Assembly (NCBI GenBank): GCA_031256875.1
Contig: JAIRPQ010000065.1
Coordinates: forward strand, 2,264-66,263
Direction: 5' to 3'
Length of the DNA: 64,000 nt
Source: Eubacteriales Family XIII. Incertae Sedis bacterium
GTDB lineage: Bacteria; Bacillota; Clostridia; Peptostreptococcales; Anaerovoracaceae
The notes beneath the pieces were generated by a model. The model did no database searches. It was not told the origin of the DNA and worked only from the letters and a program-made list of their open reading frames with translations. This document shows, piece after piece, positions 1-64,000 of this stretch; within the stretch, counting starts at the first letter, position 1; every line of letters begins with the position of its first letter. The translations under genes were made by a program, and so were the position numbers.

Positions 1-1490
1 TGAACCGACGACGGGCCGGAAAACTCGAAGGGGAATTTTTTATAATAATCAAACCCTTTTACGAAATGGCCGTCAAAGGAATAATCGTCCGACCGCGGCG
101 AGTCCATCCACCCCGCCATGCCTAGCGCCGTATGGACATGGCTGAGCATGCGGCAAGTTTCCGCGGTCTCAGGCTTTTTCTCAAATTCGCGTATGGCATC
201 ACGGGCCATCTCCTCCGCTTCGCCTGTGCGCCCCAGGCTCATCAGCGTACGCATACGCATTATTCGATACATAGGAATGCCGCCAGACGCACCCTCGGGT
301 GCGCCGTCCAGCACGCCCAGGACAAATTCGGCCGTGCCATATGGAATCTGCTGGGGCAGGTCCATGCGTATGATGTCTATGACCTCTGCATACCCTCCGG
401 CCTTTGCGTAGTAAGAAATCGCGTCCTTCGTAAAATCATTCTGCCGGCACCACTCCGCGGCCATGCGCCATGTCATTGTTTTCTCGCCATCCGTGAGCAT
501 GCCCTGCTCGCCTCTGAGGAAATCAAGGAACAGATGGTGTATCCTGTACGCGTTCAGATAATGGTCGTACCTGACGAAAGAGCTGACGGATTCCAGTTCG
601 CCGCAAAGCTTGGGGCTGTCCGCAAGCGAACGCACCAAGGCGGCCGGAAGATGTTCGATGAGCGACAGCCTGACCAGAAATCGCCGAAGCCCTTCCGACG
701 CGGACGAAAAAATCTCCGAGTCAATCAGCTTGAACACGTTGCGCCTCATGGCGGCGCGGGCGTATTTTTCGTTCCCGCCGGATTTCATGAGCGACAGGCT
801 GACGAGATTTACGGAAAGCGCCCAGCCCTTCGTATCCTCGTAGATGTCCGCGACGCTCGCTGCGGGAAGGGATATCCCAAGGTGATAGAAGAACGCTTCC
901 AGTTCCCTTTTCGTGAAGCGCAGATCGTCTTCCGTGATAAAAGCTACATTATATTTCATGATGAGCGGCATGATGTCCAGCGGCGGCTCGGTGCGCGAGA
1001 TGACTAAGGCCGTGGCGCCGCTTTCCAGCGACAGAAGCATCTGCTCGATAAAGCCCCGCACATCCTTGTCCGTCAGCAGATGGCAGTCGTCGAACACGAA
1101 CACGTTTTTCTTGCCCTGCGGCAGTTCTGCCCTTATCAGCCCGCAGTATTTTCCTATCTGCGATCTGTCGGGAAAGCCCATGACCGCGAGCCGAGCGCCC
1201 AGGCGCTTCATTCTGCGGCCAAGCGAGCCGCAGAAATTCTCCCAGAAGGAGGGCTTCTCGTTGTCGCTCTCCGAGAGCTGTATCCACGCGGCTTCGATGC
1301 GGCGCTCACGCATGTATGAGTGTACCGCCCGCGTTTTCCCGTATCCCGCGCCCGCCGTGACCACCACGAGGGCGTTTTTCATCGCCGCGTCCAGCATAGC
1401 GCTGACGCGGCTTCGCTCCAATAGCGCGTGGTTTCCATGCGGCATCAGTCTGCCGGAATGCCCGCCGCCGTCTGTTTTTTCTCTCGCCAT
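1..1490 (-). CDS. MalT-like STAND ATPase / LuxR-family transcription regulator, N-terminal ~496 codons (C-terminus lies beyond the left edge)
   Basis: Absent from the ORF track because there is no stop in the window. Manual reverse-strand translation from ATG 1490 (AGGTG RBS upstream) stays open to nt 1: MAREKTDGGGHSGRLMPHGNHALLERSRVSAMLDAAMKNALVVVTAGAGYGKTRAV... It has Walker A GAGYGKT, a Walker-B-like VFVFDDCH and then a helical repeat region. The + strand ORFs 132..1007 and 913..1605 are its shadows. Confidence 0.75.
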   Translation of the reverse strand, partial: MAREKTDGGGHSGRLMPHGNHALLERSRVSAMLDAAMKNALVVVTAGAGYGKTRAVHSYMRERRIEAAWIQLSESDNEKPSFWENFCGSLGRRMKRLGARLAVMGFPDRSQIGKYCGLIRAELPQGKKNVFVFDDCHLLTDKDVRGFIEQMLLSLESGATALVISRTEPPLDIMPLIMKYNVAFITEDDLRFTKRELEAFFYHLGISLPAASVADIYEDTKGWALSVNLVSLSLMKSGGNEKYARAAMRRNVFKLIDSEIFSSASEGLRRFLVRLSLIEHLPAALVRSLADSPKLCGELESVSSFVRYDHYLNAYRIHHLFLDFLRGEQGMLTDGEKTMTWRMAAEWCRQNDFTKDAISYYAKAGGYAEVIDIIRMDLPQQIPYGTAEFVLGVLDGAPEGASGGIPMYRIMRMRTLMSLGRTGEAEEMARDAIREFEKKPETAETCRMLSHVHTALGMAGWMDSPRSDDYSFDGHFVKGFDYYKKFPFEFSGPSSV

Positions 1491-1760
1491 AATACACCTG
1501 CCTTACGCCTTGCCTGTCTACGAGAGCCATACGCCGAGGATAGCGTATTGCGCTTCATGTTTTTTTCTATTCACTTTGCCATTGAAATGCATGGAACGAA
1601 TCTGAACGCGGCCGAGACCGATGAGCGCGATGCTTCACCGCCCTGGCTTTCACCTCCCAAGGACAAGCCGCGGATTTGAGAAAATGCGCGTACCCGCTTG
1701 CCTAAATCAATAATATCATGTTAGTATTAAATAAACAACTACTTATAGGACTGAGGGGCA

Positions 1761-4490
1761 TTGAAACTTTATATGAAAAAATTGACTGACAGGTTCAGGG
1801 ATATTATTCACAGGAAAATTCTGGCCTACGACTTGTCCATTGAAGCCAAGCACATCAACTTGGCATTCGTTGCCGGAGTATTTTCAACAGCCGCATCGCT
1901 GATATTTCTCTTATTCCTGAGAACGCCCAACCTCGCGTCCATCGCGGTGGTAATGGGCATACTGTCCGGCTCGCTCATACTGATGGGCATAGCCAACCGC
2001 TTCCGCATATTCAATACTGCCGCGCTGCTCACGCTCATCCTCGTGTGCGACATACTGTTCCCGCTGACCTTCTTTTCCTTCGGGGGCGTGAACAGCGGAG
2101 TGCCCGCGTATTTCATACTGTCCATCGCGCTGATATTCCTGCTGATGAACGGGGTGCGCCGCGTGGTCATGCTGGCCGTGGACATCGCCATCATCATCAG
2201 TTGTTACACCATCGGCATCATGCATCCCGAGTGGGTGCGCCCGCTGTGGGGACACGACCAGGTAATCGACCATATACAGGCAATTATTGTTTCCGGATTT
2301 TGCATCGGCTTCATCGTTTATTTCCAGTCGGCGATAAACCGCGCGGAACGCGAGAAACAAAACGACGCGCAGAAGCAGATACTGTACCGCGAACAGCTGC
2401 TGATGGCGGTGAACAGGTCGGCCGAGATGCTCATATCCGAAGACTTTGCGAATCCGCGCGAGTCTGTTCTCGCGAGCATGGAGATGCTCTGCCAGCACAT
2501 GGAAATCGACCGCGTGAATATCTGGAAGAATATCGAGCGGGACGGAGAGCTTTGGTACCGCCGCGACATCGGGTGGGAGCGAGCCTCCGTGAACGGCGCG
2601 GTACAGGCGGGTGTAAGCTACCCGTATGTACGCAGCGTTCCGGCCTGGCGAAAGGCTCTGTCCGGCGGCGAGGTCGTCACGGGCATTGTTTCGGAACTGA
2701 GCGAGGACGAGCAGAACACGCTGGTCCCCTTCGGCGTCAAATCCATTCTTGTTACGCCCGTCCATATCAGGAACGAATTTTGGGGCTTCGTCAGCTACGA
2801 TGACTGCACGAGCGCGACGGAGTTCAAGCAGGAAGAAATCGACATACTCAAATCCAGCAGCTACCTGATGGCGAACGCCATAATACGCGGCGACATGATG
2901 AACGACCTTCGCAACGCGCACGACCAGGCGCTTCGCGGCACGAAGGCAAAAAGCGATTTTCTCGCTAATATGAGCCATGAAATAAGGACACCGCTCAACG
3001 CAGTGATGGGCATGGCAAGCATCGGAAAAAACGCGAGCGATCCGGAGCGGAAGGACTATTGCTTCGGAAAAATCAACGATGCGTCCTCACATCTGCTCGG
3101 GGTCATCAACGACATCCTCGATATGTCGAAAATCGAAGCGGACAAGCTGGAGCTGTCCCCCATCGCTTTTGATTTTGAAAAGATGCTGCGGCACGTCGTC
3201 GATGTGTCCACCTACCGCATCGACGAGAAGAAGCTGCATTTCATGGTCTATATAGACGGCAACATACCGCAGATGCTCATCGGAGACGACCAGCGAATCG
3301 CGCAAGTCATAACGAATCTGCTGTCCAACGCGGTCAAGTTCACGCCGGAAGGCGGGTCAATCAGCCTCAGCGCGTACATGCTCGCGCAGGAGGGGCGGCG
3401 GTGTACCGTGACGGTGGACGTGAAGGACACAGGCATCGGCATCAGCGCGGAACAGCAGCAGCACCTGTTCACGTCGTTCCAGCAGGCGGACAACAGCATA
3501 TCGCGCAATTTCGGTGGCACCGGCCTGGGGCTCGCCATCAGCAAGAGAATCGTAGAGCTGATGGACGGGGAGATATCCGTTGAATCGGAGCTGGGCAAGG
3601 GCTCGACTTTCTCGTTCACGGCCACGCTCGACAGCGTGACTACGATACCGCGCAGCAGGCGTCTGAAGGACATGGGCTTCCGTGACATTCGCGTTCTGTT
3701 CGTGGACGACGACAGCGACATCAGGGAATATTTCATCGACATCGCGGATCGCCTTGGAATATCCTGCGACACTGCGGACAGTGCGGAGCGCGCGAAGGAG
3801 CTAATCCAGCGGAACCCGCCTTACGACATGTATTTTGTGGACTGGAAAATGCCGGGCGCGGACGGGATAGACCTGTCCAAATGGATACGCGACAAAAACG
3901 GAAGTCGTGCCATCATCATTATGACATCCGCGTTCGAGCTTAGCGACGTTAGCGAAAAGGCGAAAGCCGCGGGCGTGGACAGCTTCCTCGCCAAGCCGCT
4001 GTTCCCGTCGGATATCGTGGATATAATCAACGACAGCATCGGTTTGGAGAAGCCGCAGACGGGCGGCGGGGACTCGGCGGAACAGCGTCGAGACGATTTT
4101 TCGGGGTTCAGGATTCTGGTAGTAGAGGACGTGGAAATCAACCGCGAGATAGTGACGTCGCTGCTCGAAGACACGCATGTCGCGATAGACTCCGCGGAAA
4201 ACGGGGCGGTCGCCCTCAAGATGTACAAGGACAACCCTGACCTGTACGACCTCATGCTGATGGATCTGCAGATGCCCGTGATGGACGGCTACACCGCTAC
4301 GAGGGAAATCCGCAAGTCAGGGCTGCCGCATTCGAAGGACATTCCTATCATCGCGATGACGGCAAACGTTTTCCGCGAGGATATCGAAGAAAGCCGGTCG
4401 GCTGGGATGAACAAGCACATCGGGAAGCCGCTTGACGAGGAAGATCTTCTCGCCGTCCTGCGGAGATATCTGACGAAAGAAAAATCCTAG
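1761..4490 (+). CDS. Hybrid sensor histidine kinase/response regulator (multi-TM N-terminus, GAF-like domain, HisKA+HATPase, two receiver domains)
   Basis: 909-aa ORF with H-box SHEIRTPLN and G-box GTGLGLAISK. Two REC segments are present (VLFVDDD...DWKMPGADG and ILVVEDV...DLQMPVMDG). The first ~190 aa contain several hydrophobic helices. The start could be TTG 1761 or ATG 1773. Confidence 0.9.
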   Translation: MKLYMKKLTDRFRDIIHRKILAYDLSIEAKHINLAFVAGVFSTAASLIFLLFLRTPNLASIAVVMGILSGSLILMGIANRFRIFNTAALLTLILVCDILFPLTFFSFGGVNSGVPAYFILSIALIFLLMNGVRRVVMLAVDIAIIISCYTIGIMHPEWVRPLWGHDQVIDHIQAIIVSGFCIGFIVYFQSAINRAEREKQNDAQKQILYREQLLMAVNRSAEMLISEDFANPRESVLASMEMLCQHMEIDRVNIWKNIERDGELWYRRDIGWERASVNGAVQAGVSYPYVRSVPAWRKALSGGEVVTGIVSELSEDEQNTLVPFGVKSILVTPVHIRNEFWGFVSYDDCTSATEFKQEEIDILKSSSYLMANAIIRGDMMNDLRNAHDQALRGTKAKSDFLANMSHEIRTPLNAVMGMASIGKNASDPERKDYCFGKINDASSHLLGVINDILDMSKIEADKLELSPIAFDFEKMLRHVVDVSTYRIDEKKLHFMVYIDGNIPQMLIGDDQRIAQVITNLLSNAVKFTPEGGSISLSAYMLAQEGRRCTVTVDVKDTGIGISAEQQQHLFTSFQQADNSISRNFGGTGLGLAISKRIVELMDGEISVESELGKGSTFSFTATLDSVTTIPRSRRLKDMGFRDIRVLFVDDDSDIREYFIDIADRLGISCDTADSAERAKELIQRNPPYDMYFVDWKMPGADGIDLSKWIRDKNGSRAIIIMTSAFELSDVSEKAKAAGVDSFLAKPLFPSDIVDIINDSIGLEKPQTGGGDSAEQRRDDFSGFRILVVEDVEINREIVTSLLEDTHVAIDSAENGAVALKMYKDNPDLYDLMLMDLQMPVMDGYTATREIRKSGLPHSKDIPIIAMTANVFREDIEESRSAGMNKHIGKPLDEEDLLAVLRRYLTKEKS

Positions 4491-4523
4491 CGCGGTGGGG
4501 TGTGATTGCGGCGGCGCTTGCGG

Positions 4524-6029
4524 CTACTTGGCCGAAAGCCTCCACGCGATATCGCCGATGAACAGCTGCTGTTTCAGCCCGCTTATCGTCGTGTCTTCTC
4601 CGATATGCACGTATTCCACGCCCATTATTTCGGCCCAGTCTTCTATATGCTGCGCCGTCAGCGAATAGCTCAGCACCGAATGGTGGGCGCCGCCCGCCAG
4701 TATCCACGCGGCCGTGCCTGTGCGGAAGTCGGGTCTGCCGCGCCAGAACACGCGGGCCACAGGCAGGTTCGGCATCGTGAGATACGGCTCTATCGCGTCC
4801 ACGTCATGACAAATCAACCTGAAACGCCCGCCCATGTCTACCAGAGTCACGAGCACGGCCGGACCTACCGCCCCATCGAACACAAGCCTGGCGGGTGGTT
4901 CCTTCCCACCGATGCCGAGCGGATAGACACGTATCTCGGGCTTCGCGTCCGGCTTCGCCACCGCGGGGCTCACCTCGAGCATATGTGCGCCGAGCGACGC
5001 TTCCTCGCCCGCGTTCAGGTCGTAGGTATAGTCCTCGATGAAGCTCGTGCCGCCGGAAAGCCCCTCGCCCATCTTCATGAAGATGGCCATGAGCGCGGAC
5101 GTTTTCCAATCGCCCTCACCCGCATAGCCATACCCTTCGCTCATGAGGTTTTGCGTCGCAAGCCCCGGCAACTGTCTCATATTCCAGAGATCCTCGAAGG
5201 TGTTCGAAAAGGCACGGCTGCCGGCATCGTCAAGTATCCGGCGTATCGCTATCTCCTCGCGAGCCTGATAGCGCACGGTGTCCAAATCGTCTGTCGCAAA
5301 CTTGTATCTTTCCCTGTATACCGCCATCTGCGCGTCCACTTCGGACTCCTTAAGAGAGTCAATCCGAGCGGCGAGCTCGCCCACCGCCCATGTGTTGACC
5401 TCCCAGCCGAACTGTATCTGCGCCTCTATCTTGTCCCCCTCCGTTACCGCCACTTGCCGCATATTATCGCCAAACCTGACGACCTTTAAAGACCGCGAGA
5501 ACGCCGCGCCCACCGCCGCGCGCATCCATGTTTCCATGTCGCCGGATACCGCGTCGTCCTTCCAGTATCCGACTGCCACCTTGCGGCGAATCCCCATGCG
5601 CGCAGCTATAAAACCATGCTCCCTGTCGCCGTGTGCGCTCTGGTGCAGATTCATATAGTCCATGTCGATCCCGTCATTCGGAATGCATCTCTCGTACTGC
5701 GTGTGCAGATGGAGATAGGGCTTCGCGAGCGTGGACAGTCCGGAAATCCACATCTTCGAAGGCGAGAACGTGTGCATCCACACGACCACGCCCTTGCAGC
5801 TGTCGTCCGCGTTCGCGTCCTTCATCGTGCGCGTTATTTCCTCTGGCGAACGCATCACACCCTTGAACACGAGCGGCCACGGCAGCCTGGCAGTCAGCCC
5901 CTCCGCCATCTCACGCGCGTGCGCGCCTACCCGCCGAACCACTTCCTCGCCGTACAGATCCTGCGACCCCGCCAAAAACCAAAACTCATTCCGCGTGCGG
6001 CCCATGCCTGACGCATTCTCCTGTGTCAT
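4524..6029 (-). CDS. araA: L-arabinose isomerase
   Basis: 501 aa. The N-terminal FWFLAGSQDLYGEE and the overall length are typical of AraA. It is the last gene of the AraR-linked sugar operon, and its ATG overlaps the stop of the upstream permease (ATGA). Confidence 0.9.
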   Translation of the reverse strand: MTQENASGMGRTRNEFWFLAGSQDLYGEEVVRRVGAHAREMAEGLTARLPWPLVFKGVMRSPEEITRTMKDANADDSCKGVVVWMHTFSPSKMWISGLSTLAKPYLHLHTQYERCIPNDGIDMDYMNLHQSAHGDREHGFIAARMGIRRKVAVGYWKDDAVSGDMETWMRAAVGAAFSRSLKVVRFGDNMRQVAVTEGDKIEAQIQFGWEVNTWAVGELAARIDSLKESEVDAQMAVYRERYKFATDDLDTVRYQAREEIAIRRILDDAGSRAFSNTFEDLWNMRQLPGLATQNLMSEGYGYAGEGDWKTSALMAIFMKMGEGLSGGTSFIEDYTYDLNAGEEASLGAHMLEVSPAVAKPDAKPEIRVYPLGIGGKEPPARLVFDGAVGPAVLVTLVDMGGRFRLICHDVDAIEPYLTMPNLPVARVFWRGRPDFRTGTAAWILAGGAHHSVLSYSLTAQHIEDWAEIMGVEYVHIGEDTTISGLKQQLFIGDIAWRLSAK

Positions 6030-7183
6030 GAAGGATTTCCCCCTTTGCCATTATTGTTATTATTTTCCATCTGGTTCGCGGCATCCATCTGGTTCGCGCC
6101 ATCCGCTCCGCCCGTGAACAGCGACATCGATTTCAGCCATGGCGGGCGTATGATTCTGAACCCGCCGCCCTTGTCACGCAGCCATATAATTACGCTTTGC
6201 AGCACGATAAAGAAGCACAGCAGAAAACCGCTGATGATGGTCTGGATGTTCGAATCGATTCCGACGGCCCTGATGGTCTCGTTGATGGTCAGCAGCGTGA
6301 GCGCGCCGATCGGCGAGCCGAGTATGTTACCGACGCCGCCGGTCAGCAGCGTGCCTCCGATAATGGAAGCGGCGATGGCTTTCATCTCAAACCCGCTGGC
6401 GTTGCCGATGTTTCCCGCGCCTGTCGTCAGGATGAAAGCCAGCCCCGCGATGCCGGACAGCAGCCCGCACAGCACGTAGGAGAAGAACTTGGTCCTTCGC
6501 ACACCAACGCCGAGCATCATGGCACTCTGGGAATTGCCGCCGACGGCGTAGAGATTGCGCCCGAATTTCGACCATTTCATCAGGACCGCAACGGCGATGA
6601 TGACGCAGATGACTATGACCGTGCTGATGCTTATTTTACAGGGAATGAACATGCCGTGCCTGTTGATAGTGCCGAGCCATTCTATGCGGAACCTCGTTTC
6701 GAAAAGGGCGACGAAACCAGGATGCTGCACGTTGATGGGCGTCGTATTGACCATGGTCATGACCCCGTTGGCTAGGAACATGCCCGCTAGCGTGATGATG
6801 AACGGCTGTATCTGGAGATAGGCGATAAGGAAGCCCTGCAGCACCCCGAACGCGATACCGATGGCGAGCGCCAGCGCGATAGAGCCTGCCACGCTCGCGC
6901 CGGCAGACTGCAGATAGACCGCACACGACATGGTGACGAGCCCGCACACCCCGCCGACGGATATGTCGATGCCGCCGCCTATCATGACTATGCTCATGCC
7001 GCAGGCGAGAATAATAAGGGCGGCATTGTTGTTGAACAGGTCGAAGAAGGTCTGCGGCTGCGAAAAGCTCGCCGGATAAAGCCCGATGGCCACCATGTAC
7101 ATCACTAGCAGTATGCCGGCCGCTATGATGAACAGCAGATTCGAATTTGATATCGGCACTCTGTTTTGTTTCAGGCTATGCAT
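6026..7183 (-). CDS. Sugar ABC transporter permease (YjfF-like, second permease)
   Basis: Polytopic membrane ORF of the ribose/galactofuranose permease type. I place the start at ATG 7183, preceded by GGAGGG and immediately after the upstream stop at 7185, not at 7210. The C-terminal tail GGADGANQMDAANQMENNNNNGKGGNPS is low complexity. Confidence 0.85.
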   Translation of the reverse strand: MHSLKQNRVPISNSNLLFIIAAGILLVMYMVAIGLYPASFSQPQTFFDLFNNNAALIILACGMSIVMIGGGIDISVGGVCGLVTMSCAVYLQSAGASVAGSIALALAIGIAFGVLQGFLIAYLQIQPFIITLAGMFLANGVMTMVNTTPINVQHPGFVALFETRFRIEWLGTINRHGMFIPCKISISTVIVICVIIAVAVLMKWSKFGRNLYAVGGNSQSAMMLGVGVRRTKFFSYVLCGLLSGIAGLAFILTTGAGNIGNASGFEMKAIAASIIGGTLLTGGVGNILGSPIGALTLLTINETIRAVGIDSNIQTIISGFLLCFFIVLQSVIIWLRDKGGGFRIIRPPWLKSMSLFTGGADGANQMDAANQMENNNNNGKGGNPS

Positions 7184-7184
7184 G

Positions 7185-8240
7185 TTATTGTCCCTCCATA
7201 TTCGGGCCACAAGTCCGCTCGGGTGCCTGAATAAATTTTCGGGAGACGCGCTCCTTCAATTTATTGAATTGGTTCACGACAACCGGCGAACTCGCGGCCA
7301 TGAGGAAGATTATGAAGATGGCTTTTACAGCCTTGATTGCGTCGGGGCTGACTCCGTACCGCAGCAGAGTCCTGTTGAGTATCTCTATCGTGAAAGCGCC
7401 GATGATAGCGCCCGCCATGTTGAATTTGCCGCCGCTCAGCGCGTTGCCGCCGATGGCCACGGCGAGGATGGCGTCCATCTCGATCAGCTTCAGCAGGTTC
7501 ACGCTGTCATGTCGCCCGTTCTTGCAGACGCTGATGAACCCCGCGATGGCGCAGCATATGCCAAGGATTACAAAGGCGAGTATCTTTATCTTCACAGGGT
7601 CTATGCCGTTCAGCTTCGCGGCCTTCTCGTTGATGCCCACGCTCTGCGTGTAGAGTTTCAGGTTCGTAAATTTGAACACGAGGGCGACGATGCAGATAAC
7701 CAGGGCGGTAAGAATAATCGGCGTCTGTATCGGTACGCCCGGGATGACCCCGCCCAGCTGCGCCGTTATCGGGTTCCTGAGGTTCGGCGAAACCTTGCCG
7801 TCTATGAGGAAGGCGATGGATCTGCCTGCCGTGAACAGAATCAGCGTCGCGACCATTGGCTGTATGCGGAAGACCGCGACCAGCGTGCCGTTGAACAGCC
7901 CCAGCAACGCGCCGACCGCGCAGCAGGCCAAAAACGATACGAACACGCCGAGTACAGACTGGTTCCCGATGTTCGCGAGGACCTGGATGAACGCCGCCGA
8001 CGCTATGGTAGCCGACATGCCCACGCTGATGTCCTGCCCGCCCGACGCGGAGGTGACCAGCGTCATGCCGATGGATATGATGACCAGCTCCGACGCCCCG
8101 AAAAGTATGTTCGGGATATTCCCGTACAGCGCCCCGTTCACGATGTCCACGCTGAAATAATCGAGGCCCTTCACCATGTTGACGACGATCAGCATCGCCA
8201 ACACGACGAGCGGTATCAATACTTGTCTGCGTTCAAGCAT
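7185..8240 (-). CDS. Sugar ABC transporter permease (YtfT-like, first permease)
   Basis: 351-aa polytopic ORF. It overlaps the ATPase stop by 8 nt. Two distinct permeases are typical of YtfQRT-YjfF-type furanose transporters. Confidence 0.85.
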   Translation of the reverse strand: MLERRQVLIPLVVLAMLIVVNMVKGLDYFSVDIVNGALYGNIPNILFGASELVIISIGMTLVTSASGGQDISVGMSATIASAAFIQVLANIGNQSVLGVFVSFLACCAVGALLGLFNGTLVAVFRIQPMVATLILFTAGRSIAFLIDGKVSPNLRNPITAQLGGVIPGVPIQTPIILTALVICIVALVFKFTNLKLYTQSVGINEKAAKLNGIDPVKIKILAFVILGICCAIAGFISVCKNGRHDSVNLLKLIEMDAILAVAIGGNALSGGKFNMAGAIIGAFTIEILNRTLLRYGVSPDAIKAVKAIFIIFLMAASSPVVVNQFNKLKERVSRKFIQAPERTCGPNMEGQ

Positions 8241-9744
8241 CAGCGCTCACTCCTTTCGCTATCGTCTGCATCACATGGTTCTGCGTCAATTCGTCGCCCC
8301 TAAGCTCTCCCACAATGCGGCGATCCTTCATTACGATAAGCCGCGAGCACGTCCTGAGCATTTCCTCCACCTCGGACGAGATGAACGTGACGCTCATGCC
8401 CTCCGATGCCAGCTTCAGCACCAGCTTCTGTATCTCGACCTTCGTTCCGATGTCGATACCTCTCGTCGGCTCGTCCAGTATCAAATAATCGGGATGGGTG
8501 AGCAGCCAGCGCGCCAGAATGACCTTCTGCTGGTTGCCGCCCGACAGAGATTTGATCGGGGTGTTTGACGACGCCGTCTTGATGTTCAGCGCCCCAATGT
8601 ACTCCTCCGCGAAAGCCTGCGCTTCGGCATTTGAGAAGGGCCTGAAAAATCCTTTCATTACTTGCAATGCCAATATTATATTATCGCGGACGGACAAATC
8701 GGCTATGATGCCGTCCGCCTTGCGGTCCTCGGGCAAATACCCTATCCCGCTTTTCATCGCCTTGATAGGCTTGTCTATCCGCAGTTTCTTTCCTTTTATT
8801 TTCACCGTGCCGCCCGTCACTCTGTCGGCCGCGAATATCGCGCGAATGCTCTCGCTTCTCCCCGAACCGAGCAGACCCGTGAACCCGTTCACTTCACCTT
8901 TTCTGATATGAAAGTCGAACGGCCTTACCCCCGCGTCGCTCGAAAGCCCCCTTGCTTCATAAATGTATTCGCCCGTTTCCTCCCGCGCCACCTGCATGTC
9001 CTTGATTTTGTCGATATCGTCCAAATCCTTGCCCATCATTTTGGAAACCAGCTCCAGCTGCGGCATCTCGCTCGCCACATATTCGCCCACGAGTTCGCCG
9101 CCCCTCAGCACGGTGATTCTGTCGCTCACCTCATATACCTGATCGATGAAATGCGTGACGAATATTATTCCGACGCCGCGCCCCTTTAGGTCGTTCATGA
9201 GCGCAAAGAGCTTCCTCACCTCGCCCTCGTCGAGCGAAGATGTCGGCTCGTCCAGAATCAGGATGCTGCTTTCCATGTCCATGGCTCTGGCAATGGCAAT
9301 CATCTGCTGCACCGCCAGCGAGCATGACGAAAGCTGCTGCCGCGGCACCGCCGGTATGCCCAGAGAATCCAGGATGTCATGCGCCCTTTTGTTCATGTCG
9401 CCCCATTTCACGAAGGGGTCCCTCGCGCGCCCTATGAAAAGGTTTTCCGCCACCGTGATATTCGGGCAGAGCGTGATCTCCTGGTATACCGTGCCCACGC
9501 CGCCGGCCTGAGCTTCCTGCGGCGACTTGAAATTGACGGTTTTCCCACCGACGCTGACCTGGCCCGCGTCCTTTTCGTAAACTCCGGTCAAGACTTTTAT
9601 CAATGTGGATTTGCCGGCGCCGTTTTCGCCCATCAGGGCATGCACCTCTCCCGCGCGGAGCGTGAAATCAACATTGTTTAATGCGAGTACCCCGGGGAAC
9701 GACTTGCTTATTCCCTTCATTTCCAGTGCGATACCGTCTTGCAT
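8233..9744 (-). CDS. Sugar ABC transporter ATP-binding protein, duplicated ATPase (YtfR/RbsA/MglA type)
   Basis: 503 aa with two nucleotide-binding halves: Walker A GENGAGKST and GLLGSGRSE, and signature LSGGNQQKV. Confidence 0.92.
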   Translation of the reverse strand: MQDGIALEMKGISKSFPGVLALNNVDFTLRAGEVHALMGENGAGKSTLIKVLTGVYEKDAGQVSVGGKTVNFKSPQEAQAGGVGTVYQEITLCPNITVAENLFIGRARDPFVKWGDMNKRAHDILDSLGIPAVPRQQLSSCSLAVQQMIAIARAMDMESSILILDEPTSSLDEGEVRKLFALMNDLKGRGVGIIFVTHFIDQVYEVSDRITVLRGGELVGEYVASEMPQLELVSKMMGKDLDDIDKIKDMQVAREETGEYIYEARGLSSDAGVRPFDFHIRKGEVNGFTGLLGSGRSESIRAIFAADRVTGGTVKIKGKKLRIDKPIKAMKSGIGYLPEDRKADGIIADLSVRDNIILALQVMKGFFRPFSNAEAQAFAEEYIGALNIKTASSNTPIKSLSGGNQQKVILARWLLTHPDYLILDEPTRGIDIGTKVEIQKLVLKLASEGMSVTFISSEVEEMLRTCSRLIVMKDRRIVGELRGDELTQNHVMQTIAKGVSADA

Positions 9745-9854
9745 CGGGCCGTTGCCTCACTTTCCGGTAAGCCGTTAAGACTCTCGAATTTGCCGTATTG
9801 CCGTATTGATGAATCCTATTAATGGTTAATGGATTCGATTAATGAATCCGCATC

Positions 9855-9889
9855 CCGCGCGGCCGCATGGAATACACGCAGCCGCGCGG
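9855..9889 (-). terminator. Intercistronic GC stem-loop between the binding-protein and ATPase genes
   Basis: CCGCGCGGC-N17-GCCGCGCGG. AT-rich GAATCC/GGATTC hairpins (9811-9849) and a TGCCGTATTG tandem repeat (9791-9808) are adjacent. This is the usual position for differential-expression attenuators in ABC operons. Confidence 0.5.
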
Positions 9890-9911
9890 CACGAATCAAT
9901 AACTGTTATTG

Positions 9912-10982
9912 TCAGCTAATCTGGCCGGGATCCTCGTTGATGCCCTTGTTTGTGATATCGTCTTCCGTGATGGTCGCGGTGTCAAGTCCGACCTCATCCA
10001 GATACTGAGTACCCGTGGGGGCGTCCCCGCCGCTTTCCATCGCCTGAATCCACTCCGCTATCTGCGAAGCCTGGCGCGGATTGCACTGGCCGTCATAGTT
10101 CCAGTTGCCGGCCTGCACCTCGCGCAGCGCGAAGCGGTTGAAGTCGAAGCCCATGATGACGACATCGCCGTCCTTGCCGTGGCTGATGCCCGCCGCGTCA
10201 AGCGCCGCGACAGCGCCCTGCGCCATGCCGTCGTTCTCGGCATAGATGACGTTGAACTTCGTGCCGCCCGTTATCGCGGCTTCCACTACCTTGCGGGCCT
10301 CGTCGCTGCTCCAGCTGTCGCCGCCCGTGCCGTCCGCGACGATCTTCAAATCGCCGGCGTCCTCAGCCTTTGTGACCGCTTCGCTGCGCCCGAGTTCGGC
10401 GGCCGAGCCAACCTGCCCACGGATGAGGATGACGTTGTACTCGTCAAGCCCCTGATTCAAAAGCCACTCGACGGCGGTCGTGCCCTCGGCGTACATGTCG
10501 GAAACCAGAGCTGCCTGATAGTTGCTCTCGTCGGTTTCGATGGTGCGGTCAAACAGGAATACCTTCACGCCCGCTTCTTTCGCGGAGGTGAGCACGCCGT
10601 CCCAGCCGGTCGCGTTCGCCGCCGAAATCAGGAGATAGTCAACGCCATCGCGGATATAGCCTTCCGCGGCCGCGATCTGCTCGCTGTTGTCGGCAGTGTT
10701 GGTCTGCTTCATGTCGTATCCGTTCGCGGACGAGAATACATCGTTCATGTCCTCGACGTTCGCCTGCCTGTATCCCGACTCCTCAGGCGGCAGGTTCACG
10801 ATGCCGACCTTGATGGCTTCGCCGGCGGTGTCCGCCGCAGTGTCCGCCGCGCCATCCGCCGCGGTCTCTTCCGTGGTAGTCGCGTCCTCCGTTGCCGGTG
10901 CGTCGCTGCCACCGCCGCCGCTGCACGCAGCAAGCGACAGAACCAGCGCAATTGCGATAGCTAGTACGAATATTTTTTTCAT
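9912..10982 (-). CDS. Sugar ABC transporter substrate-binding lipoprotein (YtfQ/RbsB-like)
   Basis: 356 aa with lipobox LSLAACSGG, an acidic Thr/Ala linker and then a periplasmic-binding-protein type I fold sequence. It is the first gene of the operon. Confidence 0.85.
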   Translation of the reverse strand: MKKIFVLAIAIALVLSLAACSGGGGSDAPATEDATTTEETAADGAADTAADTAGEAIKVGIVNLPPEESGYRQANVEDMNDVFSSANGYDMKQTNTADNSEQIAAAEGYIRDGVDYLLISAANATGWDGVLTSAKEAGVKVFLFDRTIETDESNYQAALVSDMYAEGTTAVEWLLNQGLDEYNVILIRGQVGSAAELGRSEAVTKAEDAGDLKIVADGTGGDSWSSDEARKVVEAAITGGTKFNVIYAENDGMAQGAVAALDAAGISHGKDGDVVIMGFDFNRFALREVQAGNWNYDGQCNPRQASQIAEWIQAMESGGDAPTGTQYLDEVGLDTATITEDDITNKGINEDPGQIS

Positions 10983-11034
10983 TCCGCTTCCTCCTTAAAT
11001 ATACAATGATCCGTAAAAATACAACCGAGTGCTT

Positions 11035-11050
11035 ACTTATACGGACAAGT
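11035..11050. promoter_or_regulatory. Candidate AraR operator overlapping the -10/+1
   Basis: The minus strand reads ACTTGTCCGTATAAGT, an imperfect palindrome. It matches the AraR box core TTGTACGTACAA as I recall it from Bacillus/Clostridium at about 12 of 16 positions. Confidence 0.45.
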
Positions 11051-11076
11051 ATACAGGCATCGAGGAAAGTTGTCAA
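11048..11076 (-). promoter_or_regulatory. Promoter of the sugar ABC-araA operon
   Basis: On the minus strand: TTGACA (11071-11076), a 17-nt spacer, and TATACT (11048-11053). Confidence 0.55.
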
Positions 11077-11085
11077 TACATATTT
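11067..11085. repeat. 19-bp exact repeat, copy 1 (AAGTTGTCAATACATATTT): -35 region/candidate AraR box of the transporter operon
   Basis: Identical to 12258-12276. It contains TTGACA (minus strand) and an ATGTAttgACAA pseudo-palindrome. It overlaps the araR stop codon. Confidence 0.6.
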
Positions 11086-12166
11086 ATATTTTTTTTGTTG
11101 ATTTTCTTTCGATAAGCTTTGGCGCGAAAATGATATCGTCCGCGGTGTTCGAGCCGCTGCGCAACATCTCTATCAGCAGCGTTGCCGTCGCTTCCCCGAG
11201 CTTTTGCTGGGGATGGCGGGCCGTCGTAAGGCGCGGTTCGCATACCGTCGCGAGCTTCGAGTCGTCTATGCCCGTCACGGAAATGTCGGCGGGGACCTTG
11301 TAGCCTTCTTTCCCGCAGAAATCGAGCAGGCTCACGGCAAGGCTGTCGTTGTAGCACACGACCGCGGTAGAGCCTTTCAGCAGCTCTATGATCCTAGCGC
11401 GCGAGGACTCGAACATCGTTACCCTGTCGTTGGTGGAATACCAGAGCACACGCTTTTCGGCATCCGCGATGTCGTTTTCCTCAAAGGCTTTCATGAATCC
11501 CTGGTAGCGGCTGTGGCCCTGCATATCGTCGAAAGTGAATATGCCGGCTATCTTTCTGTGCCCCTGCGAAATCAGGTGCTTCGTCACGATATATCCTGCC
11601 GCCACATCGTCCATCGCCACGCACGGAAAATCCGCCCATGGGTATTTTGTGTTGAAAAATACAAGCGGTATGCCCCTTTTGCGTATCTCATCGTACAGCT
11701 CCGTGTTCGGGTTTGGCAGCGCGCTTTTCGACGGCTCGACGATGAGCCCCGATACGTTTTGGGACAACATCTCCCGCAGCGCGCGCGTCTCCTCGTATGC
11801 CATGTCGCGGGTGGTGGACAGCCATATGGACGTATTGTTCTTCGCCAATACGCGCTCGATGCCCGTCACGATGCTCGGGAATATATAGTCGGAAAAATAC
11901 GTGGAAATGACGCCTATCTTCACGGCCTCTTTCGCTTCCCCGCCGTAGGTGGCCTTCACGTATGTGCCGCTGCCGCGCTTCCGCGCCAATATCCCCTGCC
12001 GCTCCAGAACATCCAGCGCCTGCCTTATCGTCTGCCTGCTGACACCGTGTATCTCGCACAGCTCCGCCTCGGAAAAGAAGCGGTCGCCGGCGCCCATCCG
12101 CTTTTCGACAATCGTCTCCTTCGCCCACTCGACTATCGCGAGATATTTGTAATTATTCGTTTTCAA
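11084..12166 (-). CDS. araR: AraR-type repressor (GntR wHTH N-terminus + LacI/GalR-type sugar-binding C-terminus)
   Basis: 360 aa. The N-terminal FFSEAELCEIHGVSRQTIRQALDVLERQGIL is a GntR-type HTH, and the remaining ~290 aa are periplasmic-binding-fold like. This architecture and size match B. subtilis AraR. It is adjacent to the araA operon. Confidence 0.8.
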   Translation of the reverse strand: MKTNNYKYLAIVEWAKETIVEKRMGAGDRFFSEAELCEIHGVSRQTIRQALDVLERQGILARKRGSGTYVKATYGGEAKEAVKIGVISTYFSDYIFPSIVTGIERVLAKNNTSIWLSTTRDMAYEETRALREMLSQNVSGLIVEPSKSALPNPNTELYDEIRKRGIPLVFFNTKYPWADFPCVAMDDVAAGYIVTKHLISQGHRKIAGIFTFDDMQGHSRYQGFMKAFEENDIADAEKRVLWYSTNDRVTMFESSRARIIELLKGSTAVVCYNDSLAVSLLDFCGKEGYKVPADISVTGIDDSKLATVCEPRLTTARHPQQKLGEATATLLIEMLRSGSNTADDIIFAPKLIERKSTKKI

Positions 12167-12257
12167 TTCTGCTCCTATTTACATCTTTATACAGCTTTAT
12201 ACATTTGGGAAACGATGATTAAATCACCGACTTTCATAAATGTATCATTTCCAGTCC

Positions 12258-12276
12258 AAGTTGTCAATACATATTT
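12258..12276. repeat. 19-bp exact repeat, copy 2: -35 region/candidate AraR box of araR itself
   Basis: Identical to 11067-11085. Together with TACATT at 12239-12244 (17-nt spacer) it forms a minus-strand promoter ~75 nt upstream of the araR ATG. Confidence 0.6.
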
Positions 12277-12429
12277 TGTTTGTTTAGAAGTTGTATGTTG
12301 TTTTCATGGCAGCTGCCGCGTACATATAGTATAATAATGTTTCGATGATTAGCAAGTTATTGTTGGGCGGCAGCGCCCTGATGCGGATGTAGTTGCCCCG
12401 CGTCATTACTATATAGGAGCCAGCGACCA

Positions 12430-13368
12430 ATGCCAATACTCGTGCCCAGCGGCCTGCCCGCATACGACATACTTTCAGACGAGAACATCTTCGTCATGTA
12501 TAAGGACGTTGCGACGAAGCAGGACATACGTCCGCTGAAAATCGGAATCGTGAATCTCATGCCCATCAAAGAGGTGACGGAAACGCAGCTCATCAGGATG
12601 CTCGCGAACACGCCGCTCCAAGTGGACTTGCAGCTGCTGACGCTTTCGACGCACAAGGCGACGCACACCGACCCGCTGCATATGGAGAATTTCTATATCA
12701 CCTTCGACAAGATTCGCGACGAGCGCTTCGATGGGCTCATCATCACGGGCGCGCCCATCGAGACGCTTCCGTTCGAGGAAGTCGATTATTGGCAGGAGCT
12801 GACCGAGATAATGGACTATTCGCGCTCGAACGTGTTCAGCACGCTGCATCTGTGCTGGGGCTCGCAGGCGGCGCTCTACCACCATTTCGGCATTGAGAAG
12901 CAGCTGCTGCCGAAAAAGCTGTTCGGCGTCTACGAGCACAGCGTCGTTGACAAGAAATCCGAATTTATGCGCGGGTTCGATGAGTTTTTCTACGCGCCGC
13001 ATTCGAGGCACACCGACATCCCGCGCGCGGCTATCGCGGCCGAACCGCGCCTGAACATTCTAGCCGAGTCCGAGGACGCGGGCGTCCACATGATAGCGAC
13101 GACCGACAAGCGCATGGTGTTCCTGCAAGGGCATTTCGAGTACGACTGGAACACGCTCAAGCTCGAGTACGAGCGCGACATGGCGAAGGGAATGAACCCC
13201 GAAATCCCCATCGGCTATTTCAAGGACAACGACCCGTCCAAATGGATTGTCGTGAAATGGAGCAGTCACGGAAATCTTTTCTTCGGGAACTGGCTGAACT
13301 TCGTCTACCAGATGACGCCGTTCGACCTGAACGACCTGGATAAATACTGGACGGCGGCTGGGATTTGA
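12430..13368 (+). CDS. metA: Homoserine O-acyltransferase (MetA family)
   Basis: 312 aa: MPILVPSGLPAYDILSDENIFVM...IGIVNLMPIK... This is the typical MetA N-terminus and length. Confidence 0.92.
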   Translation: MPILVPSGLPAYDILSDENIFVMYKDVATKQDIRPLKIGIVNLMPIKEVTETQLIRMLANTPLQVDLQLLTLSTHKATHTDPLHMENFYITFDKIRDERFDGLIITGAPIETLPFEEVDYWQELTEIMDYSRSNVFSTLHLCWGSQAALYHHFGIEKQLLPKKLFGVYEHSVVDKKSEFMRGFDEFFYAPHSRHTDIPRAAIAAEPRLNILAESEDAGVHMIATTDKRMVFLQGHFEYDWNTLKLEYERDMAKGMNPEIPIGYFKDNDPSKWIVVKWSSHGNLFFGNWLNFVYQMTPFDLNDLDKYWTAAGI

Positions 13369-14714
13369 GCGTGGGCATGAAGTTAGACGGTATGAATTTT
13401 GACGGTATGAATAATGGGAATAATTTCGCTGTGGCACCCGGCGCAGAATCGGGCGCGGCGGCGGCAGGTTCTGACTGCCCGCATGTCGGCATCTGTGGCG
13501 GCTGCGCGTATCGCGGCGTGCCATACGACGAACAGCTTGAAATAAAAAACGCGCAGGTTTTGGAATACCTGCACGACAACAAGGTCGTGCCGCTGGCATA
13601 CGACGGCATAGCGCCCGCGCCGCGCAGCTCCGCCTACCGCAACAGGATGGACTACAGCTTCGGCGATGAAGTGAAGGACGGCGAGATGACGCTCGGCCTA
13701 CACAAGCGCGGCAGCTATATGTCCGTCATAGACACGGACGGCTGCCTGATAGTGCCTGATGATTTCAATACTATAAGGGAAGCCGTACTCGCATGGGCGC
13801 GCGCGTCCGGACACGGGTTCTGGCACAAGCGCACCCACAGCGGGTTTCTGCGCTCACTGGTTTTGCGGCGCGGCGAACGCACGCGGGAGCTTCTCGTGAA
13901 CCTGGTCACAACGGACGAGGAAACGCTGGACGCGGAAAATTTCATGGACATGGTTCGCGGGCTGCCGCTCACGGATTCGATCAGCGGCATCGTCCACACT
14001 ATCTATAACGGGCGCGCTGACACGGTAGCCTGTGACTCCATGAGTACGCTTTTCGGTCGCGACCATTTCTTCGAAGAACTTCTCGGGCTGCGCTTCCGCG
14101 TGAACGCGCTCTCGTTCTTCCAGACCAACACATCCGCGGTCGAAGCCATGTTCGCGGAAGCGCTGACCATGCTGCCCGACCTGAACGGCAAAGCCGTGTT
14201 CGACCTGTACTGCGGCACGGGTACGATATCACTGGCGGTCGCGTCACGCGCGGCGTCGGTGACGGGCGTGGAGATAGTACCCGAATCCGTCCGCGCCGCC
14301 GAGGAAAACGCCGCGCTGAACAACACCGCGAACTGCCGCTTCATCTGCGGCGACGCGCTGGAAGCCCTAGAGCGCATAGACGGCGGGGCAGCGCCGGAGC
14401 GGGCGAACGGCATTGATGGCGGCGAGACGCGGCGCGAGAACCGTGAACCGCACGAGCGCGGCGCAGTTTTTCCGGCAAAGCCCGACGTGCTGGTGGTGGA
14501 TCCGCCGCGCATGGGGATGCACCCGAAAGCGCTGCGAAAGATTCTGTCGTACGGGTTGCCCGAGATTCTCTACATCAGCTGCAACCCCAAGACCTTCGCC
14601 CGCGACATGGCGGCGATGCAGTTCGTGGGCTACCGCCTGGACCGGCTGAAAGCCTACGACAATTTCCCATACACCAAGCACACAGAACTAGCCGCGCGCA
14701 TAGTCCGCAGCTAG
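13365..14714 (+). CDS. RumA/TrmA-family RNA (uracil-C5)-methyltransferase
   Basis: Motifs seen: Cys cluster CPHVGICGGCAYRG, SAM motif VFDLYCGTGTISL, DPPRMG, and catalytic ISCNP. A low-complexity insert (ERIDGGAAPERANGIDGGETRRENREPHERG) sits before motif IV. The start may be ATG 13377 rather than TTG 13365. Confidence 0.85.
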   Translation: MSVGMKLDGMNFDGMNNGNNFAVAPGAESGAAAAGSDCPHVGICGGCAYRGVPYDEQLEIKNAQVLEYLHDNKVVPLAYDGIAPAPRSSAYRNRMDYSFGDEVKDGEMTLGLHKRGSYMSVIDTDGCLIVPDDFNTIREAVLAWARASGHGFWHKRTHSGFLRSLVLRRGERTRELLVNLVTTDEETLDAENFMDMVRGLPLTDSISGIVHTIYNGRADTVACDSMSTLFGRDHFFEELLGLRFRVNALSFFQTNTSAVEAMFAEALTMLPDLNGKAVFDLYCGTGTISLAVASRAASVTGVEIVPESVRAAEENAALNNTANCRFICGDALEALERIDGGAAPERANGIDGGETRRENREPHERGAVFPAKPDVLVVDPPRMGMHPKALRKILSYGLPEILYISCNPKTFARDMAAMQFVGYRLDRLKAYDNFPYTKHTELAARIVRS

Positions 14715-14730
14715 GATTAATAATAATCGC

Positions 14731-14759
14731 CCGAAATAGCCGCTCGGCTTTGGCTTTTT
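14731..14759 (+). terminator. Candidate Rho-independent terminator after the methyltransferase gene
   Basis: An imperfect stem CCGAAAUAGCC-GCUC-GGCUUUGG is followed by CUUUUUA. It lies between convergent genes. Confidence 0.4.
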
Positions 14760-14760
14760 A

Positions 14761-15273
14761 TCAGCGTATGCGGTAGGGGTCTTTGGTTGCTTTTGCGGTT
14801 AGTTCGCCCCATATTTCGTTTCTCAGGAAATCCGGATAGACGTGCTCTATTTCGGTTATTTCTTTTTTCGAGAAAAATTTCAGGTCGGCCAGCACCTGAT
14901 TGTCTCCCAGCTCGGGGTCGGTGCCCAGCTTGGCGCAGCCGCCTGTTATCGTGCCCAGAAAGAAATTCACGAAGCGCTGCCCTCGTTTCTCGGAAACTTC
15001 TTCGACATGCCATAGCAGGTGCCCTATCTTCACGGCCAGCCCCGTTTCCTCAAGCACCTCGCGCGCCGCCGCGTCGCGCGAGTTTTCGTCAGGCTCGACC
15101 GCGCCGCCCGGCGGCATCCAGATGTCGCGACCCTCGTGCCGCTGCCGCACCAGCAATATGCGCGGCTCTCTCTCGCTGCCGTCCGCCACAGTGCCGCCAC
15201 CAGCCAAGCCGTCAAGCTCTGCCCCGCCGCCATCCGCATCGACTATTATCACACGCGCCCCGCCGGTCCACAT
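14761..15273 (-). CDS. NUDIX hydrolase
   Basis: Nudix box GGAVEPDENSRDAAAREVLEETGL. I set the start at ATG 15273 (GGAGGTG RBS). The 58-aa N-terminal extension in the track (to 15447) overlaps the divergent nuclease gene. Confidence 0.85.
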   Translation of the reverse strand: MWTGGARVIIVDADGGGAELDGLAGGGTVADGSEREPRILLVRQRHEGRDIWMPPGGAVEPDENSRDAAAREVLEETGLAVKIGHLLWHVEEVSEKRGQRFVNFFLGTITGGCAKLGTDPELGDNQVLADLKFFSKKEITEIEHVYPDFLRNEIWGELTAKATKDPYRIR

Positions 15274-15404
15274 ATTATTCACCTCCACAATTATTGCCAC
15301 AACAATTATTCTCCGAATAAAACCAGTATACCACGTGCAGCCGGATATGAGCAGCGTCGCCCAAAACGCTTTAATTCGCCTTCGGATATTGATATAATTA
15401 GACC

Positions 15405-16289
15405 ATGATGAACCCAATTCACAGAACGCATATTGGATGGCTGTCATTGGTGGCCTTGGTCGTTGTCATGGCCTTGCTGGTCGGCTGCGGCGATTCGGAT
15501 TCGGGCGGCAGCGGCAGCGAAAGCGGATACGATGACGCCGGCGCGGATGCGTATGTCGCGGAAGCCCAGCAGTCCGATGGCTCCGAAAGCGAAGGCGAGA
15601 CGACCGCAGGAAGCGGGGAGGACCAGAGCGATGAGGGAATCGAAGCCGACCCCCAGGAGGCCGCGCTGCCGGCGGAGGACGTGCCGCCCGCGCCGGAGCT
15701 TGTCTCTGCGTACGTGACCCGCGTTATCGACGGAGACACGATAGAGGTGTCTCTGCCCGATGGCTCTGTCGAGAAAGTCCGGCTGATTGGCGTGGACACG
15801 CCCGAGAGCGTCCACCCTGACAAGAGCCGCAATGTCCCTTACGGCGATATCGCGTCCGCGTTCACGAAGGATCATCTGAGCGGGAAAACCGTCGGGCTTG
15901 AATTTGACGTGCAGGAGCGGGACAAGTACGGCCGGCTGCTCGCATACGTCTACCTCGGCGATATCATGTTCAACGAGCTTCTGGTCTCAGAGGGGCATGC
16001 GTCCGTCAGCACTTATCCGCCGAACGTGAAATACGTCGAACGCTTCACGGCGGGACAGCTTGCCGCGCGCAACGCGGGGCTCGGCCAATGGGGTTATACG
16101 CCGCCAGAGGAAAGCGCCCCTGATGAAAGCGCCGGCGGCGAATATATCGGCTCCGCAAGGTCATACAAATTTCATTATACAGACTGCGTATGGGGGCAAA
16201 AAATCACAAGCAACAACGCGGTATATTTCGCAAGCCGCGACGAAGCGATAGCTGCGGGATTCGCGCCATGCAAGGTCTGCAACCCCTAG
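15405..16289 (+). CDS. Secreted thermonuclease (SNase)-family lipoprotein with C-terminal Ada-like zinc-binding motif
   Basis: Lipobox LLVGCGDS, an acidic linker, SNase motifs VIDGDTIEV and RLIGVDTPE, and a C-terminal FHYTDC...GFAPCKVC. Confidence 0.8.
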   Translation: MMNPIHRTHIGWLSLVALVVVMALLVGCGDSDSGGSGSESGYDDAGADAYVAEAQQSDGSESEGETTAGSGEDQSDEGIEADPQEAALPAEDVPPAPELVSAYVTRVIDGDTIEVSLPDGSVEKVRLIGVDTPESVHPDKSRNVPYGDIASAFTKDHLSGKTVGLEFDVQERDKYGRLLAYVYLGDIMFNELLVSEGHASVSTYPPNVKYVERFTAGQLAARNAGLGQWGYTPPEESAPDESAGGEYIGSARSYKFHYTDCVWGQKITSNNAVYFASRDEAIAAGFAPCKVCNP

Positions 16290-16423
16290 CGCCGTTATTA
16301 AACGCTTGATAATCACTGAACCGATTCGGTAACACACGATGCGCAAAAATAAAGCATGATTGTGTTATACTCTAAGGAAGCAATGATTATTACCGGCGGA
16401 GCTTGAATGCAGGGAGAGAGATA

Positions 16424-17755
16424 ATGAACGAACCAAAGGACATACGCGCGGCGGCGGCGGCCGCTAAGGAGAGCAGCTATATATTGGCGGCGCAGAGCGA
16501 CCAGGCTCGGAACGCCGCGCTTGAAAACATAATTGATTCGCTTCGCGCGAACAAGGATGCCATCATCGCCGCGAACGAAAAGGACCTTGATGCCGCGGAG
16601 CGTGGCGGGCTGCCCGCGCCCATCGTGAAGCGGCTTCGCTTCGACAGCGGCAAGATAGACGAAGTAATCGCGGGGATATGCGACCTCATCAAGCTGCCTA
16701 GCCCGCTCGGAAAGACCATCGCCATGCGCGAACTGGACGAGGGGCTGACGCTCGAACAGGTCACCTGCCCCATCGGAGTCATCGGAGTGATTTTCGAATC
16801 CAGGCCGGACGCGCTGGTGCAGATAGCGTCGCTCTGTATCAAGAGCGGCAACTGCGCCGTGCTGAAGGGCGGCAGCGAGGCCGCGCACACGAACCGCATA
16901 TTATTTGAAAAGATACACGCGGCGGGGCTGGCTGCGGGACTGCCCCGCGGGTTCCTCACGCTCGCCGAATCGCGCGAGGAGATTTCGGGCCTGCTGCAAT
17001 GCCATGAGTCCATCGACCTCATCATCCCGCGCGGCTCGAACGAGTTCGTCAAATACATCATGGACAACAGCGACATCCCAGTAATGGGACATGCCGACGG
17101 GGTCTGCCACGTCTATGTGGACGCGGACGCCGACATCGAAAAGGCCGTGCCGATAGTGCGCGACAGCAAGGTGCAGTACGCCGCCGCCTGCAACGCGGCG
17201 GAAACCGTGCTCGTGCATAGAAATATCGCGGACAGGCTGCTACCGCCGCTCGGGGCGGAGCTGCGACAGCGCGGGGTGGCCGTGCGCGGCACGGACGAGG
17301 TCCGGAATCTGCTGCCCGATGCCGAGGCAGCGTCGGACGCCGACTGGAGAACCGAATATCTGGATTTGATTTTGAGCATAAGGATCGTGGAAAGCGCTGA
17401 CGAAGCGATACGCCATATCAACGCATACGGGTCGCACCACACGGACTGCATCGTAACCGAGTCGGACGAAGCCGCTGAGACATTCACGCGCCTCGTGGAC
17501 TCTGCGGGTGTCTACCGCAACTGCTCGACGCGGTTCGCGGACGGATTCCGCTACGGGCTGGGCGCGGAGGTCGGAATCAGCACGGGCAAGCTGCACGCCC
17601 GCGGACCGGTCGGGCTGGACGGGCTGACCACGTACAAATACAAGCTGACAGGCAGCGGCCACATCGTGGACGATTACGCGAGCGGCAAGAAATCATTCCA
17701 CTTCAAGGAGCTAAAGCCGGATATCGCATACCTGACGCACGGGTTCTCGGGGTAG
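16424..17755 (+). CDS. proA: Glutamate-5-semialdehyde dehydrogenase (gamma-glutamyl phosphate reductase)
   Basis: About 443 aa with the ProA-like sequence throughout. I chose ATG 16424 (GGGAGAGAG RBS) rather than TTG 16403. Confidence 0.9.
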   Translation: MNEPKDIRAAAAAAKESSYILAAQSDQARNAALENIIDSLRANKDAIIAANEKDLDAAERGGLPAPIVKRLRFDSGKIDEVIAGICDLIKLPSPLGKTIAMRELDEGLTLEQVTCPIGVIGVIFESRPDALVQIASLCIKSGNCAVLKGGSEAAHTNRILFEKIHAAGLAAGLPRGFLTLAESREEISGLLQCHESIDLIIPRGSNEFVKYIMDNSDIPVMGHADGVCHVYVDADADIEKAVPIVRDSKVQYAAACNAAETVLVHRNIADRLLPPLGAELRQRGVAVRGTDEVRNLLPDAEAASDADWRTEYLDLILSIRIVESADEAIRHINAYGSHHTDCIVTESDEAAETFTRLVDSAGVYRNCSTRFADGFRYGLGAEVGISTGKLHARGPVGLDGLTTYKYKLTGSGHIVDDYASGKKSFHFKELKPDIAYLTHGFSG

Positions 17756-17814
17756 CAGCGGCGATATAGGACCGCCAAGCCGCCAGGCTGCCAGGCCACA
17801 CCGTGCCAAGCCGC

Positions 17815-18669
17815 TTACCCTTGCGCGGTCTCTCCTACCATCGGGTCTACCGCCGGCGTTATGTGGTGCGGGAAGTTCGGGTCGCGGTATGTTCTGATGA
17901 CCTTTACGGGGCACTCTTTGATGCACATTCCGCAGTTACGGCATTTCGCTTGGTCGATATACGCGATATTGTCTTTTATCTCTATAGCTTCGAATTTGCA
18001 TATCTTCGCGCAGCGTCCGCACGCTATGCAGCCGACGCTGCACATGACCCTGGTCGTTGAGCCCTTCTCGTTATTGCTGCATCTCACGAATGTGCTCGAG
18101 TTTCCGTTCGCTATTTCTATCAGCTTGTTCGGGCAGCGCTCCACGCACAGCCCGCAAGCGACGCATTTGTTCTTGTCCACCACAGCGATGCCATGGTACA
18201 TGTATATCGCGCCGTAGTCGCATACGTCCACGCAGTCCCCGTAGCCAAGGCAGGCTTTCGGGCAGGCACCTCGCCCTCTGTAAAATGTCTTGTTGGCGGC
18301 GCACGACTGCATGCCCCGATACGTCATAACATATCGCGTCTTTGAGAACGTGCCCGCGCATTTCACGCGCGCATAGCGCTTCTCCCCCTCGACAAATTCC
18401 ACGCCGAGTATCGTGCTGATTTTAGCGGCGACCTCCGCTCCGCCCACCGGACAGAGGTTCGCTTTCGCGCCGTTATTGGCAACAGCCGACGCGTAGTCGC
18501 TGCACCCCGCGAATCCGCATGCGCCGCAATTCGCGCCCGGCAGCACGCTGTTGATGTTGGCGGCGGTTTCGTCAACGCTCACAGCCATGTACTTCGCCGC
18601 GAGCGTCAGCCCGATGCCGGCCACGAGCCCGATGAGCGAAACGATTATTATTGGAAGCGCAATAGTCAT
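17815..18669 (-). CDS. rnfB: Rnf complex subunit B (polyferredoxin type)
   Basis: The real start MTIALPIIIVSLIGLVAGIG is at ATG 18669, which overlaps the rnfA stop (ATGA). There are multiple CxxCxxCxxxCP motifs (CVACGLCVERCP, CIACGRCAKICK, CRNCGMCIKECP). Confidence 0.9.
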   Translation of the reverse strand: MTIALPIIIVSLIGLVAGIGLTLAAKYMAVSVDETAANINSVLPGANCGACGFAGCSDYASAVANNGAKANLCPVGGAEVAAKISTILGVEFVEGEKRYARVKCAGTFSKTRYVMTYRGMQSCAANKTFYRGRGACPKACLGYGDCVDVCDYGAIYMYHGIAVVDKNKCVACGLCVERCPNKLIEIANGNSSTFVRCSNNEKGSTTRVMCSVGCIACGRCAKICKFEAIEIKDNIAYIDQAKCRNCGMCIKECPVKVIRTYRDPNFPHHITPAVDPMVGETAQG

Positions 18670-19265
18670 TTTCCGAACACCCCTTCCACCATTCCAGAGA
18701 AACCCATGAACGCGAGCGACAGTATCGACGCCGCTATCAGCACCGACGGCACGCCTTTGAACGTTTCGGGCACGTCCGCTTCCTCGATTTTCTGCCTGAT
18801 GCCCGAGAACAGCACCATGGCGAGCAGGAAGCCTATGCCCGCGCCGAACGCGTTGGCAATGGAGTGCGTGAAGGTGTAGCCGTTGTCGAAATTCAGTATC
18901 GTCACGCCGAGCACCGCGCAGTTCGTCGTGATGAGCGGCAGGTAGACGCCGAGCGACGAATGCAGCGCTGGCATGTATTTTTTCAGCATGATTTCGACGA
19001 GCTGAACCAACGCGGCAATAACAAGTATAAATACAATAATTTGCAGATATTCCAGTCCAAACCTCGCAAGCAGCAGCGCGTAGAGCGGCCACGTGACGGC
19101 GGTCGCGAGCACCATGACGAAGGTCACGGCGATGCTCATGCCGACCGACGAATCAAGGCGTTTCGACACGCCGAGGAAGGGGCAGATGCCGAGGAATTTC
19201 GACAGCACAAAATTGTCAACGAGGATGACGCTGAACAGGATGACCAGTATCTCTTTCATTAACAT
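18666..19265 (-). CDS. rnfA: Rnf complex subunit A
   Basis: 199 aa, polytopic; ...VDNFVLSKFLGICPFLGVS... is typical of RnfA/NqrE. Confidence 0.92.
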   Translation of the reverse strand: MLMKEILVILFSVILVDNFVLSKFLGICPFLGVSKRLDSSVGMSIAVTFVMVLATAVTWPLYALLLARFGLEYLQIIVFILVIAALVQLVEIMLKKYMPALHSSLGVYLPLITTNCAVLGVTILNFDNGYTFTHSIANAFGAGIGFLLAMVLFSGIRQKIEEADVPETFKGVPSVLIAASILSLAFMGFSGMVEGVFGK

Positions 19266-26995: not shown

Positions 26996-27883
26996 TTAAT
27001 AGATATTTTTTAACCCTGTGAACTGATTCTTGAAGAATGTGCGCCAGTAACTTTCGTTAGAGTTTTGGCCAACGGCATCGCTCACCCAGTCTGACTGAAT
27101 CATGTACGCCTTTATTTTCAAAGTCGCGCCATTTATTTCTTCTTCTGTCCATGTATTAGGGAATTTGATGTCATCTATTAAGAATGCCTCGGTTTTACCG
27201 TCATGCGATATTGGAACCAGACCGTTTTTGGAACTGACGTCATATCCGCTACCTTTCGCGTAGAAATATATCTTATGCCTTTCGCTTTCGCTTTGCACCG
27301 TGCAGCTGTCTGTCGTACGCCATGGCCCGTCGCCAGGATATGCCTGCGCACCATTTAGCGAATGAGCACCATTGAAGTTTATATTATCGAAGAAAGCTTC
27401 GGCTTTTGACTCCGCCTCAGAACCGGAATAGCTCTCACCCATAGAGAATATTAGCTCGATGGCAACATAGGCATCGGCACTACCTGTATTTTTCACATAG
27501 AGGTTTTTGATAATAGGTTGGTTAGGCGCGATGTTACCAAGCGCGACTTCGCCATCTTCCGTCATTGTATAAATATCTGAAGAGTCATCACCGCTTACAC
27601 CGAACTTATCCTCCTCCGCATTAAAATCATCGCCAATGTTCTCCGCCACCACCTCGTGCAGCTCGCCTTCTACGTTTCCTGCTGTCATCACGTTTTTGGC
27701 GGTGGGGGTTTCGTGCGTCAGCAGCATCAGCGTGCCGCCGCAGCCTACCGCTACCGCGAGCACCGCCGCCAGCGCAGCAAGGTATTTCTTGCTGTGCCTT
27801 AGCCCAAAGAAACTGTTACTCTTCGCGTACTTCCCACCAAACGATAAACACTTCTCCGAATGTTTTCCCAACATGGCAAACAC
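26996..27883 (-). CDS. SipW-dependent TasA/BsaA-like matrix fibre protein (paralog 2)
   Basis: 295 aa with N-terminus ...SKKYLAALAAVLAVAVGCGGTLMLLTHETPTAKNVMTAGN. It carries the YVKNTGSADAYVAIEL motif and the C-terminal LKIKAYMIQ. The start is ambiguous (GTG 27883 or ATG 27874). Confidence 0.7.
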   Translation of the reverse strand: MFAMLGKHSEKCLSFGGKYAKSNSFFGLRHSKKYLAALAAVLAVAVGCGGTLMLLTHETPTAKNVMTAGNVEGELHEVVAENIGDDFNAEEDKFGVSGDDSSDIYTMTEDGEVALGNIAPNQPIIKNLYVKNTGSADAYVAIELIFSMGESYSGSEAESKAEAFFDNINFNGAHSLNGAQAYPGDGPWRTTDSCTVQSESERHKIYFYAKGSGYDVSSKNGLVPISHDGKTEAFLIDDIKFPNTWTEEEINGATLKIKAYMIQSDWVSDAVGQNSNESYWRTFFKNQFTGLKNIY

Positions 27884-27918
27884 CCCGTCCTTTCTTACTC
27901 CCGTTTGTAGTTATGCCT

Positions 27919-27947
27919 ATCATATAATAGCGAATTGCAAAATGCAA
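27919..27947 (-). promoter_or_regulatory. Candidate promoter of the sipW/tasA-like operon, overlapped by the palindrome TTGCAAAATGCAA
   Basis: On the minus strand: TTGCAT (27942-27947), a 17-nt spacer, and TATGAT (27919-27924). The inverted repeat TTGCA-N3-TGCAA at 27935-27947 covers the -35. A related TTGCATTTGCGA lies at 27992-28003. Confidence 0.4.
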
Positions 27948-28116
27948 TACATTTGTATGTTATTTTTGTGTTAATTATGTGAATAATCGTCTTGCATTTG
28001 CGATTCAATTGTAATTCAACGGGGGTGCTGAATGTGATTGTTATTTATTGCATAATAGTTATAGGCTGACGGGCAGGGAATCTTATTTGCGCTGTCAGGG
28101 ATAAGGCAGGAACAGC

Positions 28117-28293
28117 ATGGAAAAATTCAAGATACCGACGATACCGCGCACGACGAGCAAGAGTATCCGGTTTCCCGACAATATAATAGAAGGCGTTGAA
28201 CAGGCGATACAGGACAAGGACTGCACGTTCACGGCTTTCGTGGTGGAAGCTGTGCGCGTCGCGCTCGTGAATGTTTCGGAAGGCGGAGAGTAG
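28117..28293 (+). CDS. 58-aa ribbon-helix-helix-like small DNA-binding protein (tentative)
   Basis: Below the track cutoff and hand-translated: MEKFKIPTIPRTTSKSIRFPDNIIEGVEQAIQDKDCTFTAFVVEAVRVALVNVSEGGE. The pattern is a basic strand (SIRFP) followed by two helices. RBS AAGGCAGGA. It is divergent from the fibre operon. Confidence 0.5.
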   Translation: MEKFKIPTIPRTTSKSIRFPDNIIEGVEQAIQDKDCTFTAFVVEAVRVALVNVSEGGE

Positions 28294-28316
28294 ATGTTGG
28301 ATATGGAAAAGGGGTG

Positions 28317-30191
28317 TCAGACACCCCTTGTTTCTGCGGCTATGGTTTCCAGCGCTTTTGTTATGGCTTCGCCCGGCGTCAGCTCTATGGTGCTTTCTTT
28401 TGGCTCTCTTCGCAGCTTGTATTCCACTATGCCGTCCGCGGCTTTTTTGCCTACCGTTATCCTGATGGGGATGCCGAATATGTCGGCGTCGTTGAATTTC
28501 ACGCCGGCTCTTTCGTCGCGGTCGTCTATGACGGCTTCCGCTCCCGCAGCGATGAGCTTTTCGTAAATTTCGTCTGCCACGCGGCGCGCGTTTTCGTCGT
28601 CGCCTTTCGCGAGCGTTATTATCGCATGGTACGGCGCGACGGACATGGGCCAGAGTATGCCTTTGTCGTCGTGGTATTGCTCGACCACCGCCGCCATCGT
28701 GCGCGTCACGCCGATGCCGTAGCAGCCCATGAGTATAAGCTGTTCCTGCATGTTCTCGTCGCGGTAGGTGGCGCCCATGGCTTCCGAGTATTTCGTGCCT
28801 AGCTTGAACACCTGCCCGACTTCGATGCCGCGCGCCATATTGAGCGGCCTTCCGCAATCAGGGCAGGGGTCGCCCTCTCGCACGAGTTTCAGGTCGGCCA
28901 CGATATCGCCCTCGTAATCGCGCCCGTAGTTCACGCCCGTCAGGTGGTGGTCTATTTTGCAAGCCCCCGCGCAGAGGTTTTTCTGTCCGACCAGCTCGCT
29001 GTCCACGACGATGGTGCAGTCGTGCAGCCCGACGGGGCCGGTGAACCCGCCTACGCAGCCGGTCGCTTCCGACATGGCGGTTTCGTCGGCGAACTCTATC
29101 ATGTGTTCGGCGATGCCGAGGGCGTTGATGAGCTTGGTCATGTTCAGCTCGCGGTCGCCGCGTATGAAGGCCGCTACGTATTGCTTTACCTTGTACGGGG
29201 TAGTGGACCCAGTGTCCTTGCCCGCCATGGCGGTTTGGGCGGGGGCGGCACCAGGCTCCGCCGTTGCTGATTGGGCGGCGGGGGTTTCTTCCGCTTCCGC
29301 TGTGTCGCGGCCTATGTTTTCGTCGTCCTCGTAGACTGCGAAAAGCAGGGCTTTGATGGTCTTGCCGGTGGGCAGCCCCAAATAATTCGCGACGGATTCT
29401 ATCGTCTTGGTATTCGGCGTATGCACTTCCGTTATTGGATCCAGCGCTTCGGTTTCGGGCGAAGCGGGGTCGTCCACGAATACAGCCTGGTCAGCGGTCG
29501 CGGCGAAGTCGCAGCTGTCGCAGTACATGATATCGCTCTCGCCGTAGTCGCAGAGCGCGACGAACTCCTGCGATTCGCTGCCGCCGATGGCGCCGTTGTC
29601 GGCCCAGACCGCGCGGAAGTCGAGCCCGCAGCGCGTGAAAATCCTTTCGTACGCGTCATACATCACGCGGTAGCTCTCGTCGAGCCCGCTCTGATCCCTG
29701 TCGAACGAATACGCGTCCTTCATGATGAACTCGCGGGCGCGCATGAGCCCATAGCGCGGGCGCGCCTCGTCGCGGTATTTCGTCTGTATCTGGTAGAGGT
29801 TGATCGGGAGCTGCTTGTGCGAGGTGATCTCAGAGCGCACGATGTCCGTGAACACTTCCTCGGCGGTCGGTCCGAGACAAAATTCCCGAGCGTGGCGGTC
29901 GCGCACGCGCCACATCTCCGGCCCGTACACCGACCAGCGCCCCGATTCGCTCCAGAGCTCGGCGGAGTGCAGCGGGGACATGAGTATCTCGGTCGCGCCC
30001 GACCTGTCCATTTCCTCGCGGACGATCTGCTCTATCTTGCGGACGGTGCGCCAGCCCATATTCATGTAGCCGTAGACGCCCGATACCATCTTGCGGATCA
30101 TGCCTGCCCGAAGCAGCCAGACATGGCTGGGTATCTCGGCCTCGCCAGGCGTCTCGCGAAGGGTTGTAACGTGGGCTTGTGATAGTCGCAT
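28317..30191 (-). CDS. proS: Proline--tRNA ligase (bacterial type with editing domain)
   Basis: 624 aa: MRLSQAHVTTLRETPGEAEIPSHVWLLRAGMIRK... There is a low-complexity insertion (EAEETPAAQSATAEPGAAPAQTAMAGKDTGST) inside the editing-domain region. Confidence 0.95.
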   Translation of the reverse strand: MRLSQAHVTTLRETPGEAEIPSHVWLLRAGMIRKMVSGVYGYMNMGWRTVRKIEQIVREEMDRSGATEILMSPLHSAELWSESGRWSVYGPEMWRVRDRHAREFCLGPTAEEVFTDIVRSEITSHKQLPINLYQIQTKYRDEARPRYGLMRAREFIMKDAYSFDRDQSGLDESYRVMYDAYERIFTRCGLDFRAVWADNGAIGGSESQEFVALCDYGESDIMYCDSCDFAATADQAVFVDDPASPETEALDPITEVHTPNTKTIESVANYLGLPTGKTIKALLFAVYEDDENIGRDTAEAEETPAAQSATAEPGAAPAQTAMAGKDTGSTTPYKVKQYVAAFIRGDRELNMTKLINALGIAEHMIEFADETAMSEATGCVGGFTGPVGLHDCTIVVDSELVGQKNLCAGACKIDHHLTGVNYGRDYEGDIVADLKLVREGDPCPDCGRPLNMARGIEVGQVFKLGTKYSEAMGATYRDENMQEQLILMGCYGIGVTRTMAAVVEQYHDDKGILWPMSVAPYHAIITLAKGDDENARRVADEIYEKLIAAGAEAVIDDRDERAGVKFNDADIFGIPIRITVGKKAADGIVEYKLRREPKESTIELTPGEAITKALETIAAETRGV

Positions 30192-30214
30192 TTCTTTTAC
30201 TCCTTATTAGCTTG

Positions 30215-30317
30215 TCTTTTTTCCGTTTGGCTTTGTTGCTGCTCGCGTGTGCGTGCTCACGTACGTCTTAGTACGCTCCGCTCGCCCCCGCTCACGCGCC
30301 TAGCCAAACGAAAAAAA
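30215..30317 (-). repeat. Long-range inverted repeat in the ispDF-proS intergenic region
   Basis: The arms TTTTTTCCGTTTGGCT (30217-30232) and AGCCAAACGAAAAAAA (30302-30317) pair over 9+6 bp. They enclose ~70 nt that contain the small hairpin CGTAC-N6-GTACG (30260-30275). Confidence 0.45.
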
Positions 30318-30324
30318 TCCTGCG

Positions 30325-31626
30325 CTATACAAAACTGTTATCAATTATTTTCCTCAGCCGCACTACCGCCTGGGCTCCTATGCCTTCTTCTTTGGCTGTG
30401 TAGCCTAGGTGTTCGGTGGTGGTGGCTTTCACTCCTATTTTATCACGGTCTGTGCCCAGCGCGGCGGCCAGGCTGTCCCTTATTTTTTCTATGTGCGGGG
30501 CCATGCGCGGGCGCTCCGCGACTATGGTCGTGTCGGCGTTATATACGGCATAGCCTTTTGCTTCGGCCAGGCGCTTCACTTCGTTCAGAAGTTTCATGCT
30601 CGATATGCCTTTGTATTTGGCGTCGGTGTCGGGAAAATACCTGCCGATATCGCCGAGCGCGAGCGCGCCGAGGATGGCGTCCATGAGCGCGTGCGTGAGG
30701 ACATCGGCGTCCGAGTGGCCGTCAAGCCCGCGGCTTTCGGGGATCTCGACGCCGCCCAGCACGAGCGGCGCGGGGTAGTCCGCGAAGCGGTGTGCGTCGA
30801 AGCCTATGCCGACGCGGTCGTCAGTGCCGGCGCTATCGCTCGCGCCCGCGCCGATAGAGGGCGCTGTCATGTCCGCCGGCGTTGTTATCTTGCGGTTCGC
30901 GTAGTCGCCCATCGCGATCAGCACTGCCTGCGCGGGGTGGCCGTAGCGCTGGGCTAGCGTTCCGTCGTCTGTTGCCGTGAAGCCTTCTTTTGCGGCGGCT
31001 TCGTGCGCGGCCAGTATCATGCGCATGTCGAAGCCTTGCGGGGTCTGCACCGACCAGAGGGTTTGGCGCGGAGGGGAGTCCGCGAGAAAGAGCGGCTGCC
31101 CGCACTGCGGCTCCGCGTTGGCCACGTATATGGTATCCGTCGCGGGTACGCACGAGACGGCCGCGCCTGTTATGGAGGCGCCCTTGACCACGTGCGCTAT
31201 GGCTTCCTGCGTCACGAAGGGGCGCGCCGCGTCGTGAATCAGGACGAGGGGTGATGGCTCCGCGGAGGGCATGCCTGCATTAATCAGCGCTTCCTTAGCG
31301 CCGTCAGGCTGATCGGCGGCGGGCAGCTGTTTTGCCGCCACGAACCGCAGGCCCCGCAGCACGGATTCCTGCCGCGTGTCCGCGCCTATGGCGGTGTCGC
31401 GGTATTTCGATAGCACACGCAGAAGTTCGCCTGTGCGCTCTGCGTACTCGGTGAGTGCGACGGCGTAGATGTCGTCGACCAGCGGGCATTCCTCGAAGGC
31501 TCGCGCCGCGCGCAGCACCATCGGCTCGCCGCCGACATCGAGGAACTGCTTGGGCACCTCGGTGCCGAGCCTGGCCCCGCTTCCCGCCGCCATTATTATT
31601 GCTGTTATTCTATGGTTGTTAAACAT
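30325..31626 (-). CDS. ispDF: Bifunctional IspD/IspF (MEP cytidylyltransferase / MEcPP synthase)
   Basis: 433 aa. The N-terminal half has AAGSGARLG (IspD) and the C-terminal half has IGFDAHRF...GHSDADVLTHA (IspF). They are joined by an Ala/Ser/Gly linker. Confidence 0.92.
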   Translation of the reverse strand: MFNNHRITAIIMAAGSGARLGTEVPKQFLDVGGEPMVLRAARAFEECPLVDDIYAVALTEYAERTGELLRVLSKYRDTAIGADTRQESVLRGLRFVAAKQLPAADQPDGAKEALINAGMPSAEPSPLVLIHDAARPFVTQEAIAHVVKGASITGAAVSCVPATDTIYVANAEPQCGQPLFLADSPPRQTLWSVQTPQGFDMRMILAAHEAAAKEGFTATDDGTLAQRYGHPAQAVLIAMGDYANRKITTPADMTAPSIGAGASDSAGTDDRVGIGFDAHRFADYPAPLVLGGVEIPESRGLDGHSDADVLTHALMDAILGALALGDIGRYFPDTDAKYKGISSMKLLNEVKRLAEAKGYAVYNADTTIVAERPRMAPHIEKIRDSLAAALGTDRDKIGVKATTTEHLGYTAKEEGIGAQAVVRLRKIIDNSFV

Positions 31627-31697
31627 TTTCTACATTATAATATGTGAGAATCCATTTTCGGAAATACGGTTTCGAAAGGCGCAAAACCGGACGGGAA

Positions 31698-32804
31698 TCA
31701 TTTCGGCTTTGCGAATATCATTCTCCCCGCCGCCGTCTGCAACACCGTCGTCACCGAAACGTCTACCGCTTTGCCTATCAGCCGGCGGCCTTCCTCTACC
31801 ACTATCATCGTGCCGTCGTCGAGGTAGGCCAGCGCCTGGCCGCGTTCCTTGCCCTCTTTCACGAGGAATACGTTCATCATCTCGCCCGGCAGGACGGCCG
31901 GCTTCAGCGCGTTCGCCAGCTCGTTGATGTTCAGGACTTTCACGCCTTGAATACCCGCCACCTTGTTCAGGTTGTAATCGTTCGTCACGACTTTGCCGCC
32001 CATGGACTGCGCGAGCTTCAGCAACTTCACGTCGACCTCGGGGATTTCGTCGAGCCCTTTTTCGGAAGCCGTGTTGTAGATCTCTATGCCGTAGTCGGTC
32101 TGGATTTTGTTCAGGATGTCCAGCCCCCTGCGGCCGCGCTCGCGCTTCAGGCCGTCCGAGCTGTCGGCGATATGGCGCAGCTCCACGAGGACGAACTCGG
32201 GGATGACTATCTTGCCTTCCACGAACCCGCATTTCATGATGCCCTCTATGCGCCCGTCGATGATGACTGACGTGTCGAGTATTTTGGGGCTGGAATCGGG
32301 ATTCGACTTGGAGGCCGCGGTGCGGAATCCTGCCCTGCGCGCCGCTACGACCGCTGCTATCAGATCGCGGCCTTTCCTGTATCCGATGATGACGCCGAGC
32401 CACGCGAACACGATATAGACCGCGACGGTCAGCGCGACGCTGAGCGCGTCGTTATCAATGCGCGCGAATATCCCTCTGAGCAGGAACGCTATGACGAGCC
32501 CTATTATCAGGCCCGCCGTTCCTGACAGCAGATCCTGCGCGGGCAGATGTCTGATGTCCGCTTCGATGCCTCTGGAAAACGCGGCGCTTTTCTTTGCAAT
32601 GACCGGAGTGAGCAAAAAAAATAACAATCCGAAAATAAGTGCGAATGCTATTGCCACGATGCCCCATCCGAAATCCGTCAGCATATCGTGCGCAACAAGC
32701 CCAAGTGCTTTCTCGCCGGTAACATATTGCAAGAGGAGGAAAACGCCGTACCCAGCGGCCATGCCGATGAGCGTAACACCACCTCTTATTAGTCTCTTAA
32801 GCAT
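31698..32804 (-). CDS. yacL: PIN/TRAM-domain membrane protein (YacL family)
   Basis: 368 aa with four N-terminal TM helices, a PIN-like core (ILDTSVIIDGRI...) and a C-terminal TRAM-like segment. It sits upstream of ispD/F, as in B. subtilis. Confidence 0.8.
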   Translation of the reverse strand: MLKRLIRGGVTLIGMAAGYGVFLLLQYVTGEKALGLVAHDMLTDFGWGIVAIAFALIFGLLFFLLTPVIAKKSAAFSRGIEADIRHLPAQDLLSGTAGLIIGLVIAFLLRGIFARIDNDALSVALTVAVYIVFAWLGVIIGYRKGRDLIAAVVAARRAGFRTAASKSNPDSSPKILDTSVIIDGRIEGIMKCGFVEGKIVIPEFVLVELRHIADSSDGLKRERGRRGLDILNKIQTDYGIEIYNTASEKGLDEIPEVDVKLLKLAQSMGGKVVTNDYNLNKVAGIQGVKVLNINELANALKPAVLPGEMMNVFLVKEGKERGQALAYLDDGTMIVVEEGRRLIGKAVDVSVTTVLQTAAGRMIFAKPK

Positions 32805-32900
32805 TTATATTATACGTGAGCCTCCTCTATCTCTACTGTTTTAATTACTGTTATATTATATTGTAATAATTTTGTGTAATAATTTTGGAACGGTGGGTTG

Positions 32901-33380
32901 CTACCCTAGGACGAGCATGCTTATCTGCTCCTCGATTTCTCTTGCATCCCTTTCGCTCACTAGCATCAGCTCGCTGATGAGTATCTGCTTGGCGCTGGTG
33001 AGCATTTTTTTCTCTCCCATCGAGAGCTTCTTTTTTTTCTCCGCGCGCATGAGGTTGCGAACCACTTCGCAAACGCTGTTCAGCTGGCCTGTCTTGAGCT
33101 TTTCCATGTTGTCGCGGTAACGCCTGTTCCAGTTGCCCGTGGCTTCGTCGGACTTGCTTTTCAGAGCGCGCTCCATCGCCTTCAGCTCTTTCTTGTCCAC
33201 TATCTCGCGGACGCCCACGCTGTCGGTGTTGTCGCATGGAATCATGACCGTGACGTCACCGATAGGCAGCCTGAGAATATAATAACGCCGCCTCTCGTCG
33301 AGTATCTGTCTGTCCTCGATGGACTCCACGACGCCCGCGCCGTGCATAGGATATACGATTTTATCGCCTATCGAGTACAA
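32901..33380 (-). CDS. carD: CarD/CdnL-family RNA-polymerase-binding regulator
   Basis: YSIGDKIVYPMHGAGVVESIEDRQILDERRRYYILRLP is typical CarD_CdnL_TRCF sequence. I place the start at TTG 33380 (AGGAGAG RBS 5 nt upstream) rather than 33398. Confidence 0.85.
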   Translation of the reverse strand: MYSIGDKIVYPMHGAGVVESIEDRQILDERRRYYILRLPIGDVTVMIPCDNTDSVGVREIVDKKELKAMERALKSKSDEATGNWNRRYRDNMEKLKTGQLNSVCEVVRNLMRAEKKKKLSMGEKKMLTSAKQILISELMLVSERDAREIEEQISMLVLG

Positions 33381-33634
33381 ATTTTCTCTCCTAACCAACC
33401 TTATTAGCTGTTATCCCGTTCAATATGACCTGTGACCTGTTCGACATTCCACTGCGTTTACATAACATATTATACGCCAAAAACGCGGTTTCGTCAAATC
33501 GCCCGTCAAATCGAAGCTGGCGATAATCGCGCCGCAATCGCGCTTGCGGCATTGTAATGGCGGGGGGCGTTGTGGTATGATTTTGATAGGTATGTATTCT
33601 GGTTTTTGAATATGCCTAAGAATGGAGGGAAGCA

Positions 33635-34303
33635 ATGAGCAGGCTTTTGATAGTTGACGATGAGCAAAAAATCCGCGAGGTCATACGCGAGTATGCGGAG
33701 TTCAACGGCTTTGACGTGTCCGAGGCCGAGGACGGAATGGACGCGGTGGAAATATGCAAGGAAGAGGACTTCGACATTATCGTGATGGACGTGATGATGC
33801 CGAAGCTCGACGGGTTCTCGGCGGTGAAAGCCATACGCGAGTTTAAGGACATCCCTGTAATAATGCTGTCGGCCAGGGGTGAGGAGTACGACAAGCTCTT
33901 TGGCTTTGAAATCGGCGCGGACGATTATATGGTGAAGCCTTTCAGCCCGAAGGAGCTGATGGCCAGGGTCGGCGTCATCCTCGCGCGGAGGGCTCCCGCG
34001 GAGGATGCCACCACGCGCCTGGTTTTCGACGGGCTGGAAATCGACATCCCCGCGCGGTCGGTGCATGTGGACGGCGCGGCGGTGGAACTGACGCCCAAGG
34101 AATACGAGCTGTTATTCTATCTCGCGCAGAACAAGGGCATCGCGCTCTCGCGGGACAAGCTGCTCCAGGACATCTGGGGCTACGATTATTTCGGGGACGA
34201 CAGAACCATCGACACGCATATCAAGAACTTACGCAACAACCTCGGTCCGTACCGCGACAAAATCACCACGCTGAGGGGCGTAGGATACAAATTTGAGTCG
34301 TGA
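33635..34303 (+). CDS. OmpR/PhoB-family response regulator
   Basis: 222 aa with REC (LIVDDE...DVMMPKLDG) plus a winged helix (LRGVGYKFES). Confidence 0.93.
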   Translation: MSRLLIVDDEQKIREVIREYAEFNGFDVSEAEDGMDAVEICKEEDFDIIVMDVMMPKLDGFSAVKAIREFKDIPVIMLSARGEEYDKLFGFEIGADDYMVKPFSPKELMARVGVILARRAPAEDATTRLVFDGLEIDIPARSVHVDGAAVELTPKEYELLFYLAQNKGIALSRDKLLQDIWGYDYFGDDRTIDTHIKNLRNNLGPYRDKITTLRGVGYKFES

Positions 34304-36273
34304 AGGGCGTAGGCGCTTTCGTGAGCATTGACCCTAAAAGCCTGAAATTCAAACTGTGGGTGTATTTCCTCGTGTTCGCGGGGATAGTGCTCGCCATCCT
34401 CTGGTGTCTCCAGGTCATTTTCATGAATAATTATTATCAGGACATGAAGGTGCGCGAGACGGAGAACGCGGCGCAGAATATACAGACGCTTTACGAGACG
34501 GGCGAGTTTTCGGAGATACGCGGGCAGCTCCGCGAGATCTACCGCTCGAACGACATGTATATCGAGATTCAGACCGAGAACGGGATACCTATATATATAC
34601 CCGACATCAACCTTGACAGCGAAGATTCGGATTCGGAGAGTGGCAGCTCGGGTAATGATTCCGGTAATGGCTCTGGCGGTTCGGACGGATCCGGCGATGC
34701 TTCCGGTAACGGTTCGGGAAGCTTGGACGGCTCCGGCGATGCTTCCGGCAACGGTTCGGGCGATGCTTCGGACAGCGTTTCGGACAGCGCGGACGGGCTG
34801 GCTAATTACGGGCAGGACGGCGAAGCGGCGGCGGGCGATAACGCGGCCGGTGCGGACGCTGGTCTGGGCGATGACGGTACGCAGGACGGCGCTGCGGACG
34901 CGGCAAGCGGCAGCGGCGCGGGTGCGGGCGGCAGCGAGGCCATCACGCTGTCCGACGATGCCACAGGCAGCGCGGTGGATGCCGCGAACGCGGAAGCGGC
35001 GGCGGACGGCACCGCTCCGGTTCCGGACGAAGCCGCGGCAGACAAGCTCGAGGAGACGAACCTTGCGGACGTTAAGTCCACGCCGCATTTGTCACCGAGC
35101 GTCTACCGCGCCGAGATAGAAAATCTGCACAAGCAGCTCGTCGGCAGCGGCGAGCAGGCGTTCACGAAACAGGTAACCGATCCGAAGACCGAGCTGATCA
35201 CGCTCGAGTACGCCACGTACCTCACTTCCAAGGCGGGCGACCGCAACGTGCTGTATATTTTCTCGCCGCTCTATCCCATACAGTCTACGATGAACATATT
35301 GCAGAGCCAGCTTATCTACATCACCATCATCGCCATGCTCATGGCGTTCATGATTTCGTTCCTCATATCGCGCAGGATATCCGAGCCTATCGAGAATATC
35401 ACGAAGTCGGCGGAGCGGCTAGGCGAGGGCGAGTACGGAATAGTGTTCGACGGCGGGCATTACTCGGAGATATCGAAGCTCGCGGACACGCTCACATACA
35501 CGTCGCTGGAGCTGGCAAAGAGCGACAATTTGCAGAAGGATGTGATAGCGAACGTGAGCCACGACCTCAGAACGCCGCTCACGATGATAACGTCATATGC
35601 GGAGATGATACACGATCTGTCGGGCGGCGATCCAGAGAAGCGCAACGCGCACCTGCAGGTCATTATCGACGAAGCGGGCCGGCTGAACAAGCTGGTCACG
35701 GACTTCCTCGAAATCTCCAGGATGCAGTCGGGTGTGCAGGAGATATCGCTCACGACGTTCTCGCTGAAAGAGCTTATCGAAAACACGCTGCAATCATATA
35801 TAGGGTTCGTCGAAAAAGAGGGCTTCAAGCTCGTGTTCATTTCGAGCGGCAGCGGCATCATACGCGCGGACGCGGTGAGGCTGACGCAGGTCATCGACAA
35901 TCTCGTGTCGAACGCGTTCAAGTACAGCGGGCGCGACCGCACGGTGGAAGTCAAGATGCTGGACGAGCCGAATTACGTGAGGTGCGAGGTCTCGGATCAT
36001 GGCATCGGAATAATGAAGAAAGATCTGAAATACATATGGGAGCGCTACTACCGCGCCAGCACGAACTACAAGCGCGCGAACAGCACGGGGCTGGGGCTGT
36101 CGATAGTGAAGCAGATACTGCTCCTGCACGGCGCGAATTTCGGTGTCGAATCGGCGCTGAAAAAAGGCAGCACGTTCTGGTTCGAGATAAAGAAGCCGAC
36201 GGAGGAGGAGATGGCCGAGTACGAGGGGGATGTGGATGGCGATGGCGCAGGAGATGAATCCTCCGATGGCTAA
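34300..36273 (+). CDS. Sensor histidine kinase with long disordered Gly/Ser/Asp/Ala-rich extracytoplasmic insert
   Basis: 657 aa with two TM helices, H-box SHDLRTPLT and G-box TGLGLSIVK. About 150 aa of low-complexity sequence lie between the TM helices. Confidence 0.9.
   Translation: MKGVGAFVSIDPKSLKFKLWVYFLVFAGIVLAILWCLQVIFMNNYYQDMKVRETENAAQNIQTLYETGEFSEIRGQLREIYRSNDMYIEIQTENGIPIYIPDINLDSEDSDSESGSSGNDSGNGSGGSDGSGDASGNGSGSLDGSGDASGNGSGDASDSVSDSADGLANYGQDGEAAAGDNAAGADAGLGDDGTQDGAADAASGSGAGAGGSEAITLSDDATGSAVDAANAEAAADGTAPVPDEAAADKLEETNLADVKSTPHLSPSVYRAEIENLHKQLVGSGEQAFTKQVTDPKTELITLEYATYLTSKAGDRNVLYIFSPLYPIQSTMNILQSQLIYITIIAMLMAFMISFLISRRISEPIENITKSAERLGEGEYGIVFDGGHYSEISKLADTLTYTSLELAKSDNLQKDVIANVSHDLRTPLTMITSYAEMIHDLSGGDPEKRNAHLQVIIDEAGRLNKLVTDFLEISRMQSGVQEISLTTFSLKELIENTLQSYIGFVEKEGFKLVFISSGSGIIRADAVRLTQVIDNLVSNAFKYSGRDRTVEVKMLDEPNYVRCEVSDHGIGIMKKDLKYIWERYYRASTNYKRANSTGLGLSIVKQILLLHGANFGVESALKKGSTFWFEIKKPTEEEMAEYEGDVDGDGAGDESSDG
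34684..34760 (+). repeat. In-frame 42-bp tandem duplication inside the kinase gene
   Basis: GACGGATCCGGCGATGCTTCCGGTAACGGTTCGGG (34684-34718) and GACGGCTCCGGCGATGCTTCCGGCAACGGTTCGGG (34726-34760) encode DGSGDASGNGSG twice. Confidence 0.7.
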
Positions 36274-37669
36274 GCGCGATACCGTTTTTGTATGCCAGGA
36301 GTGCGGGCACGAGAGCCCCAAGTGGATGGGGCAGTGTATCTGCGGCGCGTGGAACAGCTTCGTAGAGGAGCGCGTAAGGGAGCAGACCAAAGCCGCCAGT
36401 CCCAAGGCCGCCAAGGTCGGCGGCCGAGCACACGGTCCTGTGCGTCTGCGCTCGGTGGATTCGTCGGCGCACGGCGGGCGGGCGCCGACGGGTATCTCGG
36501 AGCTGGACCGTGTGCTCGGCGGCGGCATCGTCGCCGGTTCGCTGACCTTGATTGCGGGGGAGCCCGGCATCGGCAAGTCCACGCTGATCTTGCAGGCCGC
36601 CGCGCGCCTGGCCGCGTCGCGGGGCACAGTTCTCTATGTATCGGGCGAGGAATCCGCCGAGCAGATAAAGCTCCGCGCGGACAGGCTGTCCCAGAGCGCA
36701 GAGGGCGTGCCCGAAAACCTGTATATACTCTCTGAAACCAATATCGAAAGCATCGTCGCGCACATACAGGACATCAGGCCCGTGTTCCTGATTATTGACT
36801 CTATCCAAACCATGTATACGGACTATATCGAGTCGGCGGCGGGAAGCGTTTCGCAGATAAGGGCATGCACCAACGAGCTGATGGGGCTGGCGAAGATGTC
36901 CGACATCCCCGTGTTCATCGTCGCGCACGTAACGAAGGCGGGCGAGTTGGCGGGGCCCAAGGTCATCGAACACCTGGTGGACTGCGTGCTGCTTTTTGCG
37001 GGCGACCGCACACAGGACATACGCATACTGCGCGCGCAGAAAAACCGCTTCGGCACGACGAGCGAGATAGGCGCTTTCGAGATGGCAGAGGAAGGGTTGC
37101 TCGAAATCCAGAACCTGTCGGGGACGCTGCTGGACGAGATGGACGGCGCGGCGGAAGGAGCTATCGCGACGGCCGTTTACGAGGGGACGCGCCCTCTGCT
37201 GCTCGAGATACAGGCGTTGACGGCGGCGGGCGGAGTGGGTTTTCCGCGCAGGACGGCGATAGGCATAGATCTGGCGCGCCTGAACATGATTATCGCCGTG
37301 CTGGAACGCAAGGCGGGTGTTGACCTGTCGGCAAAGGACGTGTATGTGAACGTGGTCGGCGGCATAAGGCCCGAGGGGACATCAGTGGACCTGGCCGTGG
37401 CGCTCGCCATATACTCCTCGGCGAAGGGCATCCCTGTGCCGGCGCAGACTTGCGCCATCGGCGAGATAGGGCTGACGGGCGAGCTGCGCTCCGTGAGGGG
37501 CGCGGACAAGATAGCGTCCGAGGCCGCGCGTCTCGGATTCACGCGGCTCATCCTGCCGAAGAAGAACGCCGCCAAGCTGACCGCCGCAGAAGCCAAAGCC
37601 ATCCCAGCCGCCACAATAACGGAAGCCATAGCCGCACTGAAAACCACGCCGAGCGCCGCCGCCCTGTAG
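36266..37669 (+). CDS. radA: DNA repair protein RadA/Sms
   Basis: Zn finger CQECGHESPKWMGQCICGAWNSF, Walker A GEPGIGKST, the KNRFG motif and a Lon-like C-terminus. The start is set at ATG 36266, overlapping the kinase stop by 8 nt. Confidence 0.93.
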   Translation: MAKRDTVFVCQECGHESPKWMGQCICGAWNSFVEERVREQTKAASPKAAKVGGRAHGPVRLRSVDSSAHGGRAPTGISELDRVLGGGIVAGSLTLIAGEPGIGKSTLILQAAARLAASRGTVLYVSGEESAEQIKLRADRLSQSAEGVPENLYILSETNIESIVAHIQDIRPVFLIIDSIQTMYTDYIESAAGSVSQIRACTNELMGLAKMSDIPVFIVAHVTKAGELAGPKVIEHLVDCVLLFAGDRTQDIRILRAQKNRFGTTSEIGAFEMAEEGLLEIQNLSGTLLDEMDGAAEGAIATAVYEGTRPLLLEIQALTAAGGVGFPRRTAIGIDLARLNMIIAVLERKAGVDLSAKDVYVNVVGGIRPEGTSVDLAVALAIYSSAKGIPVPAQTCAIGEIGLTGELRSVRGADKIASEAARLGFTRLILPKKNAAKLTAAEAKAIPAATITEAIAALKTTPSAAAL

Positions 37670-37749
37670 CACTGTTCATATTATTATTCCATAACAATAC
37701 TTTCGCCCGACAAGAAGCTGACCGCTGACCGCTTCGTTCCTGTTGCGCT

Positions 37750-39399
37750 TTACTTCTTGCGCAGCTCTGTCCTTCTTACTTTGCCTGATATCGTTTTGGG
37801 CAATTCTGTTACGAACTCTATCAGCCTTGGCGTCTTGTATGAAGCGGCGTTCGCTTTTACGAATGCGCGGATTTCCTTTGCGAGCGCGTCCGACGGCTCG
37901 TAGCCATCGTGCAGTATGATGCTGGCTTTCACGCGCTGCCCGCGCAGCGGGTCTGGCACACCCGTGACGGCGCACTCCTGAACGGCGGGGTGCTGCCCCA
38001 CGATGCTTTCGACTTCGAACGGCCCGATGCGAAAGCCCGCGGACTTGATGATGTCGTCCGTGCGTCCTATGAACCAGACGAAGCCGTTTTCGTCCCGCAC
38101 CGCCAGGTCGCCTGTGTGATAGTATCCATCGCTCCACGCCTTGGCGGTCAGCGCGTCGTTCTTGTAATACCCCATGAAGATGCCGACGTCGCCGGGGTTG
38201 CATTTGATACACATTTCGCCGGACGAGCCCGCGGGTACCTCCTCGCCGTTTTCGTCCAGGAAACGCAAATCATACAAGGGGTTCGGAAGCCCGATAGAAC
38301 CGGACACAGGCTCTACATATGGCGGCGTCATGACGATAGGAACGCTCTCGCTCTGTCCGTAAGCCTCGCGGATGCGCAGCCCCGTCAGCGAGCGGAATTT
38401 TTCGAAAAGCTCCTCCGACATCGGCTCGCCCGCGGAGGTCGCATACTCCAGCGACGAGAGGTCATAGTTCGCAAAATTCGCTTTGAGCAGCACGCGGTAG
38501 GCGGTCGGCGGCGCACAGAAAGACGTGACGCGCTGCTCTTCGATGACCTTCAGCAGTCGGTGCGCGTTCAGCTTTTCGTGCTCGTACACGAGGACCGCCG
38601 CGCCGCAGAGCCACTGCCCGTAGAGCTTGCCCCACGCCGCCTTTGCCCAGCCCGTATCCGCAAGGGTCAGGTGCAGGCTGCCCTCGTGAAGATGGTGCCA
38701 GTATTTCGCCGTAATAGTGTGCGCCAGCGGGTAGGTGTGGTTGTACGCGACCATCTTCGGCATCCCCGTGGTGCCGGACGTGAAATAAATAAGGAACATA
38801 TCCTCGTTTTTCGTCGTGCGCCTGAGCGCGGATCGCTCCTCCGAAAATCTCTGAAGGGCTTCATCGAATAATAAAAATTCGCCGCATGCTTTTGGCATGG
38901 GAGAGGGGGTATGCACGCCTGCCCTGACCAGGTGCTTCACGCTCGGCGATTCCTTTGACGCTTCCGCTGCGGCATCCAGCAGCTGCGAATCGTCGGTCGT
39001 AACGATGCATACCGCCTCGGCGTTGTTCGCGCGGTACACTATGTCGCTGGCGAGAATGTGATGTGTCGTGGGTATCGCCACCGCGCCGATTTTCATGAGT
39101 CCCAGAATCGCGAACCAAAAATGCGCGTGGCGGCGCAGTATGAGCATCACCTTGTCGCCCTCTCCTATCCCGAGCGAGAGGAAGAACCTAGCCGCGCCGT
39201 CGGAGCGCCGCTTCATGTCGGCGAAGCTGTAACGCGCGGTATTGCCATCGTCATCGCACCAGACCATTGCCGTCTTGTCCGGCTCGCGCTCCGCCCAGTC
39301 GTCCACGCAGTCAAAGGCGAAATTGAAATCGCTCGGTATGTCAAGTTTATAATTATTGGAAAAATCCTCGAAATCCTTGTAGTCTTTCAATTCTATCAT
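37750..39399 (-). CDS. AMP-forming acyl-CoA synthetase (medium-chain type)
   Basis: 549 aa with AMP-binding motif YFTSGTTGMPK and ...YHTGDLA... The C-terminal GKVRRTELRK is typical of the family. Confidence 0.88.
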   Translation of the reverse strand: MIELKDYKDFEDFSNNYKLDIPSDFNFAFDCVDDWAEREPDKTAMVWCDDDGNTARYSFADMKRRSDGAARFFLSLGIGEGDKVMLILRRHAHFWFAILGLMKIGAVAIPTTHHILASDIVYRANNAEAVCIVTTDDSQLLDAAAEASKESPSVKHLVRAGVHTPSPMPKACGEFLLFDEALQRFSEERSALRRTTKNEDMFLIYFTSGTTGMPKMVAYNHTYPLAHTITAKYWHHLHEGSLHLTLADTGWAKAAWGKLYGQWLCGAAVLVYEHEKLNAHRLLKVIEEQRVTSFCAPPTAYRVLLKANFANYDLSSLEYATSAGEPMSEELFEKFRSLTGLRIREAYGQSESVPIVMTPPYVEPVSGSIGLPNPLYDLRFLDENGEEVPAGSSGEMCIKCNPGDVGIFMGYYKNDALTAKAWSDGYYHTGDLAVRDENGFVWFIGRTDDIIKSAGFRIGPFEVESIVGQHPAVQECAVTGVPDPLRGQRVKASIILHDGYEPSDALAKEIRAFVKANAASYKTPRLIEFVTELPKTISGKVRRTELRKK

Positions 39400-39449
39400 A
39401 TTCGTTCCTTTCCCTATTGCGAATTATTCTACGGCGAATCGCGCTACAG

Positions 39450-41045
39450 CTATGACATGATGTTCACCTGCGGCATGTCGTTCTTGTCCAGCACGCCGCG
39501 CGCAAGGTAGAAGCAGATGCAGGAGGCGATGAACTGCCACGCCGTCAGGAGGGCGAACCCCACTATCATTCCCGCGATGCCGTCGATGAGCGTTCCGACA
39601 ATGACGGCGACGACGAGCCCGGGAGCGATCGCGACCACCACCATTATCATATAAAGGAATACGAGAAGTCCCGTGTTAATCTGCATGCCAGTCCAACGCA
39701 TCGACACGTAATTGACGCTGATAAGCAGCATGCTGTAAATCGCGTACGCGAGGATGCAGAACAGGATGAGGAGCGCCGGCGCGCCGACTAGGATGCCGCC
39801 CACGCCGAACAGCACGGCCGACTCAATGAGCGTCTTGAAGACGATTTCGAGATTGCTCCAAAATATCTTGCCGAAGGAGCGCTCGGGTATCATGTAGATA
39901 TAGTGCGAATAAATTTCTTTCATCCCGCGCCCCGTGCCGATGAGAAACATCTGCATCCACATGAGCACCATGGGGAGCGCGAGTGCATAGGTCGCGATAT
40001 CGCGTGACACCGCGCAAAGCACGATGCCAGCCCCGACAATAATAATGGAGGAGAGCCCCCAGAGTCCGAGTACGTTCGCGCGGAACGACTCTCTCAGATG
40101 TTTATAAAAGAGAGCGCTTGCGCCCACGCCGCCAAGACCGGTGCGCCCTACCCTTACGCGGCGGTCCGACAGTGCTTCCTGGTTTACCTGGCCTTCGGAA
40201 ATCGCACGCTGCTTTTCGAACAGTGTCTCGGTAGCGACGAGCACGTCCTCGTAGTAGTCGGGGTTGCTGCGCGAGAAATACACGAGGATAGCCGCTGCCA
40301 CCGCGAGCGTCAGCACCATCCAGAGCGCGCCCATCAGCCCCTGCCCCATCGCGAGCCCGAATACGGCTTCCGCGGCCCATCCGCTGACAGGCGTCCACGA
40401 AAAAACGGGATGCTCAAAAATCCGCAGTAGCGAAGCCCACGCGTCGCCCGTTTCTACGCACATTATCGCAAAGCATATCGCCACGGGAGCGAAAATCAGC
40501 GGCGCTATGATTTTTACGGCCAGCTTCCTGCGCGGCCTGCCGTTCGTGAGCGTATAGATGAACAGCGTGAGGACGGACATCAGCACCATCGCGACCACGA
40601 AGCCGAGCAGTAGCGACAGCACCGCATCGAAGCCGAGTCCGAAATTCCCGATGGAGCTGCCTTGGAATAATATGAACAGGCTCGCGACAAGTGCGGTTTT
40701 CAGCATGTTCGATACGCCGTAGACGAGGATGGCCTGCGTGCGAAGCGGCGATACGAAAAGCAGGTTCACGTCGTTCATGCCGAATATACTGTTGCCACGC
40801 GTGAGCCCGTTTTGCACGGACATCCCGAAGAACAGCGTGACGAGCGCAAACACGATGCCCTTGAACCACCGCGCGTCGGCAACGCCGCCTTGTCGCGCCA
40901 CGCCCGTGAGCATCGGCAGGATGCCGAGAAAAACTATCATGGCGATGAGGACGATAATCGTGACCAATTTGGACGGCGTTCGCAGCATATCGAGAATCCT
41001 GTTTTTCAGGCTTCTTACTACTATATATACGAGCGCACTGTTCAT
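39450..41045 (-). CDS. Putative ABC exporter permease (multi-TM)
   Basis: 531-aa polytopic ORF, translationally coupled (ATGA-type overlap) to the ATPase at 41042. Confidence 0.7.
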   Translation of the reverse strand: MNSALVYIVVRSLKNRILDMLRTPSKLVTIIVLIAMIVFLGILPMLTGVARQGGVADARWFKGIVFALVTLFFGMSVQNGLTRGNSIFGMNDVNLLFVSPLRTQAILVYGVSNMLKTALVASLFILFQGSSIGNFGLGFDAVLSLLLGFVVAMVLMSVLTLFIYTLTNGRPRRKLAVKIIAPLIFAPVAICFAIMCVETGDAWASLLRIFEHPVFSWTPVSGWAAEAVFGLAMGQGLMGALWMVLTLAVAAAILVYFSRSNPDYYEDVLVATETLFEKQRAISEGQVNQEALSDRRVRVGRTGLGGVGASALFYKHLRESFRANVLGLWGLSSIIIVGAGIVLCAVSRDIATYALALPMVLMWMQMFLIGTGRGMKEIYSHYIYMIPERSFGKIFWSNLEIVFKTLIESAVLFGVGGILVGAPALLILFCILAYAIYSMLLISVNYVSMRWTGMQINTGLLVFLYMIMVVVAIAPGLVVAVIVGTLIDGIAGMIVGFALLTAWQFIASCICFYLARGVLDKNDMPQVNIMS

Positions 41046-41866
41046 GACCGGCCACCGCCCTGCGCGTCGTTCTGCATGTCATTCTGTATGCCGCCGTCAG
41101 CCGATGCCGCCGCGCCGTTCTGCATGCCGCTGTCAGCCGGTGCCGCCGCGCCGCCCTCTGAGGAGGTTCCTGCGCCCTCGGTTGCGGCGAAATACGCGGC
41201 TTCGAGGCTCTCCCCCGCCTGCAGCTCGCTGCGCCTGAATGTGCGCGATATGCGCCCGCCTACCATTATATAAGTCAGATCCCAGTTCTCCTCGACGCTC
41301 TCGAGCATATGCGTACTGACCAAAAGCGCGGCGCCCGCGGCTTTCAGTTCGGCGAGGGCGTTTTTCAGCTCCCTGATGCCGCGCGGGTCAAGCCCCACCA
41401 GCGGTTCGTCAAGTATGACCGCTTTCGGCTCCGGCAGCAGTGCGCAGCATACGCTCACCTTCTGCTGCATCCCTTTCGACAGCTCCTTGCCGAGCTTCGT
41501 CCGCTTGTCCGAAAGCTCGAACCTCGCGAGCATGTCCTCCGCCCTGCCGCGCCACCCTTCTCCAAGGCGGTAGGCTCTCGCGATGAACTCCATATGCTCG
41601 TCCACCGTCAGCATGGGGTAGAGCGATGGAAACTCGGGCACGTATCCGAGGATGCGCTTGGCATCGGGCGTGCGGTTATCGAATCCGCCCACCGTAATCC
41701 TTCCGTCGAACCTCAACAGTCCGCAAATCGACTTGATGATGGTGGACTTGCCTGCGCCGTTCGGCCCTATCAAAACGGCGAGCTCTCCCGAAGCGACGGA
41801 CATGCAAACCCCGTCGTTCGCAAGCGTTCGCCCATATCTTTTTGTGACGTTTTCCACAAGTAACAT
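41042..41866 (-). CDS. ABC transporter ATP-binding protein
   Basis: Walker A GPNGAGKST and signature LSKGMQQKV. The C-terminal ~45 aa are a low-complexity extension. Confidence 0.9.
   Translation of the reverse strand: MLLVENVTKRYGRTLANDGVCMSVASGELAVLIGPNGAGKSTIIKSICGLLRFDGRITVGGFDNRTPDAKRILGYVPEFPSLYPMLTVDEHMEFIARAYRLGEGWRGRAEDMLARFELSDKRTKLGKELSKGMQQKVSVCCALLPEPKAVILDEPLVGLDPRGIRELKNALAELKAAGAALLVSTHMLESVEENWDLTYIMVGGRISRTFRRSELQAGESLEAAYFAATEGAGTSSEGGAAAPADSGMQNGAAASADGGIQNDMQNDAQGGGRS
41088..41153 (-). repeat. In-frame 36-bp tandem duplication in the 3' end of the ABC ATPase gene
   Basis: ATGCCGCCGTCAGCCGATGCCGCCGCGCCG (41088-41117) and ATGCCGCTGTCAGCCGGTGCCGCCGCGCCG (41124-41153). They encode a repeated GAAA(P/S)ADxG(M/I)QN segment. 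Confidence 0.65.
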
Positions 41867-42173
41867 AATGCCCCTCCTCTACGCCGGCAATAATTCGTGT
41901 TGAGTGATTTGTATGAGCATAACACAGGCTCTTTTAACGTGTCAATTAAATAAAATAAAAAAAATTCAAAATTAATGTTTAAGACGGCTCTGACGGGGTA
42001 TACATATATTGACTAGTTCCTTTTCATCAAATTGCTCGGCGGTTGCCTCTCTGGTGACCGCCTTGCAGCTTTTTAAGAATATTCCGCAGATTTGCGCGGC
42101 GCACCTGTGCCATTCCTCTGCGGGCAATTCTGTGTTATGATACTCGGGAACGCATTTTTTTATGGAGGACAAA

Positions 42174-42767
42174 ATGACAGAAACAAATCAGAACGCAACA
42201 ATTATAACCGAGTCATCCGAAAAGAAATCGAACCCTGGACCGCTGGGGCTGCTGGGTTTCGGCATGACCACCATACTGCTGAACCTGCACAACGCCGGCA
42301 TCATCGAGCTGAGCGTAGTCATCGTGGCCATGGGCTTCGCGCTGGGAGGACTGGCACAGATCATCGCGGGCATATTCGAGCTGAAACACGGCAACACGTT
42401 CGGCGGCACGGCATTCACGGCATACGGGCTTTTCTGGTGGTCGCTCATATTCATCTGGGCGAACCCCGTGAAAGAGGTCGCGCCTGCCGATGCATCGTCA
42501 CTCGCGTTCTATCTGCTGCTCTGGGGCATATTCACGCTCTGCATGTTCATCGGAACGCTGCGCCACAACCGCGCCACACAGGTGGTGTTCTTCTCGCTGA
42601 CCGTGCTGTTCTTCGGGCTCGCCATCAGCGATTTCACGGGCTCGGAAGCAGTGCATCACGCGTCGGGATGGATAGGGATATTCTGCGGCGCTTCCGCTGT
42701 ATACAACGCGACGGGACAGGTGATAAACGAGGAATTTGGACGGCAGGTATTCCCGCTCGGAAAATAA
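42174..42767 (+). CDS. satP: GPR1/FUN34/YaaH-family acetate/succinate channel (SatP-like)
   Basis: The NPGPLGLLGFG motif and six TM helices. I prefer ATG 42174 (GGAGGAC RBS) over ATG 42162. Confidence 0.85.
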   Translation: MTETNQNATIITESSEKKSNPGPLGLLGFGMTTILLNLHNAGIIELSVVIVAMGFALGGLAQIIAGIFELKHGNTFGGTAFTAYGLFWWSLIFIWANPVKEVAPADASSLAFYLLLWGIFTLCMFIGTLRHNRATQVVFFSLTVLFFGLAISDFTGSEAVHHASGWIGIFCGASAVYNATGQVINEEFGRQVFPLGK

Positions 42768-42846
42768 TCTGATTTGACGGCGGCCGTGGGGCGCGGCGAT
42801 GTCACATGCTATGCGCACAGGCCGCAATGACCGGATTTAGCGCGGG

Positions 42847-43599
42847 CTATGGCCTGCATATGGACTTCAGCACATTTAGTTCTTCTTCGGTGGGCGGCTT
42901 CGATTCTACGGCTGCGGACACGTCTATCTCAAAGCCCGTGTTCGCTATGACATCGGACGGAGATGCGCCGCAGCTGTATTCGGCGAGGTACATTCGCCTG
43001 TCCGCGCCAAAGCGCATAATGCCGAGGTCTGTTACGACAGCCTGCGGCCCTTTGGACGGATTCAGCCCCGCGCGGGCGCGGCCGTCCTCGCCGTCCACCC
43101 ATCCGGAGCTTGTTACATAGTCCAGCCTTTCTACAAACCTGCGCTTCTCATGCTTCATTACTATAACGGTGTCGCAGTGCGTCGCGATACCGTTCGCGCC
43201 GCCCGATCCCGTAAACCGCGTGCGCGGGCTTCTGTAATCCCCTATCGAGGTCGCGTTCAGATTGCCGTAGGGGTCGATCTGCGCCCCGCCGAGAAACCCC
43301 GCCGTTATCACGCCGCGCTTCGCGTAGAGCGCGCTGAACCCCACATATCGGTACTGCGGCCACAGCACCGATGCCTTTCGGCAGATGCGGAGGTCGCTGA
43401 CGCTCGTCGGCACTTCTTCGGGTTCGCTTTCGAATATCCCGCTCTCAAAAATGAACCGCGCCTCTGCCGCGTGCGTATTCTTCGCAAGCGCGGCGCCTAT
43501 CAGAGGCAGCCCCGTACCGATGATATACGTGCCGCCATTCTGTATCTGCCTGGAAATGGCTACTGCCATCAACTGCGCTGAACTGTGTTTTGTTCCCAT
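42847..43599 (-). CDS. gctB: Glutaconate CoA-transferase subunit B
   Basis: 250 aa. IGTGLPLIGAALAK, GGAQIDPYGNLNATSIGDY, RFTGSGGANGIATHCDTVIVMKHEKRRF closely follow my recollection of Acidaminococcus GctB. An alternative start is ATG 43569. Confidence 0.88.
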   Translation of the reverse strand: MGTKHSSAQLMAVAISRQIQNGGTYIIGTGLPLIGAALAKNTHAAEARFIFESGIFESEPEEVPTSVSDLRICRKASVLWPQYRYVGFSALYAKRGVITAGFLGGAQIDPYGNLNATSIGDYRSPRTRFTGSGGANGIATHCDTVIVMKHEKRRFVERLDYVTSSGWVDGEDGRARAGLNPSKGPQAVVTDLGIMRFGADRRMYLAEYSCGASPSDVIANTGFEIDVSAAVESKPPTEEELNVLKSICRP

Positions 43600-44495
43600 A
43601 TTTTCAAATATTCGCTATGTGTCCCCGCGGCAAAAACTTTCTCCGCCATGAATTTTTCAAAGCCCTGCTTCGTGCGGCTCGCCTTGTCGTATTCCACGAA
43701 AAAGCGGCTGTCGTAATCATATCTGCCGAAGCACTGGGACGGGTGCGCCCCCCTGGGCATGTGAACCACCGCGTCCACGCAGAGCCCCGTTATCGTATTC
43801 CTTTCGGGCTCGGCCTTCAGTTGTTCGCTGTCCACAAGCTCCTCGCACGACACTATGGTGTGGCGCGACGCGACGGCGATGTCCACGTCCTGAAACTCCG
43901 ACCCGTCTATGCGGCAGATACCGTCCGCGCTGGCCTGTTGTACGTGGAGGAGCGCAACATCTATGCGCGGCGTAGGTACGAGACATAGCTCGCTTTCCGG
44001 ATCGAACGGGTCTTTCGCCATGACGTATTTCTTCGGCGGAAGCTTGGGATGCTTCGCCCTCTCCTCCTCGCTGATTCCCCATTTCGCGAGCATGTCCGAC
44101 CCTATCATATTCTTCACGGGGATGTAGCTGAGCCCGAGAGCCGCTCCGTGTAACGCCAGCGTCTGAACGTCGAGGGAATAGTCCTCGAACATTATGCTCC
44201 CCGAAATATCCCCATCTGACTCCACCGCGTTGCGAAAGCGGTTGCAGACCATCGAAAATCCGGAATTGGCGATATACGAAACCATCAGCGCGGCGACGCA
44301 CCCCGCACCGATGAGCATGTCGATATCCCCGCCCGACGGCCCCCCTTCGATATACAGCCCCCTTCGTTTCTGACGAATTATTTCATAAACAAGACCGTAA
44401 GGGCGACGGTTCGTGACGAAACCTCCGATGGCCACACTGTCGCCATCGTGGACGAACCGCTCTACCGCCTCCCTTACTGTCATTGTTTTATTCAT
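43569..44495 (-). CDS. gctA: Glutaconate CoA-transferase subunit A
   Basis: 308 aa, family-I CoA-transferase alpha subunit: MTVREAVERFVHDGDSVAIGGF... Confidence 0.85.
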   Translation of the reverse strand: MNKTMTVREAVERFVHDGDSVAIGGFVTNRRPYGLVYEIIRQKRRGLYIEGGPSGGDIDMLIGAGCVAALMVSYIANSGFSMVCNRFRNAVESDGDISGSIMFEDYSLDVQTLALHGAALGLSYIPVKNMIGSDMLAKWGISEEERAKHPKLPPKKYVMAKDPFDPESELCLVPTPRIDVALLHVQQASADGICRIDGSEFQDVDIAVASRHTIVSCEELVDSEQLKAEPERNTITGLCVDAVVHMPRGAHPSQCFGRYDYDSRFFVEYDKASRTKQGFEKFMAEKVFAAGTHSEYLKIWEQNTVQRS

Positions 44496-44499
44496 ACAT

Positions 44500-44808
44500 T
44501 TACACTACCGCTTCATTGTATTTCTCGTAAATGGTTTTGATGGCCGTGATGATGGCCTTTCTGGTGCTGCCATACCACTGCTTTTCAAACCTGCGTATCA
44601 GCGCTTCGATGCCGCCGTTCAGATTGTACCCGTTGATAAGTTCCGACACGAACTTCCTCGACAGGTTGGTTGAGAGCGAGCAGTCCGATTCAAGAATGAC
44701 GCCGCTTTTGAGGTCAACGGTAACGACTATCACCAAAGTATCATATAGTTTGCTCGACGTGATGTTCGACGGCAGCTTCGCATATCCTGACAACAATACT
44801 GTATTCAT
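44500..44808 (-). CDS. DUF3870-like small protein
   Basis: 102 aa. SGYAKLPSNITSSKLYDTLVIVVTVDLKSGVILESDCSLST... matches my recollection of the DUF3870 pattern. Its stop is 4 nt before the gctA ATG. Confidence 0.6.
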   Translation of the reverse strand: MNTVLLSGYAKLPSNITSSKLYDTLVIVVTVDLKSGVILESDCSLSTNLSRKFVSELINGYNLNGGIEALIRRFEKQWYGSTRKAIITAIKTIYEKYNEAVV

Positions 44809-44859
44809 GGCATTCTCCTTTATGTCTTTTCCACAAGCTAGCTAATTCAGTAACATCCA

Positions 44860-44888
44860 TTATTACCGCATTGCTGCCACCGTGTCAA
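44860..44888 (-). promoter_or_regulatory. Candidate internal sigma-70 promoter for DUF3870-gctAB
   Basis: On the minus strand: TTGACA (44883-44888), a 17-nt spacer, and TAATAA(T) (44859-44865). Confidence 0.5.
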
Positions 44889-44993
44889 GTAGTATATCGC
44901 AATTTGTACGCCTCCGCGCCGCATCGCTGCCTTAGATGCCCTCTGAATACTGCCGTCTCACATCACGCCGAGTGATTCATCTGTGTCCGGCCT

Positions 44994-46472
44994 TTACGCC
45001 GCCCTGTCAGGTTCAGGGGCGGGATTCGGGTCCGAGCCAGATTCTGGTTTTGCGCCCGGCGTCGACTTGTTTTTACCAAAACGCGCCAAGCAGAATAGAC
45101 CAACGCCGATGACGGAAACCACCACGAACATTACCAGGCCGATTGACCCGATGAACGACGGGAGCGATGGTATGAACTCCGTTACCGCGAGGAACGAACA
45201 GAACACGATCGAAAACCACACGAGTGCCGTCCCGCCAGGCACCTTGAACGGCCTTTCTATATCAGGCGATTGCCGGCGTGAAGCCAGCACGCAGATAGAG
45301 ACTATAATCCAGCAGATGAGTATCGAAATCGAACCTACCGCTGTGATGGGATCGATGACACCGAGGCCCAGCATGAGACCTATGAACGAGCAGACGCACG
45401 TGAAGATGACCGCGTTAATCGGCACGTTGTTCTTGTTCATCTTGCTCAGCGACTGCGCCAGCAGACCGCGCTCACCCATCGCCGCGAGAAGTCTCGGCAG
45501 ACCGTACAGGCAGGCGTTCAGCGTTGTCAACAGACCCATGATGACCGAGATGAGCATGATGGTATAGAAGGTCTGCGCCAAGCCATGGTTGTCGGGGAAC
45601 AGCGCGAAGAACAGATTCGGTGCGGCTGGTGTCTCATAGCTGACGAAGCTCTGCCACGGAATGGCGAAGCCGCAGGCGAGTATCTGAAGCATATAGAACA
45701 GTCCCGCCGCGATGGTGCAGACGATAACGCCCTTTCCGACCACCTTGCTGTCGGCATTCGGGTCAGCGTCGGCGATGCCCTGCGGTATCAGATCCATGCC
45801 CGCCATGAAGAACGGCAGCAGCACTATGCATGTAAGGATTCCATCGAAAATGGATTTGTGGCTGTAGCCGTCCACCGTGGTATACAGAGGCTGCAGGTTG
45901 CTGAAATCACCCATCGTGAACATTATAATAGCGGAAAGCAATCCGAGGATGACGAGACCGGCTGTAGCTATGTTTTGGAATCTGGATACAGCCTTTACGC
46001 CTCTGACATTGATGGCCATAAAGATGACGACCAGCAAAACTCCGATAATAATAGATGTGGTGGTAACGTCAACGCCGTTCAGCGACCAGAGGGCGACACC
46101 TGTCGGCAGCGATGGGATGAGCAGCTGTATTATTTCCGTCAGGAACAGCACTTCCCACAAGATGATGCCGAGCCAGCAGACGATGTAGAACCAGCCGCCG
46201 ATGAACGCAATGGGCTTGTTCAGTAGGCGGTTGGCGTAGGCCATAGCCCCGCCGGGCTCTTTGATGATAGATGACATTTCCGCATAGCACAGAGCCATTG
46301 GAATCAGTCCGGCTGTAGCGATAGCGTAGCCGACGACGGCGGGTATCGGGCCGCCGGCTCTCGCGATCCATCCGTTGACATACAGCGCCCACCCGATACC
46401 TACGATGGCACCGAGGCCGATTGTAATGAAGTCGAATGTACCAAGTCCGTTCTTTTTCTTTGAAATGCTCAT
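44994..46472 (-). CDS. APC-superfamily amino acid/polyamine permease
   Basis: About 492 aa with 12 predicted TM helices and a GTFDFITIGLGAIVGIGW type N-terminus. The start is set at ATG 46472 (AAGGAGAAG RBS). Confidence 0.85.
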   Translation of the reverse strand: MSISKKKNGLGTFDFITIGLGAIVGIGWALYVNGWIARAGGPIPAVVGYAIATAGLIPMALCYAEMSSIIKEPGGAMAYANRLLNKPIAFIGGWFYIVCWLGIILWEVLFLTEIIQLLIPSLPTGVALWSLNGVDVTTTSIIIGVLLVVIFMAINVRGVKAVSRFQNIATAGLVILGLLSAIIMFTMGDFSNLQPLYTTVDGYSHKSIFDGILTCIVLLPFFMAGMDLIPQGIADADPNADSKVVGKGVIVCTIAAGLFYMLQILACGFAIPWQSFVSYETPAAPNLFFALFPDNHGLAQTFYTIMLISVIMGLLTTLNACLYGLPRLLAAMGERGLLAQSLSKMNKNNVPINAVIFTCVCSFIGLMLGLGVIDPITAVGSISILICWIIVSICVLASRRQSPDIERPFKVPGGTALVWFSIVFCSFLAVTEFIPSLPSFIGSIGLVMFVVVSVIGVGLFCLARFGKNKSTPGAKPESGSDPNPAPEPDRAA

Positions 46473-46631
46473 GACTTCTCCTTTTACTCCTAATTTAATG
46501 TATAATAGCAATAACGAGTAGCAATGTTTGGCTGAACGTGTTCGCCAAGCATGGTTGCTTGATACTGGGCCTTTCCTCGTTTCGGAAAAGAGTTGGCGGG
46601 GAAAGGTCTTGATTTTTGTTTAGCCGACCGG

Positions 46632-47717
46632 CTAAATGCTGTTCACGTAATGCTCCATCGGCTTCAAGAGATATTGCCCGTTCGCCATCCTGTCGGTGGA
46701 CACATAACCCGACGGACTGTCTATCAGCACCGGTATGCGGTTCACGATGTCGGCGCATGTCAGCTCCACGGTAGCCGGATTGTCTACCTTGATGGCCGTG
46801 TATGGCTCGCCGTAGAGACTCCAGTCGTTCGTGTCGATTTCGCCGGGCGCGTAGACCTTGCCTATAGATTCCGTTACCAGCGTGACACCCTCGGCTGTCT
46901 TGGTCGTGACGACAGAACCCATGCCTGTAACATTTCCCGCCTTGATGGTCATGCCCAAGGTTTTCGAATGCAAGTCCTCGGAATGCGTCTTGGGTATATT
47001 CTTTTGTGTCTGGGAAATAATAGTCAGACCGAGCCTGCTGGCCAGCCAGCCGTTCTGCGTCCACATATATGACGGAATCCATTCGCCTTTCTCGATTAGC
47101 TCCTGTATCATCTCATAAGTGTAGTCGTTGTAACCTCCGAGCTTTTCATAGAACTCCTCCAGCGTGAGTCCGGCGCCATGCCCTTCAGCGAGCGCGATGC
47201 CGTAGTCCTCGACGTTATAGCTGGAGCTGCCCTTGATTTTGTCAATGCTGTTCATCGATGCCGCTATGGTAGTAATCAGCACGCCCCAATAGAGGTCGGG
47301 ATAGCCGCTTCCGGCCAGGGTGCAGCCACCGGCTTTCGCGAGCGCGTCCAGCTCTTCAGCGAGCTTGGGCGCGGAGTTCCACGGAAAGAGACTCTCCTCG
47401 CATGTCGAAATCGCGTTCACGCCGTTTTTCGCGCAGATGGAGAACGGTTCGAATATTTCGTCCACCGTGCTGCGCGTCGCCACGATGCATACATCGGGCT
47501 TCGTGTCCGCGATGACCTTCGCCATGTCCGCCGAGTCCGAGACCTTGATGCCCGTAGGCTCGGAAATGCCCATGATGTCGCTGATATCTTTGCCGATGGC
47601 GGCATCGCTCATGTCGAACGCCGCGACTGGCTCCGCGCCGTGTTCGATAGCGTAGCGCATGAGGTATTTGCCCATCCTGCCCGTGCCGTATTGCGCGAAT
47701 TTTACTTTGCGTTTCAT
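46632..47717 (-). CDS. DapB-like NAD(P)-dependent oxidoreductase, 2,4-diaminopentanoate-dehydrogenase / native amine dehydrogenase family (tentative)
   Basis: 361 aa with an N-terminal Rossmann VKFAQYGTGRMGKY. Overall length and layout resemble Ord/AmDH-family enzymes as I recall them; this has not been verified by search. Confidence 0.5.
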   Translation of the reverse strand: MKRKVKFAQYGTGRMGKYLMRYAIEHGAEPVAAFDMSDAAIGKDISDIMGISEPTGIKVSDSADMAKVIADTKPDVCIVATRSTVDEIFEPFSICAKNGVNAISTCEESLFPWNSAPKLAEELDALAKAGGCTLAGSGYPDLYWGVLITTIAASMNSIDKIKGSSSYNVEDYGIALAEGHGAGLTLEEFYEKLGGYNDYTYEMIQELIEKGEWIPSYMWTQNGWLASRLGLTIISQTQKNIPKTHSEDLHSKTLGMTIKAGNVTGMGSVVTTKTAEGVTLVTESIGKVYAPGEIDTNDWSLYGEPYTAIKVDNPATVELTCADIVNRIPVLIDSPSGYVSTDRMANGQYLLKPMEHYVNSI

Positions 47718-47738
47718 GTTGTCACCTCCAAAATCCGA

Positions 47739-47758
47739 GCCGCGCCAAAAGGCGCGGC
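47739..47758 (-). terminator. Strong GC hairpin between gcdA and the amine-dehydrogenase-like gene
   Basis: GCCGCGCC-AAAA-GGCGCGGC (8-bp stem). On the minus strand it is followed by UCGGAUUUUGG and then the GGAGGTG RBS. It is likely a partial terminator or mRNA stabiliser. Confidence 0.5.
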
Positions 47759-47767
47759 CCGAACAAA

Positions 47768-49510
47768 TTACCCTTTGATGATGCGTGGGGTCAGCAGATG
47801 GTGAACCGCGCAGAACGATTCGGGGTTCTGGTAATACGAACCGACGAACGCCTTGCAGTAGTCACGCAGCTTCGGCATATCAACAACCTCGTCCACCATG
47901 CCTCTGATGGCCGCGAACTTCGGCCTGGACGATTCGTCGTAGTGCTTGATGATCTCGTTCATCTTCGCGATAGTCTCATCCAGCGGCTTGCCGGAATCCT
48001 TGTCCTTCACGAGCCTGCGGGCATAGGTAGCTGCCGCCGCCGTCTCGCCGTGCATGACGTAGATCTCCGTCGCGCCCGTGCCGAGCGTGAACGCATTGTT
48101 GTTGTTCGCCTGCGGTCCGCCTAGCACGTAGTGCGCGGCTGCCGAGCCTTTGCGGAGGACTATGGTCATCATCGGATTGTTCGACTGCTCGATGGAGTAG
48201 ATGAGCGACATGCCCAGCCCGAGCATTTCCGCCTGCTCCGCAACGTCGCCAACGTCGATGCCCGACGTATCCTGAAGCCAGATGATGGGTGTGCGGTCGC
48301 GACCACAAGTGGTCACAAATTCGCTCATCTTGATGAGACCCTCGCGATAGAGCTTGCCGCCCACGCCCGGGTAGTCCGCGTATTTCGGATAGTCGGCACC
48401 GAGGCCGCCCGAATTGTTCGCCACAAAGCCGCAGAGGAAACCGTCGATCTTCGCAAGTCCGCAGTAGACTTCCGGACCGTAGTCGGGCCTGAACTCCATA
48501 TGCTCGCTGTTATCGAAGATACGCGCCAGCACTTCCTTCATGTCGTATGTCCTGCGCGGGTTCATCGGAACTAGGCTGTAGAGATCCTCGGCGGGATACT
48601 TGGGCTCCGCGGGTTCGGCGACGCGGAAGAATTTCGGGTCATACGCGGGAAGCGTATCCATGTAAGCCTTGATGTCGTCCAGCACTTCTTCCTCGGTGTC
48701 GCAGACGTCGCGGATGAAGCCTGTGCTTCCGTGGTGAATCTCAACACGCCCCGGAGGGGTGGCCTTGAGCTTCTTCGTGTTCTCAATGAGTCCTTCGGCC
48801 ACTTCGTCGTCAATGAATCCCTTCGGCTTCATGCCGCTGACGATGCCCGCGCCGCCGACCGACATATTCGCGTCTTTGTGCGCGATGAGTATCGACGGGC
48901 TGATGGAGTGGTAGCCACCGCCGGCGGGGTTCGTCCCGTAGATGCCTACGATGATAGGCACGCCGAGCTTCTGCAGTTCGGCATGGCGGAAGAACGGAGC
49001 GCCGCTGCCGCGCCTGTCGGGGAAGATGTTCTCATGCTCGCTGAGCTTCACGCCGCTGCAATTCAGCACCCATACGAGCGGCAGTTTCAGACGCTTTGCG
49101 ATGTCCGTGACGCGCAGCACGTTGTCCGCCTGCCCCGAGAGCCACGCACCCGCGATGATCTTGTTGTTCGACGCGATGATGATGGCCCATTTGCCGTTGA
49201 TCTTGCCAAGGCCGTCGATGACGTTGGACGTTCCCTCGGCGTTCTCGGCGGGGTCGTAGATGGTGTGCAGCGGGCACCATGTACCCGGGTCGATAAGGTA
49301 TTCGATGCGCTGCCACGCAGTCCACTCGCCCTTTTCGTTCATCTTCTCATCGGGCTTTCCCGAGGTCTTGACGCGCTCTACCTCGGCCGCGATGATAGCT
49401 TCCTGTTCTTTCAGTTCTTCGGCATTCTTCGCCAGCTCGCGTTTTAGCTCGCTGCCGATGCCGGGCATTTCCGCAAAATACGGGTGAAGCGGATAACCAT
49501 AATCTGACAT
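47768..49510 (-). CDS. gcdA: Glutaconyl-CoA decarboxylase alpha subunit (carboxyltransferase)
   Basis: 580 aa. GIYGTNPAGGGYHSISP, LNCSGVK and the C-terminal YQNPESFCAVHHLLTPRIIKG track the Acidaminococcus GcdA sequence as I recall it. Confidence 0.9.
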   Translation of the reverse strand: MSDYGYPLHPYFAEMPGIGSELKRELAKNAEELKEQEAIIAAEVERVKTSGKPDEKMNEKGEWTAWQRIEYLIDPGTWCPLHTIYDPAENAEGTSNVIDGLGKINGKWAIIIASNNKIIAGAWLSGQADNVLRVTDIAKRLKLPLVWVLNCSGVKLSEHENIFPDRRGSGAPFFRHAELQKLGVPIIVGIYGTNPAGGGYHSISPSILIAHKDANMSVGGAGIVSGMKPKGFIDDEVAEGLIENTKKLKATPPGRVEIHHGSTGFIRDVCDTEEEVLDDIKAYMDTLPAYDPKFFRVAEPAEPKYPAEDLYSLVPMNPRRTYDMKEVLARIFDNSEHMEFRPDYGPEVYCGLAKIDGFLCGFVANNSGGLGADYPKYADYPGVGGKLYREGLIKMSEFVTTCGRDRTPIIWLQDTSGIDVGDVAEQAEMLGLGMSLIYSIEQSNNPMMTIVLRKGSAAAHYVLGGPQANNNNAFTLGTGATEIYVMHGETAAAATYARRLVKDKDSGKPLDETIAKMNEIIKHYDESSRPKFAAIRGMVDEVVDMPKLRDYCKAFVGSYYQNPESFCAVHHLLTPRIIKG

Positions 49511-49534
49511 TTAACTACCTCCTTGTGGTTCAAA

Positions 49535-50743
49535 CTACTGCATGCTTCCAACTATTGTTATGTAAAGCCCTGTGAGTATCGCTGTGGTGATGACTCCGCA
49601 TATAGACGCGCCCATGGCGTACTGCAAAATCATCACGCGCTTGTTGACCTTCTGGGCCTCCTTCTGCGCTATCTTGGCCGTAGTGGGTATACACGACACA
49701 CCGGCCACGCCTATGACTGGGTTGAACTTCTTGCCTGTGAACCGGTACACGACGTACCCGCCAATCATGCCGCCTACGGCCGCAAGCGCGAGCGCTATGA
49801 TGCCGAGCACCAGCAGCACGAGAATCTTCGGGTTCAGCAGCGTGCTCGCTTCGCACAACACTCCGAGCAGCAGCCCGAGGAAGAACGTCGCGCCGTAGAG
49901 CAGCACATCTTCAAGAAGATTCATATACTTGAACACACCTGATTCCTTGATGGCGTTTCCGAGGAAGAAGCTCAGGAAAAGCGGTGCGGCTACGGGGAAT
50001 AGCAGGCAGAGCGCCGTTCCCGCTACCATGTCGAATATAATCTTCTCCATCGGCTTGATGTCGTCGATTCTCCTCGACGGCTTCACGGCTATACCGCGCA
50101 GATGCTTCGGTATCACCAGCTTAATGAGGTACGGATACCCCGCGTAGCACAGGCTGAGATACAGATACGCGACTATCGTGATTGGCACGAATAAGTCCTT
50201 TGCGAGCATGAGCGACGAGTACAGAACCATCGGTCCGTCGGCGCCGCCCACGAGGGCTATAGCGGCCGCGTCACCGTAGTCCAGACCCATAGCGTGCGCT
50301 ATCGGGAATGTGGCAATCGAGCCCAGCTCCGCGAACATCGCTATGAACATGCTCGTGAACGGGAATTTCAGCAGGTTGCCTACATCCGATATGGTGCCCA
50401 GCCCCATGAATACGAGACAGGCGATCAGGCCGTTGCTGAATGTGAGCGAGTATACGGGCTGCAGGAAATCTATCTGCATGATTTCCATAAGGCCGTTCGT
50501 GTCGCTGACCAGCGGGTCCATGAATATCGTGCCTATCTTGCCCGCGTCGAGGAACAGCACGCCCGCGTTGACCGCCGCCATGCCGAAGCCCATCGGTATC
50601 ATGATGAGCGGCTCAAGCGTTTTCTTGACGCCGAGGTACACGAGGAACAGTCCCGCTACGATGAGCGCGATGCGCCCTATCGCGATAGCCGGCTCCTGAG
50701 CGAAGAGGGTGCCTATACCTTGAAAGAGTTGTACCATATTCAT
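49535..50743 (-). CDS. gcdB: Na+-translocating decarboxylase beta subunit (GcdB/OadB/MmdB family)
   Basis: 402-aa polytopic membrane protein. Its start overlaps the stop of the upstream small anchor subunit (ATGA). Confidence 0.88.
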   Translation of the reverse strand: MNMVQLFQGIGTLFAQEPAIAIGRIALIVAGLFLVYLGVKKTLEPLIMIPMGFGMAAVNAGVLFLDAGKIGTIFMDPLVSDTNGLMEIMQIDFLQPVYSLTFSNGLIACLVFMGLGTISDVGNLLKFPFTSMFIAMFAELGSIATFPIAHAMGLDYGDAAAIALVGGADGPMVLYSSLMLAKDLFVPITIVAYLYLSLCYAGYPYLIKLVIPKHLRGIAVKPSRRIDDIKPMEKIIFDMVAGTALCLLFPVAAPLFLSFFLGNAIKESGVFKYMNLLEDVLLYGATFFLGLLLGVLCEASTLLNPKILVLLVLGIIALALAAVGGMIGGYVVYRFTGKKFNPVIGVAGVSCIPTTAKIAQKEAQKVNKRVMILQYAMGASICGVITTAILTGLYITIVGSMQ

Positions 50744-51081
50744 GCCGCACCCTCCTTCCCGCTCTCGCCGTTGCCATTGGTGCCGGCTTCGGGCTTGCCC
50801 TCGGCTGCTTCGGCCTTGGCCGTGCTGCCTGCGTCGGGCTCGCCTTTGCCTTCTGATTTGGTTTCGCTGTCAGCGCTTTTCGGCGCCTCCGGCGAAGCCT
50901 TCTTGCCTTCGTCTTTCTTTTCGGCACTGCCGCCGGCCTGCCCGTCCTGCGTTTTAGCTGCCGCCTGCTTGTTGCCGCGCCTGATAATCAACAGTATGAT
51001 TTTGATGAGGAATGCCATGCCCAAGGCTATGACGAACCCCAGAAAATACACCTGTAAGGCGATGCTTATTGATTCATCCAT
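50740..51081 (-). CDS. gcdD: Decarboxylase membrane-anchor subunit (OadG/GcdD-like)
   Basis: 113 aa with one N-terminal TM helix (IALQVYFLGFVIALGMAFLIKIILLII) and a Lys/Ala/Glu/Gly-rich tail. GGAG RBS. Confidence 0.7.
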   Translation of the reverse strand: MDESISIALQVYFLGFVIALGMAFLIKIILLIIRRGNKQAAAKTQDGQAGGSAEKKDEGKKASPEAPKSADSETKSEGKGEPDAGSTAKAEAAEGKPEAGTNGNGESGKEGAA

Positions 51082-51132
51082 TGTAGTCTCCGTTTACCGC
51101 ACTATTGCTGTATCGATTGATTACGACTCTGG

Positions 51133-51231
51133 CTACATGATTTCTTTGCGAATCATTATCGCGAATATCGCTATCACCGCGACGATAACCGCCACGCATA
51201 TGATAATAGTGGGTGCGTCCCATGTAAACAT
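51133..51231 (-). CDS. 32-aa single-TM peptide, unannotated (possible extra decarboxylase/Etf-associated subunit)
   Basis: Hand-translated: MFTWDAPTIIICVAVIVAVIAIFAIMIRKEIM. A strong RBS AAGGAG lies 8 nt upstream and overlaps the etfA stop region. It sits between etfA and gcdD. Confidence 0.5.
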   Translation of the reverse strand: MFTWDAPTIIICVAVIVAVIAIFAIMIRKEIM

Positions 51232-51243
51232 GCTATAACTCCT

Positions 51244-52233
51244 TTACTGAAGCTTTTTAAATTCTTCCGTCAACAGCGGAACCACCTCGAACAGGTCGCC
51301 CACGATGCCGTAGTCCGCGAGGGTGAAGATGTTCGCTTCGGGGTCCTTGTTGATGGCTACGATATACTTCGACGTACCCATGCCCGCGAGATGCTGTATC
51401 GCGCCCGAGATGCCGGCTGCGATGTAGAGCGTGGGCGACACGGTCTTGCCGGTCTGACCTACCTGGTACATCTCCTCGCGCCATCCCGCGTCGACTGCGG
51501 CGCGCGAAGCGCCGACGGCCGCGCCGATGACATCGGCAAGCTCCTCAAGTATCGCGAAATTCTCCGGACCCTTCATGCCGCGTCCGCCGGAGACGATAAT
51601 CTCGGCTTCGATGAGCTCGGGGCGCGTCGATGTGGCCATGACGATTTCCTTCACGACGGCTTTCAAGTCCGCGGGATCGATGTCCGCGCTTCCGTTCACT
51701 GTCTCGGCCTTGCGCGAAGTGTCGGGCTCGCTGACTGCGAAGGTGTTCGGGCGCACCGTAGCGAGCACGGGCCTGACCTCCGTAGATGTTACCGTAACGG
51801 CCTTGCCGCCGTACACCGAACGCGTGAATTTCAGCAGCTTGTCCGCGTCGTACGCGACCTCGACGACATCCGTGGCCGCGCCTACGCCAAGGCGCTGCGC
51901 GAGCCTGGGTGCGAGGTCCTTGCCGATGGCGGTGTTGCCGATGAGAACCGCTGACGGCTCGCCACTGCTTATCGCCTGGTTCAGCACGGAGGTGTATGCG
52001 CCCGTGGTGTAGTCCTTCAGCTTTTCATCGTCGATTATTATCACTTTGTCCGCGCCGTATGACGCGGCTTCGTCAGCCAGCCCTGCAATGCCGCTGCCAA
52101 CTATGACGGCAGTAAGCGGTTCTCCGGCCTGGTCCGCTATCTTGCGCCCCTCGGAAAGCATCTCGAACGATACCTTCTTCATTACGGCGTCTTTCTGTTC
52201 TATTATTATCCAAATACCGTTTGCCATGTTCAA
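51244..52233 (-). CDS. etfA: Electron transfer flavoprotein alpha subunit
   Basis: 329 aa with the typical EtfA C-terminal FAD-binding region (...[16 protein letters not shown]...). Confidence 0.92.
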
Positions 52234-52246
52234 AACCTCCTCTGTG

Positions 52247-53023
52247 TCAAATGACCTTTGCTTCTTCGTGCAACAGGCGCACGAGTTCCGGCGCGGTTTC
52301 CGCGGCTTCGCCTTTGAGGATGGTTCCGGCTTCGCGCGGCGTCGGCAGGCTTACGCTGTCAATGACGAATTTGGCCGCCACATCGCCGGCAGCTTTGCCA
52401 ACCGCGGCGAGGTCCTTCTTTTCCAAGGGCTTGCTTTTCGCCTTCATGATGCCCATCATATTCGGCAGGCGCGGCTCGTTCAGACCCTTCTGCGCGGTGA
52501 GCATGGCGGGCAGCGGCACTTCGATAATCTCGTTGCCGCCGTCTATCTCGCGCGTAACCGTGGCGACGGTGCCGTCGGTTTCGAATTTCAGGATGGAGCT
52601 GACTGACGGTATGCCGAGGGCTTCCGCCACGCGCACCGCCACCTGGCCCGACGCGTCGTCTACCGCGATGCGACCGGCGAAGATGATGTCGTACTCCACA
52701 TCCTTCAGCGCGGCGGCGACAGCTTCGGCGGCCGCCCACTCGTCCGCGCCATCAAGCGCTTCGTCTGATACGAGGATCGACTTGTCGCAGCCCATGGCAA
52801 GCGCGGTGCGAAGAGCCTGCTCCGCAACATCGCCGCCGGCCGTTACGACCGTGATCTCGCTGCCTTCGCCCTGAGCTTCCTTCAGCGTGAGGGCTTCCTC
52901 GATGGCGAACTCGTCATACGGGTTGATGACGAGGGTGACGCCCGTGGGGTCCACCTTGCCGCCGCTTATGACGATTTTCGCTTCTGTATCGAATGTCTGT
53001 TTCAGCAATACAACTATATTCAT
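52247..53023 (-). CDS. etfB: Electron transfer flavoprotein beta subunit
   Basis: 258 aa: MNIVVLLKQTFDTEAKI...INPYDEFAIEEAL. The bcd-etfB-etfA order matches clostridial butyryl-CoA dehydrogenase operons. Confidence 0.92.
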   Translation of the reverse strand: MNIVVLLKQTFDTEAKIVISGGKVDPTGVTLVINPYDEFAIEEALTLKEAQGEGSEITVVTAGGDVAEQALRTALAMGCDKSILVSDEALDGADEWAAAEAVAAALKDVEYDIIFAGRIAVDDASGQVAVRVAEALGIPSVSSILKFETDGTVATVTREIDGGNEIIEVPLPAMLTAQKGLNEPRLPNMMGIMKAKSKPLEKKDLAAVGKAAGDVAAKFVIDSVSLPTPREAGTILKGEAAETAPELVRLLHEEAKVI

Positions 53024-53054
53024 ATGCTGCCTCCTATTACATAAATGTTATTCA

Positions 53055-54200
53055 TCAATCCTTCAGGATATTCGCCGCGATGACCATTCTCTGGACTTCG
53101 CTCGTGCCTTCGTATATCTCCGTGATTTTCGCGTCGCGCATGAAACGCTCCGCCGGATACTCGCGCGTATATCCGTATCCGCCGAATATCTGCACCGCCT
53201 GTGTCGCAACCTTGTTGGCGGTCTCGGACGCGAATACCTTCGCCATCGCCGCGTAGTAGTTCGTCGCGCGGTCGTACTTCGATGCGTAGGAACACGCTTC
53301 GTACACGAGCAGGCGCGCGGCTTCTATCTGCATGGCCATGTCCGCGAGCTTGAACTGCGTTATCTGGAAGTTCGAGATAGGCTGACCAAACTGCTCGCGC
53401 TCCTTCGAATATTTCAGAGCGGCTTCGTACGCGCCCTGCGCGATGCCGACTGCCTGCGACGCGATGCCGATGCGACCATAGTCGAGCGTCTGAAGCGCCA
53501 CTTTGAAACCGTTGCCCTCTCCGCCGAGCAGGTTCTCCTCGGGGATGCGTACGTTTTCGAATACCAGCTCATAGGTGGCCGACGAGCGGATGCCCATCTT
53601 CTTCTCTTTTTTGCCGAAGGTGAAGCCCGGCGTGTCCTTCTCGAGGATGAACGCTGCGATGCCCTTGTTGCCTTTTTCCTTGTCCATCTGCGCCGTTATC
53701 ACATAGGTGTCGGCATAGTAGCCGTTCGTGATGAAGACCTTGCTGCCGTTGATGACATACTCGTTGCCTTCCTTGACGGCGGTCGTGCGCGTGCCGCTGG
53801 CATCCGAACCGGCCATGGCTTCCGTAAGCCCGAAAGCGCCCATCTTCTGACCGGTGGCGAGCGGCGGCAGGAATTTCTTTTTCTGCTCGTCCGTGCCGAA
53901 CATGTAGATGGGGTTCGCGCAGAGGCTGGCGTGCGCCGAAACCGTGACGCCGAGGGACGGATCCACGCGGGACAGCTCCTCAACCACGAGGGAATACGTC
54001 ACATAGTCCTGACCCAGTCCGCCGTACTCCTCTGGGAAGGTGATGCCTACGAGACCCAGCTCGGCACAGGCATTCCACAGGTCTACGGGGAACTCCTCTT
54101 TCTCGTCGCGCTCCTCTATGCCAGGGGCTACCTGTTCTTCCGCAAATTTGCGTACCATGTCCTTTATCATTAACTGTTCGTCTGTATATTGAAAATCCAT
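53055..54200 (-). CDS. bcd: Short-chain (butyryl-CoA type) acyl-CoA dehydrogenase
   Basis: 381 aa with the catalytic-base region IYEGTSEVQRMVIA typical of SCAD/Bcd. Confidence 0.85.
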   Translation of the reverse strand: MDFQYTDEQLMIKDMVRKFAEEQVAPGIEERDEKEEFPVDLWNACAELGLVGITFPEEYGGLGQDYVTYSLVVEELSRVDPSLGVTVSAHASLCANPIYMFGTDEQKKKFLPPLATGQKMGAFGLTEAMAGSDASGTRTTAVKEGNEYVINGSKVFITNGYYADTYVITAQMDKEKGNKGIAAFILEKDTPGFTFGKKEKKMGIRSSATYELVFENVRIPEENLLGGEGNGFKVALQTLDYGRIGIASQAVGIAQGAYEAALKYSKEREQFGQPISNFQITQFKLADMAMQIEAARLLVYEACSYASKYDRATNYYAAMAKVFASETANKVATQAVQIFGGYGYTREYPAERFMRDAKITEIYEGTSEVQRMVIAANILKD

Positions 54201-54225
54201 TTGTCGCTCCTTGTATTACAATGTG

Positions 54226-54294
54226 GAAACCATCACGTTGCGGGCGCGGCCTGTGGCTGACCGCCGAACCGCGCCCGCCAGGAGGTGATGTTTC
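54226..54294 (-). other. Large imperfect inverted repeat / stem-loop between the two acyl-CoA dehydrogenase genes
   Basis: The inner 10-bp GC stem is GCGGGCGCGG (54240-54249) with CCGCGCCCGC (54269-54278). The outer arms are GAAACCATCAC (54226-54236) with GTGATGTTTC (54285-54294). No U-run follows it on the minus strand. Confidence 0.5.
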
Positions 54295-55451
54295 TAACGA
54301 TTTGGCTGGTAGCCAAGCTCGATGCCCGCTACGATGGTGGTGTGGATGTTCGACGTTCCTTCAAGCGTTTCGAACTGCTTGGCGTCGCGCAGCCAGCGGC
54401 CGCACGGATACTCATCGGAATAGCCGTAGGAGCCGTATACCTTCATCGCGATATTGGCAGCGTTGACCGCCGCTTTGCACGAATACAGCTTCGCCATCGA
54501 AGTCTGCTGCTGGCTCGGCATCTTGTTCTGCTTCAGCCATGCCGCGCGGTACACGAGCTGGAGGGCTGCGTCGTCCTCGAGCTTCATCTCGGCGATCTGT
54601 GCCTGTACGAGCTGGAACTTGCCGATGGGCTGGCCAAACTGTGTGCGCTCATTCGCGTATGCAACAGAGCCTTCCAGAGCTGCCGCGGACAGAGCCGCCG
54701 CGCCCGTCGCGCAACCCATGCGCGTGTTGTTCAGCATCCACATGCAGATGGGGAAGCCTTTGTTCACAGGACCGAGCAAATTCTCTTTCGGAACCTGCGC
54801 GTTCTCGAATACCAGCTCCGAGGTGGGTGCCGACCACATACCGACCTTCTTGTTGATAGGAATGCGCTCGATGCCTTCGGTGTTGTTGTAGTCGATGATG
54901 AAGCAGGACAGTCCCTTGGGGCCGCCGCCTTCTTCCGTGCAGACATAGACCAGACCGATGTCGCTCGTGTGACCGCCCGATATCCACATCTTCGAGCCGT
55001 TCAGCACATAATGGCTACCCTTGTCCTCGGCGAACATCTTCATGCTGCCGACATCCGAGCCCGAGTTCGCTTCCGTCATCGCGAAGCTGCCGACGGCCTC
55101 ACCGCTGAGCAGCGGCGGGATGAACTTTTTCTTCTGCTCGTCCGTGCCGTATTCGAGGATGGTCATCGCCGGCCCCCAGCAGTTGCCGCTGATGGAGAGT
55201 CTCCATGATGTGTGTACCTTGGCTATCTCATAGAGCGCCGTTACAGCTTCCATCCAGCCCATGCCGTTCCCGCCGTATTCTTCGGGCATGCTCCATCCGA
55301 GCAGACCCATTTCGCCCATCTTGCTCAGTATCTCGCGGCGGTAATAATGGTTTTCCTCGTCCTGCTCGACGTATGGCGCGATTTCCTTCTCAGCGAAGGA
55401 CTTCGCCATTTCCTGTACCATTCTTTGTTCTTCGGTAAATCCAAAATCCAT
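54294..55451 (-). CDS. Acyl-CoA dehydrogenase, glutaryl-CoA-dehydrogenase-like
   Basis: 385 aa. The C-terminal catalytic region FETLEGTSNIHTTIVAG resembles the GCDH signature (YEGTHDIHALILG) more than the SCAD signature. Confidence 0.65.
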   Translation of the reverse strand: MDFGFTEEQRMVQEMAKSFAEKEIAPYVEQDEENHYYRREILSKMGEMGLLGWSMPEEYGGNGMGWMEAVTALYEIAKVHTSWRLSISGNCWGPAMTILEYGTDEQKKKFIPPLLSGEAVGSFAMTEANSGSDVGSMKMFAEDKGSHYVLNGSKMWISGGHTSDIGLVYVCTEEGGGPKGLSCFIIDYNNTEGIERIPINKKVGMWSAPTSELVFENAQVPKENLLGPVNKGFPICMWMLNNTRMGCATGAAALSAAALEGSVAYANERTQFGQPIGKFQLVQAQIAEMKLEDDAALQLVYRAAWLKQNKMPSQQQTSMAKLYSCKAAVNAANIAMKVYGSYGYSDEYPCGRWLRDAKQFETLEGTSNIHTTIVAGIELGYQPNR

Positions 55452-55526
55452 AATATCCTCCTGTGGCCTTTGATGTGCCTGACTAAAATATTCTGTGCTT
55501 TCGTTCTCTCCTGCGCAATGTACCGA

Positions 55527-55736
55527 CTATTCGACGGTCGCGAGAACCTGATCTTCCTCGACGGCATCGCCTTCCTTCACGAGAATCTCTTTGACCGTGC
55601 CGTTCTCGCCATAGATGACGGTTTCCATCTTCATGGCTTCGACGATGATGACTTCGTCATCTTCGGTTATCGCATCGCCAACCTTGATGTTTATCTCCTG
55701 CACCTTGCCCGAAATCGTACTGATAAGATCTGCCAT
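55527..55736 (-). CDS. gcdC: Biotin carboxyl carrier subunit of the decarboxylase (GcdC-like, minimal)
   Basis: 69-aa biotinyl domain with the EAMKME motif. AAGGAGG RBS. Confidence 0.85.
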   Translation of the reverse strand: MADLISTISGKVQEINIKVGDAITEDDEVIIVEAMKMETVIYGENGTVKEILVKEGDAVEEDQVLATVE

Positions 55737-55892
55737 TTGTTTGCCTCCTTACAATTTTTATTTTTTTACGTGTGAACTAACGTACATTAACATACTTTTT
55801 GAGTAACAATTTTTTATGCGGTGCAGCTACTTTTTTTGCCGTCAGCCGCACCGCGAATTTCGTGCTGCTGAATCTATGATGTCAGGTGATTG

Positions 55893-57266
55893 TTACTCGG
55901 CCCACAGCTCGTCGTCCGAAAGCTTCAGCCCCGGCGCATCAGGTATCTCATACGCTATGCGGCTGATGTTGATGAGGTGGGTGAACCACAGATTTTCGCT
56001 GAGGCTGTTGTTGCCCCATGTGCCGCAGCCGAGCGTACCGGTCGGGTTGAGACCGTTCGCCAGCGTTCCGCCAAGGCTGTTCGAGCCAATCTGATTGACC
56101 GAGAAACGGGAAACCTTGATTTTGATTGCGGCCTGCTCCACATGCTCCTTCGTGTTCGAGTGGATGACGCAGCTGTGACCCGTGCCTTCGAACTCGATGT
56201 TCGCGGCGGCCTTGTCCACTGCCTCGTCCCATTCGTCGTACACATACATCGTGAGGACAGGGAAAAGCTTCTCCTTTGCGAGCGGCTCGTCCGCGCCGGT
56301 TTTCTCCACGCGCACTACGATGAGCTTCGTGTCCTCGGGAATATCGATGCCCGCGCGCTTCGCGATGTCAACAGGCTTGATGCCAACGACATCCTTTTCC
56401 ATCGCGCCGCCCGGGAAAAGCGTCTTGCGGAAGGTTTCGACCTCTGCATCGTCGCTCACGATATAAGCGCCCTGCTTTTTGAACTCCTCGGCGACCGCGT
56501 CGGCTTTCGCGCTCGGCACGAATATGGACTGCTCGCATGTACACAGCACACCGTTGTCGTAGATGCGACCCGTGATGGTCTTTGTTACGGCATCGGCGAT
56601 ATCAGCGTCGGTGTCGTAGAGGCTCTGGACGTTGCCCTGGCCTACGCCATACGCAGGCTTGCCGCTCGAATAGGCAGCCTTCACCATGCCGGGACCGCCC
56701 GTGGATATGCAGGCGTCCGTCTGCTGCATGATGAGACCCGAAACCTCTATCGAAGCTTCGTCCACAATCTGAATCAGGTCGATGGGCGCGCCGGCCGCCA
56801 CGAGAGCTTCCCTCATGACATCGACGGTCGCCTTGCCTGTCTTGACTCCCTTGGGGTGCGGGCACACGATAATCGCGTTGCCGCCCTTCAGGGCTATCAT
56901 TGCGTTGTGGATGGGCGTCATTACAGGGTTGGTCACGGGCGTAATCGCGCCGATGACCCCGATGGGCTTGGCTACTTCAACTAAACCTTCGTCCTCGATA
57001 TACCTGATGACGCCGCGGCTCGGCTTGCCTTTGAGCTTGTACCATGTGACTTTGGGCTTGCCCTGATTCTTTTTGATTTTGTCTTCGACATTGCCCATGC
57101 CTGTCTCCTCGACGGCGAGTTCCGCCAACGGGACTGCCTTGTCGTAAACGGCTTTGCCTATAGCCCTTACCGCTTTATCCACATCCGCCTGCGAGTAAGT
57201 TTCGAACTCGCTCTGCGCCTTGCGCGCTTTTGCGATTAGCTCAGCTACATGTTCCTGTGCATTCAT
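55893..57266 (-). CDS. CoA-acylating semialdehyde dehydrogenase (SucD-like)
   Basis: 457 aa, collinear with my recollection of C. kluyveri SucD: AKPIGVIGAITPVTNPVMTP, the catalytic Cys region DNGVLCTCEQS, and GCGTWGNNSLSENL. Confidence 0.8.
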   Translation of the reverse strand: MNAQEHVAELIAKARKAQSEFETYSQADVDKAVRAIGKAVYDKAVPLAELAVEETGMGNVEDKIKKNQGKPKVTWYKLKGKPSRGVIRYIEDEGLVEVAKPIGVIGAITPVTNPVMTPIHNAMIALKGGNAIIVCPHPKGVKTGKATVDVMREALVAAGAPIDLIQIVDEASIEVSGLIMQQTDACISTGGPGMVKAAYSSGKPAYGVGQGNVQSLYDTDADIADAVTKTITGRIYDNGVLCTCEQSIFVPSAKADAVAEEFKKQGAYIVSDDAEVETFRKTLFPGGAMEKDVVGIKPVDIAKRAGIDIPEDTKLIVVRVEKTGADEPLAKEKLFPVLTMYVYDEWDEAVDKAAANIEFEGTGHSCVIHSNTKEHVEQAAIKIKVSRFSVNQIGSNSLGGTLANGLNPTGTLGCGTWGNNSLSENLWFTHLINISRIAYEIPDAPGLKLSDDELWAE

Positions 57267-57309
57267 CTTTTAGCTTCCTTTCTTTGAGAGTGATACGATA
57301 CCGCTATTT

Positions 57310-58518
57310 TTACAGCGCCTCTATCGAAGCCTTCAGGATTTCAACCGCCTTGTCACAGTCCTCCTTAGTCGCGATAAGCGGAGGTACCATGCGTACGATT
57401 TTCGCTCCGATGGCTGTGGTGAGAAGATTGCGATCCAAGGCGTTGTGCTTGACATCAACAGCCCTGTCCTCGTCCAGCTCGATGGCTACGAGCAGACCGC
57501 GACCCCTGGATTCCTTCACGTGCGGCAGTGTGGCGAGCTTCTCCATGAAGTAAGCTCCTACCTCCGCAGCATTGTCGCCGAGGTTCCTGTCTATCAGCTC
57601 TTTCAGCTCGGCAATCGCAGCCGCGCACGCGACGGGGTTGCCGCCGTATGTGGTGCCGTGCGAACCGGGCGTGAACGCGCTTGCGACCTTTTCCGTCGCG
57701 CAGATGGCGCCGATGGGCATGCCGCCGCCGATGGCCTTCGCCATCGAAACGATGTCGGGCTTGATGCCGTAGTGCATATAGCCCATGGCCTTGCCTGTCC
57801 TGTACCAACCGGTCTGAATCTCGTCCATGAGGAGCAGCAGACCCTTGTCCTTGCAGAGCTGCTGGATGCCGTCCATGAACTCCTGCGTCGCTACATTGAC
57901 GCCGCCCTCGCCCTGGATAGGCTCGAGCATGATGGCGATGGTGTCGTCCGTGACCTTCGCCGCGAAATCGTCTACATTGTTGAACTCGGCATAGCTGAAC
58001 CCAGGCAGCATCGGCTTGAACCCGAGCTGGCAAGCGTTGTCAGGCTGACCCGTCGCGGACATCGCGCCGTAGGTCCTGCCGTGGAAGCTGTTCTTCGCTG
58101 TGATGATGTGATATTTGTTCTCGCCGAAATTGTCCGTGCCGTATTTGCGCGCGAGCTTGATCATGGCTTCGTTCGACTCCGTACCGGAGCTCTGGAAGAA
58201 AATCTTGTCCATGCCGATGGTCTCGCAAACGAGCTTTGCGAGAACAGCCTGCGGGATGGAGTACGGATAGTTGAACACGTGCATTACATCCTGCACCTGG
58301 TCGATTACCGCATCCACAACCTTCTTGTTGCAGCTGCCTGCGCTGTTAACGGCTATGCCGCCGTAGAAATCCAAATACGCATTGCCGTCCTGGTCATACA
58401 GGTACATGCCCTCCGCTTTGGCCGCGAGGAAAGGGAACCTCTCATATGTCTCAATCATATACTTCTCAGTATATTTTTTGACATCCTCAAACGTTAATCC
58501 TACATCTTTTAACTGCAT
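57310..58518 (-). CDS. Class-III aminotransferase (ArgD/GabT/5-aminovalerate aminotransferase-like)
   Basis: About 402 aa: YLDFYGGIAVNSAGSCN, DEIQTGWYRTGK and the PLP-lysine region DIVSMAKAIGGG. The start is set at ATG 58518 (AAGGAGG RBS). Confidence 0.85.
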   Translation of the reverse strand: MQLKDVGLTFEDVKKYTEKYMIETYERFPFLAAKAEGMYLYDQDGNAYLDFYGGIAVNSAGSCNKKVVDAVIDQVQDVMHVFNYPYSIPQAVLAKLVCETIGMDKIFFQSSGTESNEAMIKLARKYGTDNFGENKYHIITAKNSFHGRTYGAMSATGQPDNACQLGFKPMLPGFSYAEFNNVDDFAAKVTDDTIAIMLEPIQGEGGVNVATQEFMDGIQQLCKDKGLLLLMDEIQTGWYRTGKAMGYMHYGIKPDIVSMAKAIGGGMPIGAICATEKVASAFTPGSHGTTYGGNPVACAAAIAELKELIDRNLGDNAAEVGAYFMEKLATLPHVKESRGRGLLVAIELDEDRAVDVKHNALDRNLLTTAIGAKIVRMVPPLIATKEDCDKAVEILKASIEAL

Positions 58519-58560
58519 TTCGTCCTCCTTTAAGTAAGTAAATAAATAACTGTAGCGGCA

Positions 58561-58593
58561 CATTGCCGGTAACGCAGTGCACTACCGGCAATG
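58561..58593 (-). terminator. 11-bp perfect stem-loop between the two aminotransferase genes
   Basis: CATTGCCGGTA-N11-TACCGGCAATG. On the minus strand it is followed by a T-rich stretch (GTTATTTATTTACTT). Confidence 0.5.
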
Positions 58594-58603
58594 GATGAAC
58601 CTA

Positions 58604-59959
58604 TTACCAACCGTGCTTTTCGTATACGACGCCGCACGACTCGTCTATAACCTGGAGCGCCCTCTCGATATGCTCGTCCGAAATCATGAGCGGTGGCTCG
58701 ATGCGGATCGTCTTGGCGTTAATCAGGCTGCCGGACACCAGCACCTTGCGGTTGAACATCTCGTAAACGACCTCGTAGCCGATGTCGCCATCGATGAACT
58801 CCATCGCGAGGAACAGTCCGCGCCCGCGCACGTCCGTCATGAGCTTCGGATATTTCGCCTTGATTTTTTCAAGCCCTTCCATGAAGATGCCGCCCGCGCG
58901 CTTGGCCTTCCCTGGCAAATCCTCTTTCAAGATGACGTTCAGCGCCGCGATGCCGGCCGCCGTCGCGGTGGGGCTGCCGCCCGTAGTCGTGCTGTGGAGC
59001 AGCGGGTCGGGGAACATGCCTTTGAAGGCTTCTTCCGTGCAGATGCAGGCGCTGAGCGGCATGACGCCGCCGCCGATGGCCTTCGCGCAGCAGATGATGT
59101 CGGGGGCGACATCGTAGTAGTCTACGGCAAAGAGCGTACCCGTGCGGCCCATGCCCGACTGCACTTCGTCGGCCACCATCATGATGCCGTATTTGTCGCA
59201 GAGCTTGCGGATGCCCGGGATGAAGTCGTCCGGCGGGATATTGATGCCGCCCTCGCCCTGTATCGTCTCAAAGACGATGGCCGCGGGAAGCTCGCCCGTA
59301 AATTCCATGACCTCGAGCATCTTCGTCAGCATGTCTAAATCGCCGAATTTGCAGTGGCGAGTGCCCTGCAGAAGCGGCAGGAACGGCCCTCTGAAATGAG
59401 CCTTGGACGTAAGCGACAGAGCGCCCGCGGTCTTTCCGTGGAAGTCGCCCTCGAAGGCTATGAAGAAATGACGACCCGTCGCGAGCGCGGACATCTTCAG
59501 CGCCGACTCGATGGCTTCAGTGCCCGAGCTCGTAAAGAACGTGTACTGCAAATCCCCCGGCGATACGTCCGCGAGGATGCGAGCCAGCAGCGCCCTGTTG
59601 GAGTCCACGAGCTCCGCGCTCGACAGCGGCTGCTTGGATATCTGATCCGTGACCGCCTTCACGATGGTGGGGTGGCGATGCCCGCAGTTGTAAACGCCGA
59701 AGCCGCCTAAGCAGTCGATGTATTCGCGACCCTGCAGATCCATGAACGTGTCGCCGTTCGCGCTCCACTCCATGGCCATGTCGTCTTCGCCCGCGGCTTT
59801 CCTGTATTCCAAAAACCCGGGGTTGATATGTGTACCGTAATTGTGACGAATCTCCTCTATGAAGCTCTTTTGCTCGTCACCCTCCATGCCCTTCGCCTCT
59901 ATCCATTTTAGTGATTTTTCGGTGTAATCAAGCACATCTTCAAAACTTTTCCTTGGCAT
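58604..59959 (-). CDS. Class-III aminotransferase, putrescine/cadaverine aminotransferase (YgjG/PatA)-like
   Basis: 451 aa. YIDCLGGFGVYNCGHRHP, DEVQSGMGRTG, DIICCAKAIGGG and the C-terminal NAKTIRIEPPL resemble E. coli PatA as I recall it. Confidence 0.75.
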   Translation of the reverse strand: MPRKSFEDVLDYTEKSLKWIEAKGMEGDEQKSFIEEIRHNYGTHINPGFLEYRKAAGEDDMAMEWSANGDTFMDLQGREYIDCLGGFGVYNCGHRHPTIVKAVTDQISKQPLSSAELVDSNRALLARILADVSPGDLQYTFFTSSGTEAIESALKMSALATGRHFFIAFEGDFHGKTAGALSLTSKAHFRGPFLPLLQGTRHCKFGDLDMLTKMLEVMEFTGELPAAIVFETIQGEGGINIPPDDFIPGIRKLCDKYGIMMVADEVQSGMGRTGTLFAVDYYDVAPDIICCAKAIGGGVMPLSACICTEEAFKGMFPDPLLHSTTTGGSPTATAAGIAALNVILKEDLPGKAKRAGGIFMEGLEKIKAKYPKLMTDVRGRGLFLAMEFIDGDIGYEVVYEMFNRKVLVSGSLINAKTIRIEPPLMISDEHIERALQVIDESCGVVYEKHGW

Positions 59960-60056
59960 TTTTCTCTCTCCTTATAAATACTGTAATTAAGTGAAAACAT
60001 TTCTCCTGGGATAACTTATTTTCCGCTTTAATTATTTGGTCAATTTTCGAGTGTGC

Positions 60057-61697
60057 CTATTCATCGTTTTCCGCGTCGTCCGGTGGGAGACCCATCCCTG
60101 CTGCTTCCGCCGCAGCGAGGGCTTCGCCCGCGTAGCGCTTCTCGCCGAAAAGCCGGCTGAGCACGAACACCACCACTACGAACACCGCCAGCGTAGCGAG
60201 CAGCGGGATAATCGGGTTTTTCATCATGCCCGAGATGATAAATCCCACGCACGCGCAAGCCGCGCATGTCATCGAGTATGGTATCTGCGTCTTGATGTGG
60301 TCGGTATGCCTGATGTTGGACGCGGCGGATGACAGTATCGCCGTGTCAGCAAGGGGCGAGCAGTGGTTGCCGAACCCGCCGCCGCCGATGACCGCCGTGA
60401 TAGCCGCCAGCGGGGTGATGTCCATAGCGAACGCGATAGGTATGGCTATCGGCATCATGATGGCGTATGTCCCCCATGTCGCGCCTGTAGCGAATGTCAT
60501 CGCGCACGAAACCACGAAGATTATTACCGGTACGAGGAACGCGGGCACGTTCTCCTGGAAAAGCTGCGCCGCGTAGTTGGCCGTGCCCAGCTCGTCTCCA
60601 ACGCCGCCGATGGACCACGCGAGGGCTAGCAGCAAAATGACGAACAGCATGGACTTGGCGCCGACCACGAACGCCGAAAGCGACTCGGTTATGCTGGACA
60701 GCTTTTTGACCGCGTAGAACACTATCGCGAATACGACGGATATGATGACCGCGTACGTCAGCGCCAGCATGCCGTCCGTGTTGTTGAATGCGTCCAGCAG
60801 GTCGAAGCTCTCGAAGAACCCGCCTGTGTAGAGCATGAAGGTGAAGGCGAGAACTACCAGCAGCACGATGGGCGCGAGCAGGTCAATGGCCTTGCCGCCC
60901 TTCGCGACCTCGATGCTGGAGTAATCGTCCTCGTCCGCGTCCCCGCCGCTGAACGTCCTGTCGCAGAGCTGGCCGGTTTCGCGCGTACGCCGCTCGGCCT
61001 TGGCCATCGGGCCGAAGTCCATCTTGAACAGGATGACCATGATGACCATGATGATGGACAGCCAAGCGTAATAGTTGTAGGGAATGCTGCTGACGAAGGT
61101 CTGGAAAGCGTTGCCTTCCACGCCGGCAGACTTGTATGATTCGTTGATGAGCGAGCAGACGAAAGCGATCCAGCTCGACAGCGGAACGATGAGGCAGATG
61201 CCCACGGCCGTACTGTCTATAATGTAAGAAAGCTTTTCGCGCGAGACTTTGTACGAGTCCGTAATCTTCCGCATCACGGCCCCGTTCGTGAGGGCGTTAA
61301 AATAATCGTCGAAGAATATGATGAGTCCTATTCCCCACACCGTAGCCTCCGCACCTTTGCGGCTCTTTATCTTGTTGGAGAGCAGCTTACCGAAAGCATC
61401 CGACCCGCCCGACCTGACCATGAGCCCGATGAGCCCGCCAAGCATAGTAACAATAATAAGAACTTGAATATTCCACGGGTCTGTGAGCGCACCGGGGATG
61501 ACCATGTCGCCTGTCTCATCGTACGTGCCGGCAAGCAGTTCTATCAGCTTGTTCAGCGCGCCGAGCGGATTCCAGTCGCATATGATAAGGCCGCCTGTGA
61601 AAACGCCGATAAACAGCGACAACAGGACTTCCTTTGTAATAATTGCAAGCACGATAGTCAAAATGGGTGGCACCAATGACCAAACTCCTGCATCCAT
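60057..61697 (-). CDS. NhaC-family Na+/H+ antiporter-type transporter
   Basis: 546-aa polytopic protein with GGAGGAG RBS. It is the first gene of the 19-kb same-strand cluster. Confidence 0.8.
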   Translation of the reverse strand: MDAGVWSLVPPILTIVLAIITKEVLLSLFIGVFTGGLIICDWNPLGALNKLIELLAGTYDETGDMVIPGALTDPWNIQVLIIVTMLGGLIGLMVRSGGSDAFGKLLSNKIKSRKGAEATVWGIGLIIFFDDYFNALTNGAVMRKITDSYKVSREKLSYIIDSTAVGICLIVPLSSWIAFVCSLINESYKSAGVEGNAFQTFVSSIPYNYYAWLSIIMVIMVILFKMDFGPMAKAERRTRETGQLCDRTFSGGDADEDDYSSIEVAKGGKAIDLLAPIVLLVVLAFTFMLYTGGFFESFDLLDAFNNTDGMLALTYAVIISVVFAIVFYAVKKLSSITESLSAFVVGAKSMLFVILLLALAWSIGGVGDELGTANYAAQLFQENVPAFLVPVIIFVVSCAMTFATGATWGTYAIMMPIAIPIAFAMDITPLAAITAVIGGGGFGNHCSPLADTAILSSAASNIRHTDHIKTQIPYSMTCAACACVGFIISGMMKNPIIPLLATLAVFVVVVFVLSRLFGEKRYAGEALAAAEAAGMGLPPDDAENDE

Positions 61698-61844
61698 TTA
61701 TGCTCCTCCTTCTTTCCAAACACCATTGACAGACAATCAACCACATATTGTCTATGACAGGTCATGAGATAATGCCCTATCGGGCACCTGATGTATTGGA
61801 TCCTCACCTCCTTTCGGCTCTTCAACTCTGCCGACTGTTCCGTT

Positions 61845-61893
61845 TTTGCAAATTCCCATTCCCGCAATGTCTGTGCCGCTCCGGTTTTGCAAA
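61845..61893. promoter_or_regulatory. Two TTTGCAAA palindromes, 41 bp apart, flanking the -24/-12 element
   Basis: TTTGCAAA occurs at 61845-61852 and 61886-61893, inside longer direct repeats (CGTTTTTGCAAATTCC / CGGTTTTGCAAATTAC). A degenerate third copy lies around 61921-61932. Confidence 0.35.
61864..61877 (-). promoter_or_regulatory. Sigma-54-like -24/-12 element
   Basis: The minus strand reads cGGCACagacaTTGCg, which matches TGGCAC-N5-TTGC with correct GG/GC spacing. It lies ~165 nt upstream of the NhaC-type ATG. Confidence 0.35.
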
Positions 61894-61932
61894 TTACCGC
61901 TCCTGCTTCTAACTGTCCCTGCCCAAATTTTC

Positions 61933-61995
61933 AAAATAAAAAACCAGCTTATAGATGAGGCATCTGCGCAAACATATAACCTTTCTAATAGCCGG
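61933..61995 (-). terminator. Candidate intrinsic terminator within the leader
   Basis: On the minus strand, CCGGCUAU...AUAAGCUGG forms a stem (one G-U pair, one bulge) that encloses the small hairpin AGAUG-CCU-CAUCU. It is followed directly by UUUUUUAUUUU. Confidence 0.4.
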
Positions 61996-62097
61996 CTTTC
62001 GTTCAAGTCGCTCAGCCTGAGGACACAGGCCGTCATTGAGCAAAACAGCAATAATATTCATTTTCTCAAAGCCAAGACTGAGTGTCTTTATCTTTCT
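61933..62097 (-). ncRNA. Candidate ~160-nt structured leader RNA/sRNA
   Basis: It is bounded by the consensus-like promoter at 62104-62132 and the terminator at 61933-61995. It contains the stem-loop GCUCA-AUGACG-GCCUG-UGUCCU-CAGGC-UGAGC and a duplicated AUUAGAAAG motif. Confidence 0.3.
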
Positions 62098-62103
62098 AAT
62101 GCA

Positions 62104-62132
62104 ATAATACTCTCATCGCCACCCGATGTCAA
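62104..62132 (-). promoter_or_regulatory. Near-consensus sigma-70 promoter with no annotated gene directly downstream
   Basis: On the minus strand: TTGACA (62127-62132), a 17-nt spacer, and TATTAT (62104-62109). Confidence 0.5.
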
Positions 62133-62224
62133 TGCCTTTTGCGAAAAAAAAATCAATAAAAAAAATGAATGCTCATTAATGCGGACGTGTGAGGAGTGAC
62201 ATTATAATATGTTATACTTTTTGT

Positions 62225-64000: not shown

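Follow-up and report, generated by a model that had tools for sequence, protein, structure and literature searches.

A conserved Anaerovoracaceae gene cluster proposed to ferment five-carbon omega-amino compounds and glutarate to butyrate with Na+ pumping

The anaerobic fermentation of five-carbon amines was measured biochemically years ago. Roeder & Schink 2009 reportedly found in a syntrophic coculture, with a relative of Clostridium aminobutyricum, that cadaverine passes via 5-aminovalerate and a glutaryl-CoA/glutaconyl-CoA stage to crotonyl-CoA, acetate and butyrate. Matthies & Schink are said to have described the fermentation of glutarate to butyrate and CO2 with a Na+-dependent glutaconyl-CoA decarboxylase. 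Pelospora glutarica, strain WoGl3, is likewise said to convert glutarate through glutaryl-CoA, glutaconyl-CoA and crotonyl-CoA to butyrate, the decarboxylase being the energy-conserving step; we know of no amine entry route described for it. Here we propose an assignment of genes: known enzyme types appear combined for the fermentation of a five-carbon amine (5-aminovalerate, perhaps cadaverine) and of glutarate to butyrate, with Na+ pumped. The initial annotation had called this gene basis undescribed, in agreement with the non-subscription full-text literature that we searched, where no gene assignment for the pathway was found. With moderate confidence we read the cluster as a catabolic operon for the fermentation of C5 omega-amino compounds and glutarate, with butyrate and CO2 as products.

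The window, by which we mean the whole 64-kb stretch of DNA analysed, carries 18 consecutive minus-strand ORFs at 42847-61697, read from 61697 down to 42847. According to the ORF listing the gaps between them run from -31 to 185 nt, as the initial annotation had described, and the chance of 18 genes sharing one strand is about 2^-17. The host, an anaerobe from gut or sediment, belongs to the Anaerovoracaceae (Clostridiales Family XIII). Families were assigned by Pfam, NCBIfam and PDB sequence searches of the ORFs, which reproduced the earlier family calls. Two promoter-like sites, both pattern matches only with 11 of 12 consensus positions, were detected:

62104..62132, minus strand: promoter-like site TTGACA-17-TATTAT, preceding the first gene by about 400 nt
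44859..44888, minus strand: promoter-like site TTGACA-18-AATAAT, in the 185-nt gap before DUF3870-gctAB

It is possible that DUF3870-gctAB forms a second transcription unit starting from the latter site. The operon leader gave no match in an Rfam search and had a fold z-score of -1.06. Rnf and SatP/AceTr channel genes are located elsewhere in the window, where they had been placed before; the part in energy conservation and product export once given to them comes down to sharing the window.

The middle of the cluster encodes the enzymes expected for a path from glutaryl-CoA to butyryl-CoA:

55527..55736, minus strand: biotinyl carrier, a bare 69-aa domain with an EAMKME motif (Pfam, NCBIfam)
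54294..55451, minus strand: non-decarboxylating-type glutaryl-CoA dehydrogenase, GDH (best solved relative Desulfococcus GDH 3MPI, 321 bits)
53055..54200, minus strand: butyryl-CoA dehydrogenase, Bcd (5OL2_C 480 bits, 4L1F 479 bits)
52247..53023, minus strand: EtfB, electron-transfer flavoprotein small subunit (PF01012)
51244..52233, minus strand: EtfA, electron-transfer flavoprotein large subunit (PF01012 and PF00766)
51133..51231, minus strand: 32-aa single-helix membrane peptide, position and ending conserved in related loci
50740..51081, minus strand: GcdD-like membrane anchor of 113 aa, an N-terminal helix and a low-complexity Ala/Glu/Lys/Gly tail, with conserved N-terminus directly upstream of gcdB
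49535..50743, minus strand: GcdB, Na+-translocating carboxybiotin decarboxylase beta subunit (PF03977, 354 bits; TIGR01109, 203 bits, cutoff 191)
47768..49510, minus strand: GcdA, glutaconyl-CoA:biotin carboxyltransferase (3GF3 752 bits, 1PIX 739 bits)

Both GDH residues Arg87 and Glu367 are invariant across 200 homologues, whereas both 4L1F and the Bcd of this window have Gly at the Arg87 position, which binds the glutaryl carboxylate in GDH. Before the catalytic Glu, at position 366, this GDH has Leu and 3MPI has Val; Bcd has Tyr there, giving it a Tyr-Glu active site. The GDH score against NCBIfam GlutCoADH_Des (384) is below the cutoff of 470; close homologues carry the JGI name 'glutaryl-CoA dehydrogenase (non-decarboxylating)', and homologues with about 80% identity were found in Syntrophomonadaceae MAGs. 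EtfB is about as close to a bifurcating Etf (5OL2_B, 138 bits) as to a non-bifurcating one (1EFP_B, 132 bits), and for GcdA the next family down in the PDB sequence search scores just 157 bits. The 69-aa biotinyl domain, predicted to fill the role of GcdC with neither anchor nor Ala/Pro linker, is encoded by a gene that is always paired with a GDH gene, and loci of Desulfosporosinus and Syntrophobacterales show this pairing too. Neither the 32-aa peptide nor the 113-aa GcdD-like ORF had a family match in Pfam or NCBIfam, but their proposed place in the decarboxylase gains from conservation: in 14 of 14 related loci the GcdD-like N-terminal 45 aa (M.ESI.IALE.YF.GFVIA...) are kept directly upstream of gcdB, in ORFs of only 43-53 aa, and a peptide of 32 aa (up to 43 aa) ending in ...IR(R/K)ELK sits at the same position. 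We used the GcdD architecture of PMC7145394 for comparison, and the 32-aa peptide is probably a small subunit of the decarboxylase.

This core (BCCP, GDH, Bcd, EtfBA, the two micro-membrane peptides, GcdB and GcdA) is kept in about 25 Anaerovoracaceae/Family XIII loci, the Anaerovoracaceae conserving the order BCCP-GDH-Bcd-EtfB-EtfA-peptides-GcdB-GcdA, and GDH-BCCP-GcdA linkage spans two phyla (Firmicutes and Syntrophobacterales/Desulfacinum loci). Together with the active-site residues this linkage upholds the earlier view of GDH/Gcd/Bcd-Etf/Gct as a glutaryl-CoA to butyryl-CoA module. As had been claimed, no hgdCAB, abfD or lysine aminomutase gene was found when the window, which covers 64 kb of the genome, was checked for them at the level of its larger ORFs.

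Upstream of the core lie a transporter and three enzymes that could feed it:

60057..61697, minus strand: NhaC-family membrane transporter (PF03553, 203 bits)
58604..59959, minus strand: PatA-like class-III aminotransferase, near putrescine/cadaverine aminotransferase (NF008570, 572 bits, just missing the cutoff of 612)
57310..58563, minus strand: ArgD/ornithine/GABA-type class-III aminotransferase (TIGR00707, 434 bits, over the cutoff of 410)
55893..57266, minus strand: SucD-like CoA-acylating semialdehyde dehydrogenase (best solved relative C. kluyveri SucD 8CEI, 415 bits; AdhE 332)

The NhaC-family protein, which in NCBIfam weakly resembles Tet(35) and the arginine/ornithine antiporter ArcD, is a candidate importer or exchanger of the substrate; its homologues (65-68% identity) adjoin the cluster, divergently oriented, in just two related loci (L017 and L032). 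Only five (L017, L019, L025, L032, L037) have a PatA-like gene, at 71-74% identity. The cadaverine branch drawn in the initial annotation was not supported, as the 5-aminopentanal dehydrogenase that it requires was found in neither the cluster nor the 64-kb window, where ProA is the sole other Aldedh gene. E. coli PatA accepts cadaverine besides putrescine (PMC6265302), and the PatA-like enzyme may widen the substrate range to cadaverine.

The ArgD-like and SucD-like genes are more widely kept and share the core's cluster in 9-11 of the roughly 25 loci. They adjoin the core in L006, L010, L013, L014, L017, L019, L025 and L032, while L007 (from Sinanaerobacter chloroacetimidivorans, with SucD, GDH and Gcd genes clustered), L026 and L037 have the SucD-like gene without the ArgD-like one; the SucD-like gene adjoins BCCP-GDH in 11 loci, and ArgD-like homologues (66-73% identity) adjoin it in nine. 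Because these genes are conserved neighbours, as the neighbourhood comparison suggested earlier has borne out, a feed from a C5 omega-amine through glutarate semialdehyde to glutaryl-CoA is the most economical reading. We propose 5-aminovalerate as the ArgD-like enzyme's substrate, and conversion of glutarate semialdehyde to glutaryl-CoA as the reaction of the SucD-like enzyme, which retains Cys242, Lys66 and Lys70 and has Thr for Ser243 (Lys70 and Ser243 being the distal-carboxylate ligands defined in PMC10249356). Since the PatA, GabT/ArgD and SucD families are promiscuous between C4 and C5 (PMC6265302) and active-site residues of the SucD-like clade are identical whatever the gene context, homology does not separate C4 from C5 substrates and C5 specificity is read from gene context only. 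The earlier C5 scheme is supported in part, for its downstream half and for the conserved linkage of the feed genes.

An unlikely alternative is that a glutaryl-CoA to butyryl-CoA module, fed by free glutarate via GctAB or by glutaryl-CoA that is supplied in some other way, sits beside an independent C4 polyamine module running from putrescine over 4-aminobutanal, GABA and succinate semialdehyde to succinyl-CoA. PatA, ArgD/GabT and SucD act canonically on C4 compounds, and the Lys70 known from succinyl-CoA reductase is retained. Many genomes have the GDH/Gcd module but no aminotransferases with it, and the family's type genus, Anaerovorax, was brought into culture as a putrescine-fermenting organism. 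Yet the conserved neighbourhood described above goes as far as L013, where ArgD-like and SucD-like genes are embedded between gcdB and BCCP-GDH-gcdA. Moreover no succinyl-CoA user or 4-hydroxybutyrate maker (4-hydroxybutyrate dehydrogenase, AbfD, methylmalonyl-CoA mutase) was found in the cluster or the 64-kb window, and an aminoaldehyde dehydrogenase is missing under a C4 scheme too.

The downstream end of the cluster comprises five further genes:

46632..47717, minus strand: native amine dehydrogenase (nat-AmDH) homologue (6IAU, 295 bits)
44994..46511, minus strand: APC-family amino-acid permease (PF13520 and PF00324)
44500..44808, minus strand: DUF3870 protein (PF12986, 89 bits)
43569..44495, minus strand: GctA, glutaconate/glutarate CoA-transferase alpha subunit (1POI_A, 302 bits)
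42847..43599, minus strand: GctB, CoA-transferase beta subunit (1POI_B, 279 bits)

GctB retains the ESG motif with its catalytic Glu, and GctA homologues (63-69% identity) occur in GDH/Gcd clusters (L011, L047) and beside SucD-like genes outside this cluster type (L002, L084). GctAB and dicarboxylate-type logic would suit glutarate as the main substrate, in a Pelospora-type decarboxylative fermentation with the SucD-like enzyme and aminotransferases run reductively, from glutaryl-CoA to glutarate semialdehyde and on to 5-aminovalerate or similar compounds, to dispose of reducing equivalents or nitrogen. C. kluyveri SucD is physiologically reductive (PMC10249356), and the SucD-GctAB trio of L084 adjoins a TctABC carboxylate transporter. 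We hold this to be improbable: most related clusters have an acetyl-CoA-hydrolase-family CoA-transferase in place of GctAB, the aminotransferases are accompanied by amino-acid-type permeases rather than carboxylate transporters, and making 5-aminovalerate brings no obvious energetic gain.

The nat-AmDH homologue (118 bits against NCBIfam Ord, cutoff 400), the APC permease (sharing just 27-36% identity with APC permeases in related clusters) and DUF3870 have no counterpart in any related locus compared, and are therefore outside the conserved core. We give equally little credence to another amine or amino acid as substrate, such as lysine or a lysine-derived intermediate entering through AmDH and this permease and converging on glutaryl-CoA by steps partly encoded elsewhere, since, although both genes lie inside the operon and we know of no natural substrate for nat-AmDHs, neither they nor DUF3870 recur in related clusters, AmDH homologues elsewhere stand alone in unrelated contexts, and neither a lysine decarboxylase nor an aminomutase nor enzymes of 2-oxoadipate were found in the 64-kb window.

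What the sequences show directly are the enzyme families, the active-site residues of GDH and SucD, and the conserved synteny. Under the favoured fermentation of C5 omega-amino compounds and glutarate, for which we infer chain length, direction, electron routing and transporter roles, the NhaC-family and/or APC transporter would import 5-aminovalerate and the ArgD-like aminotransferase would convert it to glutarate semialdehyde. The SucD-like enzyme would then form glutaryl-CoA directly with CoA and NAD(P)+, saving the energy of aldehyde oxidation as a thioester, and the Arg87-bearing non-decarboxylating GDH would yield glutaconyl-CoA, passing electrons to EtfAB. GcdA would transfer the carboxyl group onto the 69-aa biotin carrier, and GcdB with the two micro-membrane peptides would decarboxylate carboxybiotin and pump Na+ out, leaving crotonyl-CoA for reduction to butyryl-CoA by Bcd/EtfAB, plausibly with the electrons from glutaryl-CoA. 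GctAB would finally free butyrate by passing the CoA of butyryl-CoA on to either glutarate or acetate, and would also be the entry point for free glutarate. In this balance 2 NADH per 5-aminovalerate are left over, with no assigned outlet within the cluster.

The proposed route resembles that reported for the Roeder & Schink coculture in being an anaerobic C5-amine route in an organism near the Family XIII group; unlike those enzyme activities, the cluster provides genes, without an aminoaldehyde dehydrogenase and with an acylating dehydrogenase that would make glutaryl-CoA. With Pelospora glutarica/WoGl3 it would share the glutarate-to-butyrate steps and the energy from the decarboxylase reported there. 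The GDH belongs to the same family as those of Desulfococcus multivorans (3MPI) and Syntrophus, having the Arg that binds the carboxylate and, just ahead of the catalytic Glu, a residue that is not aromatic. As in other obligate-anaerobe systems of GDH and Na+-pumping glutaconyl-CoA decarboxylase, the GDH gene keeps company with gcdA and the gene of a biotin carrier. The GDH differs from 3MPI in Leu366, in its moderate identity (321 bits) and in its score under the NCBIfam cutoff, and glutaryl-CoA stems from benzoyl-CoA degradation in Desulfococcus/Syntrophus but would come from the aminotransferases and SucD-like enzyme here. GctAB, GcdA/B, Bcd-EtfAB and Rnf recall the 2-hydroxyglutarate pathway of glutamate fermentation in Acidaminococcus fermentans and Clostridium symbiosum (PMC8473912). 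Unlike that pathway there is no 2-hydroxyglutarate dehydrogenase or HgdCAB here, and glutaconyl-CoA would therefore be made by dehydrogenating glutaryl-CoA; the bare 69-aa biotin carrier and the 43-53-aa helix that is the GcdD equivalent of related loci differ as well. The SucD-like enzyme has the fold, the catalytic Cys242 and the Lys66/Lys70 distal-carboxylate binding of C. kluyveri/C. difficile SucD, whereas throughout its clade Ser243-Ser244 is Thr-Cys and Thr365/Thr395 is Ser, and its putative substrate is one carbon longer and its putative direction oxidative. Like E. coli PatA-PatD-GabT-GabD and Pseudomonas DavT-DavD-GcdH the cluster has two class-III aminotransferases, putatively for diamine and omega-amino acid, one near the PatA equivalog score (E. 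coli comparison, PMC6265302). Those routes use non-acylating semialdehyde dehydrogenases to free glutarate and decarboxylating GcdH or CsiD, without the Na+ pump and Bcd/Etf that are both encoded in this cluster.

The candidate operon comprises 18 successive minus-strand ORFs running from 61697 down to 42847, and the ORF listing bears out the single-strand cluster proposed in the initial annotation. It encodes, in order, an NhaC-family transporter, PatA-like and ArgD-like aminotransferases, a SucD-like semialdehyde dehydrogenase, a biotin carrier (BCCP), a glutaryl-CoA dehydrogenase-like protein (GDH), Bcd, EtfB, EtfA, two micro-ORFs, GcdB, GcdA, an amine dehydrogenase homologue (AmDH), an APC permease, DUF3870, GctA and GctB. 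All the family calls were reproduced using Pfam, NCBIfam and sequence comparison with solved structures. Intergenic distances range from a 31-nt overlap (gctA/gctB) up to 185 nt before the DUF3870 gene. The two best promoter-like sites on the strand are:

62132-62104, minus strand, sigma-70-like site some 400 nt ahead of the first gene
44888-44859, minus strand, sigma-70-like site inside the 185-nt gap before DUF3870

Between the two sites no convincing intrinsic terminator was found. The leader of about 400 nt from the upstream promoter-like site to the first gene (61698-62104, minus strand) contains a hairpin and then a T-run. A riboswitch in this leader was considered and rejected: Rfam gave no match even at E<=1, the folding energy is unremarkable (z-score -1.06), and the leader is not conserved in the related loci.

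Elsewhere in the window, Rnf (17.8-22.9 kb) and an AceTr/SatP channel (42162-42767) were found where they had been placed previously, and the other large ORFs include, as had been stated, no genes for 2-hydroxyglutaryl-CoA dehydratase, 4-hydroxybutyryl-CoA dehydratase or lysine aminomutase. Directly upstream of the SatP channel (37750-41866, minus strand) an acyl-CoA synthetase, with MbcS/acetate-CoA ligase as its top match below cutoff, sits beside a putative ABC exporter pair. This region may have a role in short-chain acid handling; in relatives it has no link to the cluster. Four successive ORFs of 444, 272, 321 and 295 aa (23502-27883, minus strand) have no Pfam match, and the first of them carries a C-terminal FILTED surface-protein domain (NCBIfam).

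The GDH has three ACAD domains forming the acyl-CoA dehydrogenase fold (Pfam) and scores 321 bits against the Desulfococcus GDH (3MPI) compared with 290 bits against a Bcd. Its catalytic Glu (Glu367 in 3MPI numbering) is aligned and, like an Arg at position 87, invariant in 200 homologues; position 87 is Gly in both Bcds compared (the window's own and that of A. fermentans). Leu precedes the catalytic Glu in the window GDH and the whole Firmicutes clade; 3MPI and the deltaproteobacterial clade have Val at this position, and the Bcds have Tyr. Wischgoll et al. 2010 reportedly found that Arg87 binds the glutaconyl carboxylate in GDH and that a Tyr-to-Val exchange separates non-decarboxylating from decarboxylating GDHs; the Leu found here would fit the sense of this rule, if not its letter. 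The NCBIfam equivalog NF045552 gave 384 bits and did not reach its cutoff of 470, yet it is still the top-scoring model, and close homologues carry the JGI label "glutaryl-CoA dehydrogenase (non-decarboxylating)". The conserved linkage to gcdA lends indirect support to glutaconyl-CoA, formed with no release of CO2, as the putative product.

GcdA matches both solved GcdA structures over its full length (752 bits to 3GF3, 739 bits to 1PIX). The alternative that this carboxyltransferase is a methylmalonyl-CoA decarboxylase was rejected: that model, with a cutoff of 999, scored 141 bits, compared with the 752 bits of the GcdA match. GcdB is recognised by PF03977 (354 bits) and by TIGR01109 (203 bits, above the cutoff of 191). 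The remaining subunits appear to depart from the canonical complex, in which GcdC consists of an N-terminal anchor, an Ala/Pro linker and a C-terminal biotinyl domain with the MKM motif, and GcdD of an N-terminal membrane helix, a linker and a C-terminal GcdA-binding region (PMC7145394). Unlike GcdC, the window carrier (55527-55736, minus strand) is a bare 69-aa biotinyl domain (EAMKME) with neither anchor nor Ala/Pro linker, and upstream extension of its ORF is impossible. In place of GcdD, two single-helix peptides are encoded directly upstream of gcdB:

51133-51231, minus strand, 32-aa single-helix peptide directly upstream of the gcdB region, with no family match
50740-51081, minus strand, second single-helix peptide, 113 aa in the window compared with 43-53 aa in relatives

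The second peptide, the GcdD-like one, gave no match to the OAD_gamma Pfam family; in the window it consists of a helix and a 65-aa low-complexity Ala/Glu/Lys/Gly tail unique to this sequence. Both micro-ORFs are conserved in sequence and order upstream of gcdB in all 14 of the related loci examined (among L006-L047, these handles denoting loci in other genomes), and because of this conservation we regard them as real genes despite the absence of a family match. They probably encode unrecognised small subunits of the decarboxylase. The BCCP gene is always directly upstream of the GDH gene (loci L005-L080), including in Desulfosporosinus and Syntrophobacterales. In L007, L009, L017 and L038 the BCCP-GDH pair is present twice, the second, near-identical copy lying 7 kb downstream and immediately ahead of gcdA.

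GctA and GctB score 302 and 279 bits against chains A and B of 1POI, which makes them a two-subunit family-I CoA-transferase, and GctB keeps the catalytic Glu of the ESG motif when aligned to this structure. For Bcd, comparison with the C. difficile Bcd from the Bcd-Etf complex gives 480 bits. EtfB is about as close to the bifurcating 5OL2_B (138 bits) as to the non-bifurcating 1EFP_B (132 bits), and the nucleotide-site motif of the Etf reads DDASGQV. In bifurcating Etfs a second FAD replaces AMP.

The SucD-like enzyme is closer to the C. kluyveri succinyl-CoA reductase 8CEI (415 bits) than to AdhE (332 bits); an exact-match database look-up of the protein returned nothing. SucD uses Cys242 and His364 in catalysis and Lys70 and Ser243 as ligands of the distal carboxylate (PMC10249356). 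Cys242, His364, Lys66 and Lys70 are all kept in the window enzyme and Ser243 is replaced by Thr; with Lys70 in place and a Thr at 243 the substrate very probably bears a terminal carboxylate. These residues were rejected as a discriminator between C4 and C5 substrates, since the same set occurs in every clade member whatever the gene context and chain length is therefore unreadable from them. The gene was also rejected as a synteny marker, its homologues (63-74% identity) sitting in unrelated contexts, and GDH was chosen instead. The SucD-like gene also occurs together with GctA and GctB genes outside the GDH cluster. In L002 (1935-5091) the neighbours of this trio encode an SSF transporter, an Fe-alcohol dehydrogenase and a 465-aa protein lacking a Pfam match; in L084 (7607-10731) they are genes for a sigma-54 activator and TctBAC (TctABC carboxylate transporter) and a saccharopine-dehydrogenase-like gene. 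A metagenome scan with GctA yielded four loci only, one of which has the trio. These trios may belong to another dicarboxylate/semialdehyde pathway and leave room for the reductive direction; they indicate that this SucD clade acts on a dicarboxyl-CoA together with Gct-type transferases. A homologue of 63% identity from a common gut species (L003/L004 2023-7010; 55 index blocks) is clustered with genes for a GntR regulator, a thioesterase, a phosphotransacylase, an acyl kinase and an SSF transporter, which suggests a module leading from an aldehyde through an acyl-CoA to ATP.

A genome scan with the GDH protein produced 76 loci, onto which all 18 proteins were mapped by tblastn. BCCP, GDH and GcdA, usually with GcdB, are linked in Anaerovoracaceae, Desulfosporosinus, Syntrophomonadaceae and Oscillospiraceae (GDH 77-86% identical), and the BCCP-GDH-GcdA linkage extends to Syntrophobacterales/Desulfacinum (52-56%). 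Such a linkage is the signature expected of a route from glutaryl-CoA through glutaconyl-CoA to crotonyl-CoA. About 25 loci from Anaerovoracaceae, Family XIII and unclassified Eubacteriales share the order BCCP-GDH-Bcd-EtfB-EtfA-(DUF6125)-two micro-ORFs-GcdB-(second BCCP-GDH)-GcdA. Most related clusters carry the DUF6125 gene (about 250 aa) between etfA and the micro-ORFs (L017 14377-15144; same position in L006, L007, L010, L011, L019, L025, L037, L038 and L047); the window lacks it. In 9-11 loci the core has as neighbours the genes for the ArgD-like aminotransferase (identity 66-73%) and for the SucD-like enzyme (identity 56-74%); in L013 this pair has gcdB on one side and BCCP-GDH-gcdA on the other. 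Five loci (L017, L019, L025, L032, L037) encode the PatA-like aminotransferase and two (L017, L032) the NhaC-family transporter, and GctAB falls within the core clusters of L011 and L047. L017 also encodes a MerR regulator and a CoA-transferase of the acetyl-CoA-hydrolase family at a place where the window has neither. The cultured Sinanaerobacter chloroacetimidivorans (L007) has the arrangement APC-SucD-BCCP-GDH-Bcd-Etf-GcdB-GcdA. Co-occurrence of the gene set holds for the core and, in the numbers of loci just given, for ArgD/SucD, PatA and NhaC; it does not extend to AmDH, the window's APC permease and DUF3870, which have no counterpart in any of the 76 loci mapped by tblastn.

AmDH (46632-47717, minus strand) matches CfusAmDH 6IAU with 295 bits and 6IAQ with 211 bits over its full length. 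We know of no natural substrate for the nat-AmDH family. Homologues of 62-74% identity are widespread, common in anaerobes and stand alone in varied contexts, adjoining an ammonium transporter in L083 and an AdoMet decarboxylase in L081; with contexts so heterogeneous, gene neighbourhood was discarded as a functional clue. The cadaverine branch is the weaker part of the route put forward in the initial annotation: the PatA-like gene recurs in five related loci, and the 5-aminopentanal dehydrogenase that the branch requires is absent from the cluster and from the window, where the only other Aldedh gene is ProA.

From family identities, residues and synteny, which we observe directly, we infer every step of the following pathway. 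5-Aminovalerate would be transaminated to glutarate semialdehyde, which the SucD-like enzyme would oxidise to glutaryl-CoA; given this step, the thioester later found in butyryl-CoA would be a net gain for ATP synthesis. GDH would convert glutaryl-CoA to glutaconyl-CoA with reduction of Etf, Gcd would pump Na+ and form crotonyl-CoA, and Bcd/Etf would reduce the latter to butyryl-CoA, the simplest electron source being glutaryl-CoA. GctAB would free butyrate and could activate external glutarate too. The balance would be 5-aminovalerate + 2 H2O -> butyrate + CO2 + NH3 + 4[H], and the two surplus reducing equivalents would have to go to H2 or to further crotonyl-CoA. Cadaverine degradation has been reported as syntrophic, and such a surplus would fit with this and with the nearby Rnf.

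A bolder reading, possible but less than probable, is that Anaerovoracaceae carry a previously unassigned operon for fermentation of 5-aminovalerate/cadaverine to butyrate with three new elements; in this window AmDH would then gain a first physiological context. The first element would be a CoA-acylating glutarate-semialdehyde dehydrogenase, a new specificity in the SucD clade that saves one thioester for ATP. The second would be a non-decarboxylating GDH handing electrons directly to Bcd via one shared Etf, and the third a stripped-down decarboxylase made of GcdA, GcdB, the bare 69-aa biotin domain and two micro-membrane peptides. The main alternative to the pathway outlined above is a putrescine/GABA to succinyl-CoA module juxtaposed to a glutarate module. 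Homology cannot decide the substrate here, because E. coli PatA/PatD and GabT/GabD accept C4 and C5 substrates to about the same extent (PMC6265302). We consider juxtaposition unlikely: conservation of the GDH/Gcd cluster includes its aminotransferase and SucD genes, and no gene close by would consume succinyl-CoA or make 4-hydroxybutyrate.

If the 5-aminovalerate reading were correct, the candidate glutaryl-CoA-route genes would raise the number of bacterial entries to butyrate formation, usually given as four (PMC3994512), to five. They would also make the pathway searchable in metagenomes and explain the syntrophic character of cadaverine degradation. Three targets for enzymology would follow, namely the acylating glutarate-semialdehyde dehydrogenase, the Firmicutes-type GDH and the minimal Gcd complex, and S. 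chloroacetimidivorans, as a cultured carrier, makes testing practical.

Stickland fermentation yields 5-aminovalerate by reduction of proline, and lysine decarboxylation yields cadaverine; both compounds are abundant in guts, sediments and digesters. To our knowledge, the 5-hydroxyvalerate route of Clostridium viride is the one anaerobic sink for either of them whose genetics is understood. A cadaverine pathway of the kind considered here was reportedly proposed from enzyme assays by Roeder & Schink 2009. In full-text literature, a search that leaves most subscription journals outside it, we found no gene assignment for the pathway, in agreement with its genetic basis having been called undescribed, nor was a CoA-acylating glutarate-semialdehyde dehydrogenase described there. 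For 5-aminovalerate, the 5-hydroxyvalerate route alone is listed in a 2021 review on energy conservation in anaerobes (PMC8473912). Every enzyme family of the cluster is already known. The logic of glutaryl-CoA, glutaconyl-CoA and Na+ pumping is well known from benzoate degraders and glutarate fermenters; what would be new is a conserved, family-wide operon that unites these known modules in an unreported way.

Follow-up and report, generated by a model that had tools for sequence, protein, structure and literature searches.

A predicted fermentative C5 module linking a non-decarboxylating-type glutaryl-CoA dehydrogenase, a cluster-encoded ETF and butyryl-CoA dehydrogenase in an Anaerovoracaceae-like anaerobe

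When two paralogous acyl-CoA dehydrogenases (ACADs) share a gene block with an ETF and a separate glutaconyl-CoA decarboxylase, which reactions do they catalyse, and where do the electrons go? This question is raised by a locus in the window (the whole 64,000-nucleotide stretch of DNA analysed) from an uncultured gut or digester-type, Anaerovoracaceae-like anaerobe. The block probably encodes a fermentative C5 module, in which a loop from a glutaryl-CoA dehydrogenase (GDH) via the ETF to butyryl-CoA dehydrogenase (Bcd) would operate together with the Na+-pumping decarboxylase GcdABCD, which would conserve the energy.

Gene block and proposed pathway

Gene content, synteny, family placement and residues of the module are direct observations. 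The block is ordered gcdC-gdh-bcd-etfB-etfA-(32 aa)-gcdD-gcdB-gcdA and is flanked by gctAB and amine-feeder genes; all features described here, including all four GDH, Bcd, EtfB and EtfA genes, lie on the minus strand. As initially annotated, two paralogous ACADs (37.4% identical to each other) stand side by side, and all three Pfam ACAD domains are present in both. The 385-aa enzyme (54294..55451) contains FETLEGTSNIH, and the 381-aa Bcd (53055..54200) contains IYEGTSEVQ and shares 60.1% identity with the Bcd of Acidaminococcus fermentans (4L1F). The 93-nt spacer between their genes (54201-54293) folds as a long hairpin (54231..54290) with a 12-bp GC-rich core stem, and the large stem-loop reported earlier is thereby confirmed (MFE -41.4 kcal/mol versus -28.6 +/- 3.1 for shuffles; z = -4.2; 0/200 shuffles folding as stably). 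No T-run follows this hairpin and its sequence is not conserved among orthologous clusters, some of which have other strong hairpins at this position and others none.

Of the decarboxylase GcdABCD, previously noted, GcdA, GcdB, GcdC and a GcdD-like anchor are encoded here. Directly upstream of the GDH gene, and beyond the positions that the initial annotation covered, gcdC (55527..55736) specifies a 69-aa biotin carrier with an EAMKM biotinylation motif, preceded by an AAGGAGG ribosome-binding site. GcdB (402 aa; 49535..50743), the Na+-translocating carboxybiotin decarboxylase beta subunit, scores 203.1 bits against TIGR01109 (cut-off 190.6), and GcdA (580 aa; 47768..49510), the glutaconyl-CoA decarboxylase carboxyltransferase, matches the GcdA structures 3GF3 (752 bits) and 1PIX (739 bits). 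The GcdD-like anchor (113 aa; 50740..51081) is assigned by position and composition only: its N terminus forms a transmembrane helix, the tail is rich in Ala, Lys and Glu, and profile searches gave no family match. Between etfA and this gene, a 32-aa single-helix membrane peptide (51133..51231) may be an extra small decarboxylase subunit.

On either side lie genes that could supply the substrate. The glutaconate/glutarate CoA-transferase (42847..44495) comprises GctA (43569-44495; 302 bits to 1POI) and GctB (42847-43599), both of which match Pfam CoA_trans. The three feeder genes (55893..59959), assigned by family matches from which their substrates are deduced, encode a CoA-acylating aldehyde dehydrogenase (55893-57266; EutE/SauS-type acylating ALDH, 408-439 bits), an ArgD/GABA-type aminotransferase (57310-58563) and a putrescine/cadaverine-type aminotransferase (58604-59959; PRK11522, 572 bits).

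Glutaryl-CoA would arise from glutarate via GctAB, or straight from glutarate semialdehyde via the acylating aldehyde dehydrogenase. The Acd-type dehydrogenase would oxidize it to glutaconyl-CoA, released with its CO2 retained, and the two electrons would pass to the cluster-encoded ETF. GcdABCD would convert glutaconyl-CoA to crotonyl-CoA while pumping Na+, and the reduced ETF would donate to Bcd, affording butyryl-CoA. The glutaryl-CoA and crotonyl-CoA redox couples are nearly isopotential, at about -10 mV; the sole pull on the loop would be the decarboxylation lying between both redox steps. The net outcome would be butyryl-CoA, CO2 and a Na+ gradient from glutaryl-CoA; the carbon balance had been proposed in the initial annotation and is already established physiology in Pelospora glutarica.

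The cluster ETF and the route of the electrons

ETF or ETF_alpha domains were detected (Pfam) in EtfB (258 aa; 52247..53023) and in EtfA (51244..52233; 329 aa counted from a TTG start, an ATG two codons downstream being the likelier start); EtfA has no ferredoxin domain at its N terminus, and the universal Arg (R138) is retained. That a single etfB-etfA pair is present holds for the cluster but not for the genome, as contig C101 carries a second Bcd-EtfB-EtfA locus. With DGDTAQ and SDTWATS in its EtfB and an N-terminal 2x[4Fe-4S] domain in its EtfA, this locus is by its sequence of the typical bifurcating type, separate from the cluster. The C101 Bcd/Etf could reduce crotonyl-CoA with NADH.

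Were the cluster ETF to hold a second FAD, NADH and ferredoxin pools could link the two steps: oxidation would proceed by reverse bifurcation (glutaryl-CoA + Fd_red + 2 NAD+ -> glutaconyl-CoA + Fd_ox + 2 NADH), and crotonyl-CoA would be reduced by a bifurcating Bcd/EtfAB, either that of the cluster or that of C101. The cluster EtfA is most similar to bifurcating EtfAs (251-295 bits, versus 191-196 bits for canonical EtfAs), Rnf is encoded within the window alongside the bifurcating-type Bcd/Etf elsewhere in the genome, and NAD+/NADH is the link in a review's scheme of the Pelospora pathway (PMC8085960). We nonetheless judge this arrangement unlikely, as there would be no gain from one enzyme run both forwards and backwards, and as EtfB tells against it.

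At 122-130 (D122-D-A-S-G-Q-V-A-V130), EtfB has DDASGQVAV in place of the bifurcating DGDTAQVGP, i.e., D123, A124 and S125 for Gly123, Asp124 and Thr125, and E95/A98 replace the phosphate-binding T94/T97. These five bifurcating residues are also missing from all 120 nearest homologues; DD occupies positions 122-123 in 120/120 and Glu the T94 position in 117/120. In the tree, this EtfB subfamily falls outside the strongly supported bifurcating clade. The motif for b-FAD recognition is DGDTAQVGP, which non-bifurcating ETFs lack (PMC9232219; motif statistics from PMC8958531); Gly123 is invariant among bifurcating ETFs (PMC12630350), and a T94,97A variant of the R. palustris ETF bound AMP instead of FAD (PMC9713284). 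The absence of the b-FAD signature from the cluster EtfB and its homologues, as read from their sequences, is new here. The cluster ETF thus looks non-bifurcating, with one FAD plus AMP and no bifurcating FAD predicted; this cofactor content is only a prediction because DDASGQ also differs from the canonical DDDSNQ. Without a bifurcating FAD, the ETF would exchange no electrons with NADH or ferredoxin.

Next after an orthologue of the cluster ETF in Desulfosporosinus (61% and 69% identity) comes a gene whose product combines a NarI-like membrane domain with FeS and CCG domains; this is the architecture of EMO (ETF:methylmenaquinone oxidoreductase), described for non-bifurcating ETF systems (PMC8805022), and it too weighs against coupling through NAD and ferredoxin. 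The internal loop from GDH via the ETF to Bcd, as put forward in the initial annotation, is supported because the cluster ETF is without a bifurcating signature, its orthologue is EMO-linked and the genome holds a separate bifurcating Bcd-EtfBA. We infer this electron path also from the Bcd orthologue that accompanies the cluster-type ETF in 23/23 loci carrying that ETF.

Identity and substrate of the 385-aa dehydrogenase

The top NCBIfam match of the 385-aa enzyme (P0001) is NF045552, 'glutaryl-CoA dehydrogenase Acd', at 383.9 bits, which lies under the curated cut-off of 470, as do the scores of the whole Bacillota clade (384-413); some Desulfobacterota homologues score above it. The top solved structure is 3MPI (320.6 bits, 42.8% identity), versus 168-210 bits for classical GCDH structures; the protein in this structure (PDB 3MPI/3MPJ) is Acd, or GDH_Des, the glutaryl-CoA dehydrogenase from Desulfococcus multivorans that does not decarboxylate. 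In the tree, the clade of the 385-aa enzyme joins 3MPI, apart from the Bcds. The LEGTSNIH region, earlier called GCDH-like, bears only a superficial resemblance: searched by itself, it returned 3MPI first and Bcd-type enzymes next, with no classical GCDH among all 27 matches. LEG is also found in isobutyryl-CoA dehydrogenases (PMC8360864).

The alignment with decarboxylating and non-decarboxylating GCDHs, a check proposed at the outset, places R84 with the carboxylate-binding Arg of 3MPI and L363-E364 opposite its V-E, whereas all Bcd paralogues have Gly and Y-E at these positions (G84 and Y363-E364 in the window Bcd). L363 occupies the position held by Tyr in decarboxylating GCDHs, and E364 is the catalytic base. 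Wischgoll et al. in 2010 reportedly found that a Tyr-to-Val exchange at this position prevents decarboxylation. In decarboxylating GCDHs, the Tyr beside the catalytic Glu forms a hydrogen bond with the Arg and contacts the carboxylate that is lost as CO2 (PMC3169403). A classical GCDH was rejected as an identity, with 3MPI closest and Leu replacing Tyr. [quoted passage not shown]

Since ThnO, 45% identical to GDH_Des, acts on another carboxylated acyl-CoA (PMC11659651), ~43% identity alone does not fix the substrate. Together with the sub-threshold NF045552 score and the Leu adjoining the catalytic Glu where GDH_Des has Val, this leaves a slim chance that the enzyme oxidizes a different acyl-CoA (another dicarboxylyl-CoA, or a C5 compound such as 5-hydroxy- or 5-aminovaleryl-CoA) and that glutaconyl-CoA reaches Gcd by another route. 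The Arg conserved at the carboxylate position and missing in Bcds argues otherwise, and family and Pfam searches found no 2-hydroxyglutaryl-CoA dehydratase or other glutaconyl-CoA source within the window. Genomic linkage also points to glutaryl-CoA: among 76 loci with a GDH orthologue, 37 have a gcdC-like biotin carrier ORF <=400 bp from it, and gcdA is present in 44 of the 56 Bacillota loci. The GDH orthologue adjoins gcdC or gcdA in most related genomes, a linkage seen in Anaerovoracaceae, Desulfitobacteriaceae, Oscillospiraceae and Syntrophomonadaceae.

It is very improbable that both dehydrogenases run oxidatively and that the ETF delivers their electrons to EMO/menaquinone or a comparable acceptor in the membrane, in the respiratory or syntrophic manner of Syntrophus or Desulfosporosinus. 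In its favour are the EMO linkage in Desulfosporosinus and an assembly completeness of 76%, so that a further ETF acceptor may be unassembled. Against it, no EMO-like gene was found in the assembled genome or the 23 fermenter-type loci, the three CCG-domain proteins found are all without a membrane domain, related clusters carrying Bcd and the cluster-type ETF have no acceptor gene beside them, and oxidizing butyryl-CoA would be senseless in a fermenter where an amine-to-glutaryl-CoA feeder precedes this step.

Comparison with known systems

With D. multivorans GDH_Des, which acts together with a Na+-pumping glutaconyl-CoA decarboxylase, the 385-aa enzyme shares the ACAD fold, catalytic Glu and gcd-gene linkage; both also have the Arg that binds the carboxylate and, at the GCDH Tyr position, an aliphatic residue. 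It differs in its modest identity (42.8%), its score under the NF045552 cut-off, its Leu for Val and its place in a sister clade from Bacillota. GDH_Des belongs to benzoyl-CoA degradation by a sulfate reducer, with a respiratory chain as electron sink; the 385-aa enzyme would belong to a fermentative amine/glutarate pathway, with Bcd as the predicted sink.

Bifurcating Bcd/EtfAB complexes (C. difficile 5OL2, A. fermentans 4KPU/4L1F, CarCDE 6FAH) are the top PDB matches of EtfA, and the window Bcd is 60% identical to 4L1F, but the window EtfB lies outside their clade and has neither the two Thr nor the b-FAD motif; the true member of this type in the genome is the C101 locus. In the strict anaerobe Syntrophus aciditrophicus, a non-bifurcating ETF serves several ACADs both ways, including a glutaconyl-CoA one in the reductive direction (PMC8805022). 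Its ETF-EMO pairing, which its relatives share, is mirrored in the Desulfosporosinus orthologue of the window ETF; in the present assembly, no EMO was found, and Bcd would stand for the membrane acceptor.

In the F. nucleatum Ldh-ETF-Bcd system, a canonical cluster-encoded ETF reduces Bcd for crotonyl-CoA reduction (PMC12630350, 2025). Common to both are a cluster-encoded ETF without bifurcation signature and a bulky EtfB residue at the Gly123 position. Transfer there is downhill because the donor is D-lactate dehydrogenase at -190 mV, whereas here donor and acceptor would both be ACADs, of roughly equal potential, the pull coming from the intervening decarboxylation. Ultimately, the chemistry is already known and the physiology old, with a 2025 precedent for a canonical ETF feeding Bcd. 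Pelospora glutarica converts glutarate to butyrate and CO2 with Na+ export (Matthies & Schink 1992, summarised in PMC8085960), using the same enzyme set of glutaconate CoA-transferase, glutaryl-CoA dehydrogenase/Etf, Gcd and butyryl-CoA dehydrogenase. That pathway is known by physiology and enzyme assays and the present one from genes alone; the electron link is NAD+/NADH in the Pelospora review (PMC8085960), versus the direct ETF link argued for here.

Gene order around the paired acyl-CoA dehydrogenases

Four consecutive genes on the minus strand encode (i) a 385-aa acyl-CoA dehydrogenase (ACAD; ...FETLEGTSNIH...; 54294-55451), our glutaryl-CoA dehydrogenase (GDH) candidate, (ii) a 381-aa ACAD (...IYEGTSEVQ...; 53055-54200), the butyryl-CoA dehydrogenase Bcd of the cluster, (iii) EtfB (52247-53023), and (iv) EtfA (51244-52233). 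Pfam places three ACAD domains in each dehydrogenase and ETF or ETF_alpha domains across EtfB/EtfA. The two ACADs are 37.4% identical to each other, and the 93-nt spacer between their genes adopts a long hairpin fold (-41.4 kcal/mol, z = -4.2), a stability reached by 0 of 200 shuffled sequences. The ORFs, Pfam domains, identity and folding thus bear out the arrangement described in the initial annotation, i.e., adjacent paralogous ACADs with a stem-loop between them and etfB-etfA after. Because the hairpin sequence is not conserved across the orthologous clusters compared, some of which have other strong hairpins at the junction and others none, we take it for a local feature of the mRNA, outside the mechanism. 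Between the aldehyde dehydrogenase gene and gcdC, at 55780-55870 (minus strand), is a GC-rich stem (GCGGTGCGGCT...AGCTGCACCGC) with an A/T-rich run after it; this may be a terminator or attenuator setting off gcdC-gdh-bcd-etfBA-gcdDBA as a sub-operon.

Genes for a Na+-pumping glutaconyl-CoA decarboxylase flank the four. Directly upstream of the 385-aa ACAD gene, gcdC (55527-55736, minus strand) has a strong ribosome-binding site and encodes a 69-aa biotin carrier with EAMKM, while a 32-aa membrane peptide, a GcdD-like anchor, GcdB and GcdA follow in that order downstream of etfA. GcdB passes TIGR01109 (203.1 bits vs. a cut-off of 190.6), and GcdA matches the GcdA structures 3GF3 and 1PIX at 752 and 739 bits, respectively; the anchor was assigned by position and composition alone, without a family match. 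The predicted GcdABCD set is therewith complete, comprising carboxyltransferase, pump, biotinyl carrier and anchor. The small peptide, a single-helix ORF at 51133-51231 (minus strand), may form an additional small subunit of the decarboxylase.

Substrate supply would likewise be encoded nearby. GctA gives 302 bits to the glutaconate CoA-transferase 1POI, an enzyme type that also activates glutarate (PMC8085960); a 102-aa DUF3870 protein (44500-44808, minus strand) ends just before gctA. Three upstream feeder genes, for an aminotransferase of the putrescine/cadaverine type (572 bits to PRK11522), one of the ArgD/GABA type and a CoA-acylating aldehyde dehydrogenase, would together turn cadaverine or 5-aminovalerate into glutaryl-CoA. 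A 361-aa protein (46632-47717, minus strand), encoded between gcdA and an amino-acid permease gene, is related to 2,4-diaminopentanoate dehydrogenase (118 bits vs. a cut-off of 400) and may be an amine dehydrogenase with a C5 amine as substrate. Placement of the organism used ProRS, rpoB being absent from the 76%-complete assembly, and gives Emergencia and Anaerovoracaceae MAGs as its neighbours (59-65% identity).

Type of the cluster ETF and the route of electrons

[quoted passage not shown] Acyl-CoA/enoyl-CoA couples lie at about -10 mV (PMC8805022); passing the electrons to NAD+ would be steeply endergonic, whereas hand-over via the ETF would be approximately isoenergetic and drawn on by the decarboxylation. 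We consider this loop probable on account of the evidence on ETF type, namely the EtfB motif, its homologues, the EtfB tree, an orthologue linked to a menaquinone oxidoreductase, and the contrast with a second ETF in the same genome. The Bcd orthologue and the cluster-type ETF co-occur in 23 of 23 loci; in respiring relatives, gdh-gcdA alone is retained at the site.

In bifurcating ETFs, the EtfB motif DGDTAQVGP recognizes the bifurcating FAD (b-FAD) and is missing from non-bifurcating ETFs (PMC9232219). Over 216 bifurcating sequences its first four positions are 100% D, 95% G, 85% D and 100% T (Thr125), the canonical counterpart being DDDSNQ (PMC8958531); Gly123 is invariant in bifurcating ETFs, with a bulkier residue there in canonical ones (PMC12630350). 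The window EtfB reads D122-D-A-S-G-Q-V-A-V130, identical to the bifurcating motif at 3 of 9 positions. It differs as well at the ADT-x-A-T of bifurcating ETFs, with E95 and A98 there. This second difference has a functional counterpart in the Rhodopseudomonas palustris ETF, which becomes AMP-binding and canonical-like upon the EtfB exchange T94,97A (Thr to Ala; PMC9713284); T94 and T97, which bind the flavin-proximal phosphate, would correspond to the ADTxATS motif. This EtfB pattern is common to all 23 orthologous clusters, and among the 120 nearest EtfB homologues DD occupies positions 122-123 in every one (DD[GA][SA][SGA]Q), with Glu at the T94 position in 117.

In a quick, small EtfB tree with few references, the bifurcating references formed one clade (100 SH-aLRT, long stem) together with an EtfB encoded elsewhere in this genome, and the window EtfB fell into a separate clade, its subfamily standing apart from two canonical references as well. 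In motif, both Thr positions and clade placement, the window EtfB thus lacks the bifurcating signature. DDASGQ has D, D, the S-like residue and Q in common with the canonical group-1 zipper DDDSNQ but lacks its third Asp and its Asn; by motif, the window EtfB would be a third type, neither bifurcating nor canonical.

The genomic counterpart is a second Bcd-EtfB-EtfA locus on another contig (C101:926-4195), which serves as an internal control for our reading of the ETF motifs. The bifurcating signature is complete in the EtfB of this locus (SDTWATS and DGDTAQVGP), and the 430-aa EtfA has an N-terminal 2x[4Fe-4S] ferredoxin domain, as in CarE and LctC. The single etfBA pair of the initial annotation therefore holds for the cluster and fails for the genome, the assembled 76% of which contains just these two ETF pairs. 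Pool-mediated coupling, with a bifurcating ETF in place of direct hand-over between the ACADs, would find such an ETF at the second locus; the window EtfA, too, is more like bifurcating EtfAs, which we counted against the favoured loop. Set against the EtfB evidence from the cluster itself, we judge this coupling improbable. Also counted against the loop were the missed family cut-off of the 385-aa enzyme, its Leu in place of Val, the third-type EtfB motif, and the incomplete assembly.

The loop would leave unused the NAD(P)H from the feeder steps, for which other sinks would be needed; candidates are the bifurcating Bcd/Etf of the second locus and the Rnf complex of the window. RnfC is encoded at 21538-22914 (minus strand), and further ORFs downstream of it, within 17815-22914, resemble the rest of an rnf operon; this would place a ferredoxin:NAD+ ion pump close by.

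In three related loci from other Clostridiales (L024, L026 and L045), gcdA-gdh lies beside a more distant ACAD, approximately 44% identical to Bcd, and EtfBA there has the bifurcating motif DGDTAQ/H (DSDAGH in L045). The electron problem would therefore seem to be solved differently in different lineages.

Identity of the 385-aa dehydrogenase

The best PDB match of the 385-aa protein is GDH_Des, the non-decarboxylating glutaryl-CoA dehydrogenase of Desulfococcus multivorans (3MPI; 320.6 bits), followed by Bcd-type enzymes (255-290 bits) and then classical, decarboxylating glutaryl-CoA dehydrogenases (GCDHs; 168-210 bits). GDH_Des is its closest characterized relative. The initial annotation had called the LEGTSNIH region GCDH-like; searched alone, this catalytic segment matched 3MPI first, and no classical GCDH was among the 27 matches, so the motif was dropped as a mark of classical GCDH. 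Among NCBIfam families NF045552, "glutaryl-CoA dehydrogenase Acd", ranks first, its 383.9 bits falling under the curated equivalog cut-off of 470; the corresponding scores are 397-413 for Bacillota orthologues, 457-488 for Desulfobacterota homologues, which share 52-56% identity with the window protein, and 771 for 3MPI. In a quick tree with Bcds as sole outgroup, the Bacillota clade containing the window enzyme, the Desulfobacterota clade and 3MPI grouped together against the Bcds. Given the PDB ranking and the NF045552 score pattern, we place the enzyme in a Bacillota sister clade of the characterized Acd family.

The active-site residues point the same way. Decarboxylating GCDHs have a Tyr beside the catalytic Glu that hydrogen-bonds the omega-carboxylate-binding Arg (Arg94 in the human enzyme, Arg97 in Burkholderia pseudomallei) and contacts the terminal carboxylate leaving as CO2 (PMC3169403). 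The initial annotation had proposed comparing such residues with those of GCDHs; with the GCDH side taken from published residue roles, R84 of the window enzyme is kept, aligned with the Arg of 3MPI (ALRVQ), and the Tyr position is L363. L363-E364 is found throughout the Bacillota clade, 3MPI and the Desulfobacterota homologues have V-E with the Arg kept, and all Bcd paralogues have G84 and Y363-E364. The exchange of Tyr for Val is reportedly the key to non-decarboxylation, as described by Wischgoll et al. in 2010. Since the window enzyme has Leu where GDH_Des has Val, we infer that aliphatic L363 would have the same, non-decarboxylating effect. No decarboxylating gcdH for direct alignment was found in the genome or in the 76 related loci, and the comparison therefore rests on PDB scores and published residue roles. 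With Leu for Tyr, 168-210 bits to classical GCDHs vs. 320 to 3MPI and 290 to Bcd, and the segment search, the protein is, on alignment grounds, not a classical GCDH.

A different substrate altogether is less probable still than pool-mediated coupling. ThnO is 45% identical to GDH_Des, yet acts on a different carboxylated substrate (PMC11659651), and the LEG motif is also present in isobutyryl-CoA dehydrogenases (PMC8360864); residues and identity alone are thus not decisive. Genomic context (gcd/gct neighbours and synteny) settles most of the doubt. gcdA is present in 44 of 56 Bacillota loci with a 77-86% identical GDH orthologue, 37 of 76 related loci have a gcdC-like gene no more than 400 bp from the dehydrogenase, and the GDH-gcd linkage spans Anaerovoracaceae, Desulfitobacteriaceae, Oscillospiraceae and Syntrophomonadaceae. 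The 64-kb window encodes no other source of glutaconyl-CoA, e.g., 2-hydroxyglutaryl-CoA dehydratase.

Four Anaerovoracaceae-type loci (L003, L005, L013 and L034) have two identical or near-identical GDH copies (e.g., L003:3981-5135 and 11456-12610), one ahead of bcd and the other between gcdB and gcdA, which may stem from gene conversion, recent duplication or an assembly artefact. L003 comes from a cultured relative, Sinanaerobacter chloroacetimidivorans BAD-6.

Membrane-linked relatives and known systems

Orthologous etfBA genes in Desulfosporosinus sp. SB140 (61% and 69% identity to the window pair) are directly followed by a gene for a 679-aa protein with NarI-like membrane, FeS and CCG domains (L157:11880-13919), an EMO-type (ETF:methylmenaquinone oxidoreductase) gene located among Hdr/Flx-like and APS-reductase-like genes. 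This protein has the same architecture as the EMO of Syntrophus aciditrophicus, whose partner ETF has been proven biochemically to be non-bifurcating (PMC8805022), and suggests that the ancestral partner of the ETF subfamily was a menaquinone-linked oxidoreductase. Such a history would suit an oxidative use of both window ACADs with a membrane acceptor, but no EMO-like ETF acceptor was found in the 76%-complete genome, where three large, soluble-looking FAD/FeS proteins with CCG domains are without the NarI-like domain, and we give this reading the least credence of all.

Taken together, these observations would describe a distinct ETF subfamily, with DD[GA]S-type EtfB and without b-FAD, that is wired to an EMO-type membrane oxidoreductase in respiring Desulfitobacteriaceae and was re-wired in fermenting Anaerovoracaceae between two near-isopotential ACADs, giving a closed redox loop whose sole driving force is the Na+-pumping decarboxylation between oxidation and reduction. 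GDH, ETF and Bcd may then work as an assembly. We hold this wider reading to be evenly poised between right and wrong; if true, it would account for the retention of both a bifurcating and a non-bifurcating Bcd/ETF pair in one Firmicute. The module would offer a gene-level account of how fermenters shed the approximately -10 mV electrons of glutaryl-CoA oxidation, a step usually drawn loosely, such high-potential electrons being unable to reach NAD+ without energy input. Two annotation gaps bear on the prediction of butyrate production in guts and digesters from C5 compounds that derive from lysine (cadaverine, 5-aminovalerate, glutarate): in the Bacillota, a large clade of glutaryl-CoA dehydrogenases of the Acd type scores under the curated family cut-off, and a widespread ETF subfamily is labelled merely "EtfB/FixA family".

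Our main addition to the first reading is the type of the ETF. As far as the searched literature shows, the Acd-type dehydrogenase clade of the Bacillota, the pairing of a dedicated non-bifurcating-type ETF with Bcd, and the ACAD-to-ACAD loop appear to be new; enzymes and physiology as such were known before. The whole conversion has been described in Pelospora glutarica (PMC8085960), and each element of the loop has a precedent, in S. aciditrophicus, where a non-bifurcating ETF serves ACADs reductively (PMC8805022), and in Fusobacterium nucleatum, where a canonical ETF feeds Bcd (PMC12630350). If non-bifurcating, the window ETF would be the second natural case, after the Ldh-ETF-Bcd system of F. 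nucleatum, of a plain ETF feeding Bcd, and the first with ACADs as both donor and acceptor.
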